A stretch of 64,000 nucleotides of DNA, taken from the NCBI GenBank assembly GCA_963713615.1, contig CAVQMM010000001.1:3840877-3904876 (forward strand), read 5' to 3'. Position numbers and translations under genes: made by a program. The DNA comes from an uncultured Chlamydiae bacterium (GTDB lineage: Bacteria > Chlamydiota > Chlamydiia > Chlamydiales > JAJFMA01). Shown here one piece after another: positions 1-64,000 of the stretch. The notes beneath the pieces are model-generated. The model was not told the origin of the DNA, searched no databases, and saw only the letters and a program-made list of their open reading frames with translations. How positions within the stretch are numbered: the stretch's first letter is position 1; each line of letters begins with the position of its first letter.

Positions 1-2
1 CT

Positions 3-479
3 AGCTGGGAACAAGTCTCTGGGCAAGTCAGTCGTAGTGTTTCATTAGGGCTCTATGGACTTTTTGCTTCTGTGTCGGTGTGGAACCCGACTAATGCGAT
101 TGATAAGTATAATTTATTGGTGGAAGAGCTTCCCGACCGGAGACCTCTGCATCAGCGAATGATTAAACACTTACAGCAGCATAAGGGATTAGTGGCGACA
201 GCAGGTTTGGTCGGTTTAGGTCTATTGGCGCACGTTAGTGCTCCGGGTTATGATACACGCACGCTAGCCGCTCATGAAGGAGCTAAGCAGTTATGGAGCG
301 CTGCTACGGTAGTCACTCAAGCTGCGGCCGTCGTTAATGAGGTGGTGCTGGATTTTACGGCGAGACCAATCTATCGTTATTGGACTAATCGTCCTGACTA
401 TAATGCGTTCAATCAGCTGATACACCAATTGTTGCAGGAGCGAATAGCCAAGCCTTCGCAGGGCGCTATTTTTCCTTAA
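3..479 (+). CDS. Hypothetical membrane protein, 5'-truncated by the window edge
   Basis: The frame of ORF 72..479 stays open back to position 3. It has hydrophobic stretches and shares an L-x-QR-xx-K-x(4)-HK motif with the next ORF. Confidence 0.6.
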   Translation, partial: SWEQVSGQVSRSVSLGLYGLFASVSVWNPTNAIDKYNLLVEELPDRRPLHQRMIKHLQQHKGLVATAGLVGLGLLAHVSAPGYDTRTLAAHEGAKQLWSAATVVTQAAAVVNEVVLDFTARPIYRYWTNRPDYNAFNQLIHQLLQERIAKPSQGAIFP

Positions 480-545
480 TGAATTCTTAACGACCGTTGG
501 GTATACTCTGTTCCTTTTTTATGTGGAGAGGAAAGAGGTAGAGCG

Positions 546-1529
546 TTGTCATCAATGACAGTGAGTTCTTACGGTTATACCCAATGGTTGCCGGTCATAG
601 GTGGTCCTACAATTGTCTTGATGCAATATGCAGAGTCGTGTCGGGATAGTAAGAGCGTTTGGCTGGATAAGCAGGTATTATCCAGAGGCGCGTGCGTCGC
701 TGCTGTGGCTACCTCAGCTGTTGAAGCTTTTGGCCACGCCATTACAACTGTGGGTCTATGCCTCGGACTTACGGGGCGGATTTTGATTCGTGTAGTCAAC
801 CGTGGTTTGGCTGGTGCCATCGGTGCCGTCTGGGGCATGGTTTATGGAAGTCTGTTTACCTTTAGCCTGTCAGTGTGGCTTGGTCGTGTGGTCATGAACG
901 TCTATCTCTTTTCTAGAGATATCAGTATTGCGTGGAAGCACTGGATGGAGCGGACTATTGCTTGTGCAGACCTATTTTGGGTAGGCGTAAGATTGTGGGC
1001 ATTGGCTGGTAAGATTGATGAGACTCTCAGCATTCCATTTAATCAAGAATGTTGCATGCATCACCTAGGGCTGACTTGGAGCCATCTGGCGTTTTCATGT
1101 GCTGGTGCATTAGTCAGCTTTGTCAGTCCGGATATCGTGATACGTAGTTGTAAGGGACATGAATTAGGACGCTCTGTGCCTGCTCCATTTTTGCGGCAAC
1201 GTATTTGGAAGCTGATTTCTAGGCATAAGGCAGTCTCTCTTTCTTGTATGGCTATGATGGCTATAGGTACTGACTATCTCTTGACGAAGCCTAAAAGCGT
1301 ACATGCATATGCGACCAGGATTACGTCAAAGATGAGTGATGTAGGATCTGTTACCATTAGCTGGACTTTTGGTTTGCTAGTTGATATCCCGACGATCATT
1401 TCAAACCTGTCGATATACCTCAAGGAAAGCCTCGTAAAAATTAAGCATGAGAATGAGCTGAACGCAATTCAGTTACATGAAAAAACGGGCAAGTACCCCT
1501 CTGGTTATGAATATCTGGCATTGAATTGA
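546..1529 (+). CDS. Hypothetical multi-pass membrane protein
   Basis: 327-aa ORF with several hydrophobic segments and a GAGG upstream of the TTG start. Confidence 0.6.
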   Translation: MSSMTVSSYGYTQWLPVIGGPTIVLMQYAESCRDSKSVWLDKQVLSRGACVAAVATSAVEAFGHAITTVGLCLGLTGRILIRVVNRGLAGAIGAVWGMVYGSLFTFSLSVWLGRVVMNVYLFSRDISIAWKHWMERTIACADLFWVGVRLWALAGKIDETLSIPFNQECCMHHLGLTWSHLAFSCAGALVSFVSPDIVIRSCKGHELGRSVPAPFLRQRIWKLISRHKAVSLSCMAMMAIGTDYLLTKPKSVHAYATRITSKMSDVGSVTISWTFGLLVDIPTIISNLSIYLKESLVKIKHENELNAIQLHEKTGKYPSGYEYLALN

Positions 1530-1531
1530 TA

Positions 1532-2620
1532 CTATCGCATGCGGGCATACGCATAGACGGACAACGCAACAGCTAATAGCGTTGGAGCTATGAGAGTTGT
1601 CGTTGGCGATGCCAGCTGGCTGTGAGTCAAGGTGTGTCCAACACTCAGTAATATGAAGAAAGCAAAAATTCCGAAGATCGCCGCTGCGAAGACAAAAAAG
1701 ACCCTCAAAGGTCTTCGGTGGGCTACGCAAAAGGGTGCGGGGGCGAGTAATGCAATCATGCAGAGCCATGGAATAGCCATCTTTTTATAAAATGCCGCTT
1801 CGATGACAGCTCTTTCATGGCTTATATGAGAGGACGGGGTGTCATTTTGCGTTTGCCATCGCGATGGTAGTCGTTCCCACAGCTGTGTCAGCGACCTTTC
1901 CGAGGGTGTGGTCAGTTTTTCTGAGAGCTCTGTTAAATCAAAGTGCATTTCGGGAAAGGTCAAGTCCGCGACCATCTCAGTGGGCAATAGGCGTCCCTGA
2001 CCATCGCGGACAAGATGCTGTACAAAATGACCTGTCGGCGGAAAAGGTTCCGGGGTGATGTATTTGATGCGATAGATGTCATTGAATGACTTTAGCCAAT
2101 AGCATTGAAAGAAACGCTCTCGCGCGCGGTCATAGGTCAAGTAAAGAAGAGTGCTGCCATCTTTCAGGTTGATTTTGTGAACAGTGCGGTCGTTGTCAGG
2201 GGCTCTCTCAAGAGAGTGCAGATCTTCCAGACCATTGATCCACTGTAGCGATTGGGGCAGCAGCCATTGTGTATTAACGTAGGCTAAGGAGGTGGCTAGA
2301 AGGCCTACCCACACCAGCGGAAGAAGAAGGCGTGGCATAGAATATCCTGAGGCTCGCATCGCCACAAGCTCCTGACGCAGGTTGGACTGGCACAAAGTCT
2401 TCATACCCGCTATCAGCAATGCGAAAGGCATAAGGACGTCCAAACGCTCGATAAACATATAGAGGTAATATTGGCTGAGTTCACTCAGATTAAGGCCCAG
2501 GCTGCTTGCGCGGCTTGTGTAATCGATGAGGACATAGAGACCGAAGAGGCAACCTAACACTAGGGCAAAGACTTTAAGAAGTTCTTTGAGGAAATAGCGG
2601 TGGAGAATGGTGAGTTTCAT
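1532..2620 (-). CDS. lptG: LPS export permease LptG (YjgP/YjgQ family)
   Basis: N-terminal ILHRYFLKE, ELVAMRASGYS motif and 3+3 TM layout; overlaps the lptF stop. Confidence 0.85.
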   Translation of the reverse strand: MKLTILHRYFLKELLKVFALVLGCLFGLYVLIDYTSRASSLGLNLSELSQYYLYMFIERLDVLMPFALLIAGMKTLCQSNLRQELVAMRASGYSMPRLLLPLVWVGLLATSLAYVNTQWLLPQSLQWINGLEDLHSLERAPDNDRTVHKINLKDGSTLLYLTYDRARERFFQCYWLKSFNDIYRIKYITPEPFPPTGHFVQHLVRDGQGRLLPTEMVADLTFPEMHFDLTELSEKLTTPSERSLTQLWERLPSRWQTQNDTPSSHISHERAVIEAAFYKKMAIPWLCMIALLAPAPFCVAHRRPLRVFFVFAAAIFGIFAFFILLSVGHTLTHSQLASPTTTLIAPTLLAVALSVYAYARMR

Positions 2621-3768
2621 GCTTCTCTTCCCTGGCTAATGCGTCGAAGAGCTTGACAGCAGAGGCCAATAATAACGAGATGAGGTAGCATGTATAGCGT
2701 CAAAGACGCTGAACAGTAGGTGTGGAGGCTCTTAGCTGTAAAAAAACACATCAGATAGGCAGCGCTTAGACCAAGAACCCAGAAGATGCCCTTTTGCATA
2801 TGCCGTGGAGAAACATTGGTGCCAAAGGCTATGCCCATCAGCGTAAAGCTAAAGACCGCTATGGCCAAAGATAGCCGTCGTACAATTTCCGAATAACAGC
2901 CTCCTAGCTTCTTCTTTAGCTTGCTAATGATCTTCTTGGAATGGCCTTGTTCAATGGCATCAGTAATTTCACCGCTGTATTCTTGGGTGCGCAGACGTAG
3001 CAATGACATCTTCAGATAATCGTCTTTGGGCGTCCAAGCCCCTCTGCCCATAAAGAGCGATAGATCCCACGTAGGGAATGTAAAAGTAGCCGCATTTTCG
3101 ATGACTAGGCGGTCTTGGCCATCCGTTTCCTTGCTCTTAAGACCGGAAATGAGCGTGACATTACGACCAAAAAGCGCTACATCAATGGTGCTTAGTTCAC
3201 TGGCCATGAGAAGGTCGATACCCTTGCTGCGCTTATTATAGAGGGCGATAATGAGGTCGTGAGCTTGTTCGCCGGACTTAAAGCCTCCATCAGCTTGGGC
3301 ATAGATGCCCTTAAGCCTGGTGAGCTTTTCATTTTGCAGCAGAATCAGCGGATTGAGCGCTTTAATCTCACGTTTGAGGACACGTTTCATGAGGTGTGAG
3401 TGGGTGGCTAGTTCCGAAATGATATAAAAGTTCGCGATACTTAATAGTGCAGCCATAAGTAGCAGGGGCGTGGCGACGTGAGCCAGACTATACCCACAGG
3501 CCCTCAAAGCTGTAAGTTCCGAACTGTCGGAAAGACGTTGCATCAGAATAATTGTGGAGATGAGCGCCGAGATAGGAATGGCTATCGGTAGGATATAGGG
3601 AATCTGAAAGAGGATGAAGCGCAAAAGATAAGGCAGTGACGCTCCCAACGAGGCAAACTGGGCTATTTCATCCATGCGCGTTGTAAGAAGCACAGCTACA
3701 AAGGAAATAACGCAGAGCGCCAAAACCTTGAGGTATTGTCCAAGCAGAAATCGCCAGACCGTCGGCAT
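2617..3768 (-). CDS. lptF: LPS export permease LptF (YjgP/YjgQ family)
   Basis: PYILPIAIPIS and SELTALRACGYS motifs; start placed at MPTVWRFLL (ATG 3768). Confidence 0.85.
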   Translation of the reverse strand: MPTVWRFLLGQYLKVLALCVISFVAVLLTTRMDEIAQFASLGASLPYLLRFILFQIPYILPIAIPISALISTIILMQRLSDSSELTALRACGYSLAHVATPLLLMAALLSIANFYIISELATHSHLMKRVLKREIKALNPLILLQNEKLTRLKGIYAQADGGFKSGEQAHDLIIALYNKRSKGIDLLMASELSTIDVALFGRNVTLISGLKSKETDGQDRLVIENAATFTFPTWDLSLFMGRGAWTPKDDYLKMSLLRLRTQEYSGEITDAIEQGHSKKIISKLKKKLGGCYSEIVRRLSLAIAVFSFTLMGIAFGTNVSPRHMQKGIFWVLGLSAAYLMCFFTAKSLHTYCSASLTLYMLPHLVIIGLCCQALRRISQGREA

Positions 3769-3868
3769 GAGAGCTACTTTGCTAGAGTCGGAATATTTGA
3801 GAGATTGAGAATACATTAAAACGACGATTTGCTACAATGACTGATCGCAATTAGAGACTTATGCACGC

Positions 3869-4867
3869 ATGGACTTAACAAATCGCCTGCTGACGCAGGT
3901 AGCTACATTTTTGCAGACTTTCCTCGATTCCAACAGGCCTGTGGTTCTAGGGCTATCCGGTGGTGTAGATTCCTTGGCTCTGTTTCATTTGCTGCTCGCC
4001 TATCGAAAAAAGGGACGGCTGGACCTTCGCGTAGCCCACATTGACCATCGCTGGCGCCCGGAGAGTGAGCATGAGGCTGCCGCTCTTGAGAAATTAGCTC
4101 ATCGTGAAGAGATTCCTTTCTATCTGGAAGTTCTTCAAGGCGGGCGTCCATCACGAAATGCTGAAGATATCGCGCGACAAGCTCGCCTGGACTTTTTTGA
4201 ACGCTTATGCCAGCAGATTGAGAGCCAGGCTGTGCTGTTGGGTCACCATGCAGACGATTTAGCCGAGACGACGCTAAAACGTTTGTTTGAAGGGGCTTCC
4301 TTGACACATGGCGCTGCCATGCGACCGACGACTTGGGTAGGTTCGGTGCGGCTATGGCGTCCATTATTGAAAGTGACCAAGCGAGACCTGGCGGCCTGGT
4401 TACAGCAGCAATCTATTATACCTTTTGAAGATAGCACCAATCACGATCCGCATTTCTTGCGCACACGTATGCGGCAAGACATTTTACCAATGCTTTCTCA
4501 GAGCTTCGGTAAAGAGGTGACAACCTCCTTGTGTGCTATTGCTGATGAGTGTCAGGATATCAAAGCTAATCTGACCTGGAGGTTGGATCACTGGCTAGGG
4601 TTGATTCAGCAAGATGAGCAGGGGCATAGCCTTGACTGTACTGGTCAAGGGGTTTTGGATAATGTAGAGGTCAAGTTTTTGATCCGGTATCTTTGTGAAT
4701 GCGAGGGGTTTGTCTTGTCGCGTCAGGCGTTAGAGACTGCTTGTGAGATGTTTTTGCTACGCAAGGCTAATCGAAAAGTTGCCATGGGAAAGAATGTGCT
4801 GTCTATCGATCGGGGTGTGTTGCGGGCTAGAGGAGCCACGGATGTAGAGAGTAAGAAGCGGAGTTAG
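3869..4867 (+). CDS. tilS: tRNA(Ile)-lysidine synthase
   Basis: PP-loop SGGVDS, HIDHRWR, GHHADDLAET, RPLL and EDSTN motifs. Confidence 0.95.
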   Translation: MDLTNRLLTQVATFLQTFLDSNRPVVLGLSGGVDSLALFHLLLAYRKKGRLDLRVAHIDHRWRPESEHEAAALEKLAHREEIPFYLEVLQGGRPSRNAEDIARQARLDFFERLCQQIESQAVLLGHHADDLAETTLKRLFEGASLTHGAAMRPTTWVGSVRLWRPLLKVTKRDLAAWLQQQSIIPFEDSTNHDPHFLRTRMRQDILPMLSQSFGKEVTTSLCAIADECQDIKANLTWRLDHWLGLIQQDEQGHSLDCTGQGVLDNVEVKFLIRYLCECEGFVLSRQALETACEMFLLRKANRKVAMGKNVLSIDRGVLRARGATDVESKKRS

Positions 4868-5152
4868 GATTTAGGAGTTAGGATTTTTTTACCGCCGAGG
4901 CGCAGAGACGCCGAGATAGGAGAGAGAGGGACAGGTGCTCAATCTAACTTTTTTTGTTAAATTGAGGACCTGTTCGGGTAATGCTGGCTCTGGACAAAGT
5001 CCTGTCTAAGGGCTCTACAGAATCATATTTCTACGGGAACCCTTAGACTGGATTTTGTCCAGAGCCAGCAGTAACTGAACATTCTCTCCTAATCCTCTCT
5101 CTCCTATCTCGGCGTCTCTGCGCCTCGGCGGTGAAAAAATCCTAACTCCTCT
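4860..5152. repeat. Palindromic intergenic element family B, copy 1
   Basis: Terminal IRs AGGATTTTTT..ACCGCCGAGGCGCAGAGACGCCGAGATAGGAGAGAGAGG and its reverse complement enclose nested hairpins (GCTGGCTCTGGACAAA, GTCTAAGG..CCTTAGAC, CAGGT..ACCTG). A related copy lies at 60860-61110. Confidence 0.9.
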
Positions 5153-5156
5153 CCTC

Positions 5157-6134
5157 TTAACTCTTCCTTCCTAGATCGACTTCTGCGTAGGTGCGACGTA
5201 AGCCCTCAGTCAATGGTGTGGAGGCTGTCCAGCCTAGCGCATTGATTCGCGACACATCAGTCACCTTGCGCGGTGTTCCGTCAGGCTTGCTACTGTCCCA
5301 CACAAAGCGTCCTGAATAGCCTACCGTCTGAGCGATTACGATAGCCAGCTCGGCGATGGTTAAATCCTCGCCACAGCCAACGTTTACAAGAGGCGCATGG
5401 GGTAGTTTGGGGTTAACCAGAGCGTCATATTGCGAGTCGGGAAGATTACATAAAAATATCGCTGCTTGAGCTAGGTCAGGGCCATAGAGAAACTCGCGAC
5501 GTGCTTTCCCTGTGCCCCACAACACAACCTCTGATGCCCTATCCATTTTTGCGTTATGCATCTTGCGCATTAATGCTGGTATGACATGGGAGTTTTCTAG
5601 GTCGTAATTATCTCCAGGACCATAGAGGTTGGTAGGCATCAAGGCGATATAGCGTGTGCCAAATTGGCGATTGTAAGACCAGCACATTTCAATCCCAGCG
5701 ATCTTAGCAACTGCGTAAGGGCGATTGGTGGGTTCTAAGGGACCAGACAAAAGATATTCTTCGCGCATGGGTTGAGGACAATCTCTAGGATAGATGCATG
5801 TTGATCCCAGAAAAATCAGCCTTTTAACATTGTGTTGTCTGGCTACCTCGATGAGGTTGCTCTGGATCATCAGATTCTTGTAGATGAAGTCAGCTGGATA
5901 GATATTATTGGCATGGATACCACCAACCTTGGCCGCTGCGATGAACAGAAATTCGGGTTTTTCTTCGGCAAAGAGCTTCCGCACGACGGCCTGATCTGTC
6001 AGATCGGCTTCTTTGGAAGAATAGCCGATCACATGATGATAGCCCAGGGACTTTAATTCGCGAGTTATTGCCGATCCAACCAACCCTTGGTGACCAGCGA
6101 CATAAATTTTGGCATCTAACGGCATGTAAGGCAT
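5157..6134 (-). CDS. fcl: GDP-L-fucose synthase
   Basis: VAGHQGLVGSA, AAAKVGGIHAN, LGSTCIYP, YAVAK and KPDGTPRK motifs; AGGAGG RBS before ATG 6134. Confidence 0.95.
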   Translation of the reverse strand: MPYMPLDAKIYVAGHQGLVGSAITRELKSLGYHHVIGYSSKEADLTDQAVVRKLFAEEKPEFLFIAAAKVGGIHANNIYPADFIYKNLMIQSNLIEVARQHNVKRLIFLGSTCIYPRDCPQPMREEYLLSGPLEPTNRPYAVAKIAGIEMCWSYNRQFGTRYIALMPTNLYGPGDNYDLENSHVIPALMRKMHNAKMDRASEVVLWGTGKARREFLYGPDLAQAAIFLCNLPDSQYDALVNPKLPHAPLVNVGCGEDLTIAELAIVIAQTVGYSGRFVWDSSKPDGTPRKVTDVSRINALGWTASTPLTEGLRRTYAEVDLGRKS

Positions 6135-6148
6135 AGAAGAATCTCCTC

Positions 6149-7258
6149 CTAAGCTCCGACTGTTGCAGCGGGAGCGGACAGCCCCTGATGCTGCATGGCG
6201 TGATGAAGATCTGCCCGGACCATTTCGGACACGAGTTCCGAGAATGTTGTTTGTGGAGTCCATCCCAAAAGTTTCTTGGCCTTGCTGTTGTCACCAAGAA
6301 GCGTCTCAACTTCCGTAGGACGAAAATAGTTGGGATCGACCTGGATGACAGGCTGACCATGAAGGCGGGCTCCTCGCCCATGTAGACAGCGGGCAAGGCC
6401 CACTTCGTCGGAGCCTTCCCCGGTCCATTCGATATCGATATCCAGCTCACCAAAAGCTCTTTCAGCAAACTCCCGAACCGAATGTTGCTCGCCGGTGGAA
6501 ATAACAAAATCCTCAGGAGTAGCTTGTTGAAGCATCAGCCACTGAGCTTCGACATAATCACGGGCATGACCCCAATCGCGCAGGGCATTAAGGTTGCCGA
6601 GGTATAGACAGGCTTGCGAACCTAGGTAAATGTTCGCGACAGCTTGGGTGATCTTGCGGGTAACAAAGGTTTCCCCACGCCTTGGAGATTCGTGATTAAA
6701 TAGAATGCCGTTGCAGGCAAACATGTTATACGCTTCGCGATAGTTGATCGTCATCCAGTAGGCGTATAGTTTGGCTGCTGCATAAGGCGATCGCGGATAA
6801 TGCGGAGTACTCTCACGTTGGGGAATTTCTTGCACAAGGCCATAAAGCTCCGAAGTCGACGCCTGGTAGAAGCGCGTTTTGTTCTCAAGTCCTAGAATGC
6901 GAATGGCTTCAAGCAGACGCAACGGACCCATTGCGCAAGTATTTGCCGTGTATTCCGGGTTAGCAAAGGAAACCTTCACATGACTTTGTGCTGCGAGGTT
7001 GTAAACTTCATCTGGTTGAATCTGCTGAACCACTCGAATTAAGCTAGTTGCATCGGTAAGGTCGGCATAGTGTAAAAAAAAGCGCTGGCCTGGTGTATGC
7101 GGATCCTGATATAGGTGATCAATACGGGACGTGTTAATGATCGATGAATTGCGCTTGATGCCGTGAACCTGGTATCCTTTGGAGAGGAGCAGTTCAGCCA
7201 GATAAGAGCCATCCTGGCCTGTTATTCCCGTGATGAGGGCGCACTTTTTATGAACCAT
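6149..7258 (-). CDS. gmd: GDP-mannose 4,6-dehydratase
   Basis: [35 protein letters not shown] and [16 protein letters not shown] motifs. Confidence 0.97.
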
Positions 7259-7538
7259 GTGGTCCTCCTAAGAATGAGTTGGTAGAAAAGGTTCAAAAGA
7301 TGGCTATGGCACACCATAAAAACAGCAGCAGCGTAACTCTGAACTCTATTATTTCGCCAGCGGAAAACGCAGAGCAAAGCTGTCTTTTCGACCGGTGGTT
7401 GTGGAGGGTGTTGAATGGTGCAAGTTACCGGTTGAAGCCGAATACTTTATGTGATATAATTAATAGTTAGCCCAGGTCTGGGCGCCGAGCAGGCCTTTTA
7501 GGCATGCTCGTAAATCTCCTCGTGATTGATAGGTAGCT

Positions 7539-10286
7539 ATGAGCAATGATAACAAAGAAACCAAGAAAGGCTTTCCTAATAGCTTTATTCTGTTTTTGAT
7601 GGCCGCAGTTTTGTTGGTCCTCATGGTACAGAATTTTATGGATACAAAGCCCGCCCAAGTATCCTTCAGCTATCAGGTAGAGCATTTAGTCAATTTAGAC
7701 CTCATTCAGCCCGATGAAAGCCAAAAGATTGCTGACCATGACAACCTGGTTACTTTTAGCGGCAAGTTTCGTCAGCGGCTTACCGACGAAGGCAAGAATC
7801 GCTATAAATACCTCGAATTATTGGACACTCACCATGAGCTGATCCTAGCCAAATCTGACCTTCAGACTGAGTTGACGCAGTTACGCGCAAAGATCACAAA
7901 TGCTGGGGAATGGTTTCTATACCTTAGTGGCCTATCAATACCTCCTAAAGGCTATGTCATCGTCGATGACCTCTACAACACCTTGGACCGCGACAATAGC
8001 GTTATCCTTCACAATTTACCCAAGAAGAGTGTTGAAAGTTACTCCGACCTCCGAGAAGAGCTTCGCGGTCTGGACCAAAACCCCACTGATCGGGGGCTGA
8101 AAGACTTTGGTAAATCCTTATCTGTTCTACTAAGAAACTTCCGTTCTCCGATGCTAGGCATTGGCAATGTTCCCATTAAACAGCACCTCGACCATTTAGA
8201 TCGCTCCGTTATCGATGCTGACGCTCCAGACCTTTCGCCTAAAGCTCGCTTAGATATTTATAACGGTGTCATGGACGGTCTTGCCGAGGTGATTGGTGGA
8301 TTAAACACTGAAGACGAGCATATGCGCTTATCTAAGCTCCGCAGTGTGCGTAATTACAAAGACGCTGTTGAACAGTACGAAGGTGTTCTCACTAAACTAG
8401 AGGACAACCAGCTTCAGCTTGATAAAGCCCGTGAGGCTGTCGCTGAGGTCGTATGGTTTTTCAACAACCAAGAGCTATCCACCAAGCAGCTGGAGAAGCA
8501 AGATCCCGAGGTCTACCATCAGTGGTTCCTGCATACCAAAGATGAATGGGATCATTTTACTGAGAACCGTGGCGGCGTATTCCGCGCTCCCGATCAGCCT
8601 TTGAACCTCGTTCTTGAAAAGACTTTTAAGAGCCAGGAGCCTTCTCCAAACTATGTGAGCTATCTGTTTACCCTGATGCCTGCAATTTTGGTCTTGCTAG
8701 TGCTCTACTTCCTCTTCACCAGACAGATGAAGGGTGTCGGCACTAATGCCATGAACTTTGGCAAATCACCAGCGAAGATGCTCATCAAAGGAAGTACTAA
8801 AATTACTTTTAAGGATGTGGCTGGGGTTGACGAGGCTATTGAAGAGCTTCAGGAGATTGTGGAGTTTCTGAAAGCTCCTCACAAATTTACTTCTCTAGGC
8901 GGGCGTATTCCCAAAGGCGTTCTATGCATTGGGCCTCCAGGAACCGGTAAGACTCTGATTGCAAAAGCTGTTGCTGGAGAGGCTGATCGTCCTTTCTTCT
9001 CGATCTCAGGTTCTGACTTCGTCGAGATGTTTGTAGGCGTTGGAGCTTCCCGTATTCGTGATCTATTCGACCAAGCCAAAAAGACGGCCCCATGCATCAT
9101 CTTTATGGATGAAATTGATGCCGTAGGGCGTCATCGTGGTGCTGGTATTGGCGGTGGTCATGATGAGCGCGAGCAGACCCTAAACCAGCTTTTGGTTGAA
9201 ATGGACGGTTTCGACACCAATGACGGTGTCATTTTGATGGCGGCGACAAATAGACCTGACGTGTTGGATAAGGCGTTACTGCGTCCAGGACGTTTTGACC
9301 GTCGTGTGATCATCAATCTGCCAGATATTAAAGGGCGCTTTGATATCCTAAAAGTCCATGCTCGCAAGATTAAGTTAGACAGTACAGTGGACTTAATGGC
9401 TGTTGCGCGCAGCACACCGGGTTCTAGTGGAGCGGATTTGGCGAACTTGCTTAATGAAGCAGCTCTGTTAGCGGCGCGTAGAGGTCGGACGGCAGTAACG
9501 GCTCAAGAAGTTGGTGAGGCTCGCGATAAAGTTCTGTATGGTAAAGAGCGGCGCAGCCTCGAGCTGGACGAGAACGAGAAGAAGACAACGGCCTTTCATG
9601 AATCAGGTCATGCGGTTGTCGGTCTAGTTGTGGAGCATGCCGATCCAGTGGATAAGGTGACAATTATTCCTCGAGGGATGTCCTTAGGAGCCACCATGTT
9701 CTTGCCTACAAAGAATCGTGTCAGTTACTGGAAGAAAGAACTCATTGACCAGTTAGCTGTCTTGATGGGCGGACGTGCTGCCGAGGAGGTCTTCGTTGGT
9801 GATGTTTCTAGCGGCGCGCAGCAAGACATTGAGCAAGCCACACACCTGGCTCGCAGCATGGTCTGTGAGTGGGGCATGAGCGAGGGGCTGGGCACGGTTG
9901 CTTACGACGAGCGCTCTGAAGGTGGCCAATATCTGGGCATGCAGGGATATTATGAGAAGAAATATTCCGAGGCCACAGCGCAGCGCATCGATGAAGAAGT
10001 ACGTCGTCTAGTCGAGGCGGGCCATGAAACCGCGGTCAAAATTATCAAGGAACGTGGCGATCAGGTAAAGTTGATGGCTGAGATGTTGATGGAGTTTGAG
10101 ACTCTCGACATGGAAGACGTTCAGCTGATTGTTAGCGACAAATGGGATATGGAAGAAAAGCGCACACGTCTGCAGAGAATCGAAGAGCGTTTTAGAAAGC
10201 CTAGGGCAACTCCGCCACCTCCTCCGCCAGAGGAACCGTCAGCTGAGTTAGGCAAGAACCCCTCAGTGTCAAGATCACCGGCGTAA
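7539..10286 (+). CDS. ftsH: ATP-dependent zinc metalloprotease FtsH (long chlamydial type)
   Basis: Walker A GPPGTGKT, Walker B FMDEID, SRH and HESGH zinc motif; large periplasmic domain between two TMs. Confidence 0.97.
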
Positions 10287-10617
10287 GGACGAAAAGGACA
10301 TAAAGAGGTGATTGCGGAAGTCCTTGCGACGCCGAAACAGCCATTAAAGCCCTCACAATCATGCTTCGGCCCGCAGCGCTTTGGAGTGCGCGTCGCTCGC
10401 GACCGCTTTGGATTTGGGCGAAGTTGGCATTGCAAGAAACGTAACCCTTCTCTCTAGGGGTAACTGTGTGTGTGTGGGGGGCAGCCTCCAAAGAACGGTG
10501 CGCGATTCAATAGGCTCACCCAAATCCAAAGCGGTCGCGAGCGACACGCACTCCAAAGCGCTGCGCGCCGGGTGATGGTTCTCAGGGCTTAGGTTAAGGC
10601 CTACCTGGCGATGCCAT
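10287..10617. repeat. Nested palindromic element family A, copy A1 (core a)
   Basis: Arms GCAGCGCTTTGGAGTGCG..TCGC..GCGACCGCTTTGG and reverse complement around core a, with partial outer layers. Confidence 0.9.
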
Positions 10618-10632
10618 AGCCGATTTGGAGCT

Positions 10633-11061
10633 TTACAATAGCTGACCATACACCAGGATACCGCCTAACGCTGCTGTTGTTGCTACTAATGCCACTAGCA
10701 CCACCAGTGCGACCAGATAGGGGCCCCTAGGAGCTTTAAAGCGCATGATCGCCGTAGCAATCATCCACACACCTGTTATCATACCTAGAGCTCGGTGCGC
10801 CAAGAAGTAGGGTTCCATTTGGGGTGAGAACGTCGCGCCCTCGCTGAAGAACCAACCTGTGATGACGGTGGGTACTACCATAATTGCGGCGACCACCAAC
10901 ATAAACTTCGCGGCATGGTCATAAAGTGGATTACGCCTCCATGAATACAAAAGCTCCGCAACGCCTGTCATTAATGCTAAGGCGATAGGAAAATGCACGA
11001 GAGCTGGATGCAGGTGTCCAATTTTTTGCATGATCTGATCATTCCAGAGGTCGCTTAACAT
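10633..11061 (-). CDS. DUF2231-like membrane protein
   Basis: HLHPALVHFPIAL N-terminal motif and four TM helices. Confidence 0.75.
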   Translation of the reverse strand: MLSDLWNDQIMQKIGHLHPALVHFPIALALMTGVAELLYSWRRNPLYDHAAKFMLVVAAIMVVPTVITGWFFSEGATFSPQMEPYFLAHRALGMITGVWMIATAIMRFKAPRGPYLVALVVLVALVATTAALGGILVYGQLL

Positions 11062-11083
11062 AATCCCTCCTAAACTTTACTGT

Positions 11084-12019
11084 TTATGCCTTCGCCTTGG
11101 GCTTGAGTACCACTAGATGATCATTTTCGAATATGACATCCCCCTTCAGAGTGATAGTATCAACGACGCTGGCGAGAATCGGACAGAGGTCCCGGCCAAC
11201 TTGTTCCGCTTCATGAGAGGGTCTCTCCACATCAATTAACAACTCCACATAGCAAAAATGCGGGTCATTTTGATCGGTGGCCAGGCCACCTTGAAAGACT
11301 GTGATCTTCGTATTTGGGTTGGCATCCAAGAGCACCACAGCCTTACCTTTGCGGGCCCATTGCGCCGATGCAGTCATTTTGGCCTGCCCACGTTCGTATA
11401 GGGTTTGACCTCTGGTAGCTTTATAGCCGTACAAACCTAGAATTTGCTCGATAGATAGGGGGGCCGTTTTGGCCATGAGTTCGGTCCAAACCCTTTTTGA
11501 TGCTCTAGAGGGTTTTCCGGGACCTAGGTAGGTAATATGAAGTGTTTCACCCTCATCATTCAAGCCTACCCAGGCTTGAGTAAAATGCACGTTGCCGATG
11601 TCACACTCTACTGCCATGACGGGAAGATTCGCCCAACGTTTGTATTCGATACGAATATTGCGTGCACCCATCATTTTAAAATTCATGATGTCGTGAGAAA
11701 AGCCCCCCTGAGTTGTTTGACTGATATTATCAGACAACCTCACCCACATCAGGCCCTTAGAAAAGTGAGCTCTTGCTTTGGCACCTTGCAAGTAGAAGTG
11801 ATTGATATCTTGTTTGGTACCCCAAAGGACTCCATCTTTGAGGTTAGGAGCTGTATCTGCGGTGTAGGGGGCGACGATGAAATCGGAGGGCAGGGCAAGC
11901 TCGACGGGCGGGGTGTGATCCAAACCTGGGAGGAAGAGCTGCACCTGGGGCTGAGAAATCGCCTGGCTGGCAAGGATGCAGAAGAGGGCGCTTAGTGCTC
12001 TAAGAGCAAAGCGATACAT
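11084..12019 (-). CDS. Hypothetical exported protein
   Basis: 311-aa ORF with a Sec-like signal peptide and GAGG RBS. Confidence 0.65.
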   Translation of the reverse strand: MYRFALRALSALFCILASQAISQPQVQLFLPGLDHTPPVELALPSDFIVAPYTADTAPNLKDGVLWGTKQDINHFYLQGAKARAHFSKGLMWVRLSDNISQTTQGGFSHDIMNFKMMGARNIRIEYKRWANLPVMAVECDIGNVHFTQAWVGLNDEGETLHITYLGPGKPSRASKRVWTELMAKTAPLSIEQILGLYGYKATRGQTLYERGQAKMTASAQWARKGKAVVLLDANPNTKITVFQGGLATDQNDPHFCYVELLIDVERPSHEAEQVGRDLCPILASVVDTITLKGDVIFENDHLVVLKPKAKA

Positions 12020-12085
12020 GGTTACCTCAGGGTTCGGTCTAAATGAGCGTTTAGACGCCTAGCCTCACCCTAACATGATATACCA

Positions 12086-12500
12086 TCATTTAACCAAGGA
12101 AAAAATCGGCCATCCCAGGGGATGGGATGGCCGAATATTACGGACTTTAGAAGCTTTAATTCTAGTGCGGGAAAATTCCAGTAGTTTCTTAGTTTGGGTA
12201 GCCAGCGCTAAATGATATAGAGCCATACAATAATAATGCGGATCGCTTACATTGGCTTGGGATTCTTCTGGCAATGTTCCCATGTAGAGAGAGCATATCT
12301 TTCACGAGTTTAGGATCATCAACAAGCATAAATTCACCGGCCGAGTTGTTTCTAGTCTCATCAGTGAATAGAGCTGCAAAATACTCAGACTCTAAGCTCA
12401 GAAAAATTTTGTGCACTGGAAATTCGACTGCTGAATGCCCGCTTCCAACCCTTAAGGTATAGTCTGTGAGAGACCTCTGGTAAGCAGGCGTGATAGACAC
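12086..12500 (-). pseudogene. BTB/POZ-domain gene remnant, frameshifted
   Basis: TDYTLRVG..FPVHKIFLSLESEYFAALF is BTB-like. It continues as (Y)MGTL..ALYHLA..KLLEF in another frame after a (CT)n run at about 12285-12294. No clean start. Confidence 0.65.
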
Positions 12501-12519
12501 ACGCCTGCTTACCAGAACT

Positions 12520-14607
12520 TTAGACAGTAAGGGTTGCTTTGCGACTGAGGCGCAGTTGTCCACGCTCATTGATGTCCAGCACCTTTACAGTGATCACTTC
12601 GCCTTCTCTAACCAAATCATGAAGGTCTTTGACTCGGTCGTTGCAGTATTCCGAGATGTGGCAGAGACCCTCTTTACCCGGGAGCACTTCCACAAACAAT
12701 CCAAATGGCACGATTGATGTGATCTTGCCGGTGTAGACCGCACCTACTTCAATCTCCGCAGTGAGACCGCGAATGATCGCTTTAGCACGTTCAATACCTT
12801 CCAGATTCGGGGAGGAAATACTAATTAGGCCAGTGTCGTCGATATCGATTTCGACGCCAGTCTGCTCGATGATGGCGCGGATCTGTTTGCCACCTGGGCC
12901 GATGACTTCGCCGATCTTGCTAGGCTTGATGCGCAACGTTTCGATACGAGGAGCGTGAGCAGGAAGGCCTTTAGGTTTGGGGCAGACTTCCAACATCTTC
13001 TTAAGGATGTGGATACGCCCTTCTTTAGCTTGCGCTAGCGCGGCTCGGATGATGTTGGGGTTAATCCCTTCGACCTTGATATCCATTTGGAAAGCGGTGA
13101 TACCATCTTGGTCTCCCGCTATCTTAAAGTCCATGTCGCCCAGAGCATCTTCGAGGCCCAGGATGTCAGACAGGATAGCAAAGTCCTCTCCCTCCAGAAT
13201 CAAGCCCATCGCGATACCAGAGACTGGACGCTTAATAGGAACGCCGGCATCCATCATGGCCAAGCATGCGCCGCAGACAGAAGCCATGGATGAAGAACCA
13301 TTGGATTCTGTGATATTGGATTCCACGCGAACGATATAAGGGAATTCCTCTGAGGAAGGAAGTGCAGCCATCAGAGCACGTTCGGCAAGCTTACCATGTC
13401 CCACTTCGCGTCGGCCTGGGGCGCCCACGCGGCCAACTTCACCTACGCTGAAGGGCGGGAATGAATATTGCAGGTAGAAACGATGCGACCCTTCGCCGTC
13501 GAGGGTTTCAAAGCGCTGAGCCATGCTGGCTCCGCCCAGAGTACACACCGCCATGGCTTGCGTTTCACCGCGAGTGAACAGGCTGCAACCATGTGTACGA
13601 GGTAAGAGACTCAGCTCAATGTCAATATTTCGGATGTCTTTCGTGCTGCGACCGTCACTGCGCAGACCCTCTTTTAGGATCATTTTACGGAGGATGGATG
13701 ACTGCAGTTCTTTGAAAGCCTTGGTAACTTCCATCGGCTTGTGCTTGGGCTTCACTTCGCCTTCTGGTAGAAGAGCCTCAACAACGGCTTGCTTGATTTC
13801 TGCCACGGCGTTTTCGCGCTCTTGCTTTTTAGGAATACGCAAGACGGCTTCCAAGCGTGTTTTGGCGTGAGTGGCTACAGCATCATGCGTTTCTTTGGCG
13901 GGCTTTTCAATAACACCTTTTTTAGGCTTGCCGATTTGTTCGCGCCATGCGGTAAGGGCATGACAGATTGTCTTAATCGCTTCATGACCCGCATCAATTG
14001 CTGCAATGACTTGCTCTTCAGTTAAAAAGTCGCAATAGCCCTCGATCATTAAAACAGCGTCTTCCGTTCCAGCAATCATGAGGTCTAACTGCGATTTTGC
14101 CTGCTTCTCGGGAGAAGGGTTGATGACAAACTTACCATCGATCATACCGACTTGAACAGCGCCGATAGGTTTAATCAGAGGAATATCAGAAATCACTAAG
14201 GCAGCTGAGGCCCCGCAGATCGCCAAAGGAGCGGTGTTAACCGTACCATCAAACGACCATACATAGGAAAGAAGCTGCACGTCATGGTGGTAGCCCTCGG
14301 GGAACATCGGACGAATCGGGCGGTCGATGAGGCGGCATGTTAAAGTCTCACGCTCTGTTGGCCGACCTTCTCGTTTAAAGAAACCACCAACAGTTTTACC
14401 GGCGGAGGAGAATTTTTCTTGATAATCGACCCGAAGAGGAAGGAAATCGCAGTCGGGTGTCGGTTCGGGGGCTGCACAAGCTGTGTTGAATAATACAGTT
14501 TCATTGCAGCGAAGTAGGACCGCGCCGTTAGCTTGCCGTGCGATTTTTCCAGTCTCAAAATAGAGCTCGGTGTCGCCGACTTGCAGGGTAAAGGTATGAC
14601 GTTGCAT
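12520..14607 (-). CDS. pnp: Polyribonucleotide nucleotidyltransferase
   Basis: FETGKIARQANG, RLIDRPIRP, ESNGSSSMASVC and DMDFK motifs; KH and S1 domains. Confidence 0.98.
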   Translation of the reverse strand: MQRHTFTLQVGDTELYFETGKIARQANGAVLLRCNETVLFNTACAAPEPTPDCDFLPLRVDYQEKFSSAGKTVGGFFKREGRPTERETLTCRLIDRPIRPMFPEGYHHDVQLLSYVWSFDGTVNTAPLAICGASAALVISDIPLIKPIGAVQVGMIDGKFVINPSPEKQAKSQLDLMIAGTEDAVLMIEGYCDFLTEEQVIAAIDAGHEAIKTICHALTAWREQIGKPKKGVIEKPAKETHDAVATHAKTRLEAVLRIPKKQERENAVAEIKQAVVEALLPEGEVKPKHKPMEVTKAFKELQSSILRKMILKEGLRSDGRSTKDIRNIDIELSLLPRTHGCSLFTRGETQAMAVCTLGGASMAQRFETLDGEGSHRFYLQYSFPPFSVGEVGRVGAPGRREVGHGKLAERALMAALPSSEEFPYIVRVESNITESNGSSSMASVCGACLAMMDAGVPIKRPVSGIAMGLILEGEDFAILSDILGLEDALGDMDFKIAGDQDGITAFQMDIKVEGINPNIIRAALAQAKEGRIHILKKMLEVCPKPKGLPAHAPRIETLRIKPSKIGEVIGPGGKQIRAIIEQTGVEIDIDDTGLISISSPNLEGIERAKAIIRGLTAEIEVGAVYTGKITSIVPFGLFVEVLPGKEGLCHISEYCNDRVKDLHDLVREGEVITVKVLDINERGQLRLSRKATLTV

Positions 14608-14875
14608 TAAAAATAGCTCCTCATTGTCGTAATAGAAATCATTGTCTTGACAGGAGGAGAGGTGTGAGCGACGGGCTAGGAAAGGCCTATGTCCTAGGAC
14701 CTAAGGGGCTAACTCCCCTCTTCCATAAGAGTCTATGACACATATAGTGTCAGCGGTAGAGGCTCTAAGAGAAGCTACGAGAAATAGAATTCAGAAAGCG
14801 CCATTTGAAAGCTTATATAAAGCTCGCCTCAAAGGGAGTTCTCTGACTTCTATGTCTGACGACTCTTGTCCTCGC

Positions 14876-14910
14876 AAAAAACGGAAGGCAGTTGCACCTG
14901 CAACTGCCCC
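14876..14910 (-). terminator. Probable intrinsic terminator / hairpin after rpsO
   Basis: GGCAGTTGC-AGGT-GCAACTGCC stem followed by TTCCGTTTTTT on the minus strand. Confidence 0.65.
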
Positions 14911-14919
14911 TGAAGTCTT

Positions 14920-15189
14920 CTATCTTCTAAGGTTGAGCTTTTTAATCAAAGCTTGGTACCGCTTAGTATCTGTTGAATTGAGATAATCCAACAAACGTCT
15001 ACGCTGTCCCACCAACTTTAGAAGCGCTAGCCGGGATGCGTGATCCTTGGGCGAACGTTTCAAGTGTTCCGTTAGCTCTGCTATTCTCTCAGTGAGAATC
15101 GCGATCTGGACATCGGCAGAACCGGTATCCTTCTCATGAAGCTGGAACTTCTTGGTGATCTCTTCTTTAGTTCCTTTATCTAATGACAT
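14920..15189 (-). CDS. rpsO: 30S ribosomal protein S15
   Basis: [13 protein letters not shown] and [20 protein letters not shown]; start at MSLDKG. Confidence 0.97.
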
Positions 15190-15363
15190 CCAACGCACCC
15201 CCCTCGTTGCTTTATCGAAAGTGGCGATTAATCTTAAGGTCTTGCAATTTAAAACACGATCATACCACGTGGCCGAATTATTAATCAAGCGTAAAGAGTG
15301 CGCTAAGGTTCGATTTTTTGCCTTAGGCAGATCAAAACACCTTCCAAGTGGCTAGGAACGGCA

Positions 15364-15648
15364 TTATACCTTAGTATCAAGAATAATCTCAATATGTGGT
15401 GGATATTTTCCATAGGTATCGCGCCGCACCACAACTCTAAACGGAACTGTGATATGACCCAGGTACTTCTCCATCATCAGCTCGTCATAGACTTTCTGCT
15501 TTAATTCTTCACTGACGGGTTCACCACGGTATTTTCGGAGGAGTTTCTTAATATACTCCTGTTCCTTGTCTACCAGAATGTGTGATCCGTAGAAGGGTTG
15601 CTCATGTATGTCTGTGTGGCTGGTCATGGATTTATCCTGTTTTCCCAT
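15364..15648 (-). CDS. Conserved hypothetical protein
   Basis: 94-aa ORF with normal composition and no competing ORF. Confidence 0.6.
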   Translation of the reverse strand: MGKQDKSMTSHTDIHEQPFYGSHILVDKEQEYIKKLLRKYRGEPVSEELKQKVYDELMMEKYLGHITVPFRVVVRRDTYGKYPPHIEIILDTKV

Positions 15649-15673
15649 ATGCTGTGACGATAGCAGATTCGCT

Positions 15674-15762
15674 GGTTCATGTCACTTTTTAGAAGTGACA
15701 CGAACCGTTGCTAAATCCGCGTGCATTCGTGTTGCTTCTAAAAAGTGACACGAACCGTTTCT
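15674..15762. repeat. Two tandem hairpins with a 50-bp period
   Basis: AAGTGACACGAACCGTT at 15693 and 15743, each preceded by a complementary arm (GGTTCATGTCACTT; TTCGTGTTGCTT). Confidence 0.7.
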
Positions 15763-15829
15763 AGCCATTCTTTGCACGTGGCATCTTTGCGTTAAAGGAG
15801 CGATCTGGTAGATTTCTGAGTTTAATCCA

Positions 15830-16531
15830 ATGTTTACAGGCGGTTTGATGATGAAAGACAGTACCTTTGCCGATAAGTTCACAGTATTGAGTCCCTGGAT
15901 GTCCCGGTTGACTACGTCGATTAAGGGGGACTTGAAGAGGGAGCACCTAAAGCGAGAGCCGGCTTTTGTGAAGGCGCATTTCTCAACCAAGGATGTTAAC
16001 CGCATCGGAGCGGATGAGTTGACTGTAGTCTATACAAAGGTGTTAAGCAGTGCAGATGCAGAAGCTACTGGAGAGCTGGTCACAAATATTTGGTTGTTGA
16101 AACATGGGGAGATTTATCGCTACTTCGAGACTGAGTTAAGTAAGTTGGCTAGCGACTTCACGACTTTGGAGAGCATTTCTGATGATAAAGGTCAGCCGAT
16201 TATCGATGGTGGGGTTAGGGAGTTTGGAGCGATCGATACCTATCTCTTTGCCGTATTGAATTCGGTTGTCTTTACGAATGCTATTTATGAGAAACTCAGA
16301 AAATTAGCGGAGGAAGAATCTGCGCAGACGACTAAGGAGCCTTCGAAGTCGACGACTTCAGATGAAGCGAGTACCAAGAATCATGAACGTGAAATCGCTA
16401 GACTTCACGAAAAATATGAGAAGAAGTTGGCGGGTCTGCAGCAAAAATACCTTCACGATATCGACATCTTTAAAAAAGAGGTAGCTCGTCTGCGGCAAAA
16501 ACTGGCTGAAGTTTCAGTCGAGAGACGCTAG
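15830..16531 (+). CDS. Conserved hypothetical protein with C-terminal coiled coil
   Basis: 233-aa ORF coupled to tadA; C-terminal YEKKLAGLQQKY heptads; true start may be 15848 or 15851. Confidence 0.7.
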   Translation: MFTGGLMMKDSTFADKFTVLSPWMSRLTTSIKGDLKREHLKREPAFVKAHFSTKDVNRIGADELTVVYTKVLSSADAEATGELVTNIWLLKHGEIYRYFETELSKLASDFTTLESISDDKGQPIIDGGVREFGAIDTYLFAVLNSVVFTNAIYEKLRKLAEEESAQTTKEPSKSTTSDEASTKNHEREIARLHEKYEKKLAGLQQKYLHDIDIFKKEVARLRQKLAEVSVERR

Positions 16532-16534
16532 ACG

Positions 16535-17053
16535 ATGGCGGACCCTTTTCCTTTCTCCATTTCGGCAAAAAGCGACGACGAGCGCTTCATGTTAGAAGCT
16601 CTGAAGCAGGCGTGGAAGGCTCAGCAGGCAGGCGAAGTGCCCGTCGGTGCAGTGTTGGTTCATGAGGGGCGTGTCGTTGCGCGTGGATATAATCAGGTGG
16701 AATTGCTTCAGGACGCTACTGCACATGCTGAAATGCTGTGTCTCACCGCCGGAGCTGCCACATTTGGACAATGGCGATTGGCTGATACTACCTTATACTG
16801 CACGATTGAGCCATGCAGTATGTGCGCAGGAGCGGTGCTATTATCGCGCGTTCCAATCGTTGTGTGGGGAGCCCCCGACGTGCGTCATGGTGCTAACGGC
16901 AGTTGGGTCGACCTTTTTATCAAACAGCACCCTACGCATTCTGTGACGGTACGAAGGGGCGTTTTGGAAGAATATGCAGCTACACTCCTCCGAGAGTTCT
17001 TTCAAAAACGTCGTTTGGAAAACAAGCAGAAGAAGGAAATACTGGATGAGTGA
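16535..17053 (+). CDS. tadA: tRNA adenosine(34) deaminase
   Basis: EVPVGAV, HAE and EPCSMC zinc motifs. Confidence 0.93.
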   Translation: MADPFPFSISAKSDDERFMLEALKQAWKAQQAGEVPVGAVLVHEGRVVARGYNQVELLQDATAHAEMLCLTAGAATFGQWRLADTTLYCTIEPCSMCAGAVLLSRVPIVVWGAPDVRHGANGSWVDLFIKQHPTHSVTVRRGVLEEYAATLLREFFQKRRLENKQKKEILDE

Positions 17054-17282
17054 CACCTGGTTGGCGACTGAAGAGCTGATCAATGAAGTTGTAGAAGGAC
17101 AAAGGCAACGCTTGCTACATCTAGGACGACAAATCATACCAACCCTAACACCAGAAGATATTCTACAACCTAATGACTACCCAGAGCTCGAAAATAACCC
17201 CGTTTTTCGTTATGAAGAAGGGCTTTTAGCGGGTATGCAGGCCATTCATATGGCTTTAAGGGCGCACGAGATGTGTCAGTAG
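17046..17282 (+). CDS. Small conserved chlamydial hypothetical protein
   Basis: ATG overlaps the tadA stop; contains TPEDILQPNDYPELENNPVFRYEEG. Confidence 0.7.
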   Translation: MSDTWLATEELINEVVEGQRQRLLHLGRQIIPTLTPEDILQPNDYPELENNPVFRYEEGLLAGMQAIHMALRAHEMCQ

Positions 17283-17290
17283 CGTCTAAA

Positions 17291-17847
17291 GGACCAAAGG
17301 GACATAAAAGACATAAAGAGGTAATTGCAGAAGTTCGGTTTCTCGAAGTCAATTTTCGAGAATCGGATGCCAGTGAAAGAAGGGTCGATACTGCAACAGA
17401 CCATGGCATCGCCACATAGGCCTCAACCTAAGCCCTCACAATCGTATCTCGGCGCGCAGCGCTTTGGAGTGCGTGTCGCTCGCGACCGCTTTGGATTTGG
17501 GTGAACTAGGCATTGCAAGAAACGTAACCTTTCGCTCTAGGGGTAACTGTGGGGGTTTAAGCCTCTAAAGAACGGTGCGCGATTCAATAGGCTCGCCCAA
17601 ATCCAAAGCGGTCGCGAGCGACACGCACTCCAAAGCGCTGCGCGCCGAGATACGATTGTGAGGGCTTAGGTTGAGGCCGATGTGGCGATGCCATGGCCTG
17701 TTGCAATATCGACCCTCGGGCCTGGGAATCGATTCTCAAAGGCTCAAATAATTCTGCAATTACCTCTTTTAGTTGGAGGGGAAGATGTGTTCAAAAAATG
17801 TGCAAAGTCCAGCTTTATGTCCTTTCCGTCGCTTTGGGCCTTTGGTC
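17291..17847. repeat. Nested palindromic element family A, copy A2 (core a, all layers)
   Basis: GGAC-rich flank > GAGGTAATTGC..GCAATTACCTC > GGGTCGATA..TATCGACCC > TAGGCCTCAACCTAA..TTAGGTTGAGGCC > GGAGTGCG arms > core a. Confidence 0.92.
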
Positions 17848-17873
17848 AGTCCACAAACGATACGAAATCGTTA

Positions 17874-18548
17874 TTACAGCGACTCGGTATTAAAGATGGT
17901 GAGGATTTGCGCAAGTTCCTCTTCGAAGTCTATCAAAGCAGCATTCAGAAGATGTTCACGCCTGCTTGCGTCGAACGATGAACTGCTTGTAAGATGCGTG
18001 AGCATGCCAACGGCTTTATGGTGGGCTTCTATTAGGTCTTCTTTGCAATGTAAAAACCGAGAACGCAGGCTGTTGAGCTGCGGATTGTGATTTAGATGTG
18101 GTGACAACACCGAGGCTCCTAAGGCGGCAAGTTTGGAGCGATAGAGGCCAGTAAGACGCTTTTTTGCCGCATGCCATAAGTGGAAGACTGCTTCCGTCTC
18201 AGTTTTGATGTATGCACCCACAACAATAGAAGCTATTCCGATGAAACCAGCAAACGCACCCACCAGACCTTTGAGGATCCAGCAATACATGGGGTACAAA
18301 TTGGTCAACACCCAGTGTGGCTGTCGCAAGAAAATAACCGCACTCAAAATAAGCAACAGAGCACCGAGATGAAAAAAAACGAGCCGGTAGAATGTCGCTT
18401 TTCGCTTTCGCGCCGTATAGGGCTTGCGCTTTTCGTGGAGATTAGTCTGAAATTCACCGCGCAATTGGATTAAGGAAGTCAAACGCACTTCCTTCTGGTC
18501 CTTTTCCGAGTCTCCTGATCTATTCATCCATGTCGAAAAAGCCTGCAT
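17874..18548 (-). CDS. Hypothetical membrane protein (two TM segments)
   Basis: 224-aa ORF with a bilobed hydrophobic region and GAGG RBS. Confidence 0.7.
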   Translation of the reverse strand: MQAFSTWMNRSGDSEKDQKEVRLTSLIQLRGEFQTNLHEKRKPYTARKRKATFYRLVFFHLGALLLILSAVIFLRQPHWVLTNLYPMYCWILKGLVGAFAGFIGIASIVVGAYIKTETEAVFHLWHAAKKRLTGLYRSKLAALGASVLSPHLNHNPQLNSLRSRFLHCKEDLIEAHHKAVGMLTHLTSSSSFDASRREHLLNAALIDFEEELAQILTIFNTESL

Positions 18549-18647
18549 AAAAACCTCTCTCTTAGCCTAACCCAGTATATTTAAATTCAAATGGATTTGA
18601 CAGATTAAATACCAACATTATAGGTCAGGTGAATAATTTTAGTATAT

Positions 18648-18680
18648 AAAAAAACGGCGTGCCTAGGCAGACACACCGTC
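18648..18680 (-). terminator. Intrinsic terminator
   Basis: ACGGUGUGUCU-loop-AGGCACGCCGU-UUUUUU; full pairing (with G:U) works only on the minus strand. Confidence 0.75.
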
Positions 18681-18810
18681 CCTGCTGGTAGGTATCAGCT
18701 ACAGTCCAACGGGAGACATTGACCGAGGCTGGCAGGAAAAAATGCAATCTTTTGTGTCCGAGAAAATCGGTTCAGATCAGATTCTGAATAAAAGAGGATT
18801 TACACTTTCT
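18648..18810 (-). ncRNA. Candidate small RNA or attenuated leader (about 160 nt)
   Basis: Lies between a TTGCAA-17-TATATT promoter and a GU-containing terminator hairpin with a T7 tract; no ORF. Confidence 0.4.
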
Positions 18811-18815
18811 TAATG

Positions 18816-18844
18816 AATATAATATAGTGAGTGATTTGTTGCAA
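18816..18844 (-). promoter_or_regulatory. Sigma66/70-type promoter
   Basis: TTGCAA-N17-TATATT on the minus strand. Confidence 0.55.
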
Positions 18845-18887
18845 ACATAAAATCAATATGGAATGCTATTTTATTAGGCTTGGCGAA

Positions 18888-19781
18888 TTAGTCACGTTTT
18901 TTACTTTTTGAGATACGTGCTAATCTGCGCCTTTCACGCCAGGTCAGAGACTTTTCACCCTGTGCTGAGATCTTTGTAAGCATGGCTTCAAGAAAGTCAT
19001 CATCATTTTGAGCCGGAGCTCTACCCCAAAGGTCGACGATTTTGGAAGATGAGCGCTGTCTTGCGCGCAATTTGGTACCGAGCTGATTAAGTTTGGCGTC
19101 AAGATGCTGAGAGAACGCGAAGGGGCTATTAAGTTCCCAAGCGATGGTGGCATAAAGATACCCCGTGCCTGCCGCTGCGAGGTTAAAGACCAGATTAAAT
19201 ACATCCAGTTGAGCTAAAGCCACAAAAAGAACGATGGCCAGATAGCCAAAGATGAGCCACCGAACTTTTACCGGGATGGTAAGAAACAACAACATCTGCA
19301 TATCGGGATATAGCATAGCCCAGACGACAAGTACGGCCAAAATGGGCGCAGTTGCACCGGCTAAGGGAATGTGCACCTCGGTGATAGCCATAAGAAATAG
19401 GACCGCCACACCGGTTACAATGCCGCTAGTAAGGTAGAGATGAAGAAAGGGGCGCTCTCCAACCCTTTCCAGTACTGCAGTGCCAGCAATCCACAGCAGG
19501 TACATTTCAAAGATGACAGTCAGTATTAAGCCAAAGGTTACCCCAAGCCCAAAGGTTGGGGTGATAAAGAAATAGGTGAGCGGTTGCCAGATCAACCCAT
19601 GCGTAACTCCCCAGTAAGAGAGACTCAGTAGGCCTTCTAGCCCTGGCAGCCCTGTCAAATGCCTAAATACTCTGTCTAATAGAGCGGCCGTGAGACTAGT
19701 CACGGCCGTGATAATGATCAGTATTCGGATGGTCTTCGGTGTCAGGGTTGGTCCAAATTGCTCGAGCAGGCTTGATCTCAT
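18888..19781 (-). CDS. Rhomboid-like intramembrane protein
   Basis: IWQPLTYFF, LAGATAP at the GxSG position, FLTIPVKVRW, and a C-terminal LTKISAQGEKSLT tail. The catalytic Ser/His appear substituted. Confidence 0.75.
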   Translation of the reverse strand: MRSSLLEQFGPTLTPKTIRILIIITAVTSLTAALLDRVFRHLTGLPGLEGLLSLSYWGVTHGLIWQPLTYFFITPTFGLGVTFGLILTVIFEMYLLWIAGTAVLERVGERPFLHLYLTSGIVTGVAVLFLMAITEVHIPLAGATAPILAVLVVWAMLYPDMQMLLFLTIPVKVRWLIFGYLAIVLFVALAQLDVFNLVFNLAAAGTGYLYATIAWELNSPFAFSQHLDAKLNQLGTKLRARQRSSSKIVDLWGRAPAQNDDDFLEAMLTKISAQGEKSLTWRERRRLARISKSKKRD

Positions 19782-19871
19782 GATAATCCTTGCGTTGTTG
19801 ATGGCATTTTTTCACAGATGAGCACTACAGACAACACATTTTTCATGAAACTCATTCAGCTAAAGAGGCTT

Positions 19872-19935
19872 CTTCGTGCCCGTGTGCTTGCCCTTGCCCC
19901 TGCCCGATGTCATCCTCCCTATTCTGCCCCCTTCC
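19872..19935. repeat. Family C half-element
   Basis: TTCGTGCCC..CCCCTGCCCGATGTCATCCTCCCTATTC matches the arm at 24700-24770. Confidence 0.7.
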
Positions 19936-19995
19936 TTCCTTTTGTTACGAATTTGTAACCCCACTAACGCCTTGTTACTTGGAAGTGCATTTTCG

Positions 19996-20383
19996 GGTTC
20001 TTGGGAAAAATTGGGGGCGCTTTGGAATCACAATCGTCACTCGACGCGCAGCGCTTTGGAGTCATAGGCATCAACTTAAGCAACTAACTGCGCCCTCACA
20101 ATCGTATCTCGGCGCGCAGCGCTTTGGAGTGCGCGTCGCTCGCGACCGCTTTGGATTTGGGCGAGCCTATTGAATCGCGCACCGTTCTATGGAGGCTGCC
20201 CCCCCCCCACAGTTACCCCTAGAGAGAAGGGTTACGTTTCTTGCAATGCCAACTTCGCCCAAATCCAAAGCGGTCGCGAGCGACGCGCACTCCAAAGCGC
20301 TTCGCGCCGACTGACGATTATGACCCCAAAGCACCCCCAATTCTTCCCAAGAACCCATTTTCGTCGCTTTGGTCCTTTAGTCC
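19996..20383. repeat. Nested palindromic element family A, copy A3 (core a reversed, different outer shell)
   Basis: GGAGTGCG arms and core a lie inside a GGTTCTTGGGAA..TTCCCAAGAACC shell; an extra partial arm is at about 20045. Confidence 0.88.
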
Positions 20384-20426
20384 ATCTAAGAGCACCGCAC
20401 TTCTTCACAAGAACCATTCTTCTTAC

Positions 20427-23400
20427 TTACGAGCGAGGAAGTCCAATGATATTAATAACATTGTTATTGTTGTTCGCTATAGAAGCTGGCATAAATATAC
20501 CCTGAAGTTTATTTCCTGAAAATGTCAGTGTTTTTACTGATTTGTTTAAGTAAGATATTAGCGGGTTTAGCCCTGCGCTAGTCATTTTGGTAGAATCTAA
20601 GTGAATTGCGTCAAGATTGGATTTCGCATGTTTGAGCAATGGCAAAAGCCTATCTTTAGCAGCATCCTCCAATGGATTACCGGAGAGGTTGAGTGTTTTG
20701 AGCTGTTCAATTCGAGCACTATTGCTAATAAAGTAATCGATTAGACTTCCAAGCCCTTGCGAAGTAATTTTATTGTAGCCTAGGTTTAATGTTTTTAAGG
20801 GAACTGCAGCAGAAGGTAATGACAATTTACTGATTAGTTGATTGATAGAATCATCATTTAATGATTTACTAGATAAATTAAGGCATCCATCTTTATCAAT
20901 ATTGATATCTTCTAAAATAAACTTGAGCGTTGAACAGAACTCACCATAAGAATAATTCGAAAGCAACTTTTTTAATAAGAATGGGGAAAACTCAGTAGAG
21001 ATTATTTTGGCATCATTCCTTGACAAGGCAGAGCCACCATTAAATGAAAATTGGATCGAACAGCCGGAAGAATTTATCTTATTTAACAATGCACGTAAGC
21101 CGTTAAGAGTAACAGAATTCCCACTTAAATCAATGGAGGACAATCTAGATGCAATGAATGTAGGCAGAGCATTGGCTATTTTTATTACTTGAGAGTCGTC
21201 CAATGCATTACCGCTCAGACTGATGCTATTCAAGTTCGGGGTTAGACCTGAGCATAATAATTGGGTTAGACTGTCCAAGCTAAGTTCCTTGCCAATCGCG
21301 TGTAGGCGTAAAGAACGCAAGCGTTTGCAAAATGAAGCATTATTTTTCAGGTAGTCGCATAGATGAGACAACCCTGCATTTCCAAGCGGATTTCCCGTTA
21401 AGTCGATTTCAGTAATCTCTGCATTTTCCATGGTAGGCAAAATTTTGTTTAGACGGCTTGCATTAAGACCAACGTTCTGAGTAGGTACTGATATACGCGT
21501 TGATGCAACTTTTTTATAGAAAGTTGTAAAATAGTCGACCCCAGGTTGAGATAGGGCACCCCATAGTGAAATAAACCATTGACGCTTGTTTTGTTCCTTT
21601 ACGAGCTCAGTCAACGCAACCAGGCCTGTGGTACCAATGTTGTTAGAATTAAGAGATAATTCAATCTTGGATGACCCGGATCTTTGTTTCAAAATTTCGC
21701 ACAATTTCTGAATCGCGTCATCATCCAGTTGGCTATCGGTTAAGTTAAAAGAATTGATGGCATTTGATAAGAAAATAGGCTTCAAAGCTAGAATTCCGTT
21801 TGTCTTAATAGGGTTGTGATATGGAAGGTGAGCCAGCGTTGTCCGGTTAGGATGGGTCGAGATCGCATTTACCCACGCGCTTAGTCCATCAGCTCCAATC
21901 TCATTGGAATACAAGGAAAGATGATGAAGAGATTTGTTGTTTTTTAAACCAATTGAGAGGGTCTTCAGCCCTTCATTTCCTAGCCGATTCCATCCTAAAT
22001 TAAGAGTTGCAATGGATGTGCTTTTCTTCAAAAATTCCGCTAGGGATTCACTGCTTGTTGCAGTTAGGTTATTGGCACTTAAATCTAAATCCCTGAGCTT
22101 CGCAGGGTTATCCCTTATCGCAGTTAGCAAGGGTTCTGCCTCTTCGTCATTTAGTGCAGCATGGCTTAGATTTAGCGATTGGAGAGCCAAATTGGGCAGC
22201 TTCAGAAAATCAGTGAAACTATTAATTTCATACTTGAGAGATTTGCCAATTGTTATATCAGTGATTTGATCTGCATAGACAATAATGGCCTCCATTAAAA
22301 TTTTCATCCCCTCATTATCGATGGAGGCTTCAGATGGAAGATTCGGAACCTTGATACTACTGGCACCACTAGTCAACTCGGTCACCTTGCTGCTTAAAAC
22401 AGGATTAATATTTAACTGACTTTGATCCAATTTTTCAAATTTCATTTCAAATTCTATTTGGCGAATCCGCTTTTGTTGACTATTTCGTTTATTAAGATCA
22501 ACCTTTAGCTCTTTCTCTAGGCGCTCTTTAGTAGCCTTTCTTTGCTGCAAGTCTGCTAGGGATGCCAGGCTATCCTTTTCAAGAGCCTCGCATTCCTTGG
22601 TGACTTTCTCATATTCATTCAAATTATGTTTTATAGTTTCTTCTAATATGATGACTTCCTTTGCTGCTTCTTGTATGCTGTATTCGATAGTAGCTTTCTC
22701 TGAACTGGCTGCGGTTATTAAATCATTAAGGTCTTTTCGCCTACTAAATGCATTATCCTGCAATTCTTTGATTTTATCTGCCGCTGTTTGAGCATCTTTT
22801 GTAAATTTATTGATGAGAGCGATGTCTTTATCTAGAATGCGCTCGTTTTTAGAGAGTTCTTGTTCCAGTTTTGCTATCTTTTTCGCAAGTTTCTCTTGTT
22901 GTTCGCGATTGTCATCAAGCTTTTTATTCAGATTCAGAAGTTGGTTTAGTCGCTGATCGCTCAATTTTTTAAGGTTATCCAACTTCTCTTGCAATGTTTT
23001 CTTGTCTGCACCGACTAGCTTTAATTTTGCTTCAAGATCATCTATCTGATTATTTATATTGTCTAATGCTTTTTCTTTTTTAGCGATTGCTTTTTCAAGA
23101 GTGGTTATATCATCGTCAAGTGTTTCTCTTTCCCTTATTAGCTTAGCCAACAGGACACTCAATTTATCTCTTAGTTTATTTATTTTTCCAACACTTTTAA
23201 TTAGTGCGTTGAGTTTGTTTGGGTTACTAGAATCCATTACAAATGATGAATTAAAAGTAATGTCGTTGCCGCTAGGGATGACTTTGGCTTTCAATTGTCC
23301 AAATAATTTGTTCGATGTCTCATATCCTAACACTTTTTTTCCAGGGATGCCCGCCATCAAGGGTAAACGACTATCGACTGCCGCTAGAAAGACACTAAAT

Positions 23401-23693
23401 AGCGCATCTGTGTCATTGACCGGAAGCCCATAGTCATCTGGTTTGCCAGTTGCACAACAAATAATGCTATCATTGCCCAATAAAGCGGAGACTGCATCTT
23501 GAATGCGGTTTTTGAATTTTAGAGGCTCAATGACCTTATCGTCTAGATCGCTAAAAGAATTGAGGGTGGTATCTCCGACTTTAATTCTATACATCTTGTA
23601 GAGTTTGTCTTCTTTTGGAAATAAATCAAGAAGCTTATCATCATCAATTTTTTGATCCGGTACAATAATACGAATTGTTATAGGTGAAACCAT
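20427..23693 (-). CDS. Coiled-coil plus RI-like leucine-rich-repeat protein (candidate effector)
   Basis: Long heptad region followed by many LxxLxLxxNxL(G)xxG repeats; visibly AT-rich; start at MVSPI with GAGG upstream. Confidence 0.85.
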   Translation of the reverse strand: MVSPITIRIIVPDQKIDDDKLLDLFPKEDKLYKMYRIKVGDTTLNSFSDLDDKVIEPLKFKNRIQDAVSALLGNDSIICCATGKPDDYGLPVNDTDALFSVFLAAVDSRLPLMAGIPGKKVLGYETSNKLFGQLKAKVIPSGNDITFNSSFVMDSSNPNKLNALIKSVGKINKLRDKLSVLLAKLIRERETLDDDITTLEKAIAKKEKALDNINNQIDDLEAKLKLVGADKKTLQEKLDNLKKLSDQRLNQLLNLNKKLDDNREQQEKLAKKIAKLEQELSKNERILDKDIALINKFTKDAQTAADKIKELQDNAFSRRKDLNDLITAASSEKATIEYSIQEAAKEVIILEETIKHNLNEYEKVTKECEALEKDSLASLADLQQRKATKERLEKELKVDLNKRNSQQKRIRQIEFEMKFEKLDQSQLNINPVLSSKVTELTSGASSIKVPNLPSEASIDNEGMKILMEAIIVYADQITDITIGKSLKYEINSFTDFLKLPNLALQSLNLSHAALNDEEAEPLLTAIRDNPAKLRDLDLSANNLTATSSESLAEFLKKSTSIATLNLGWNRLGNEGLKTLSIGLKNNKSLHHLSLYSNEIGADGLSAWVNAISTHPNRTTLAHLPYHNPIKTNGILALKPIFLSNAINSFNLTDSQLDDDAIQKLCEILKQRSGSSKIELSLNSNNIGTTGLVALTELVKEQNKRQWFISLWGALSQPGVDYFTTFYKKVASTRISVPTQNVGLNASRLNKILPTMENAEITEIDLTGNPLGNAGLSHLCDYLKNNASFCKRLRSLRLHAIGKELSLDSLTQLLCSGLTPNLNSISLSGNALDDSQVIKIANALPTFIASRLSSIDLSGNSVTLNGLRALLNKINSSGCSIQFSFNGGSALSRNDAKIISTEFSPFLLKKLLSNYSYGEFCSTLKFILEDINIDKDGCLNLSSKSLNDDSINQLISKLSLPSAAVPLKTLNLGYNKITSQGLGSLIDYFISNSARIEQLKTLNLSGNPLEDAAKDRLLPLLKHAKSNLDAIHLDSTKMTSAGLNPLISYLNKSVKTLTFSGNKLQGIFMPASIANNNNNVINIIGLPRS

Positions 23694-24048
23694 CTTATCT
23701 TTCCTCAATACAGGGTTGCGTGTACTTGCAATGCGAATGCTTGAGATTTTTCGGCAACGACCGCACACATGTTTTCGGTCTAGCCGATCATCTCTGTGCG
23801 GAAGTTGATATCATCAATAAATTTTTACCTCCAGAAAAAACTACATCCAGAAGGGGGCAATCCAACCTCGTACGCGGACATGCAGCATCGCAGTCACGAC
23901 AGTCGTAATCTAAAAGAATGATTTGTCAGCTAGATGCAGAATCACTAGTTGAGGACTGGCGAGGCTGGACCAGGAGGATTAGGATTGAGCAAGGTTTGTG
24001 TAACTTTTAGGGGTGACGATGAAGGGTCTTCTTCCTGACTTCCAGGAA

Positions 24049-24591
24049 TTACTCAACTTTAACCGCGGTATTCTTGGCATTAAGGCGATAGTAGGTAAAG
24101 CAGGTCAGGGCTATTGATGCCACTGCCATGTAGAGGCATGAGCTATCAAATATACTGTAAGTAAAGGTCATACTTCCGTGAGGATCTATCTGTGCTCCGA
24201 GAACCAACAGACTGACAGGCAGGATCGCTACCAGGGTATTTGCTGTGGCAGCAGTCACGGCCAGACGATGGCTCAGTGAGCGAGCACAGCAATTTAGGCA
24301 AGGCTTGAAGGGGACCATTACGGCTCGCGCATAGAGGCTGGTGGTTCCATAGACTAAGCCTACTATAACACCTCCAGCAATAGAGAAGAGCGGGGCTCCC
24401 GATAATTGCATACCCAATCGGGCGCTAAAATCTAAATTGACAACTGCTTCTGTGATATCGCGTGTTAAAGCAACTATCGCGAAAGCGATAGAAGCGGAAG
24501 TGATGATGCGGCCGACACGACGTGTTTCGGTCATGGGGGATGGTAAGGACTGAACAGTATCGTTACTGACTGCATAAAATTTTGATAACAT
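24049..24591 (-). CDS. Hypothetical membrane protein (Inc-like hydrophobicity)
   Basis: 180 aa with four hydrophobic segments and a Ser/Thr-rich N-terminus without a signal peptide. Confidence 0.6.
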   Translation of the reverse strand: MLSKFYAVSNDTVQSLPSPMTETRRVGRIITSASIAFAIVALTRDITEAVVNLDFSARLGMQLSGAPLFSIAGGVIVGLVYGTTSLYARAVMVPFKPCLNCCARSLSHRLAVTAATANTLVAILPVSLLVLGAQIDPHGSMTFTYSIFDSSCLYMAVASIALTCFTYYRLNAKNTAVKVE

Positions 24592-24699
24592 AAAAATATT
24601 CCAATAGTTTTAGTTAATAAAGTTTAAACAGACTCTCCGATTGCTGATATCATGTATTTCGAACGCTTATATTTCAAGCGAATTTGTACAATAAGTTCA

Positions 24700-24910
24700 C
24701 CCCCTTCCCCTTCGTGCCCCTTCCCTTCCCCTTCGTGCCCCTGCCCGATGTAATTCTCCCTATTCCGCTCCCCCTCCTCGCTTGCCTGTGCATCAAAACG
24801 CCAAATCGGACTATCAATACATTCAAAATGGGAGAAATAGGAATAGGGAGGATTACATCGGGCAGGGGCAAGGGCACGAAGGGGAAGGGGAGGGGATCGG
24901 GCACGAGGGA
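24700..24910. repeat. Palindromic element family C
   Basis: CCCCTTCCCCTTCGTGCCC..CCCTGCCCGATGTAAT-CTCCCTATTCC and its inverted copy GGAATAGGGAG-ATTACATCGGGCAGGG..GGGCACGAAGGGGAAGGGG. Confidence 0.85.
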
Positions 24911-25011
24911 GAAAGGGAGATTTACCCCTTGTGGTTAAAGGCAAAATTCGGTATGTTACCTATGTATCGTAAAGAATTAGTATCTAACGTTGGATCGTTC
25001 TGGAGACGTCA

Positions 25012-25473
25012 ATGAAGAAAGGCATTCATCCTAAATATCAAGATATCCTGTTTGTTGATACATCAACAGGGATTAAGTTTATATGTGGTTCTACACTGCA
25101 ACCTACAGGTACAGAGATCTTTGAAGGTCAGGAGTATCCTGTCTATCGCGTATCTATTTCCTCAGCTTCGCACCCTCTTTACACGGGTTCGCAGCAGTTT
25201 GTGGATTCTGAAGGGCGTGTTGACAAGTTCCGCAAGCGTTATGGCATGGCGGGTCAAGCTCCTGCTAAGGCCGTCGATGCTGGTGCACCCGCGACAGCCG
25301 CTGAACCAGCAAAGCCTAAAGCTGCTGCTCCAGCCACTGCCGCAAAACCTGCGGCTGGCAAGGGTGGCGATGCGAAGAAAGCAAAGGCCGCTGCACCTAA
25401 AGCTGCTGCGCCTAAAGCCGCAGCTCCAGCTGGTAAAGATAAAGCAAAAGCTGCGCCTAAGGCCAAGAAATAG
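25012..25473 (+). CDS. rpmE: 50S ribosomal protein L31 type B with Ala/Lys/Pro-rich tail
   Basis: [20 protein letters not shown] and [10 protein letters not shown] motifs. Confidence 0.93.
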
Positions 25474-25573
25474 CTGTTTGCGCCGGACTTCAATAAGTTT
25501 CTTTTGTACCGTCAGGTGAGATGGACGTTAGTGTCCATCCGCCTTATGTAGCCGTTTCTTCTAAGGCACCTCC

Positions 25574-26662
25574 ATGGAAAATCGCATTCTTCAGCTCATT
25601 GGCCAGCTTCCTGAAGTGGAGGCGGAACTCGGCCACCCTGATGCCTTGCAAGATCAAAAGCATTACCGCACTCTGACGCAAAATCATGCTTATCTATCGA
25701 CGGTTAAAGAGTCGTGGGACCAGCTCCAACTTTCGCGGAAGCAGGTCGAAGATAATCGGCAGTTACTCAAGACTGAGACCGACAAAGAATTTACTGAGAT
25801 TTTAAGAGAAGATATCGCTGAACTCGAAAGCAAGATTGAAGAGCTCGAAAAGAGCCTCGAGGTCCTGCTTGTTCCTCCCGACCCTAACGATCATCGCAAT
25901 ACCATTCTGGAAATTCGTGCTGGCACGGGTGGCGATGAGGCAGCTCTTTTTGTGGGTGATTGCGTTCGCATGTATAAGCTCTTTGCGGATAAGCAGGGAT
26001 GGCGCTATGAGCACTTATCTTGTACTCCTTCAGAGATCGGTGGTTTCAAAGAATATGTCATGGTGCTCTCCGGGCCCAATGTCTATCGCTTTTTGAAACA
26101 TGAAGCCGGCACACATCGTGTTCAGCGCGTTCCGGCCACGGAGGCTCAGGGGCGAATTCATACGTCTGCCATCACAGTAGCCGCATTGATGGAGCCAGAG
26201 GAAGATGAAGAGATCACCATCGAAGAAAAAGATCTGCGTGTAGATACGTACCGATCTTCTGGGGCGGGCGGTCAGCACGTCAATACCACTGACAGTGCCG
26301 TACGTTTAACACACCTACCTTCCGGAATGGTCGTCTATTGCCAAGAGGAGCGCAGCCAGCACAAGAACAAGGCCAAAGCGTTACGTCTGCTTCAGGCTAA
26401 GTTAGTTGAAGCTGACCAGCAACGTAAGCATCAGGAGCAGGCATCCACACGCGCCAGCCAAGTGGGGTCTGGTGACCGTTCGGAGCGCATCCGAACCTAC
26501 AACTTCCCCCAGAATCGTTTGACAGATCATCGCATCAATCTCACGCGTTACAATTTGGATCGTGTGATGGAGGGCGAGTTGGATGATATTGTCCAACCTC
26601 TAGTGGCACATTACCATCAGCAACGCCTCCAAGGCCTTGAAGAAAGCGGCGCATTGGCATAA
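25574..26662 (+). CDS. prfA: Peptide chain release factor 1
   Basis: GGQ motif, PAT (PxT) anticodon motif and [11 protein letters not shown]. Confidence 0.97.
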
Positions 26663-26663
26663 C

Positions 26664-27506
26664 ATGAAGACCATCCGCGAGGTGTTAACCCTTACTTCTC
26701 AATATCTGGAAGTCCGTGGCATCGGCAATGCCAGACGTGAAGCCGAGGATCTTCTTTGTGATGCACTTACTCTGACCCGCATTTCCCTTTATATGGACCA
26801 CGATCGCCCTCTTAGTGAAAGCGAATTGAAATTGTGTCGCGAGTACTTGCAGCGCCGGGGCAAAGGGGAACCGTTGGCCTATATTCATGGCAAAGTAGAC
26901 TTCTGTGGTTGCTCTATTGAGGTCACTCCTGCAGTGTTGATTCCGCGAGTTGAAACTGAGTTGTTGGTAGAAAAAATCGCCTCAACGCTCAAAACGCGGG
27001 ATCTTGAAGGGCAAGTCTTGTGGGATGTCTGCTGTGGTTCGGGTTATATTGGCATCGCTTTGAAAAAACGTTTCCCTGCATTGACAGTGCATCTTTCCGA
27101 CCTTTCACCCGCCGCCGTTGCTTTGGCCAAAAAGAATGCGTTACGAAATGAAGTCGAAGTAACCATTCATGAAGGCGATCTTTTAGCGCCGTTTATGGGA
27201 CAACGATGCAACTATTTCGTGTGCAATCCCCCTTATGTCGCGGAAAAAGAATACGAACAGTTGTCTCGCGAGGTGCGCGATCATGAACCGCGTATGGCTT
27301 TAGTGGCGGACGATGAAGGTTATGCTATTTATCAACGCCTATCTATTGAAGCACCTCCACACCTGCATCCAGCGGCCAAAGTCTGGTTTGAAATCGGCAG
27401 CGGAATGGGACCTCGACTACTGGAACTTTTTAGACAATGGAAGATCTCGCAGGTCGAGAAGGATTGGGCTGGTCATGACCGCTTCTTTTTCCTTGAAAAT
27501 GAATGA
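26664..27506 (+). CDS. prmC: Release factor glutamine methyltransferase
   Basis: GEPLAYI, VLIPRVETE, CGSG and NPPY motifs; start at MKTIRE. Confidence 0.95.
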   Translation: MKTIREVLTLTSQYLEVRGIGNARREAEDLLCDALTLTRISLYMDHDRPLSESELKLCREYLQRRGKGEPLAYIHGKVDFCGCSIEVTPAVLIPRVETELLVEKIASTLKTRDLEGQVLWDVCCGSGYIGIALKKRFPALTVHLSDLSPAAVALAKKNALRNEVEVTIHEGDLLAPFMGQRCNYFVCNPPYVAEKEYEQLSREVRDHEPRMALVADDEGYAIYQRLSIEAPPHLHPAAKVWFEIGSGMGPRLLELFRQWKISQVEKDWAGHDRFFFLENE

Positions 27507-27604
27507 TTTTTTAAGTAATCTTCTTAGTATTGTTAAGCAGCCTTTGGATTCTTTTTAGAATCTGCTGCCGCCTAAACCACTGTTGCTGAAAGGCTAATCC
27601 GCGA

Positions 27605-28933
27605 ATGTTCGGGGCGTTAACTCAGAAATTACAAGGCGTTTTTGCCAAGCTTGGAGGCAAGCGTAAGCTCAACGAGGAGAATATCTCCGAAGCTGTGGGC
27701 GAAGTGCGCTTGGCTCTTTTGGAAGCTGACGTCAATTATGGCGTTACGAAAACGCTTATTAAGCGCGTCAAAGAACAGGCTTTGGGTGACGCAGTAATCT
27801 CCTCTGTAACCCCTGGGCAGCAATTTATCAAAGTTGTTCACGACGAACTGATGGCTTTGATGGGTGGCAGCGAAGCTACCTTGGAGCTTAAAGGCAAACC
27901 AGCGGTGATCATGCTTTGTGGTTTGCAGGGATCTGGCAAAACAACGCACTGTGCCAAGCTCGCCAGGTACCTCAAAAAGGAAAAATTGGCCCATAAGCCC
28001 TTGCTGGCAGCTTGTGACCTGCAACGGCCTGCGGCAGTAGAGCAGCTAACAATCCTGGGACAACAAGCCGGTGTGCCGGTGTTTTCGTTGCCCGGTGAAA
28101 AGGATCCCTTAAAGGTCGTTAAGGCCGCTTTGAAAGAAGCTGAAGCTAACGACTATGATGTCCTCATCGTAGATACCGCAGGGCGCCTGCATATCGACGA
28201 AGAGATGATGCAAGAACTCGAGCGGGTTAGGAACTTCCTAAACCCCTCTGAGGTGCTGTTTGTCGCCAATGCGACAACAGGGCAAGATGCCGTGAATGTG
28301 GCCGCAGAATTCAACAAACGCGTGGCCATCACAGGAAGCATCTTGACCATGCTAGACGGTAACACTCGCGGCGGTGCTGCCATCTCGATCCGTGAAGTGA
28401 CTGGGAAGCCCCTAAAGTTCGAAGGGATCGGTGAGCGACTCGAGGACCTACAGCTCTTTCATCCGCAGTCGATGGCCGATCGTATCCTTGGTATGGGCGA
28501 CACCATCAATTTGGTGAAGAGGGCTCAGGAGCACATCGACGAAGAGCAGGCCCAGGACCTCGAGGCGAAGATTCGTAAGGCGAGCTTCACCTACGACGAC
28601 TATGTGCGGCAGATACAGTCCGTGAAGAAAATGGGTTCTATTAAAAGCCTATTAGGAATGCTGCCAGGGATGTCCAACATGGGTAACCTGGACATCGACG
28701 ACAAAGAATTTACGAAGATCGAAGCAATCATTCTGTCGATGACCACCGCAGAGCGAATGGAAAAAGTTGAGTTAGTACCTGCCCGTCGCAAACGTATTGC
28801 TACCGGCAGTGGAACAAAGATTGAAGATGTAAATAAGTTGGTAAAGTCCTTTAAACAGGCTAAGCAGTTTTTTAAAAACTTACCAGCTAAGAAGAATATA
28901 GAAAAGATGCTCGGAGGAGCCTTATGGCGTTAA
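27605..28933 (+). CDS. ffh: Signal recognition particle protein
   Basis: GLQGSGKTT, DTAGR, RILGMGD and M domain. Confidence 0.97.
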   Translation: MFGALTQKLQGVFAKLGGKRKLNEENISEAVGEVRLALLEADVNYGVTKTLIKRVKEQALGDAVISSVTPGQQFIKVVHDELMALMGGSEATLELKGKPAVIMLCGLQGSGKTTHCAKLARYLKKEKLAHKPLLAACDLQRPAAVEQLTILGQQAGVPVFSLPGEKDPLKVVKAALKEAEANDYDVLIVDTAGRLHIDEEMMQELERVRNFLNPSEVLFVANATTGQDAVNVAAEFNKRVAITGSILTMLDGNTRGGAAISIREVTGKPLKFEGIGERLEDLQLFHPQSMADRILGMGDTINLVKRAQEHIDEEQAQDLEAKIRKASFTYDDYVRQIQSVKKMGSIKSLLGMLPGMSNMGNLDIDDKEFTKIEAIILSMTTAERMEKVELVPARRKRIATGSGTKIEDVNKLVKSFKQAKQFFKNLPAKKNIEKMLGGALWR

Positions 28934-29259
28934 AAATTAGATTGCGGCCTCAAGGTCGCACCAACCGCCCCTTTTACCGTCTTGTTGTTACCGAAGGGAC
29001 AACACGCCGCGATGGTAAGTACCTGGAGGCATTAGGCTGGTATGATCCTCTCGTTAAAGAAGAGGACAAGAGTTATACCCTTCAGGAAGACCGTCTTCAC
29101 TATTGGTTGGACAGAGGTGCTCAACTGACCGAGAAGGTAGAAGCATTGATCGCACGCGGTGCTCCAAAGGTTTTGGCGGCCCTTAAGCAAAAGGCTGAGG
29201 CTCTACAGGCCAAGGAACGCGCTAAGCGCAAAGCCCGCAAGGCTCGTGCTGAAGGCTAG
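28924..29259 (+). CDS. rpsP: 30S ribosomal protein S16
   Basis: LKIRL, RPFYRLVV and RDGKYLEALGWYDP motifs. Confidence 0.96.
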   Translation: MALKIRLRPQGRTNRPFYRLVVTEGTTRRDGKYLEALGWYDPLVKEEDKSYTLQEDRLHYWLDRGAQLTEKVEALIARGAPKVLAALKQKAEALQAKERAKRKARKARAEG

Positions 29260-29323
29260 GACCATTAGCTGTGGGGCTATCATCCATGATTGCCAAGAGT
29301 GAAGCCCTCGAAGGGAATAGAGC

Positions 29324-30421
29324 ATGCGTATCGATATATTAAGTCTATTCCCAGACTACTTCCGTGGTCCATTTGATGAGAGCATGATTGCTCGAGCCCG
29401 TCGTCAAGGCCTTGTTGACCTCCAGCTTATCGACCTCAGACACTATGGGACCGGTAGTTACAAGCAGGTGGATGACAGGGCATACGGCGGAGGGCCAGGA
29501 ATGGTCCTAATGGCTGGATCGGTGGCTCAAGCATTACGTGAAGCCAAAGGAAGGGTAGAGGGTAGGTCACAGCGAACGGTGTTTTTGTCGCCTCAGGGTA
29601 AGCCCCTCGATGCGAGTAAGTGCCGGGAGTTAGCTTTAGTTGACCATCTCATTCTTCTGTGTGGGCATTATGAAGGGGTAGACCAGCGGGTTCTTGATAA
29701 GGAAGTTGATGAAGAGATCAGCATCGGCGACTATGTTCTGACCAATGGTTGTTTGCCAGCGATTGTGTTGGTCGATGCTGTGGCTCGTTTCATCCCTGGT
29801 GTGATTGGGCACAGCGATGCAGCTTCCGAAGATTCTTTTGAAAGGGAGTTGCTAGACTGCCCGCACTATACGCGGCCAGAGGTTTTTGAGGGAATAGAAG
29901 TCCCCAAAGTGTTGCTAGAAGGTAACCACGCAGCAATCGACCAATGGCGGCATGAGCGAGCTCTGGCTAAAACTCGGTTAAGGCGACCAGACCTCTTTTT
30001 GAGGTACTTGGTCCGCAACCAACAAGAGTTGGCGGTGCCCATCGAAGAGAGGGTGCAGACAGGTTGGTGTTGGCAAGGAATGACTCTGCTGGTGGAGGAC
30101 CTGCGACGGAGCCGGCGCTTTTACCGCGACGTGTTGGGATGGAAGCCGACACAAGAAAGTGATACGATGATCGCTTTCGTTGTGGGAAAGCTGAAAGTGA
30201 CGATGGCTGTGGGTAAACGCCCTGAAGGGCGGCAGGCAGCAGTTGTGTTAGATATTATGGTGGAGGACCCCAAGACCTTAGGGCTGATAGCACGGAAGGT
30301 TCACAGCCAAGCCTTAGGTGGTGTGGAAGGGGCAGAGAGAGTAGAAAAAGTTTGGTTTATCGATCCTGACGGTTACCACTGGGTGTTAACAGGGTCTGAG
30401 GATAGCCGTAAGAACAGTTAA
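29324..30421 (+). CDS. trmD: tRNA (guanine-N1)-methyltransferase with C-terminal VOC/glyoxalase-like domain
   Basis: DDRAYGGGPGMV, CGHYEGVDQR and SIGDYVLTNG motifs; tail contains VEDLRRSRRFYRDVLG..FIDPDG. Confidence 0.95.
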   Translation: MRIDILSLFPDYFRGPFDESMIARARRQGLVDLQLIDLRHYGTGSYKQVDDRAYGGGPGMVLMAGSVAQALREAKGRVEGRSQRTVFLSPQGKPLDASKCRELALVDHLILLCGHYEGVDQRVLDKEVDEEISIGDYVLTNGCLPAIVLVDAVARFIPGVIGHSDAASEDSFERELLDCPHYTRPEVFEGIEVPKVLLEGNHAAIDQWRHERALAKTRLRRPDLFLRYLVRNQQELAVPIEERVQTGWCWQGMTLLVEDLRRSRRFYRDVLGWKPTQESDTMIAFVVGKLKVTMAVGKRPEGRQAAVVLDIMVEDPKTLGLIARKVHSQALGGVEGAERVEKVWFIDPDGYHWVLTGSEDSRKNS

Positions 30422-30473
30422 AAAAAAGATCGCCTGCCCCAGGCAGGCCTGAGAACAATTAGGAGAACGCAAG

Positions 30474-30911
30474 ATGAGAACAGCGGTCATCGAAAAAGTT
30501 GAACAAATGCAGCTACGGAAGGAAGTGCCGAACTTCAGCATTGGCGACACCATTAGTGTGCATATCCGTATTATCGAAGGCGATAAAGAACGAACACAGA
30601 TGTTTACCGGGACCGTCATTGCCCGTCGTGGCACTGGTTTGTCCGAGACCTTTGCTCTGCACCGCGTCGCTTATGGCGAGGGCATGGAGCGAGTCTTTCT
30701 ATTGCATAGCCCACGCATTAGCAAGATTGAATTGGTGAAGCGTGGTCGTGTGCGTCGTGCCAAACTGTACTACTTGCGTGGAACATCCGGTAAGAAAGCT
30801 AAAGTGCGCAATCTTCTGGGTGGTCGCAGAGAAATTACTACAACGACATCTACTGCTAGCGTGAAAGCTGGTGCGGCTCCTGAGGCTCAGGAAGCAGCAG
30901 TTGAGGAATAA
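30474..30911 (+). CDS. rplS: 50S ribosomal protein L19
   Basis: EGDKERTQMF and RVRRAKLYYLR motifs. Confidence 0.96.
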   Translation: MRTAVIEKVEQMQLRKEVPNFSIGDTISVHIRIIEGDKERTQMFTGTVIARRGTGLSETFALHRVAYGEGMERVFLLHSPRISKIELVKRGRVRRAKLYYLRGTSGKKAKVRNLLGGRREITTTTSTASVKAGAAPEAQEAAVEE

Positions 30912-30919
30912 GCCCACGC

Positions 30920-30955
30920 AAAACGCAGCCTAGGACGGGCTGCGTTCTGTTGTTT
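30920..30955 (+). terminator. Hairpin / probable terminator after rplS
   Basis: AACGCAGCC-loop-GGCTGCGTT followed by a T-rich tract. Confidence 0.5.
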
Positions 30956-30990
30956 GCCTTGGGGAGGGCATCGACAGAGGAGAGAGAGGG

Positions 30991-31668
30991 GTGTTCCAGG
31001 GGTTTTCAGCGGCGGACGCGAGTCTGGCCGAGGAAGAAGATCAGAGGCTCTACGCCTTGACACAGATCGAGCGAACAGAGCGCAAGAATGGTTATGCCAT
31101 TATTGCGGGTGTTGATGAGGCTGGCAGAGGGCCTTTGGCTGGTCCTGTGGTGGCGGCAGCGTGTATTATTCCTCCCAAACTTCATGTATGTGGTGTTGAC
31201 GACAGTAAGAAATTACCAGCGGGTCAACGTCGCAAAATCTTTGAACGTTTAGTCAATGATTCTCGTATTATTTATGCAGTTGGTATTGTCGCGGTTGACG
31301 AAATTGATAGCATTAATATCTTTCAAGCTACTATCCGCGCGATGTTGCAGGCGGTAGATGGCTTGGCCACTATTCCAGATCTATTGCTTGTAGATGGTTT
31401 AGCGTTACCACACCCGACATTGGCGTGTCGGAAGGTTATTGGTGGCGATGCTCTATCGCAGTCGATTGCTGCTGCATCGATTATCGCCAAAGAGACGCGT
31501 GATGATCTGATGCGTGCTTATCATGATGAGTGGCCTGTTTATGGCTTTGCTAAGCACAAGGGATATGGTACACAGCAGCATCGCGAGGCTATCCAGGAAC
31601 ATGGACCCTGCCCCATTCATCGTCGCAGCTTTGAACCCCTTAAGTCCATGTTAGTGACAATTGGCTAG
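30991..31668 (+). CDS. rnhB: Ribonuclease HII
   Basis: [28 protein letters not shown] and KHKGYGT motifs. Confidence 0.95.
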
Positions 31669-32071
31669 CGCACCGCTTTGCGGTGCAGGGATATTTTGCG
31701 CAATACCAGGGGTTGCTAGCGCTTCGCGCTTTAGCACCCCTGGCTACCTACCGGTAACCGCTTCGCGGTTTAGGAAAATACATGCGGCTAGGCAACAATG
31801 GAGGGACGTTTTGTGCCATACCAGGGGTTGCTAGCGCTTCGCGCTTTAGCACCCCTGGCTACCTACCGGTAACCGCTTCGCGGTAACAATATCGGTGTGG
31901 TAGTCAAAAATCATGAACCGGGGGTCGCCTCCGGTGCATTGTTGCCTAGTCGTACGATTATCCTAAACCACGAAGTGGTTATCGGTAGGTAGCCAGGGGT
32001 GCTAAAGCGCGAAGCGCTAGCAACCCCTGGTATGCACAAAAATGTCCCTGCACCGCAACCGCGGTGCGCTA
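31666..32071. repeat. REP cluster family D (left of transposase)
   Basis: 38-bp palindrome CCAGGGGTGCTAAAGCGCGAAGCGCTAGCAACCCCTGG with a GTAG foot at 31706, 31821 and 31993; both cluster ends read TAGCGCACCGC. Confidence 0.92.
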
Positions 32072-32524
32072 GTCGAAGAGGTATCGCTCATCAACCTGGA
32101 TCTGATGAACCTTTAACAACCCCCGCATTTCATCTTCGAATGTTTTGGTTTTGTGGTGATGCTTTTGGTTCGCGATATAAGCTTGCACGACATCGGTGTT
32201 CGACTTGCTAACGCTGAAGGCGCCATATCCTGATTGCCACGAAAAAGCGTTCAAACCAGGTATTTTTGATCTAATCATCTTTGTTGTACTGATCTTAATG
32301 TCCCTTACCATATTGGGAATGTGATTATCTGGACTAGTACGCACAAGAAGGTGGATATGATCTGACATACCACCCATTTGAATGGCATCAACCTTTCGAT
32401 GACGAGCCAATCCACCAATATAACGAAAGAGACTCTCTTCAAAGGCTTCTTGTATCAGGGGAGCACGGTTTTTTGTTGACCAAACCAAATGAAAAAAAAG
32501 AGCGCTATATGTTGTCATTGACAT
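32069..32524 (-). mobile_element. tnpA: IS200-family Y1 (HUH) transposase, REP-associated (RAYT/TnpA-REP-like)
   Basis: HLVWSTK, HUH motif DHIHLL, WQSGYGAFSVS and catalytic YIANQ; flanked on both sides by REP clusters; no tnpB. Confidence 0.9.
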
Positions 32525-32590
32525 GTCGTGGTTGAGAACTACTCGTCAGGCACAAATGTTACAAATGGTTTGTTTAAAATACAAGTTATA

Positions 32591-32889
32591 TAGCGCACCG
32601 CTCTGCGGTGCAGGGACGTTTTTGTGCATACCAGGGGTTGCTAGCGCTTCGCGCTTTAGCACCCCTGGCTACCTACCGATAACCACTTCGTGGTTTAGGA
32701 GAATACATGCGGTTAGGCAACAACATACCAGGGATGGCTACCTATTGGTAACCGCTTCGCGGTAGCAATGGTTACAACATCCTAAACCACGAAGTGGTTA
32801 CAGACAGGTAGCCAGGGGTGCTAAAGCGCGAAGCGCTAGCAACCCCTGGTATGCACAAAAATGTCCCTGCACCGCAGCGCGGTGCGCTA
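32591..32889. repeat. REP cluster family D (right of transposase)
   Basis: Same 38-bp palindrome at 32631 and 32812, a collapsed copy at about 32728, and TAGCGCACCGC ends. Confidence 0.92.
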
Positions 32890-35682
32890 AGGGACATACC
32901 ATTGGCCGAATAAGACGCGAGGGTCACGTGGCTGGCGCTTCACTAGCCAGTCAGGTGGGGTCCAACCTTCATTCAGGAGATACCCATAGGCAAATACAGC
33001 ACTCGACATTGTTTCCCAAATCGTGAATTCGTTCATCGGAACCGCTAGCTGTGGATGCGCCTGGTAATTGCGCAAACGCGGTAAGACAACCTGACCATTG
33101 GTATACAGGCTGGGTTTAAGCATTTGTACGACCTTGCCAGATGCATCTTTTGGCATCCATAGGCTGTTGAATGCCGACAGGCTTCCTTCATTAGGTCCGT
33201 AGATGGCTATGCCAGGTACGGGGTCGAGGATTCCGTCGAGGTCACTTACCGCATGGTGAATAGGGATGGGATAGGTGAATCCGATCCCTGTGGTCCAGGA
33301 GGTTCCCGTAGCATTGCCTCCGAGCATGTAGTCGATGTTTAATAGAGCTGCCTGTTTATATTTTTGATCCTGAGTGAGGTGATGGGCAAATAACAACACC
33401 TTGGCAGCGTTAGTCATACAATCACCACCCCAGGCCATTTGAGTCGCCTGGGCAGGAGTACGACTGCGTCGATAGAACTCTTTGTCATTTAATACTTGGT
33501 AGGCATCTGCTAGGGAGATGAATTGATTCTTCCACATTGTGATGACATTGGCAGGAAGGGCTTGTGCCATTTGGGGCTGCATCAAGCCGGCAAAGAGCCA
33601 TAGACCGCAATCCGCTGGTACAAATGGCCATTTGGTGGGCAGTAGCTTAAGTTGTGAGGTTTTGCCATCTGATGCTGTGAAGTTGAAGCCTGCCTGAACA
33701 TCAGTTAACAGCTGTGGTAGGTCGGAAACGTAGCTGGCATCTTGAGTGAGGAGATAGAGACGGATCTTAGCCCCTACCACAAACGGCTTATTGAAATCGT
33801 CATTCTCACTAAAGGTGAAGCTATAATCCGTTCCCGTTCCACGGTTAGTCTTGGCAGGGACAGTGAGGGATTTTTCTGGGTATCCCAAGGCATTTTTGGG
33901 ATTGGTACCAAAGGTATAAGCTAGCTTTGCTGAAGCTTCATACTCAGCAGCTTTATCGGCATTGAAGGGTTTGACCAATTGAGCATACTGCGCAGCCGCT
34001 GCAGCATACAGCAGAGAGGTCCAACGCGTTCTCAACGAATAGGCGTAAACATACTTGGGGTCAGCAATTGAAGGATGAGTACTCGTTTCCAAGAAGCCGG
34101 CGACACCGCCTTCTGGCGTCATGCTTTTCTTCCATACAAGTAGACCATATTCGGCTTCGTCGAGAATATCTGGGATGCCATTTCCAGATTCCGGAATGTT
34201 GAATTGTTTGTCGGTGAAGACCGTGGGTTTGAGCTCGTATAGGTTGAGCATGTCCATGACGCAGGCATAGTGTCGAAGATTTTTGTCCCAATCACCTGCA
34301 TCGTGCCAACCACCCTGATGGTCTGGTGTTGATTTACTTCTGTCGGTGGTGCCCCCTACGATGTCAAAGATAGCCCATTTCTGAGGGTCCTGAAGAGGTT
34401 CGAAGAAGATGGGGACATATTGACATTCATAGGCGGGATCTGTGTGGCATTTAATACGTGGCCAGGGTGTGTGAGGTTGGCCGATGGCGATACCACAACG
34501 TTGATGGTAGAATCCCCTTACTTGAGTATAGAAGGCCTCGGCATACACATCGCTATCGATTGTGAAGGGCCAGGAGCGTCCTACCCCAGCAATAGCAATA
34601 AAATAGGTGCCGGGAGTATTGAGGGCGCTGAAGTCTAGTTCATAAATATTTTCCCCTGATACCAGAACACCGCTGTCAGCAGGCTGACCCGACGCTGCGG
34701 GAAAACGAGGGTTTGCTGCGCGCAGACTTACGGCTCCGGTAAGCACTGCTTGGCCGGAGTTGACATCCATTACCGTAAATGTTGGGGTACCTGATAGGGT
34801 TAGAGGACCTTGATCTTGCAGGTAGGCACCGACGTAGGCGAATTTGCCTGCATCCGGTTGGTAGCCTGTCTGATTCACTTTTATGGCCCTTGAGACCAAT
34901 GTCAGCTCATCATAGGTAAATGTGACACTTTTGCCATTAGCCAATGAGATGGTGTAGCTGTTCCCATCGACCATTGGAGAATGAAGTTCGAGGTAGGAGT
35001 ACTGTAGAAAGGTTGGGTCGATGCCGGGATATTGCTCGCCACCTACTGAAGTAACAAAACGGCTTACTGAGACTGGAGGCAGAGCTGCTTGATAGTTTTT
35101 GTCATTGCTGCTGGTGATGGAATAGTAGTTGACATCGTCCAGCTTTTGTTCGCCAGTATTGACTCTCGCCTGTCCGAAATACTTGGTTACCGGTGCAATC
35201 ACCTTCTGCTTTTTGTTGTACCAGTCAGGTTTGTTGGCTGCTACGCTACTTAACCACTGCTGTTGAGCCGCTAAAAAGTCGATTGAAGACATCGCCGAAT
35301 CATTTTTGACGAGGTTAGCGATTTCTTGGCATATCTCAGGGATATTATTGGTAACGACAATCACCCAGGTATTTGAAAGGGGCAGAAGCTGCGTGACTCC
35401 GTTATAAGATGGCATTTGTACAGGAAATAAGCCCTGTTTAGCTTGTGGAAGGCCATCCATGCCGGCTGCTGGGGTAATGGCATTGGCATTATCCGCCTGA
35501 CTGATAAGGCTATTTTGCGCTTTGGCTTGGGCAATTCTGGGAGCTAGTTTGCGGTTGATCGCTTCGAGGGAGTTGCTAGATGCGGGCGTTGGCTGGCTAA
35601 GGGGCTCTACTGCTATTAGAGAGGTAGAAGAGATCAAATTCCCTACAAAAAGCGTTAAAAAAAACATCTTAAGCCTGCACAT
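32887..35682 (-). CDS. Secreted glycoside hydrolase family 9 (cellulase-like) with Ig-like domain
   Basis: Signal peptide; VNQTGY Ig/CelD-type motif; FYHQRCG, GGWHDAGD, IPESGNGIPDILDE, YMLGGN and NEFTI motifs. Confidence 0.88.
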   Translation of the reverse strand: MCRLKMFFLTLFVGNLISSTSLIAVEPLSQPTPASSNSLEAINRKLAPRIAQAKAQNSLISQADNANAITPAAGMDGLPQAKQGLFPVQMPSYNGVTQLLPLSNTWVIVVTNNIPEICQEIANLVKNDSAMSSIDFLAAQQQWLSSVAANKPDWYNKKQKVIAPVTKYFGQARVNTGEQKLDDVNYYSITSSNDKNYQAALPPVSVSRFVTSVGGEQYPGIDPTFLQYSYLELHSPMVDGNSYTISLANGKSVTFTYDELTLVSRAIKVNQTGYQPDAGKFAYVGAYLQDQGPLTLSGTPTFTVMDVNSGQAVLTGAVSLRAANPRFPAASGQPADSGVLVSGENIYELDFSALNTPGTYFIAIAGVGRSWPFTIDSDVYAEAFYTQVRGFYHQRCGIAIGQPHTPWPRIKCHTDPAYECQYVPIFFEPLQDPQKWAIFDIVGGTTDRSKSTPDHQGGWHDAGDWDKNLRHYACVMDMLNLYELKPTVFTDKQFNIPESGNGIPDILDEAEYGLLVWKKSMTPEGGVAGFLETSTHPSIADPKYVYAYSLRTRWTSLLYAAAAAQYAQLVKPFNADKAAEYEASAKLAYTFGTNPKNALGYPEKSLTVPAKTNRGTGTDYSFTFSENDDFNKPFVVGAKIRLYLLTQDASYVSDLPQLLTDVQAGFNFTASDGKTSQLKLLPTKWPFVPADCGLWLFAGLMQPQMAQALPANVITMWKNQFISLADAYQVLNDKEFYRRSRTPAQATQMAWGGDCMTNAAKVLLFAHHLTQDQKYKQAALLNIDYMLGGNATGTSWTTGIGFTYPIPIHHAVSDLDGILDPVPGIAIYGPNEGSLSAFNSLWMPKDASGKVVQMLKPSLYTNGQVVLPRLRNYQAHPQLAVPMNEFTIWETMSSAVFAYGYLLNEGWTPPDWLVKRQPRDPRVLFGQWYVP

Positions 35683-35768
35683 AACAGCCCTCCTAGCATT
35701 TAATGTCTAAACGCCGACTATAGAGAGGGACTGGGAAATAAATCAAATTTTTGATATAACTATGTGTC

Positions 35769-36170
35769 TTACTTTTTAGATGCCGGAGTTGTCGAACTTT
35801 CCTTTTTCGGCTTGAGTTGGAAGGTAGCAGTGATATCTGAACCGGCTGGGGGCGGGTTGTTAAAGATCACATAGTAAAGTGCCGAAGGATAATCGATAAA
35901 TCCTTGCCCATACCCACCGATTAGCGTGCCATCTTCTCCATTATCTCGAAATGTGGTGACCCCATCGGTGAGGGATACTGTTCCTTTTACTACTTCCTGA
36001 TCTTTGAATTGCGGGTCGCTGCGATGAAATAGGAAGGTAGGTCCAAAGACCTTATTATTTCCATCGCCCGAGGCTAACTTAACCGTGATCTCTGCAGGTT
36101 TATCTGGTGCTGCGCTTATGGTGCAGCAGAAAAGTGATAGTATTCCACAAAAGAGGATTTGACGTAGCAT
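35769..36170 (-). CDS. Small exported beta-rich hypothetical protein
   Basis: Signal peptide, GGAG RBS, co-oriented with GH9. Confidence 0.7.
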   Translation of the reverse strand: MLRQILFCGILSLFCCTISAAPDKPAEITVKLASGDGNNKVFGPTFLFHRSDPQFKDQEVVKGTVSLTDGVTTFRDNGEDGTLIGGYGQGFIDYPSALYYVIFNNPPPAGSDITATFQLKPKKESSTTPASKK

Positions 36171-36216
36171 AGTTATGGCTCCTTAGTGGGAGTGTTTTAT
36201 TTTTACGATACATCAA

Positions 36217-37152
36217 GTGCTTTTTTGGAGGCTAATGAAAGAAAGCGGTAAATGGCAGGTAGCGGTAGCTTTGGCGGACCTGCGACGCGAACCATTGGAA
36301 GCTAGAGGCTTTCAACAACGCGATGCGCTTCAGGAAACTCAACTCCTCTTTGGTGAAGAAGTGCGCGTATTGGAGTTGCTGGGGCCTTGGGCGCGTGTCG
36401 AGGCTACAGAACAGCTGTACTTTAACGCCGATGGTCGTTGGCAGGGGTATCCTGGATGGATATTAAGAGACCAACTTGTGGAAGTAGCAGAGATTAAGAC
36501 ACCTAATATAGTGGTTCATGCCTATAGTACACTTCTTCAGGGACAACCCAACTTTCAGATGTTATTTGGTACACGTTTACATGCCGAAAATTATCCTGCC
36601 CGCGGAGAGTGGCAACAAATCGCTCTGACTGATGGACGTTCTGGAGCGGTGGCCACATCGGCGGTTAGTCCACTCGGTCGGACGTATTTGCCAAACGTCC
36701 TATGGGATAGGGCCACACCATTTTTAGGTACATCTTATTTTTGGGGGGGATGTAGTTCGAACTTGCAGCAGGCTGGATGGCCGAGATCAGGAGTCGATTG
36801 CTCCAGCTTGATGCATTTATTATATCGGACTATGAACGTTTCTTTACCGAGAAATGCGCATGATCAGTGGTTGCACTGTAAAAAGATCGCATCTCACCAT
36901 GTTAAGGAAGGAGATCTTGTCTTTACGGCTCCTTGCGAGAGAACAAGTCGGATGGATCATGTGATGTTATATGTCGGAGAGGAAAGGCTGCTTGAAGCAT
37001 CTTTGTCCGCCGGGATAGTGCGTTACATCACCTTCAAGGAAAAGCTAGGTCTAACCTTGGAAGAAATGCGGATGGGAAAGCAGCCGAATGATGTTGTGGT
37101 TGGGTTTGGACGTGCAGAGGACAGGTTTTTACCCCCTTCTAAGCCCTCATAA
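36217..37152 (+). CDS. SH3 + NlpC/P60 peptidoglycan-peptide endopeptidase (YkfC-like)
   Basis: ETQLLFGE, YFWGG, GVDCSS, LPRNA and HVMLY motifs; start may be ATG 36235. Confidence 0.88.
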   Translation: MLFWRLMKESGKWQVAVALADLRREPLEARGFQQRDALQETQLLFGEEVRVLELLGPWARVEATEQLYFNADGRWQGYPGWILRDQLVEVAEIKTPNIVVHAYSTLLQGQPNFQMLFGTRLHAENYPARGEWQQIALTDGRSGAVATSAVSPLGRTYLPNVLWDRATPFLGTSYFWGGCSSNLQQAGWPRSGVDCSSLMHLLYRTMNVSLPRNAHDQWLHCKKIASHHVKEGDLVFTAPCERTSRMDHVMLYVGEERLLEASLSAGIVRYITFKEKLGLTLEEMRMGKQPNDVVVGFGRAEDRFLPPSKPS

Positions 37153-37392
37153 TCGTATCTCGGCGCGCAGCGCTTTGGAGTACGTGTCGCTCGCGACCGC
37201 TTTGGATTTGGGCGAGCCTATTGAATCGCGCACCGTTCTTTGGAGGCTTAAACCCCCACAGTTACCCCTAGAGCGAAAGGTTACGTTTCTTGCAATGCCT
37301 AGTTCACCCAAATCCAAAGCGGTCGCAAGCGACCGCACTCCAAAGCGCTGCGCGCCGAGATATGATTGTGAGGGCTTAGGTTGAGGCCTATG
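37140..37392. repeat. Nested palindromic element family A, copy A4 (core a reversed)
   Basis: GCCCTCA-AATCGTATCTCGGCGCGCAGCGCTTTGGAG arms around core a. Confidence 0.92.
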
Positions 37393-37402
37393 GGCGCCCT
37401 AT

Positions 37403-39457
37403 CTAGTTGACGACGCTGCCATTGGGTAGATCTTGAATGGACACAAGCTTCAAACTATCTTCCCATGTGGCAGCTAAAATCATGCCTTGGCTTTCCACTC
37501 CCATAATTTTTGCGGGCAGGAGGTTTGCTACGACAATGACCTTTTTGCCGATCAGTTGCTCGGGAGTATAGAATTTTTTGATACCTGAGACGACAGTTCG
37601 CGATTCAAACCCCAAGTCGACTTGTAGCTTAAAGAGTTTTTTGCTGCTCGAGATAGGCTCACAGCTTAAAATCTCACCAACCCTGAGGTCTAACTTATCA
37701 AAGTCCTCGTAGCGCACGGCCTCCTTGCAAGGATTGTAGGCCGATTCCGTGACAACATCTTTCTTTGGTTGCGATAGCTTCTGTAGTTTAGCGCTTTCCA
37801 GTTCAATCTGGGCGTCCTCGATCTCTTTGAACAAGATTTCCGGTTTGGGTAGCGCTGTCCCCACAGCTAGTTCAGCAGAAAGAATCGTGTTCCAATTTTC
37901 TTTGGCTATATCCTCGGAGTGGCCTAGAAACTGCCAGATTTTTGTTGCTGCCTCAGGCATAATGGGTGAGGCTATCAGTGCCAATGCATTCAAGCACTGC
38001 AGGCAGCATGATAGGGTAGTCTCCATGCGTGGCCTTGTAGCCTCTTCTTTCGCATCTGTCCAGGGGCGTTTTGCATCAAAATAGACGTTGCCAGCCTGCG
38101 CCAAATCCATTAAGGCCTTGGTGGCACGTCGTAGTCTAAACGTAGCATATCCTTTATCGGCCTCTTCTACTAGGCTGGAGATTTGTAGTAGAAAGCGCGT
38201 ATCAACATCCTCAAGGGTATGTCTAGTTGGTATTTTGCCCTCGCAGCGCGTTTGCAAAAATGTCAGGATTCGGTTAACCAAATTGCCAAATTTACCAACG
38301 AGTTCGATGTTGCAGCGCTGCTGAAAATCCTTCCAGGTAAATTCGGCATCAGAGGTCTCTGGGGCATTGACGGCTAGGACATAACGAATCTGATCGGCTG
38401 AGTAGGTATTCAGGAACTCATCAAGGTCGATGTACCAACCATCAGACTTACTAAACTGACGTCCTTCGAGTTTTAAAAATTCATTGGCCGGTAACTCGTC
38501 GACAAGCTTGTAGGGGATGGTCTGACCCATAATCATAGCGGGGAAGATCACGGCATGAAACGTTAGGTTATCTTTTCCGATAAAATTCACTAGCTTAGTT
38601 TGTGGATCAAGCCAGTACTTCTTCCATAGGTCGGGTTCGCCCTTCTTCAACGCCCACTCTTGACTGGCAGAGATATAGCCGATGGGGGCATCAAACCAGA
38701 CATAGAGGACCTTTCCACCGGTATCAGGCAGGGGGATAGGGATGCCCCATTTTAGGTCCCTGGTGATTGGGCGTGGACGCAATTCCTCGATGTAACTTTT
38801 CACGAAGTTAGTCACATTCGGTTTCCAGTCCTTTGTCTTTAACCATGCGATAAGGCGCTCTTTGAACTTATCGAGGAGCAGAAACCAGTGTTTGGTTTTT
38901 TTGAGTACTAGGGGGCCACCAGTAAGCCGACAGCGAGGGTTCTTGAGGTCCATAGCATCGTAGCTGGAGCCACATTGCGGGCATTCATCCCCGCGAGCTT
39001 GCTCATAGCCACATTTGGGGCAGGTGCCGATGACATAGCGGTCGGCCAGAAAACGCTGGTCATCTTCGGAGTAGAGCTGATCTGTCACACGCGCTTCGAT
39101 ATATCCTTGTGCCAGGAGGTCATTGAAAAACTGATGGACAGGAGCTGGATGCCCCTCCCAGGTGGTACGTGAATAATGATCGAATGAAAAGTTAAGGCGT
39201 TGAAAGAGCTTCACGTTGAGTTCGTGGTAGAGGTCGACATGTTCTTTAGGAGTGCGTTTAGCTATTTCCGCACCCATGGTGATGGCTATCCCATATTCGT
39301 CGGATCCCGAAATGAATAGGACATCGTTACCTTTGAGGCGCTGATACCGCGCGTAACAATCGCCTGGCAAGTAGGCTCCTGCGATGTGTCCAAAGTGAAT
39401 AGTTCCATTGGCATAGAGTAGTGCTGAAGTGATTAAAATTTTCTGTGACATGATCAA
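37403..39457 (-). CDS. metG: Methionyl-tRNA synthetase with C-terminal tRNA-binding domain
   Basis: HFGH (HIGH) motif, zinc knuckles, YVWFDA, FSKS (KMSKS) and a C-terminal OB fold. Confidence 0.97.
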   Translation of the reverse strand: MIMSQKILITSALLYANGTIHFGHIAGAYLPGDCYARYQRLKGNDVLFISGSDEYGIAITMGAEIAKRTPKEHVDLYHELNVKLFQRLNFSFDHYSRTTWEGHPAPVHQFFNDLLAQGYIEARVTDQLYSEDDQRFLADRYVIGTCPKCGYEQARGDECPQCGSSYDAMDLKNPRCRLTGGPLVLKKTKHWFLLLDKFKERLIAWLKTKDWKPNVTNFVKSYIEELRPRPITRDLKWGIPIPLPDTGGKVLYVWFDAPIGYISASQEWALKKGEPDLWKKYWLDPQTKLVNFIGKDNLTFHAVIFPAMIMGQTIPYKLVDELPANEFLKLEGRQFSKSDGWYIDLDEFLNTYSADQIRYVLAVNAPETSDAEFTWKDFQQRCNIELVGKFGNLVNRILTFLQTRCEGKIPTRHTLEDVDTRFLLQISSLVEEADKGYATFRLRRATKALMDLAQAGNVYFDAKRPWTDAKEEATRPRMETTLSCCLQCLNALALIASPIMPEAATKIWQFLGHSEDIAKENWNTILSAELAVGTALPKPEILFKEIEDAQIELESAKLQKLSQPKKDVVTESAYNPCKEAVRYEDFDKLDLRVGEILSCEPISSSKKLFKLQVDLGFESRTVVSGIKKFYTPEQLIGKKVIVVANLLPAKIMGVESQGMILAATWEDSLKLVSIQDLPNGSVVN

Positions 39458-39460
39458 TAC

Positions 39461-40099
39461 CTAATAAAATTTACGTGGATGTTGCACCACTAAAACCTCA
39501 ATTTCAGTGCCAGGTACTCGTTTCCAGCCGAGGAGAACCTTGGTTTCGAGATCGACGTACAATGGCCCTGGGCTGGCTAGGGCGTACTCTTCGGTGATAG
39601 CCCGCGGGCTGGGGTTAGGACAGGAGAATTCCGTCTGAAAACCCTCTAAACTATGATGTGCACGTTTAATATCCGCCATCTGAGCATCATTTAAGCTGCC
39701 CCAGGAGACATAGGCGCCGGGGTAGCGGTTCTGAAGGAAAGTCCAGTCGAGCTTGACTCGTCCAAATAAATCCATGCTGTTGGGAAAAATTCTTCCGGTT
39801 GCTCGACATGTCATAGCGCGATGGATGTTAAACATCCTATTGTCATACTGGTGAAGGCCTGTTAGAAACAGGTAGGTTTTGCCAATGGTGGCGTAGGGTA
39901 GTTCAATCGAGCGCCTAAGAGGGAGCTTGCCATATGGCCCGGTGGGCATGCGAACCTTCGTGGCGCGCCAGCCCACCCACAACAGACCAACCATCAGGAG
40001 AACAAGGAAGATCATGATCGCAATGAACATGCTCAAGGAAGCATAATCGAGATAATCAAAAGGCAGTTGTGTTTGTCCGGTAGCAGCGAATGTTCTCAT
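39461..40099 (-). CDS. Conserved hypothetical membrane-anchored protein
   Basis: Single N-terminal TM, GGAGG RBS, within the gmk-metG operon. Confidence 0.7.
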   Translation of the reverse strand: MRTFAATGQTQLPFDYLDYASLSMFIAIMIFLVLLMVGLLWVGWRATKVRMPTGPYGKLPLRRSIELPYATIGKTYLFLTGLHQYDNRMFNIHRAMTCRATGRIFPNSMDLFGRVKLDWTFLQNRYPGAYVSWGSLNDAQMADIKRAHHSLEGFQTEFSCPNPSPRAITEEYALASPGPLYVDLETKVLLGWKRVPGTEIEVLVVQHPRKFY

Positions 40100-40117
40100 G
40101 CCTCCTAGGCCTTTTTC

Positions 40118-40393
40118 TTAGGATCCCTTGGCCCGACTTACTGTTTTCCAAGCCTTGACAGGCAATTTCTCGTTTTCTGGCTCAGCCAGCTCTTCGGGAA
40201 ATATTGGTTCTTTGTCATTCAAGATTTCTAGCAAGACGCGGTACATAGGATTCTGTACGTCGGTTCGCACATGGGAATCTCGGCCGCTCTTAAGCATTTC
40301 TTCAGCAACGCGTATGCTATAATTCACTAACTCAAATAGGCTCTTGAATCGACGAGTCAATTTTTCATTCGTCAACAGATCTTTAACATCCAT
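40118..40393 (-). CDS. rpoZ: Probable RNA polymerase omega subunit (chlamydial CT031-like)
   Basis: Position directly after gmk; TNEKL..FKSLFELVNYSI resembles the omega N-terminus. Confidence 0.65.
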   Translation of the reverse strand: MDVKDLLTNEKLTRRFKSLFELVNYSIRVAEEMLKSGRDSHVRTDVQNPMYRVLLEILNDKEPIFPEELAEPENEKLPVKAWKTVSRAKGS

Positions 40394-40425
40394 ATTATTT
40401 CTCCATAAAATGATTGAAGGTCCGT

Positions 40426-41037
40426 TTAGCTTTTGTCGCAACGCCATAGGTTGCGGTGTGTTTCGGCGATAACAATGCTTCGTAGTATCTGGTAAGCATT
40501 TTCGAGTTCATCATTGATGACTAGATAGTCGTATTGGCGGCTTGCCTCCACTTCCGTTTTGTCCCATTCCAAACGCTTTTTAATGACCTCAGCAGGTTCC
40601 GTGCGTCTTAGTGCTAGACGTCGCTTAAGCTCGTCGAGCGAAGGGGGCGTTATATAGATACTGACGCACGGTAGGATTGATCGTATTGCGCGAGCTCCCT
40701 GGGTGTCTATGACCAAAAACACATGTTTACCCTCGGCTTGCAGCTTTGCCACCCGTTCTTTAGACGTTCCGTAGTAGTTTCCATAAAGCTGTACATATTC
40801 TAAGAAGTCTTCAGCCGCAATGCGTTTCTCAAATTCTTGCTGAGTTACGAAGTGGTAGTGTTTTCCATCCACTTCAGTGTCTCTAGCAGGCCTGGTGGTA
40901 TAGGAGACACTGACAGCGACGGAATCAGAGAATTCTGTGATCAGGCGTTGGACAAGCGTTGTCTTGCCGCTACCCGTCGGACCACTCAGGATAAAAGGGA
41001 TACCGGTCGTCAGACTTCCTAGTAACTGCCCAGCCAT
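40426..41037 (-). CDS. gmk: Guanylate kinase
   Basis: SGPTGSGKTT, SYTTRPAR, YYGT and IDTQGA motifs. Confidence 0.96.
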   Translation of the reverse strand: MAGQLLGSLTTGIPFILSGPTGSGKTTLVQRLITEFSDSVAVSVSYTTRPARDTEVDGKHYHFVTQQEFEKRIAAEDFLEYVQLYGNYYGTSKERVAKLQAEGKHVFLVIDTQGARAIRSILPCVSIYITPPSLDELKRRLALRRTEPAEVIKKRLEWDKTEVEASRQYDYLVINDELENAYQILRSIVIAETHRNLWRCDKS

Positions 41038-41038
41038 C

Positions 41039-41926
41039 TTACTCCACATTTTGAAGCTGTTCGCGAATTCGCTCCAACTCAGCTTTTATTTCCACCACGA
41101 CTTGGGAAGCGGCATAATCAGCACTCTTAGAACCCACTGTATTGATCTCTCTATGCAGTTCTTGCAGAATGAAATCCAGAGTTTTACCTACAGAAGGTTT
41201 GTCGGATTGCATCGTTGCATCAAACTGCTCTAAATGGGAGCGAAATCGTGTTAGCTCCTCCGAGATGTCTACGCGATCGGCAAAAACACAAACCTCACGG
41301 AGGAGGCGCTCCTCATTTTCTATGGCATCCGGCAGCAGTTCCTGAAGGCGTGTCATGAGGCGCTGTCGGTATTTTTCTGTGGCCTCGCCGGAACGCCCGC
41401 TGATGACTTCGATTGACGCTCTAAGTGCAGCCGACCTTGCCGAGATATCTCGCTGTAACGCCTCGCCTTCTTGCCTTCTCATAGCCAGAAAGCTTTCCAG
41501 AGCTTGCGTAACAGCATCCTGGAGTGCCACCAGATAGATGTGGTCACCGGTTACATCGCACTCGTAGCGGGTAATATCTTCGTTCTTAGCTAAGATCTGT
41601 ATTAGATCGGCATCTTCAACAGTCACACCCACCGCTTGACCGAGCTCCTGCCATACCGTACATAGCTGCCTGGCTAAATGAAGATTTGGCACAGCTCGCA
41701 AGGGGGCGCTTGCTTCAAAAAATGCCTGCACACGTACCATCACCTGGCCACGCCCTACGGCATTCCCTATCCAGCGTCTGATTTCCATTTCAAAATGCGC
41801 TAATTCGGGAGGCAGCACTACAGAGACTTCGAGGAAACGACGGTTAACGGATTGTACCTCGACCACCAAACGACCAAAAGCGGTTACAAGGCAAGCTCGG
41901 CCATAGGCCGTCATACTGCTGAGCAT
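41039..41926 (-). CDS. yicC: YicC/YloC family endoribonuclease
   Basis: SMTAYG, SVNRRFL, DISEELTR, QELHREINTVGSK and REQLQNVE motifs. Confidence 0.92.
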   Translation of the reverse strand: MLSSMTAYGRACLVTAFGRLVVEVQSVNRRFLEVSVVLPPELAHFEMEIRRWIGNAVGRGQVMVRVQAFFEASAPLRAVPNLHLARQLCTVWQELGQAVGVTVEDADLIQILAKNEDITRYECDVTGDHIYLVALQDAVTQALESFLAMRRQEGEALQRDISARSAALRASIEVISGRSGEATEKYRQRLMTRLQELLPDAIENEERLLREVCVFADRVDISEELTRFRSHLEQFDATMQSDKPSVGKTLDFILQELHREINTVGSKSADYAASQVVVEIKAELERIREQLQNVE

Positions 41927-41969
41927 CTGTTGTTTAGCTTTGCTGTAAGGTAAAAGATCTCTTGAGATG

Positions 41970-41998
41970 ATTGTACCTCAACGCCCTCTAAATGTCAA
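41970..41998 (-). promoter_or_regulatory. Sigma66/70 promoter of yicC-gmk-rpoZ-metG
   Basis: TTGACA-N17-TACAAT. Confidence 0.75.
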
Positions 41999-42351
41999 GG
42001 TACTGGAGACAGGAAAAAAATGTTGAATTGCGGGAGCCTTCGCGTGGGACCAAGTCCAAATTTGTGACCGTTTGGAGTATATATCCTTCTATTTCTGGCA
42101 TATACATGTCACCCCCTCACAAATTTGACGATTAATTCAGCATAATGGTATGTGTCCAAACTGTGGCCAGATACCAAATCGAAACGGCCACTCACAGTGT
42201 CACAACTGACCCAAGCGAGAGCGATATCGGGTAGATGTGCTTCAAATGACTCTTGTATAAGAGCCGCCAAACTTTCTCTTCACCCAGGTCTTAATAACGT
42301 AATCGCCCCTTGACGGGTGCTTTGTTCAAGAACCAATGGAAGGAGAATGAT

Positions 42352-42939
42352 ATGAAGAAGGTAGTATTCGGACTAGCGAAGAGTGCCGCTGATGCTGACA
42401 GAATGGTGTCTGCATTGCAGCGAGCTGGCTTTCGAAACGATGAAATCTCGGTATTGCTTTCTGAAGAGAAAGGAGCTGTGCATTTCAGAGAAGGGACAGA
42501 CGTTGGCGAATTTGAAGGACCCTCTACAACTTCTCGCAAAAAAGGTTCATTAGGGACCGAAAAGCATACCAAAGCTCCTGAAGGCGGTGTCACTGGCGCT
42601 ACGGCAGGGGGCATCATTGGAGGCTCCATTGGCCTGCTTTTAGGTGTAGGTTCCTTGGCAATACCAGGTCTTGGCATTTTCATCGCTGCAGGACCTATCG
42701 TTGCTGCCTTGAGTGGTAGCGCAGTCGGTGGTGCTGTCGGCTTGTTGTTAGGAACTCTTGTTGGCATGGGTATTCCTGAATATGAAGCAAAAAAATATGA
42801 AGACAATCTGAAGAATGGCGGCGTGCTTCTTTGCGTTCATGCCAAAAATTCCGATCAGATTGAAACAGCTAAAAATATTCTTAAGAAAGAGCGTGCTACA
42901 GATATTTCAACCTCGCATGAAAAAGCAGGCACACGCTAG
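42352..42939 (+). CDS. General-stress / DUF3341-like glycine-zipper membrane protein
   Basis: GFRNDEISVL, glycine zipper GATAGGIIGG, and GIPEYEAKKYE; AAGGAG RBS. Confidence 0.75.
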   Translation: MKKVVFGLAKSAADADRMVSALQRAGFRNDEISVLLSEEKGAVHFREGTDVGEFEGPSTTSRKKGSLGTEKHTKAPEGGVTGATAGGIIGGSIGLLLGVGSLAIPGLGIFIAAGPIVAALSGSAVGGAVGLLLGTLVGMGIPEYEAKKYEDNLKNGGVLLCVHAKNSDQIETAKNILKKERATDISTSHEKAGTR

Positions 42940-42988
42940 TTAAGGCTGGCGTTGGAGCAAGCAAGATGCATTATTATTAACAATCAAA

Positions 42989-44197
42989 ATGACGGTGTCT
43001 AAAATGAGCATATATAAGATGTTATGTGTGGCTTTAATAGCCGGTAGTACTTCCTTGGTAGGTTTTACAGATACTTCTCAAAGTCCAAAAGATGACGGCG
43101 ATACTGGACCCAGCGGGAGCAGTGGTAGCTGGACATCGGATCAGTCATCTGGTAGAGGTGTAGAAGATGACAACGACAACAACAGTAATGGCCAGTATTT
43201 AGGCCGAGACCAAGCCAACAATCAGAGAAACTCTGACCGGGGTGGCTACTATTATCAGCAAAATCAAGCTGCTGATCAGGAAACAGGTCGTTATACAGGT
43301 GATAACAAGGCTGACGACCGGTATCAAAATCAAGCTGCCGATCAGGAAACAGGTCGCTACCAAGGTGATAACAGGGCTGACGGCCGATATCAGCAAAATC
43401 AAACTGCTGATCAGCAAGCAGGTCGCTATCAAGGTGATAACAGAGCTAACGACCGTTATCCACAAGGTAGTAATGATAACCGAGATGACCGCCGTTATCG
43501 CGGTTATGGTCGTTCAGATGACTATGCAAATAATGACAATGAGGGACGCTTTAGACACAATCGAGCCTATGGACGTGGCTTCGGTTGTGGTGGTCAATCT
43601 TGTGGGAACTTAGGCGGTTGCAGCTCTTGCACACCCTACTATTCCGCAGGTTGCTACCGGGATGAGGGTTCCTACAGAGGGCATTATGGTCATCGCTGGA
43701 ACATGCAAGGCGCTCGAAACCAAAACAATAACTACCGACATGGATGGAACGATAACCAACAACAAAATAATGACTACCGACATGCACGGAACGATAACCA
43801 ACAACAAAATAACAACCAGTTTCAGACTGCACGGTTGAACCAGAATCAACAACAAAATCGACAAAACCAGCAGCAGATAGCCTTAAACGATGCTCAAGGC
43901 AACAGCAGTCAAAATGCTAATCAACCACGCAACGCGATGAATAGATCTCAGAACAACAACGGTGACAATCAAGCTATGATGGATCCAAATCGTAAACTAG
44001 CAGACAAAGTGCGTGTGATACTGAACAGGGACAGCTCGCTTTCTCCAAGCGCATTGCATGTTCAGATCATTGCCGACAACGGCGCTGTTACTCTGAACGG
44101 TGTTGTTGAGAATGACGCTGAAAAAAGCAAAGTAGAATCACTTGTGAAGAGAGTTGATGGCGTGAAGAGTGTCACCAACAACCTGACGACTAAATAG
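42989..44197 (+). CDS. Exported N/Q/D/G-rich protein with C-terminal BON domain
   Basis: Signal peptide, internal repeats, Cys cluster and VTLNGVV..VDGVKSVTNNL BON motif. Confidence 0.85.
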   Translation: MTVSKMSIYKMLCVALIAGSTSLVGFTDTSQSPKDDGDTGPSGSSGSWTSDQSSGRGVEDDNDNNSNGQYLGRDQANNQRNSDRGGYYYQQNQAADQETGRYTGDNKADDRYQNQAADQETGRYQGDNRADGRYQQNQTADQQAGRYQGDNRANDRYPQGSNDNRDDRRYRGYGRSDDYANNDNEGRFRHNRAYGRGFGCGGQSCGNLGGCSSCTPYYSAGCYRDEGSYRGHYGHRWNMQGARNQNNNYRHGWNDNQQQNNDYRHARNDNQQQNNNQFQTARLNQNQQQNRQNQQQIALNDAQGNSSQNANQPRNAMNRSQNNNGDNQAMMDPNRKLADKVRVILNRDSSLSPSALHVQIIADNGAVTLNGVVENDAEKSKVESLVKRVDGVKSVTNNLTTK

Positions 44198-44212
44198 GTC
44201 AAGGAGGTCGTC

Positions 44213-44398
44213 GTGGGATTGATTCTATTAATTGTGTTGATTGTATTGCTGATAGGAGCCATGCCAACCTGGCCCTACAGTGCAGGTTGGGGATATCACC
44301 CCAGTGGCGTCCTGTTGGTACTGTTACTGATTCTTGTGGCTCTAATTTTATCGGGGCATGTTGTCGTGCTCCATCCAAATCCAACCGTTAACCCCTAA
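44213..44398 (+). CDS. DUF3309-like small membrane protein
   Basis: LIGAMPTWPYSAGWGYHPSG motif and AAGGAGG RBS. Confidence 0.85.
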   Translation: MGLILLIVLIVLLIGAMPTWPYSAGWGYHPSGVLLVLLLILVALILSGHVVVLHPNPTVNP

Positions 44399-44410
44399 AG
44401 GGAGAGTATC

Positions 44411-44719
44411 ATGAATAAAGATCAACTTAAGGGACAGTGGAACCAAGTAAAAGGTAAGATCAAAGAAAAATGGGGCAAACTGACCGACGATGAGGTTAGC
44501 CAAATCAACGGTCAATACGAACAGCTCATTGGCAAGCTCCAAGAGCGTTATGGCTACAAAAAAGAGAAAGCCGAAGAAGAACTTCGCAACTGGCGGGTTG
44601 AGGCTGACAAGGCCCATGCTGACAAGGCCCATGCTGACAAGGCCCATGCTGGCCACGAAAAAGCTGGCACTTCGCGCGATGTGGGGTCTCGCGATAGACC
44701 CTCCAAAGATAATCGCTAG
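44411..44719 (+). CDS. CsbD-family general stress protein
   Basis: DQLKGQWNQVKGKIKEKWGKLTDD..GKLQERYG; 15-bp x3 repeat in the tail. Confidence 0.9.
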   Translation: MNKDQLKGQWNQVKGKIKEKWGKLTDDEVSQINGQYEQLIGKLQERYGYKKEKAEEELRNWRVEADKAHADKAHADKAHAGHEKAGTSRDVGSRDRPSKDNR

Positions 44720-44731
44720 TCCAAGCGATAT

Positions 44732-44762
44732 GTCGCCCGGCTTGTCCGGGCGACCCTTCTTC
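44732..44762 (+). terminator. Hairpin after csbD-like gene
   Basis: GTCGCCCGG-CTTGT-CCGGGCGAC followed by a weak T tract. Confidence 0.5.
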
Positions 44763-44858
44763 ACAACAGTCTCTCATTCGCGATGAGCTGTTCTCAACAC
44801 TTATCGTCCCGTCAAGGTTTTGTGCGTGATTACTAACGTTCAACATGGCGGTGTGCAA

Positions 44859-45596
44859 ATGAGAATATGTAAAATATTGAGTGTAGCTTTGATAGCTACG
44901 GCTACTTCGCTGGTCGCAGCAGACTCGCAGAGTAGCAGTCCAAATCCCAGCCAGAATAAAGCTGATTCACGAGGAGCTCGCGGCGTTCAAGGCGATGACT
45001 CCGCGCAGGATCAAAACGCCCGTGGACAAAATGTGCGTGATGATGGCTCGTCACGTAATAACATGGGCAGAGGTTATGGATGCGGCAGGGGATGCGGCTG
45101 TGGGGGGCACTATGGTAATTCCTCTGAGCGTCATGGGGGTTATTATGGTCAAAACGATAACTTACAACCTGCGCGTCAAGTACAGCAAACGGCTAGAACG
45201 GATGTGCTGAACAGACTAAATGCGAACACTCAATACGGTCAAAACCAGAACCAACAACAGAACCAGCAACAGACGGCTTTAAGCGACCAACAAAGCGATG
45301 AGCAAGGTTTCAGAGGGAATCAGCAGCAGGTGCTAGCTGACGATCAACAAGACCAGCCAGCTGCTGTGAGGTCGGAACCCGACCGCATTCTAGCTGAAAA
45401 GGTAACTTCAGCCCTGCAGAGTGATTCGACACTATCGCCCAGTGCGAGCCGTGTTCAGGTTATAGCGGATGCTGAGGAAGGCAAAGTAACCCTCACTGGC
45501 ACCGTCGCCACAGCATCAGAAAAGACACAAATCGAATCCATTACTCGTCGTGTTGATGGTGTCAGGAGTGTATTCAATAATCTGACCATAAAATAG
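44859..45596 (+). CDS. Second exported Q-rich BON-domain protein (paralog of 42989..44197)
   Basis: Signal peptide, GRGYGCGRGCGCGG, and DSTLSPSA..VTLTG..VDGVRSVFNNL. Confidence 0.85.
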   Translation: MRICKILSVALIATATSLVAADSQSSSPNPSQNKADSRGARGVQGDDSAQDQNARGQNVRDDGSSRNNMGRGYGCGRGCGCGGHYGNSSERHGGYYGQNDNLQPARQVQQTARTDVLNRLNANTQYGQNQNQQQNQQQTALSDQQSDEQGFRGNQQQVLADDQQDQPAAVRSEPDRILAEKVTSALQSDSTLSPSASRVQVIADAEEGKVTLTGTVATASEKTQIESITRRVDGVRSVFNNLTIK

Positions 45597-45671
45597 AAAT
45601 CGATGTGTTTAGAATAGTCCTTCAGGGATTCTGGAGGACATTTTTTAATAATAGTCACTATGGAGGTGGTC

Positions 45672-46212
45672 ATGAGAAATAATACGATCAGCATCGAATC
45701 TCTCTTTGCAGATGAGCTTAAGGATGTCCTGAATGCTGAGCAGCAAATCCTCAAGGCATTGCCAAATGTCATTAAAGCTGCGCAATCGCCAGATCTAGTA
45801 GATGCCTTGAAGACGCATCTAGAGGAGACCAGAGGACAGGTCGATCGACTAGAACAAATTTTCGGATCTTTAGACATTAGTGGAGGTAGAGAGACCTGTC
45901 AGGCGAGGTAGAGAGACCTGTCAGGCTATGAAGGGTCTTATTGCGGAATGTGATGAAGTGATTGAAAACTATCCCAAATCGGCCGTGCGGGATGCCGCTT
46001 TGATCTCTAAATGTCAACGCATTGAGCATTATGAAATCTCTGCCTATGGGACTTTGAGAACTTTTGCTAAGGAGTTGGGATTTAGTGACGCTGCTAAGCT
46101 TCTTAAAGAGACCTTGGATGAAGAATCTAATGCTGACAAGACTTTGACGAAAATTGCTGAAGGCGGCTTATTAAGTTCTGGAGTAAACCAAGAAGCGCAT
46201 CGTGTAAAGTAA
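45672..46212 (+). pseudogene. yciF: YciF/DUF892 ferritin-like protein, frameshifted by a 22-bp tandem duplication
   Basis: ELKDVLNAEQQ..HLEETRGQVDRLEQIF and AMKGLI..RIEHYEISAYGTL..EESNAD lie in two frames; duplication at 45883-45926. Confidence 0.88.
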
Positions 46213-46288
46213 TCTGGATTTAATGACTTCATGCGTATGGTTAAAATAGAATAAATAGTATTTAAAAATAAAAATTACACCACACGCG

Positions 46289-46329
46289 AAAGAGAGGGGG
46301 CCGCTCCTACCTAGGAGCGGCTCTTTTTG
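46289..46329. terminator. Terminator hairpin between convergent genes
   Basis: GCCGCTCCTA-CC-TAGGAGCGGC followed by TCTTTTT. Confidence 0.7.
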
Positions 46330-46331
46330 CT

Positions 46332-47783
46332 TCATACTGGCATCACAGGGATGATGATAGCGCCGTCTTTTGTATAATGAATTTCTCCCCAAGAGGTCTC
46401 AACCTTTTTGTGGCTGCGTGGGGCAGAATAGTCGCCGATGATTTGACCAAAATCTACGCGTTCACGATAGTCACAGGGCGAAGGTATATCGTGAATGGGC
46501 TGTCCCTTGCCGGCAAATTTTTTGAGTAGTCCATTAGCATCGTGATGGGTGAATGTGCACCGGTTGCCTTTGCGCTTTCCTGATGCCACGATTCCCTGGC
46601 GTTTTTGATCTATGATGGCGTTCTCAAAATAGCTACAGCGTTTGGCAAAGTGATCCGACGCTGCAACCTTCAGAAATTCTTCGTCAGTAGTCATGGCCTC
46701 AAAAAGGCATGTAGCATTCGCTTCGTGGAGAGTTCTTTGTATTTGAGCTCCTTGTAACGTCAGAGGCAAGCTGAAGATCTCTACTCCATATTTGCTAAGG
46801 AGCTGCCCCAAGGCTAATCCTCGATCTTGTTCGGTCATTTTGCTGAAGTTTCGGTGCAAATGGCGAAGGTTCGGATCACAGACTTCTAGTTCACTAGGGG
46901 AGGATGTTTTCGGAATGGTGGCAATAACCGCTTGTAGGCAGGCGTTAGCAAAATGGTTCATCGCATAAGTAGGTATATCAGTGGTTCGCCATAGGATTTG
47001 ATTGATTCCTCGTAGTGAATAGCAGCGTGAAGAGATGAAGCTGCCGTTAAGCGATTTTCTAAGGCCTATTTGTAACCCGCTAGCGAATTCTGGAGATGCC
47101 TTCAGAGGCATGTTTGCTAGTTGTTCGGCTTTCTCGGACTTCAAGAAGTCAGACAAGGCATCGTCATAGGCTCCGGATTCAAAATGCGCCACCGCTCGAT
47201 GGTACAGGGCTTCCTTGTCAGCGGTATTAGATAATACAGTAATAGCTTTGGAGTAGTCTAACAGGGTGTTATGCGACGCTGCAAGCATAAGGCGTACTTC
47301 GGCATCTACAGCGCTGGTGCCTGCACAATAGGCTGTAAGATCGCAGGCGCAACCTGCGTAGTCACCATTGTCATAGCGGAGATGCCCACGTCCAAGATAG
47401 GCTCCTGTATGCCTATGTTTGCTGAGACACTCTGTATACAGGGCATCAAACGCATTGGAGATGTCTTGCCATCCCTGCAGCAAGATGTCAGTTCCGGGTG
47501 CTTCACAGTAGGCTAAAAATTCCTTCAGCACCTTAGATAGGTCGGAATAGGTGTTTTTGTAGAGAACCTGCTTGTGTGCGAGCTCGCGCGGCCGTGAGGT
47601 ATAGGTCTGCCGAAAGAGACGTCCTCCGGCCTTATCGGCTTCGTAAAGGGCGTTTGCGACACGGTCTTGCGCTGCATAAATTTGCTGACCATGCTGCGTA
47701 CAGAATTTGGTCGCTGCAGCTAGGGGGGGAAAGCAACCTATCGCGCTTGCTAGAAACCACACAAAGATCCGGTATTTCATCAT
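46332..47783 (-). CDS. Exported TPR-like protein with C-terminal Ntox50-like domain
   Basis: Signal peptide; TPR-like AYLGRG and ALYHRAVAHFESGAYDDALSDF; tip LLKKFAGKGQ..RERVDFGQIIG..IHYTKDGAIIIP. Confidence 0.7.
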   Translation of the reverse strand: MMKYRIFVWFLASAIGCFPPLAAATKFCTQHGQQIYAAQDRVANALYEADKAGGRLFRQTYTSRPRELAHKQVLYKNTYSDLSKVLKEFLAYCEAPGTDILLQGWQDISNAFDALYTECLSKHRHTGAYLGRGHLRYDNGDYAGCACDLTAYCAGTSAVDAEVRLMLAASHNTLLDYSKAITVLSNTADKEALYHRAVAHFESGAYDDALSDFLKSEKAEQLANMPLKASPEFASGLQIGLRKSLNGSFISSRCYSLRGINQILWRTTDIPTYAMNHFANACLQAVIATIPKTSSPSELEVCDPNLRHLHRNFSKMTEQDRGLALGQLLSKYGVEIFSLPLTLQGAQIQRTLHEANATCLFEAMTTDEEFLKVAASDHFAKRCSYFENAIIDQKRQGIVASGKRKGNRCTFTHHDANGLLKKFAGKGQPIHDIPSPCDYRERVDFGQIIGDYSAPRSHKKVETSWGEIHYTKDGAIIIPVMPV

Positions 47784-47803
47784 ACAATCCCTCGAGTCGT
47801 GTT

Positions 47804-49633
47804 TTAGACATGTGCAACGTCGCTATCACCCATAGGCATACCTTGAGGGAAATAGCTATCCCACCTTTGGGTAACCAGCGCATGTGTCGCCGCATCGCAA
47901 GAGACGATATCGGGGTAGCGAGGTTTAATACGCGCATCGATAAGAATGGGTCCTTGATAGCAGAGATGGTGTCGATAGACCCTTGGGGAGTATCCATGAA
48001 TATCTGCTGCAGGCTCAAAGCGCGTAAACACGGTCCATAGAAATGCCTCTGTGGTTTTAGTTGCGCTTTCCACATCATCGACAAAGATAATGAGCGGCCA
48101 TTTTTCCAAAGCCGGTTGTTGAAGGACTAAGTCGTAGTCGCTGAATTCGGTGTAGGGTGGAGCCTGTATCACCAAGCAGCCAGGGCAAAAAACCTTTACT
48201 TTGGCAAAGGGGCCTATTAAGGGTCCGCTCAAGGTGTCGGGTAGGTCACGCACCTTTTCTCCCACCCCCAACATCACGCCACGAGAACCTTTATTGAGTT
48301 CCGGGCCTGAATAATCTAGGGTGTCCAGAGAGAGGTTAGCAAAGACGAAGAGGTCAGTTTCGGGTTTAAATCGCTCTAAAACCGTTATGAGAGTCGTTTT
48401 GAAGTCTTCCAGGTTTACGGACTGGTCGGTCAACAGCAGAAACTTGGTTAGAGAGAGTTGGCCTTCGCCCAGAATGCGAAAGGCGGAAGCCATGCATTCG
48501 CGGTAGTATCGCTCGCGCACTACAGCGGCGGAGAGTGCATGAAACCCTGTTTCACCATAGCTCCAGAGGTCTTTAACGCCTGGCATCACCACAGGAAATA
48601 GTGGTGATAGCATCTTTTGGAGGTAGTTGCCCAGGTAAAAATCCTCTTGGCGCGGTTTACCGACGACAGTGGCGGGATAGATGGCATCCTTGCGATGGTA
48701 AACCGCCTGACAGTTGAATACTGGAAATTCATGTTCTAGGCTGTAATAGCCGTAGTGGTCTCCAAAAGGGCCTTCCAGCCGGCGATGATGGGGTTGTGCT
48801 TCACCAATTAGAGCAAACTCACATTCACTCACAATAGGATAGTGGTTATAACTGTTGCCGCATACCCGCAGCTTTTCCCCTTGGAGTAATGAGCAGAGGA
48901 GCAGCTCAGGAACATTCTCTGGCAATGGGGTGAGAGCACTAAGCATGAGGGCAGGCGGACCACCAATCATAATGTTCACGGGAAGCGCCTGATTGCGTTG
49001 CTCAGCCTGGTGATAGTGGAAGCCGCCGCCTTTGGCGATCTGCCAATGCAATCCACAGGTGCGGTTGTCATATCGTTGGATGCGGTAGATACCCAGATTG
49101 GCAGGGCCTCCGTCAATGGGCTCGGTATAGACCAGTGGCAAGGTGATAAAGTGTCCTCCATCCATAGGCCAACTTTTGAGCATGGGGAGACTGTCCAGGT
49201 TGGGACTGGTCTGCTGAGTTTCGAGAACAGGCGCATATTTGCGTCGCCGAAATCCGAGCTTTAGAAGCTTCTTGAGGTTGCTTCGATGACTCCATAGGGT
49301 TTTCAGGGAGGGGGGGAAGTCGCGAGTCGCCAGGTGAATCATCTGAGCAATGAAATCTTCAGGACGATTGTTAAAAGCGAGGGCAACGCGCTCGGATGAC
49401 CCAAAGAGATTGGTGACAACTGGAAAAGAACTGTTTTTGACGCGATGGAAAAGGAGTGCTGGGCCATTCGCTGCAGCGACACGGCGATGGATTTCGGCGA
49501 TTTCAAGGTTAGAGTCGACTTCTGAGTGAATATCGACGATCGCTTTATGATGGCGCAGAGAGTCAATGAATTGGCGAAGATTGGTCGCTGGTGTAGCTGT
49601 AGACATAATGGCTTCCATGTGTATTGATACCAA
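47804..49633 (-). CDS. ubiD: UbiD-family decarboxylase (probably menaquinone/futalosine pathway)
   Basis: GPALLF, VVTNLFGS, DGGHFITLP, EGPFGDHYGYY and ATVVGKP motifs; start may be 49618 or 49606. Confidence 0.9.
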   Translation of the reverse strand: MVSIHMEAIMSTATPATNLRQFIDSLRHHKAIVDIHSEVDSNLEIAEIHRRVAAANGPALLFHRVKNSSFPVVTNLFGSSERVALAFNNRPEDFIAQMIHLATRDFPPSLKTLWSHRSNLKKLLKLGFRRRKYAPVLETQQTSPNLDSLPMLKSWPMDGGHFITLPLVYTEPIDGGPANLGIYRIQRYDNRTCGLHWQIAKGGGFHYHQAEQRNQALPVNIMIGGPPALMLSALTPLPENVPELLLCSLLQGEKLRVCGNSYNHYPIVSECEFALIGEAQPHHRRLEGPFGDHYGYYSLEHEFPVFNCQAVYHRKDAIYPATVVGKPRQEDFYLGNYLQKMLSPLFPVVMPGVKDLWSYGETGFHALSAAVVRERYYRECMASAFRILGEGQLSLTKFLLLTDQSVNLEDFKTTLITVLERFKPETDLFVFANLSLDTLDYSGPELNKGSRGVMLGVGEKVRDLPDTLSGPLIGPFAKVKVFCPGCLVIQAPPYTEFSDYDLVLQQPALEKWPLIIFVDDVESATKTTEAFLWTVFTRFEPAADIHGYSPRVYRHHLCYQGPILIDARIKPRYPDIVSCDAATHALVTQRWDSYFPQGMPMGDSDVAHV

Positions 49634-49728
49634 ATATTTCCAAAGACAGTATCACAAAGATAGCAATTCGCGGAACAAATTCGAGGGGCTTTTTTCTACG
49701 CAGAAGGTGTAGTGCGTGGTTGGGCTAT

Positions 49729-50533
49729 GGACAAACTGGACTGATTGGACAAAATGAGGTAATTGCCAAATTATTTGGGCTCTCATGGATCGATTCTTTG
49801 AAAAAAAAATCACTTTTTTTTGTGAGAAGGCGATTCTGGAGAGCTTAAGTGGTATGGCACTATCCAATCTGGAAAGACAGGCTTTTCTCCCTTCCCAGGC
49901 CCGAAGGGTCGATATTGCAACAGGCCATGGCATCGCCATGGTATATGCCAGGAAGGGATTTCGCAGTCTGAAGGACTGCTACAAGACGCCAGTTTACAAA
50001 CACCATTTATGCATGCGCTTTATGGCAGCCCTACAGGCTGCTAAAACCGTTTTGGCATATACCATGGCGATGCCACATAGGCCTCAACCTAAGCCTAACA
50101 ATCGTATCTCGGCGCGCAGCGCTTTGGAGTGCGGTCGCTTGCGACCGCTTTGGGTTCCTTGCGACGGTCGTGTGCAACGGCATCACTATAATTCCCTAAG
50201 GGTAAAATAGTTAGTACATGCAGCCTTCGACGAATCCATACAATGCCGTTTAGCATTGCCGTCCCAAGGAACGAAAAGCGGTCGCAAGCGACCGCACTCC
50301 AAAGCGCTGCGCGCCGAGATACGATTGTGAAGTCCTAAGTCATTGAGATATAAGCTCAAAAGACCTGTTAGGTTGAGGCCTATGTGGCGATGCCATGGCC
50401 TGTTGCAATATCGACCCTTCGGGCCTGGGAAGGGAATGACTCTCTCTTCACCGGCATCCGATTTTCAGGAAATTGACTTCGGAAAATCGGACTTCTGCAA
50501 TTACCTCCTTATGTCCTTTTTGTCCTTTAGTCC
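49729..50533. repeat. Nested palindromic element family A, copy A5 (core b plus 148-bp module)
   Basis: GAGGTAATTG 49756 to GCAATTACCTC 50507 (752 bp) with five nested IR layers. Confidence 0.93.
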
Positions 50534-50549
50534 ATCCGCGTGAGCTCTT

Positions 50550-50623
50550 AAAAAAAAAATAGCTCTGCAGATTGGCCCCAACCCTTGCCATATGAACGCA
50601 GGTTTAAGGACAATTTGCAGAGC
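50550..50623 (-). terminator. Long hairpin plus T tract after rpmB
   Basis: GCTCTGCAAATTG..CAATCTGCAGAGC followed by A and a T-run on the minus strand. Confidence 0.55.
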
Positions 50624-50643
50624 CGCAGAAAGATGGGAACTTG

Positions 50644-50919
50644 TTATATGTGGGCTTGTTGCGTGTGTAGCTTACGCAACACAGGTCCAATGCCACATTT
50701 GTCGATGGTACGAAGAGCTGCCACGGACAAACGCATACGTACGAAGCGCTTTTCCTCCGGTATCCAAACTCTCTTCTTTACCAGATTGGGTTGGAAACGC
50801 CGCTTAGTCTTACCAGTAACCTTAAGACCAATGCCCTTTTGCTTCTTGGCGATACCACGAATGGCATACTTATAACCACGGCTCGGCTTCTTTCCTGTAA
50901 TATCACACTGTTTTGCCAT
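50644..50919 (-). CDS. rpmB: 50S ribosomal protein L28
   Basis: [10 protein letters not shown], chlamydial-type [11 protein letters not shown] insert, and TKRRFQPNL. Confidence 0.95.
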
Positions 50920-51035
50920 TTGTCGCTCCAATAGCACACGTCTTTAAATGAAAGTAGTAGGATAACAGGATACCGCATATTACGCAAGGGTCTTGTCTGT
51001 ATACTTAGAGACACCTACTCAAGAGTATGCGTAGG

Positions 51036-51503
51036 CTATTTTAATGGCAGCCATTTGTCCTGCACATTGAAGCGCTTGTGGATATGTTTTTGACGTTGTT
51101 GAGCAATCATGTCCTCATTACCACCAACACCCTGCATAGCCGCCAGGTCAAGCTTGGCTTTGTCTACTTTGTCATGCAAAATCTTGAAGGTTGCCCAATC
51201 TTTGTCCGTGAACTTGTCCACAGCATCGAGAAATTTGGTGATGTCGGCCTTTTCTACCCCAAGCCTAAGGTAAAGATCGGGGTCTTTGGAACTCAGCCAC
51301 TTTATGGACATCTTGAGAGCATGCACACGTCGATGCCCCTCGGCCAATGTCGCGGCATTAGTTGCCTTGGTTGCCGCTTCGTCACCGGCAGTTCCCTTAG
51401 CGGCATCAGCCTCTTTTAACAATTTGTCTAATTGTATGCGACGAAGGCCTTCTGTTAAGGCTTCTTCTACTTTTGTGAAATTTGTCTTCGACATAGTGAT
51501 CAC
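51036..51503 (-). CDS. Conserved hypothetical protein
   Basis: About 152-aa helical ORF ending KRFNVQDKWLPL. Confidence 0.7.
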   Translation of the reverse strand: MITMSKTNFTKVEEALTEGLRRIQLDKLLKEADAAKGTAGDEAATKATNAATLAEGHRRVHALKMSIKWLSSKDPDLYLRLGVEKADITKFLDAVDKFTDKDWATFKILHDKVDKAKLDLAAMQGVGGNEDMIAQQRQKHIHKRFNVQDKWLPLK

Positions 51504-51779
51504 TTTATTTGCATTTGTTTTCTATATTAAGTTTAACATGTTATTGAATTATTTATCACGAATAGAGCTTTGGTGTGTCCAAATTTCCAAATCTCTGATT
51601 GCATGGGGGGTGTAACCATAAGTGGTGGTGATACTTTCCTTTAAGCGACTTTCTCCAGGAAACCATCCCTTTGAGTATTCCAGTAATCCTCCCAAAGACC
51701 GTTGGGTATAATTTGCAGGGATTGGAGAAATTGCATTATAATGCATAAAGACGAATCAGTTGGTCTCGAGGAGTGAAAA

Positions 51780-53180
51780 ATGGAAGATATTCAGTGTGAT
51801 GTAGCGGTCATTGGATCGGGACCAGCGGGCCAAAAAGCAGCTATTCAAGCAGCCAAGCTTGGCGCTTCGGTGATTGTGATTGAAAAAGACCCTTTCCCCG
51901 GTGGGGCTTGCTTGTATTCGGGGACGATACCATCGAAGTCTTTGCGTGAAGCCATTATAGACCTCACAGGGTTTTACGAATACAGCTACTACGGTAAAGA
52001 GGAGGTTGCCCCAAAAGAGGTCTCCATCAATGCCCTGAACTACCGGCTGCATCAGATCATTGCTCAGGAGAAGAGCATGATCACCCGTCAGTTCAAGAAA
52101 AATGGCATACGCTTCCTGCAGGGGACGGCGCGTTATGAAAATCCACACATGTTGATTGTCGTGGATGATGACTACCGTCTGCGCTATCAGGTGAGCGCTA
52201 AAATGTCGGTGATTGCCACGGGATCCAAGCCCCGCAATCCGATTCATGTGCCATTCGACGACGAAGTGATCTTGGATTCTACGCGTTTATTATCCATCGA
52301 TAAACTTCCCAAAACCATGGTGGTTATGGGAGGGGGGATCATTGGTTCCGAGTATGCCAGCTTCTTTGCGGCGTTGGGTACAGAGGTGACCATTGTAGAT
52401 AAACGGGATCACATCTTACCCTTCATCGATTATGAAATTGGACGTCATCTGCAAACAGCTTTAACGGGCATAGGCCTCAAATTTATTGGGAATAAGGAGC
52501 CTGAGGCCATTAACCGCGTGGGTGATCGAGCTATCGTCAAGTTCAAAGATGGCACATCCTTGGAAAGCGACGTACTCTTGTTTGCTTTGGGACGGGTGGC
52601 GAACGTGGACGCCCTTCACATCGAGAACGCCGGGTTATCGATGAGCTCCAAAGGCTTCGTCCCAGCCAATGCGCTCTTTCAGACAGCGCAGCCGCACATC
52701 TATGCCGTTGGGGATGTGATTGGCGGTCCAGCGTTGGCCTCTACGAGTATGGAGCAGGGGCGTTTAGCGGCACGACATGCGCTGAGTGCTCAGACTCACC
52801 ACTTCCCATCGATCTATCCTATAGGGATCTATACGATCCCAGAGATCTCCAGCTGCGGCTATACCGAAGCACAGCTGCAGGAATTGGGATTTCATTATGA
52901 AATCGGTCGAGCATTCTACTATGAGATTGCTAGAAGTCACATCTCTGGAAATAACACTGGCATGTTTAAAATTCTGTTTCATTCGGAGACGTTGGAGATC
53001 CTGGGCATTCATGTGATTGGTCGCGGAGCCACTGAGGTGATACACATTGGGCAGGTAGCGATGACCAACAATGCCCACATCGACTTCTTTATAGAGCAGA
53101 TTTTTAACTATCCAACATATGCCGAAGGATACCGCGTTGCGGCGTTGAACGGTTTTAACAAGGTCAAGCATCGTCGTTGA
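51780..53180 (+). CDS. sthA: Soluble pyridine nucleotide transhydrogenase
   Basis: GSGPAG, GGACLYSGTIPSK (single Cys), GIYTIPEIS and FNYPTYAEGYRVAA motifs. Confidence 0.92.
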   Translation: MEDIQCDVAVIGSGPAGQKAAIQAAKLGASVIVIEKDPFPGGACLYSGTIPSKSLREAIIDLTGFYEYSYYGKEEVAPKEVSINALNYRLHQIIAQEKSMITRQFKKNGIRFLQGTARYENPHMLIVVDDDYRLRYQVSAKMSVIATGSKPRNPIHVPFDDEVILDSTRLLSIDKLPKTMVVMGGGIIGSEYASFFAALGTEVTIVDKRDHILPFIDYEIGRHLQTALTGIGLKFIGNKEPEAINRVGDRAIVKFKDGTSLESDVLLFALGRVANVDALHIENAGLSMSSKGFVPANALFQTAQPHIYAVGDVIGGPALASTSMEQGRLAARHALSAQTHHFPSIYPIGIYTIPEISSCGYTEAQLQELGFHYEIGRAFYYEIARSHISGNNTGMFKILFHSETLEILGIHVIGRGATEVIHIGQVAMTNNAHIDFFIEQIFNYPTYAEGYRVAALNGFNKVKHRR

Positions 53181-53217
53181 CGCTGATACCACTCACGCGT
53201 GGTAATAGGAATAACAA

Positions 53218-53694
53218 ATGAATAACGATCCAGAACCTAATGGTCATGGCTTTACCGACAAACGAAAAGAAGCTATCCGACCTGAATACGTGCTATTGGA
53301 TGGTGACCAGACCGCGAGCTCTGGTGGCTCTAATCGATTTGAAGAGATCTCTAATGTCGGCCGTATCAAGGTTCCTTGGGCTTTCCGCATCATGTTTGCG
53401 CTTCTTACATTGTTGTGTGGAGCATGGTTTTGCGGGTCTGTCATTGGATGGGCCTTCTCATCTGTTGGATATATGCTTAGCTTTAACCGAGCCGAATCCT
53501 TAGATCTTTTAGTGAAGCGCTTCTTGCTAGGCATGCGCCGCGCACTAGCGTTTGGTATAGGATTCCTAGCATCCATTCTCAGCCCGCCCCTCGGTCTGGG
53601 CTTCATCATGCTCTACTGCCTTCTTTACGAAGATAAAGAAGCGACGATAGCTCGCATGGTCCGAGCCAAGTACACCCAGTATTCCTCTCGGTAG
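53218..53694 (+). CDS. Hypothetical membrane protein
   Basis: 158 aa with two hydrophobic regions. Confidence 0.65.
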   Translation: MNNDPEPNGHGFTDKRKEAIRPEYVLLDGDQTASSGGSNRFEEISNVGRIKVPWAFRIMFALLTLLCGAWFCGSVIGWAFSSVGYMLSFNRAESLDLLVKRFLLGMRRALAFGIGFLASILSPPLGLGFIMLYCLLYEDKEATIARMVRAKYTQYSSR

Positions 53695-53851
53695 ATTTAC
53701 CGAATCTTAATAAAAATTGATTGTAATTCACGAGCTTGGTATATTAGCTGGACGCTAGTTGCCCACTGTTGAATTTCAATTGATTTCGCGGTGTAAGACA
53801 AATTTTATTTTAGATGGAAGTCAAAGCTGTTTATTATAAAATTTATTATTA

Positions 53852-53880
53852 TTGCAATTAATATGCTGTTTTGATATGAT
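53852..53880 (+). promoter_or_regulatory. Sigma66/70 promoter
   Basis: TTGCAA-N17-TATGAT in an AT-rich region. Confidence 0.65.
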
Positions 53881-53929
53881 TATTGCTTTGGAAACACATA
53901 TTAAAACAATATTTCATTAGGAGAAAACA

Positions 53930-55594
53930 ATGGAACATATATTAAGTGTCTGTGGGAGTCTGGTTTCGAACGCAATTTCGTGGAGAACCCCAGCCAGCAA
54001 CAATCTGATAGTAGAAAGTCTGGAGGCCAAAGCAGCGCGACTAGAAGCCGAAATGGATGACTTTGTGAATGATGATGTGGTAGTGCCTGTCGGCAGTGCC
54101 TTATATGTACCGGTCATAGCTCAGTCTATTTTGAGTTGCGATGCTACGAAGGCTGAACAGCTGTACGGTTATGCACTTGAACTATCTGCTGAAGTTAAGA
54201 AATTAACCGCTGAAGAAAAAGTAGAACTAAAGCCTCAGTTCATTCAGGTATATACCGCTTTGCGTCAACTCCAAGAGACTTTTAAAGCAGATAGCGCTTC
54301 AGCAAACAAGCAAACACAACAAGCCATTACCAAGGCGATAACAGCACTAAGACAAAGTGAAGTTTATCTTTCAGATCATTTGGCAACTCTATGTGGATTT
54401 GCAAGTCTTGCGGACAAGATCGTTATGGGTGAGAGCAGCTCCCCTGAGGGTCAACTTCTAGTGGTCGACAAGGGAATATTAGCATTTAGTGACAAATCAG
54501 ATGGTAATGGTCAACAATTAGCTCTGAAGCGTTTGAAGAACGTTGAGACGGCGCTCAAAAATGAAGATGCTTGCGCTCAGCTAACGGATAACCAACTGCT
54601 GCAGATGAAACTCACGATCAGCTGGACCATGCTAGCCTATCTCTCTCAACAAAAGACAGGCTTGGACTTGGTCGAGCATAGTTTTGAAACGCTATTTCTG
54701 ATGAATCAACAGCTGAATGCCATTTTGGCAAAAAGAAAGGATCTCGACGTCGATGCTGATTTAGTAACATCTCTAGCTTTGGTCGTTGATCAAATTCAAA
54801 CTCTTTATTCCGACGACTTTTGGGTGGATGCAAAGCATGGTAACCAGTTGAGAAATATTGAACCTTTTGTCGCTTCTCTTCTTAGCTTTATCGGTAATTC
54901 CAACCAGGTAGACCTTGCAGGACTGACCTTTTTGCATCGCGACGATGCAAACGGTATCGCGCTTTTTGAAGCACCAGAGGTGGAAGGTGAGAAAAACTAT
55001 GTAGCTCTCTTCTTCGGACGTGATGGGGTTGTCAGTTATTACGATCCACGACAAAGTCGAAATCCAAACTTTGATTTGGGTGGACTAGGTCATGATCCCA
55101 TCTATCAAAGTGCTGGGCCAGCAAGTGCTGCATTTGAACTTTTGATGAAGGAAAAGGCAGACAAGAGTAAACCATTTAAGCTGACTACGGCTGGATTTGG
55201 CGTTGATGGTGCTGTGGGTCAAATGGTGGCCTTTTCTCAGGCCATTGCAAACCCAGATAGCAAGATAGTCTCTTGCTGTGTGGGTACGGCACCTTATCTT
55301 GAGCTTAACGCATCGGAAGCAATGTTGCGTCAGAAGAATTTGTACGGAATTAATTTCCAGCTAGTCGGAGATACTTTAACAAAGCCAAGCGCTTTCAGTA
55401 CCTATGCTGCAAAGAAATATAGCGAGACTAACTGGGAGCTTAACCTGCCGTTGTATAACCGTGACTGGTTCATGAGTGACTCTTTGACCCGTGGGCACGA
55501 TGCATCCATCTACCGTGAAAAAGTACAAAGAGCTGTAAAACAACCGCAGCAGCTGCTTCAGGTGCGTGATGAGCTTAGAACAATCATTGGTTAA
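53930..55594 (+). CDS. Hypothetical protein with degenerate class-3 lipase-like C-terminal domain
   Basis: LGGLGHDPIY, KLTTAGFGVDGAVG (GHSLGG position), CVGTAPY, GDTL and a terminal H follow lipase-3 topology. Confidence 0.55.
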   Translation: MEHILSVCGSLVSNAISWRTPASNNLIVESLEAKAARLEAEMDDFVNDDVVVPVGSALYVPVIAQSILSCDATKAEQLYGYALELSAEVKKLTAEEKVELKPQFIQVYTALRQLQETFKADSASANKQTQQAITKAITALRQSEVYLSDHLATLCGFASLADKIVMGESSSPEGQLLVVDKGILAFSDKSDGNGQQLALKRLKNVETALKNEDACAQLTDNQLLQMKLTISWTMLAYLSQQKTGLDLVEHSFETLFLMNQQLNAILAKRKDLDVDADLVTSLALVVDQIQTLYSDDFWVDAKHGNQLRNIEPFVASLLSFIGNSNQVDLAGLTFLHRDDANGIALFEAPEVEGEKNYVALFFGRDGVVSYYDPRQSRNPNFDLGGLGHDPIYQSAGPASAAFELLMKEKADKSKPFKLTTAGFGVDGAVGQMVAFSQAIANPDSKIVSCCVGTAPYLELNASEAMLRQKNLYGINFQLVGDTLTKPSAFSTYAAKKYSETNWELNLPLYNRDWFMSDSLTRGHDASIYREKVQRAVKQPQQLLQVRDELRTIIG

Positions 55595-55640
55595 AAAATT
55601 GGGGAACTTTAGGGAATTTTAATAAGTAAGAGGCTAAAAA

Positions 55641-57281
55641 ATGTCATTTTTAACACAAATCTATAACGTAGGGGCATCGTGGTTTGGAGGTAGCAGCAAA
55701 GCGACTTCAGCCCCTGTGCGTCCTACGCAGACTAAGCCACCGGCTACTAAAGTTAAGGTATGCCTTAACACGATTGGCCGTACGGTCGAGAAAGCGACAG
55801 TTGTTGTTGGGAACAAAGTTGACCAAGCTGCTAACGATGTGGCAGGCAAGGTCAACAGTGTTCGTAACACAGTTGAAGAAGTATGCACTTCAGTCAAGCA
55901 AAAGGTTGCTACTCGAACAAAAGAAGGGCAGCTGAAGCATGAACGTAATGTATTTTTATATTATCTGGCATGCTCTAAAGGCAAACTTGAAATGTACCCG
56001 GCAAAAGACATCGCTGTAGCGGTGGATTATTGCGTGGCTCAAGCTAAGAAAGGCAATCTTTCCGACAAAGATAAGGCGGATATCCGCTTTTTCTTTCTGG
56101 ACAAGTTGTCTTCCATGCCTGAAGACAAGTTCAATCGAAGATTGTTGCTAGGTGGTAAGGATGCGCTTCAGCGTATCATTTCGCCCGAGCTAGACAGACT
56201 TTTGACTGAGCAAGAGCAGAATCCTTCACTCAAAGACAGCAAACAGCATCAGTTGGATATCGCGGTAGCGCGTGCACAGCTAGCTGTAGGCGTCGGAGCA
56301 GGGACTTCTAGAGCGGGTGGATGCAACGGTGCTGTCATCGTGAAGAGTCTAGAAGGAAAGGCCGTAGGCGTCTTCAAGGCTCCTCCCAGCAACGCTGGTT
56401 TTGATCCAGCGCGTCAAGTCAAAGCATGGTTTGGTCAAGCGCGTCTTTTCAACCGAGAAGACAAGATGAACGAGCCATACTCTGAAGTGGCTATGCATTA
56501 CTTTGACGAAGTGTTCGGGTTTAACCTGGCCCCAGCAGCGAAGCAAGTTGAGTTAAAGGACGAATCAGGGGCCTTTTTGGCTTTCTTGGGCGGCTATAAG
56601 GAACTTGCTGATGTCGTTGAGGACCTCAATAAGCGCGACTCCTTCGAAAAAGATGAGCTGATTAAGTGGCAGACTGCCATGGTTGCTATCTTTGCATCTC
56701 TGAATTTTGACCCACATGCTGGTAATATCTTTGTTCAAATGGACAAAGGTCAGCTGAGTGGCTTGAAGATCATTGATGCAGGTAACAACTTTGCTGCAAG
56801 ATTGCCAGGCGAATGGGGAACAAAAGGTCACCGTAGTGAGCCAGGCGATCTGGCGATCTCGAAGAAGCCTTTTGAGCCTGAAGTCATCGAGTTCATCAAG
56901 ACACGTTTGACTGAGGAAAACCTCAATAGCTTTATCGCGAAGGTAAAAGCTGATCGTCCAGACTTCTGGACTGCAGAAATGGATGTTCTACATCGCCAGA
57001 CCTTGCAGATCGTTCGCAAGAACGTTGCTAATGGGATGATTGCATCTCCTTTTGAATTGCTAAACATTCTGACGCCTGGTCAGTATGCCGAGCAGAAAAA
57101 GGTTGCTGCGATGATGGACGACTGGACTATCGTGGACATCGGTGATGACGAAGCTGAGATGGTTAAGAACGCTGCAGTAGTGGTGAAAGCCCCTTCAGTA
57201 GCTCCTTTAATCATCGAAGACTACGTGACAGGAGCTGACTTTAAGCTTCCTGGAAGCCAGTCTGTGGCTGTATCAGCTTAA
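55641..57281 (+). CDS. Phosphatidylinositol 3/4-kinase-like (type II PI4K-like) protein
   Basis: GCNGAVIVK, VGVFKAP, SEVAMHYFD..FNLAP, catalytic NFDPHAGN and IDAG. Confidence 0.75.
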   Translation: MSFLTQIYNVGASWFGGSSKATSAPVRPTQTKPPATKVKVCLNTIGRTVEKATVVVGNKVDQAANDVAGKVNSVRNTVEEVCTSVKQKVATRTKEGQLKHERNVFLYYLACSKGKLEMYPAKDIAVAVDYCVAQAKKGNLSDKDKADIRFFFLDKLSSMPEDKFNRRLLLGGKDALQRIISPELDRLLTEQEQNPSLKDSKQHQLDIAVARAQLAVGVGAGTSRAGGCNGAVIVKSLEGKAVGVFKAPPSNAGFDPARQVKAWFGQARLFNREDKMNEPYSEVAMHYFDEVFGFNLAPAAKQVELKDESGAFLAFLGGYKELADVVEDLNKRDSFEKDELIKWQTAMVAIFASLNFDPHAGNIFVQMDKGQLSGLKIIDAGNNFAARLPGEWGTKGHRSEPGDLAISKKPFEPEVIEFIKTRLTEENLNSFIAKVKADRPDFWTAEMDVLHRQTLQIVRKNVANGMIASPFELLNILTPGQYAEQKKVAAMMDDWTIVDIGDDEAEMVKNAAVVVKAPSVAPLIIEDYVTGADFKLPGSQSVAVSA

Positions 57282-57308
57282 TGCTGTCGCTTTAGACATT
57301 AGTTCTAT

Positions 57309-57348
57309 ATCGAGTAACAGAGTTCTCTCTGTTACTCGATTTTTTTTT
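57309..57348 (+). terminator. Intrinsic terminator
   Basis: Perfect 14-bp stem ATCGAGTAACAGAG-TTCT-CTCTGTTACTCGAT followed by a T-run. Confidence 0.9.
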
Positions 57349-57355
57349 GCTGAAT

Positions 57356-58157
57356 GGACTGGACGAATTGGACTGATTGGACGAAATGGACTTATTGAGG
57401 TAATTGCAGAAGTCCGATTCTCCGAAGTCAATTTCCTGAAAATCGGATGCCGGTGAAGAGAGAGTCATTCCCTTCCCAGGCCCGAAGGGTCGATATTGCA
57501 ACAGGCCATGGCATCGCCATGGTATATGCCAAAACGGTTTTAGCAGCCTGTAGGGCTGCCATAAAGCGCATGCATAAATGGTGTTTGTAAACTGGCGTCT
57601 TGTAGCAGTCCTTCAGACTGCGAAATCCCTTCCTGGCATATACCATGGCGATGCCACATAGGCCTCAACCTAACAGGTCTTTTGAGCTTATATCTCAATG
57701 ACTTAGGACTTCACAATCGTATCTCGGCGCGCAGCGCTTTGGAGTGCGGTCGCTTGCGACCGCTTTTCGTTCCTTGGGACGGCAATGCTAAACGGCATTG
57801 TATGGATTCGTCGAAGGCTGCATGTACTAACTATTTTACCCTTAGGGAATTATAGTAATGCCGTTGCACACGACCGTCGCAAGGAACCCAAAGCGGTCGC
57901 AAGCGACCGCACTCCAAAGCGCTGCGCGCCGAGATACGATTGTTAGGCTTAGGTTGAGGCCTATGTGGCGATGCCATGGTCTGTTGCAATATCGACCCTT
58001 CGGGCCTGGGAAGGGAGAAAAGCCTGTCTTTCCAGACTGGATAGTGCCATACCACTTAAGCTCTCTAGAATCGCCTTCTCACAAAAAAAGGTAACCTTTT
58101 TTCCCGAGAATCGATTCTCAAGGGCTCAAATAATTTTGCAATTACCTCTCGTTGTCC
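57356..58157. repeat. Nested palindromic element family A, copy A6 (inverted relative to A5)
   Basis: GAGGTAATTG 57397 to GCAATTACCTC 58148 (752 bp); mostly the reverse complement of A5. Confidence 0.93.
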
Positions 58158-58159
58158 TT

Positions 58160-60748
58160 TTACTTCTTGAAGGTGACTTCGTCGCCTTTGCTGATCAATT
58201 TCACATGATCGCCATGTTTGATTGTGCCGTCCAAGATAGCTTTGGCCAGCATATTCACAACCTTATGTTGAATAAGGCGTTTCAATGGACGCGCACCAAA
58301 GTAGGCATCGTAGCCTTGAGACGCTAACAAGTCTATCACTCCTTTATCCCATTCAAGAGTCACATGGCGTTCCTGTAGCCTATTCACAACATGATGCAGC
58401 TGTATGGTGACAATGCGATGCATATCCTCTGGTCGCAACGGCAGGAAGGGAAGAATCTCATCCAACCTGTTGATGAATTCGGGGCGGAAGTGCGCCTTAA
58501 TAATTGGGTCCAGCAAGGCCAGAATGGCTTCTTTGGAGAAGTCCGCACGATTTCGTTCTAGCTGTTCCAGTAACTTGTCGGAGCCTAAATTCGAGGTCAT
58601 GATAAAGATGGCGTTTTTGCAGTTGACCACGCGTCCTTTACTATCTGTTAGGCGACCGTCATCAAAGATCTGCAGGAGCATATTAAAAACATCGGGATGC
58701 GCCTTTTCAATTTCATCCAGTAACACGACGGCATAGGGGCGTCGGCGCAGTTGCTCAGTGAGCTGACCGCCTTCATCATAGCCTACATATCCTGGAGGGG
58801 AGCCGATGAGCTTGGCGACACTGTGTTTTTCCATGTACTCGGACATATCTAAGCGTATCAGGGCGTCCTCTTGATCGAAGAGTTGCTCGGCTAGAGATTT
58901 GGCAAGTTCTGTCTTCCCAACGCCGGTAGGGCCTAGAAACAGAAAAGCTCCGATAGGTCTGTGGGGATCTCCTAAACCTGATCTGGAGCGGCGTATGGCT
59001 TCACACACCGACTGTACGGCTAATTGTTGCCCCACGACACGTTTTTCGATCTCACTTTCTAGCCGCAGGAGTTTTTCGGCTTCGCCCTCTACCATACGGC
59101 TGACGGGGACACCGGTCCACTTGGAGACGATATGGGCGATGAGGTTTTCATCGACTTCTTCTTGAAGCAAGCGGTTGGGCTTTTCATTTAGGCGCTTTTC
59201 AGCGGCTTGAATCTCTTTTTGAACTTCAGGAATCTGTTTGTAGCGTAGCTCAGCGACTCTATCGTACTCAGCTTTTCGCTCGGCTTCCTCTTCCTGAAAG
59301 CGCAGGTTTTCATAGGCGTTTTTCTTATCTTTTAACTCTTGAATCAGCTTTTTCTCTTGGTCCCACTGCTGTTTAAGGGCTGCGAGCTCTTCTTTGATCT
59401 GGGCGATCTGGGAGTTTAGCTTTTCGCTGTGCTCGCGTGCTGTGGGACTATCCTCACGTCGCAAGCCTTCTTGCTCAACAATTAGGGCAGCGAGCTCCCG
59501 TTCCTTGGTGTCGATGGGCAAGGGACGGCTGCCTACCTGCATGCGGATGAGACTGGCGGCTTCGTCGATTAGGTCGATGGCTTTGTCTGGTAAGAATCGG
59601 TCTGTAATGTACCTGTCGGATAGAAATGCCGCAGCATGGAGAGCATCTTCGGTGATCCTGACACTGTGGTAGATTTCGTACCGTTCGCGCAATCCACGCA
59701 GGATGGCAATAGTCTCCTGCAGTGAGGGTTCAGGAACCATAACGGGTTGAAAGCGACGTTCTAGTGCAGCATCTTTTTCGATGTGCTTGCGGTATTCGTT
59801 GAGTGTTGTAGCGCCGATGCAATGCAATGTTCCCCTTGCTAGCGCTGGTTTTAGCAAGTTTGCGGCGTCCATGGCTCCTTCTGCAGCTCCTGCACCAATG
59901 AGAGTGTGCACTTCGTCAATGAACAAAATGACTTTGCCTTCGCTCTTCTCAATGTCGCTCAGAATGCCTTTAAGGCGTTCTTCAAACTCTCCACGGAATT
60001 TTGTCCCTGCCACCAGACTACCCATGTCCAAAGTCACGATCTCTTTATCTTTAAGAGCCTCAGGAACATCTCCCTGGACGATGCGTTGTGCGAGGCCTTC
60101 GGCAATGGCCGTTTTGCCTACACCGGGCTCACCGAGTAGCAGCGGGTTGTTTTTGGTACGGCGACTGAGCACTTGAATGGTGCGACGAATCTCTTCATCC
60201 CTTCCTATGACTGGGTCGAGCTTTCCTTCGCGAGCCAATGCTGAGAGGTTCTTGCAGTATTTTTCGAGCGTCTGAAGGCTTGATTCGGCTGTGGGAGAGT
60301 CCATATGTCTATCTCCGCGAATATTTTTTATTTGTTCTTCGACTTGTTTGATGTTTAGCCCATAGCGTTGTTTCCATGTCGTGAAGGGCTCGCCACCGTT
60401 TTTCCAGTAGGCAATAAGGAAGTGGTCACTGCTCACGTAGCTGTCCTTCCACTGACGGGCGATGGCCTGCGCATCAGAAATGCGTTGTTGGAGGTTGGCT
60501 GCTGGGATGGGCTGACGGGCTTCTCCAGAGAATGTAGGAACGTGAGTAAGGCTATCACGCACATCATGGATAAGCTGGTTAGGCTGTGTATTCAGATTAT
60601 CTAAGATCGAGAAAAAGTAGCCTTGAGGCTCATCAAGGAAGGCCAGCAGCAGGTGATTTTCGGTGACTTCCGTGTTTTTGCGCTTTTGTGCCTCTGTAAC
60701 AGCTTGTTGTAGGCTATTTGCAACGGCATCGGTGAAGTTTGGATTCAT
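58160..60748 (-). CDS. clpB: Chaperone ClpB
   Basis: Two AAA+ modules ([16 protein letters not shown]), [10 protein letters not shown], long M-domain coiled coil and GARPLKR. Confidence 0.97.
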
Positions 60749-60774
60749 GGCTTTCTCCTTCTGTAGACCCCTTT

Positions 60775-60804
60775 AATGTACGGCGGAGAGTGTCGTGCTG
60801 TCAA
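60775..60804 (-). promoter_or_regulatory. Candidate clpB promoter
   Basis: TTGACA-N18-TACATT. Confidence 0.55.
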
Positions 60805-60859
60805 GAGCCGAGAAGAGGAGAACGAGAGGAGGGATAGGGGGGGAGGGAGGGGAGAAGGT

Positions 60860-61108
60860 CTGTGAGGGATTTTTTTTACCACAGAGGCCGCAAAATCCTG
60901 TCTAAGGACTCCCGCAGAAAATACGATGCTGTAGAGTCCTTAGACGGATTTTGCCCAGAGGCAAGTAACTGAACAGGTCCTCAATTTAACAAAAAAAGTT
61001 AGATTGAGCACCTGTCCCGTTTGTGGGGCCTTTCACTCCTCCTCCTAATCCTCTCTCTCCTATCTCGGCGTCTCTGCGGCCTCTGTGGTAAAAAAATCCC
61101 CCACAGCC
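60860..61108. repeat. Palindromic intergenic element family B, copy 2
   Basis: GGGATTTTTTT-ACCACAGAGGCCGCA..TGCGGCCTCTGTGGT-AAAAAAATCCC with the same internal modules as 4860-5152, rearranged. Confidence 0.88.
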
Positions 61109-61218
61109 CTCCACCCTCCGCTCTCCCTGCCCTCTCTCTCGCTACCACCGCTTCTCTATGGCAAAAATCCGCACCCTAAAGTATGATGGACGCGAATTGC
61201 CATTTTTTGGGGGTCAGG

Positions 61219-63153
61219 ATGAAATATTGTGAGTCGGTGTATCAGACGAAGCGCTTCAAAACGCGCGAGGTAATGGTCGGTAGCGTTGGGGTTGGTGGTG
61301 ATCACCCTGTTCGCATTCAGTCGATGACAACCTCTAGCACTCGTGATGTTGAAGCCACAATCGAGCAGGTTATTAGATTAGCAGACGTCGGATGCGAGAT
61401 CGCTCGTGTCACCGTACAGGGAATGAAAGAGGCGGAGGCCTGTGAGCAAATCAAAAGTGGTTTGATTCAGCGTGGATATAATATTCCTTTGGTGGCTGAC
61501 ATTCATTTCTTTCCTCCTGCTGCGATGAAAGTCGCAGATTTTGTGGACAAAGTACGTGTTAATCCCGGTAACTATGTTGATAAACGGGCGAGTTTCAAGG
61601 TTCTTGAATACGACGATGCCTCCTATGCCAAGGAGATCGAGCGTATCGAGGAAAAGTTTACGCCGTTAGTGGAAAAATGTAAGCGCCTCAAGCGTGCCAT
61701 GCGCATTGGAACCAACCACGGGTCCCTCTCTGATCGCATTATGAGTCGCTATGGCGATACTCCCCACGGAATGGTGGAGTCTGCGTTGGAATTCGCACGT
61801 GTCTGCCGCAAAAATGACTATCATGACATTATTTTTTCCATGAAGGCCTCGAATCCGCAGGTGATGATTCAGGCTTACCGCCTTCTTGTTGCCGCGATGT
61901 ATGAGCTGGGATGGGACTATCCCTTGCATCTGGGAGTGACTGAAGCTGGTGAAGGTGAAGATGGCCGAGTGAAGTCAGCCATGGGGATTGGTGCGTTGCT
62001 GCTCGATGGCTTGGGGGATACGATACGCGTTTCGCTGACCGAAGATCCCTGGTATGAGATCGATCCTTGCCTTAGGTTAAGGCAATTTGGCGAAGAGTAT
62101 ATCGGTCAGGGTGTAGAGGCCTTTGAAGAGAAGCATCGACGCATTGAAGTCATTGAACGCCGAGCAGTGTCATTGCCAGGGGATGTATCGTTGCATCGCG
62201 ATGGATCGGTATGGATACCGATGACATCTCAAGAACTTGTAGCTGTAGATGTCTATGAGACTCTTGGATGCCGCTTCGATGCGGGACAGCTGAAGCTCAA
62301 GGGCACAGCCGCTGATGCTGTTGTGTTCAGCGAAGGCGCTAGTGCTGGTGCTACCCGAACCATCAAAGATTTGCTCGAGGTCGGAGTAGGGGTTGTCGGA
62401 ACTGGCGGAGTGCGCTCAATGACATTGCAAGAAGCCTCAGATGCTCTCGCAATGCAGACCAAAGCAGCACGCTTTGCTGTCGTTCCTATGGCTCCTCCCA
62501 AGGAACCTTTGGTGTTAACTGTTCGCGATGAACCACCTTCTCGGTGGGCTGTGATTGAAAAACTCGAGCCTTCTGTGATCCTTCTCGGCCCTACCCGTGA
62601 TCGCTTGCATGGTTCTCGACGCTTTTTTGAATGGCTTCAGGAGCGTCGCTTGAGTATTCCAGTCATCCTTCACTACGACTATGATTGCGCACCGGAAGAT
62701 TTCATCATCCGCGCCAGTGCCGAATGTGGTGCCATGTTGTGCGATGGCCTTGGGGACGGTGTCTGTTTGAATGGGCCTTATCCACGCGAGTTTTTACGCT
62801 CATTCAGCTTCACTATTCTGCAGGCTGCGCGGATGCGAACGACTCGGACAGATTTTATTTCGTGTCCAAGCTGCGGCAGAACTTTATTCAACCTGCAGGA
62901 TGTGACAGCGCGTATTCGTTCCCGCACAGCACACCTGCCAGGGGTAAAAATAGCGATCATGGGTTGTATCGTCAACGGCCCTGGTGAGATGGCCGATGCC
63001 CATTTTGGCTATGTTGGCTCCAAACCAGGCAAGATCGACCTGTATGTAGGGAAGGCGTGTGTTGAGAAGGACATCGACTTCTCCGATGCTGATGATCGTC
63101 TGGTCTCCCTAATTAAAGCGCATGGTCGCTGGCAGGAGCCCCCTCAGGAGTAG
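61219..63153 (+). CDS. ispG: (E)-4-hydroxy-3-methylbut-2-enyl-diphosphate synthase, long (three-domain) form
   Basis: RIQSMT, VADIHF, RVNPGN, HLGVTEAG, ISCPSCGR and MGCIVNGPGE motifs; start 61219 or 61183. Confidence 0.96.
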   Translation: MKYCESVYQTKRFKTREVMVGSVGVGGDHPVRIQSMTTSSTRDVEATIEQVIRLADVGCEIARVTVQGMKEAEACEQIKSGLIQRGYNIPLVADIHFFPPAAMKVADFVDKVRVNPGNYVDKRASFKVLEYDDASYAKEIERIEEKFTPLVEKCKRLKRAMRIGTNHGSLSDRIMSRYGDTPHGMVESALEFARVCRKNDYHDIIFSMKASNPQVMIQAYRLLVAAMYELGWDYPLHLGVTEAGEGEDGRVKSAMGIGALLLDGLGDTIRVSLTEDPWYEIDPCLRLRQFGEEYIGQGVEAFEEKHRRIEVIERRAVSLPGDVSLHRDGSVWIPMTSQELVAVDVYETLGCRFDAGQLKLKGTAADAVVFSEGASAGATRTIKDLLEVGVGVVGTGGVRSMTLQEASDALAMQTKAARFAVVPMAPPKEPLVLTVRDEPPSRWAVIEKLEPSVILLGPTRDRLHGSRRFFEWLQERRLSIPVILHYDYDCAPEDFIIRASAECGAMLCDGLGDGVCLNGPYPREFLRSFSFTILQAARMRTTRTDFISCPSCGRTLFNLQDVTARIRSRTAHLPGVKIAIMGCIVNGPGEMADAHFGYVGSKPGKIDLYVGKACVEKDIDFSDADDRLVSLIKAHGRWQEPPQE

Positions 63154-63724
63154 CCTTGTGATGCTCCCAGGCTGTTTCTGGTTGGTTTAGCCGGTGGTTA
63201 ATGTGGCGGGATAGGACAAACAAATAGTCCGAGAGGCGGTTGAGGTAGACGAAGACATGTTCCGAGACGTCTGCCTTGGTATATAGCGGCGCAATGCGTC
63301 GTTCCGCGCGGCGGCATATACTGCGAGCGAGGTTCACCATTGCTCCGGCCGGATGCCCCCCTGGAAGAATAAAGTGCGTAAGTTTTGGGAGCGTAGACTC
63401 CATCGCATCGATCCACTGTTCTAAAAGTTCAGTGGCATGCTGATCAAAGTAAGTTCTCTTTTTTTTGCTTTCCGAAGCGCGAGAGCGGGGTGTCGCTAGG
63501 GCTGCGCCTACATCAAATAGGCCGTGTTGTATCATCTCGAGCTGTTTTTGGCTCTCGGCTAGTATGGAGTCGTCCGGGAGCAACGATAAGGCCACCCCAA
63601 TAGCGGAATTACATTCGTCTACAGCACCAACGGCTTCAATAAAGGCATTGTCCTTGGGGACCCGCTCACCAGTAAATAGAGAAGTTTCTCCCGTATCGCC
63701 TGTCTTTGTGTAAATTTTTACCAT
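63113..63724 (-). CDS. PduO-type cob(I)alamin adenosyltransferase
   Basis: KIYTKTGDTGETSL, FILPGG, RSICRRAER and YLNRLSDYLF motifs. Confidence 0.92.
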   Translation of the reverse strand: MVKIYTKTGDTGETSLFTGERVPKDNAFIEAVGAVDECNSAIGVALSLLPDDSILAESQKQLEMIQHGLFDVGAALATPRSRASESKKKRTYFDQHATELLEQWIDAMESTLPKLTHFILPGGHPAGAMVNLARSICRRAERRIAPLYTKADVSEHVFVYLNRLSDYLFVLSRHINHRLNQPETAWEHHKATPEGAPASDHAL

Positions 63725-63877
63725 GTCATGATCTCCTGTTTGTAACATCCTATCATAAATCAGGAAGGGATAGGATAAGAAACAAGATATTGTTATACCA
63801 CCAATTTATCGAGATCACGCATGGTAGCCGCCGATAGCAATGAGCACTGCCATCGGCGGAGAACATACCAATTAGGG

Positions 63878-64000
63878 CTATTGGTTGTTGCTATTCAGGA
63901 TGATCTTCGGTGCTATCGCCATGGCAGCCTGTTTTTGTTCCTTAACCACACTTGATATGTATGTAAGATAGCTAGTAATAGACTGATATCCTTCATCTCC
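63878..64000 (-). CDS. 3' end of a CDS entering from beyond the window
   Basis: Open frame GDEGYQSITSYL...ILNSNNQ* running from the window edge. Confidence 0.35.
   Translation of the reverse strand, partial: GDEGYQSITSYLTYISSVVKEQKQAAMAIAPKIILNSNNQ

Follow-up and report, generated by a model that had tools for sequence, protein, structure and literature searches.

Results

Six composite elements in the window

The window, which is the whole stretch of DNA analyzed, is 64,000 nucleotides in length. Homolog labels agree with the phylum Chlamydiota, and the host genome is probably that of an environmental chlamydial lineage. The six intergenic elements reported by the first-pass annotation were all present: A1 (10287-10623), A2 (17290-17853), A3 (19988-20385), A4 (37140-37392), B1 (49729-50525), and B2 (57351-58157). 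Core a is found in four copies (A1-A4) and core b in two (B1 and B2), as previously described. The two cores are unrelated, and common ancestry was rejected on a global alignment z of 0.9. Judging from their sequences, at least five gene-less repeat families, unrelated to one another and each having ends of its own, are stacked in the six elements. From the outside inward, the order of the layers is G repeats, T-MITE, W-Y-W REPIN, K cassette, and X REPIN.

B2 shows this order. Its left G repeats, 9-bp GGAC units that host the T-MITE, occupy 57351-57396 (no strand assigned). The T-MITE (57397-58148, + strand; TIR GAGGTAATTGCA) is 752 bp long including K and has not retained its 4-bp duplication; its arms are Z1 (57409-57468) and Z2 (58017-58137). 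Within T lies a W-Y-W REPIN (57469-58016, + strand) composed of W (57469-57521), Y (57523-57642), and W (57964-58016), the right W hairpin of which is broken by the K cassette. K is a 309-bp IS4/IS231-type MITE (57657-57965, + strand; TIR CATAGGCCTCAACCTAA) between 11-bp direct repeats (57646-57656 and 57966-57976), and it contains spacer D (57674-57711) and an X REPIN (57712-57944, + strand) with core b (57767-57889). Single-stranded folding, a check suggested by the first-pass annotation, gave -270 kcal/mol for B2 (z -34). A promoter scan at B2 remained at the chance level. Element pieces were found in contigs of an RNA run, which by itself is no evidence of expression.

B1 has left G repeats at 49729-49755 (no strand assigned) and a right arm at 50508-50525. 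They enclose a T-MITE on the - strand (49756-50507) with W (49888-49940), Y (49942-50061), and W (50383-50435). The K cassette (50076-50384, - strand) sits in the Z1-side hairpin with 11-bp direct repeats on both sides, and the X REPIN with core b (50097-50329) is inside it.

Concentric inverted-repeat shells had been proposed for all six elements; this symmetry holds for A2, but not for B1 and B2, which represent the common form: in these, the 120-bp Y hairpin is present on a single side and K sits off-centre. A2 is the only symmetric copy. It consists of left G repeats (17290-17317, no strand assigned), a diverged T-MITE without Y (17318-17766, + strand), and a K-type cassette without D (17415-17682, + strand) that carries an X REPIN with core a (17437-17660). 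This no-Y, core-a form is rare, being found once among the 66 K cassettes that lie in W hairpins, and the cassette is likely a recombinant, its flanking 11-mers being inverted. A matching 4-bp duplication was lost in all three complete T elements of the window (A2, B1, and B2).

The outer shell of A3 is different, as had been noted. It is an ISL3-derived MITE (shell S, 19996-20355, + strand) between copies of an 8-bp duplication (19988-19995 and 20356-20363). Its contents (20029-20322, + strand) are a partial X arm (20029-20062), E (20063-20092), and an X REPIN with core a (20097-20322); E is an IS4-type end, and E ends show 10-bp duplications elsewhere. Shell S shares its TIR with an autonomous ISL3 element (three copies; NF033550, 293 bits), and the 8-bp duplication is present in four of the seven S pairs, A3 included.

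A1 and A4 are partial or chimeric. A1 (+ strand) combines G repeats, a T-subfamily left end (10305-10352), an X REPIN with core a, the K right end, and half a W hairpin, and adjoins the stop codon of FtsH. A4 (- strand) contains an X REPIN with core a (37148-37370) and one K end (37376-37392); the TAA stop of the ORF at 36217-37152 (NlpC/P60) comes from A4.

Extent in the genome and reliability of the assembly

A BLAST search with the six elements returned 426 merged loci covering 134,256 bp, or 3.4% of the genome. Motif counts in the real and shuffled chromosomes were 491 and 11 for X, 281 and 0 for W, 231 and 0 for K, and 420 and 51 for T. Whole units also occur as tandem arrays. Shells were found empty and with other cargo, and cores were found free, which supports the earlier proposal that non-autonomous elements are nested by insertion in a combinatorial manner. 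The condition named in the first-pass annotation as refuting that proposal, shells that never occur alone or in other combinations, does not apply.

We consider it extremely unlikely that the stacks are artefacts of assembly. Among the contigs examined, none covers a whole element plus both flanks, and this part of the check for assembly mosaics is in favor of an artefact. On the other hand, short-read contigs of other runs cross the module junctions, and the depth of the elements is about 20-100x that of the flanks; both results argue against a mosaic. The duplications are locus-specific, the haplotypes are diverse, similar stacks are present in other genomes, and a tandem-array joint was seen in two runs. 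The search for empty alleles in other runs yielded no usable case; the joint at 19927-20286 consists of short sides and filler.

G repeats and the T-MITE

The G layer consists of 9-bp GGAC/GTCC repeats, which flank four-helix-bundle genes at C1:1850780 and 3217610 and also occur gene-less, as 70 inverted doublets, 44 of them without T. A strict G pattern was detected downstream of 15 and upstream of 11 of 24 four-helix-bundle loci (background, 1.6%). The four-helix-bundle genes may be tied to the G repeats, by association only. Four-helix-suffix genes were counted by eye in 9 of 13 genomes with at least five T hits, against 24 of 300, with one genome unscored; this co-occurrence is confounded by kinship and genome size and was given no weight.

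T is a MITE of approximately 430 bp with the TIRs and the fixed-length (4-bp) target duplication of MITEs of DDE-type insertion sequences. The duplication is exact in 44 of 118 T pairs (shuffled, 6.4; maximum, 13), while 47 pairs, among them all three complete window copies, are without it. The target consensus is G(A/T)C-N6-G(A/T)C, matched by 29 of 40 rebuilt targets. A total of 188 of 346 non-coding perfect target sites fall within 9.2 kb of G arrays, and at least two GGAC/GTCC are present within 34 nt of 159 of 269 T ends (background, 1.2%).

No T transposase was detected at nine examined DDE_Tnp_1 sites (32 hits) of the T-bearing genome, which also gave no DDE_Tnp_1_6 match, and DUF772 was absent from five T-rich genomes. 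The same result was obtained at 36 metagenome loci, 50 + 30 loci of relatives, 71 viral loci, plasmids, and 19 DDE loci of five relatives; a transposase may be concealed by fragmented assemblies.

The W-Y-W REPIN

W and Y flank a low-copy IS200-like Y1 gene (C1:3243331-3243843; motif Y---Q--HH; subclass 1.2), and W-Y-W is the REPIN of this gene, carried by T. T arms adjoin 251 of 281 W REPs. The 81 oriented T elements comprise 34 with W-Y-W only, 29 with K on the left, 9 with K on the right, 4 double-Y, 2 no-Y, 1 double-K, and 2 empty forms, and the direction of Y is kept in most of them.

The K cassette

K is inserted off-centre in the left or right W hairpin in either orientation (14:14 on the left and 5:4 on the right). 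Exact 11-bp direct repeats bound 70 of 92 facing K pairs (shuffled pairing mean, 23.2; maximum, 33). Eight distinct sequences are duplicated at K, including single-copy hairpin variants found on both sides, and the W 11-mer adjoins 176 of 188 c-type ends. Since flanks are inverted in 8 of the 92 K pairs, recombination is also needed.

The K TIR, CAT-------AA--TAA, fits the IS231 end pattern, and the E type duplicates 10 bp; IS231-type ends and a repeat length of 10-12 bp are tabulated in Table 1 of PMC2266710. TIRs of the same type bound IS4 transposases above the NF033592 cut-off in a congener (G003), another genome of the same order (G061), and a Gemmataceae MAG. Two queries revealed no IS4 partner in the K-bearing genome.

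Identity is 99.6% for K, 93% for the T backbone, and 86% for core a. On the T tree, K placement shows no clustering (31 changes versus 32.5 when shuffled; 56 of 200 shuffles were as low), 57 of 72 rows being kept once tandem neighbours were dropped. Because K placement is unlinked to the T backbone and K is younger, we favor repeated K insertion with some recombination. Gene conversion could scatter K in a similar manner because the T tree is weak, with good support for 5 of 51 branches, and the backbones look mosaic.

The X REPIN, its cores, and RAYT

X, the REPIN carried by K, is present at a high copy number in extragenic positions (117 complete inverted doublets). A connection to REP sequences and RAYT had been suspected and was supported: X arms flank a RAYT gene (C1:3256585-3257178; NF047646, 83.9 bits against a cut-off of 80) with an HYH motif and a proline-rich N-terminus, both of which, by eye, are like those of subclass 2.8. 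The 5' GTAG/GTGG tetranucleotide is absent from the X family, the tag of which is GGAG. GGAG-tagged palindromes were found at 17 of 20 homologous RAYT loci, one of them in the genome analyzed (shuffled, 5 of 400). The X layer thus works like a REPIN with a variant GGAG tag.

Cores a and b are the spacers of two REPIN lineages linked to two RAYT loci. The ends of core a match the inner flanks of the intact RAYT (z 9.7 and 7.5), and those of core b match the inner flanks of a frameshifted RAYT paralogue (z 5.8-8.1). Cores are swappable, as had been claimed, in the form of whole cassettes, but not singly: each core remains paired with its own kind of arm (175 of 177 typed arms for core b and 113 of 141 for core a). 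Core b is in one orientation in all 64 copies inside K, which ruled out independent core flipping there, and 82 of 99 core-b copies sit in K. Free X ends have T at -1 in 40 of 44 cases and C at -2 in 32 of 44. Cleavage by TnpA-REP at CT is described in PMC8266576, and these ends are compatible with it; since CT is also present in RAYT-side arms, this signature is not independent proof of cutting by RAYT.

Related genomes and other insertions

Similar stacks are present in other genomes of the same order, and the full composite was not found in 60 relatives, with 0 of 3 congeners positive. T-type MITEs in G repeats are empty in two congeners, and those of G359 and G319 carry the REPIN of the local Y1 gene (90-96% in G359). 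Since the G359 T arm is homologous to Z2 of the present genome (z 8.8) and its cargo to W, this recurrence may reflect shared descent rather than convergence. X or W hairpins host IS66 (17 of 18 copies), IS1634, and IS110, and the composite is broken by these three and by a 160-bp MITE.

Discussion

Origin of the stacks

We consider it highly likely that these stacks of unrelated gene-less families grew by repeated insertion of one family into the hairpins or repeats of another. A T-MITE would have picked up a single W-Y-W REPIN and carried it to G(A/T)C-N6-G(A/T)C sites, with 9-bp G arrays supplying target sites for T at every step. An IS4-type MITE would have captured one core-b X REPIN to become K, which would then have inserted many times, in either orientation, into the 11-bp centres of the left or right W hairpin. 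RAYT would move X REPINs independently, with ends at CT, and recombination between copies would yield the forms with no Y or a double Y, among them the symmetric A2. The shells appear concentric because inverted-repeat elements land in and duplicate palindromic targets.

The first-pass annotation proposed a single element that inserts into its own centre, in the form of one RAYT-driven REP/BIME system that swaps its cores. Two of the layers are indeed REPINs of HUH Y1 genes, and the insertion of REPINs into REPINs is reported in PMC3116915. However, the layers differ in their ends, cognate genes, and target duplications (4, 8, or 10-11 bp, or none). The TIRs of K, T, and S are of the DDE type and come with duplications of 11, 4, and 8 bp, respectively; S corresponds to an ISL3 and K to an IS4 element. 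K is off-centre, and the cores keep their arms. Self-targeting is largely refuted by the distinct duplications, and we regard it as very improbable.

Alternatively, one or two founding nestings may have been diversified by recombination, gene conversion, and inversion among hundreds of copies. Mosaic T backbones, reciprocal no-Y and double-Y forms, the eight K pairs with inverted flanks, and tandem arrays of whole units are in line with such a history. Nevertheless, K occupies four placements while the direction of Y is constant, whereas inversion through the W arms would flip Y. Rare hairpin variants are duplicated on both sides of K, a double-K copy exists, K is far younger than T, and core b is uninverted in K despite 55-bp arms. 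Recombination as the main source of variety is, in our opinion, quite unlikely.

The third possibility is that selection keeps the stacks as RNA or DNA structures, such as terminators, mRNA stabilisers, or nucleoid sites. This explanation is compatible with growth by insertion. Nearly all stacks are intergenic, T(W) elements are convergent in 28 of 87 cases versus 207 of 1054 large gaps (on rough gene calls), and X palindromes score as terminator-like. The failure to find the composite in relatives and congeners, and its free disruption by IS66, IS1634, IS110, and the 160-bp MITE, speak against selection, which we consider unlikely. Most probably, the elements are selfish DNA that the genome tolerates in intergenic positions.

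Implications

REP abundance can stem from hitchhiking, as indicated by the MITE location of 251 of the 281 W REPs and of 82 of the 99 core-b REPINs. Models of REPIN populations usually assume copying by RAYT; hitchhiking consequently affects inferences on REPIN dynamics and RAYT function. The genome also provides potential enzyme substrates: candidate REPs of a GGAG-tagged RAYT group and of Y1 subclass 1.2, as well as repeat families linked to four-helix-bundle and GxxExxY genes. Moreover, a likely chlamydial lineage can devote more than 3% of its genome to such repeats.

We tentatively envision a recurring food chain of non-autonomous elements in environmental chlamydiae, although we are inclined to doubt it: REPINs would spread mainly as the cargo of DDE-MITEs aimed at the hairpins of other families, while Avd-like four-helix-bundle proteins would move the outer layer as a new REP-like system, and GxxExxY nucleases would run systems in parallel. 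Throughout the order, a single heritable composite replicator would then be the joint product of several enzyme classes.

Comparison with known systems

Searches of the freely accessible literature on chlamydial (including Parachlamydiaceae) REP, RAYT, and MITE sequences, on nested MITE/REP elements, and on four-helix-bundle and GxxExxY genes revealed no description of such a stack architecture. Inverted REP doublets with spacers in hundreds of copies, and the flanking of a single-copy HUH Y1 gene (by X and W), are shared with REPINs/BIMEs and RAYT (PMC3116915, PMC6006769, PMC8266576). In contrast to those systems, most copies here are inside DDE-type MITEs, and the tag is GGAG instead of GT[AG]G. 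REPIN-into-REPIN insertion is described for five unordered clusters in P. fluorescens SBW25 (PMC3116915), whereas approximately 90 ordered stacks are present here. W and V fall within Y1 subclass 1.2, a subclass described as generally without terminal secondary structures.

K shares CAT..AA..TAA ends, a 10-11-bp duplication, and passenger DNA with IS4/IS231 and MIC231-type cassettes (PMC2266710). However, its passenger is a REPIN rather than a gene, its target is the hairpin of another element, its host is not Bacillus, and two queries found no cognate transposase in the genome. The IS66, IS1634, and IS110 copies in X/W hairpins resemble the REP-targeting IS621, IS1594, and ISPpu9 (PMC3184786, PMC8450116), but the targeting elements here are also non-autonomous, carry REPs, and form five-deep stacks. 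REP doublets embedded in other repeats are also known as REP dimers in longer palindromes and in the mosaic intergenic arrays of Neisseria (PMC3733652), the hosts of which, as described there, are not broken down into MITEs that have duplications and nest in a fixed order. The layers belong to known kinds.

Results

The six elements described in the first-pass annotation (A1 to A4 with core a, B1 and B2 with core b) exist as stated there. The window covers C1:3840877-3904876 of a genome of 3.97 Mb in three contigs; in a BLAST search of this genome, the elements matched 426 merged loci totaling 134,256 bp. We divided the elements into modules, which were then annotated over the genome; from the outside to the inside, the layers are G (9-bp GGAC/GTCC repeats), T (a MITE), W-Y-W (a REPIN), K (a MITE), and X (a REPIN). 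The layers are different families and the nested elements are real. Since modules occurred alone and in many combinations, the alternative that shells never occur singly or otherwise combined does not hold.

The T layer is a MITE whose target is palindromic. Among 118 facing pairs, a set that also contains some false pairs and members of tandem arrays, 44 had an exact 4-bp duplication (6.4 under shuffling, maximum 13), four a 5-bp duplication, and 47 none; the 4-bp duplication was absent from all three complete T copies in the window. T ends lay 5 nt past G(A/T)C (G in 226, A/T in 236, and C in 240 of 269), and G(A/T)C-N6-G(A/T)C fitted 29/40 rebuilt targets. The G arrays (9.2 kb) hold 188 of the 346 perfect non-coding target sites; thus, this simple rule of target choice accounts for the outer shell. 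T shells mostly carried W-Y-W, and also X, R, or V REPINs (R and V being further REP families), or were empty. A T transposase was not found among the loci examined in this genome, relatives, metagenomes, viruses, and plasmids.

The GGAC/GTCC flank is a 9-bp repeat that adjoins both four-helix-bundle genes. It forms 70 inverted doublets, 44 of them without T. Around homologous genes in the order, a strict pattern counted G-type repeats downstream at 15/24 loci and upstream at 11/24 (background 1.6%). The outer shell of A3 is the TIR of an ISL3 element with three genome copies, and A3 bears an 8-bp duplication. Two GxxExxY genes (C1:1855069-1855536 and 1921694-1922134) each have their own flanking inverted repeats; one family of GxxExxY-linked repeats has 159 motif matches genome-wide and a related type has 55.

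K, a 309-bp segment bounded by CATAGGCCTCAACCTAA ends, is an IS4-type MITE. Exact 11-bp direct repeats bordered 70 of the 92 facing pairs (mean 23.2 and maximum 33 when the pairing was shuffled); four others had up to two mismatches, eight were inverted, and ten were of other types. The duplicated 11-mer is the W hairpin centre (176/188 ends), and single-copy variants of it occur on both sides of K. The K end agrees with the IS231 pattern and repeat length (Table 1 of PMC2266710). IS4 transposase genes lie between identical or similar TIRs in a Gemmataceae MAG, the congener G003, and another genome of the order, G061; two queries found no such transposase in this genome. The TIR pattern was present in 18/301 genomes of the order (control, 0), in which short elements so ended often lay within other palindromic repeats.

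W and Y lie on either side of an IS200-like Y1 gene (C1:3243331-3243843); this gene has the motif Y---Q--HH, as described for Y1 subclass 1.2 (PMC6006769). The V family (window 31666-32889; 29 motif matches genome-wide) flanks a Y1 subclass-1.2 gene (window 32069-32524, minus strand), and one T-MITE, at C1:3816692, holds a V REPIN. The R family is a GTGG-tagged palindrome with 148 matches (e.g., C1:1755746), and both K and T shells carry it as cargo; no partner gene was found for it in this genome. Two RAYT-like genes (C1:1465781-1466815 and 1580931-1581932) resemble TIRYT/subclass 2.1 in their DnaA-like C-termini and in the inverted repeats GGGGTCAG.

The X arm consists of GGAG, T, and a GC-rich palindrome, and lies on both sides of a RAYT gene (C1:3256585-3257178) that scored above the NF047646 cut-off. 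A homolog was present in 22/300 genomes of the order. GGAG-tagged palindromes with differing stems occurred at 17/20 fetched RAYT loci, one being that of this genome (shuffled, 5/400). Named homologs of this RAYT are labelled Chlamydiae and Parachlamydiaceae, which is consistent with the phylum originally assigned. Free X REPINs ended in T in 40/44 cases and in CT in most, which agrees with published CT cleavage by groups 2 and 3 of TnpA-REP (PMC8266576); RAYT may have produced these ends in the same way.

The two cores are unrelated to each other. The ends of core a match the inner flanks beside the intact RAYT gene, and those of core b match the X-variant inner flanks of its paralogue, a frameshifted second RAYT near C1:2876.6 kb (C1:2876.5-2877.1 kb); the cores are therefore spacers from two REPIN lineages. 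The cores had been regarded as swappable. However, core b showed a single orientation relative to D, the spacer in K (64/64 K copies), and remained paired with its own type of arm; only 1 of the 66 K cassettes in W hairpins contained core a, and K ends also surrounded R or GxxExxY-type repeats. The unit of exchange is the whole REPIN or cassette. Most copies of W and core b are passengers because 251/281 W REPs adjoin T arms and 82/99 core-b copies lie inside K.

Several other features were noted near the elements and elsewhere. A1 begins immediately past the FtsH stop (window 10286-10287), A4 provides the stop codon of an NlpC/P60 ORF (window 37140-37152), and a terminator-like hairpin lies immediately upstream of B2 (window 57309-57340). 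Tandem 66-69-nt coding repeats (window 43236-43460) lie in a BON-domain protein, and a 483-aa ORF (window 46332-47783, minus strand) matches Ntox50 (bacterial toxin 50) at its C-terminus (E 7.8e-12). A 160-bp MITE has 130 short copies, 108 with 8-bp duplications; its 444-aa partner (C1:1074398-1076015) had no NCBIfam match and is possibly an unclassified transposase. The 16-mer catalogue also contained a 32-bp repeat in 32 copies that resembles a CRISPR repeat.

Discussion

The first-pass annotation proposed repeated self-insertion. K is younger than its host T because K copies are 99.6% identical and T backbones 93% (core a, 86%). Among the 81 of 118 T pairs that could be oriented, 34 held W-Y-W only, 29 had K on the left, nine K on the right, four a double Y, two no Y, and one a double K, while two were empty. 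The two K orientations split 14:14 for left and 5:4 for right placements, Y direction was mostly constant, and differing K placements sat on near-identical backbones. On a tree of 57/72 backbones (tandem neighbours left out; 5/51 branches well supported), K placement changed 31 times vs. 32.5 when shuffled, and 56/200 shuffles were as low. Two observations speak against pure insertion: T backbones appear mosaic, and the inverted-flank no-Y and double-Y forms require recombination through K. A2 is truly concentric, as proposed, but it alone among the window copies is so, and it belongs to the recombination-type (no-Y) forms.

At C1:476526, 1173286, 2273505, and 2600817, between five and nine whole T(W-Y-W) units stand in tandem with short G spacers; these arrays are superficially CRISPR-like, and a tandem-array joint was seen in two other sequencing runs. 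Stacks also carry additional IS66 (17/18), IS1634, and IS110 layers. Contigs from peat and soil runs crossed module junctions, including the IS66 junction, with much higher depth over the element; none covered a whole element.

The stack plan recurs in other genomes. Two congeners have empty 165-168-bp T-type MITEs within G repeats. In G359, G319 (both of the same order), and one metagenome contig, a T-type MITE inside G repeats carries a Y1-linked REPIN; in G061 and G196, also of the order, such MITEs hold X-like, G, or GxxExxY-type repeats. The G359 case may reflect shared descent because its arm and cargo are homologous to those of this genome; a short comparison of the G319 arms found no homology past the TIR. 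With eight candidates per genome scored, none of 60 relatives yielded the complete B2 composite; three had matches of 25-44 nt.

The accessible text of PMC10969869 and bioRxiv 10.1101/119735 does not mention Chlamydiae. We found no description of such an ordered stack of five families, nor any of REPs from Parachlamydiaceae, in the freely readable main-text literature searched. The separate ingredients of the stack are known, namely, REPIN-in-REPIN clusters (PMC3116915), REP dimers within longer palindromes (PMC3733652), IS elements that target REPs (PMC3184786), and the passenger DNA of IS231 (PMC2266710).
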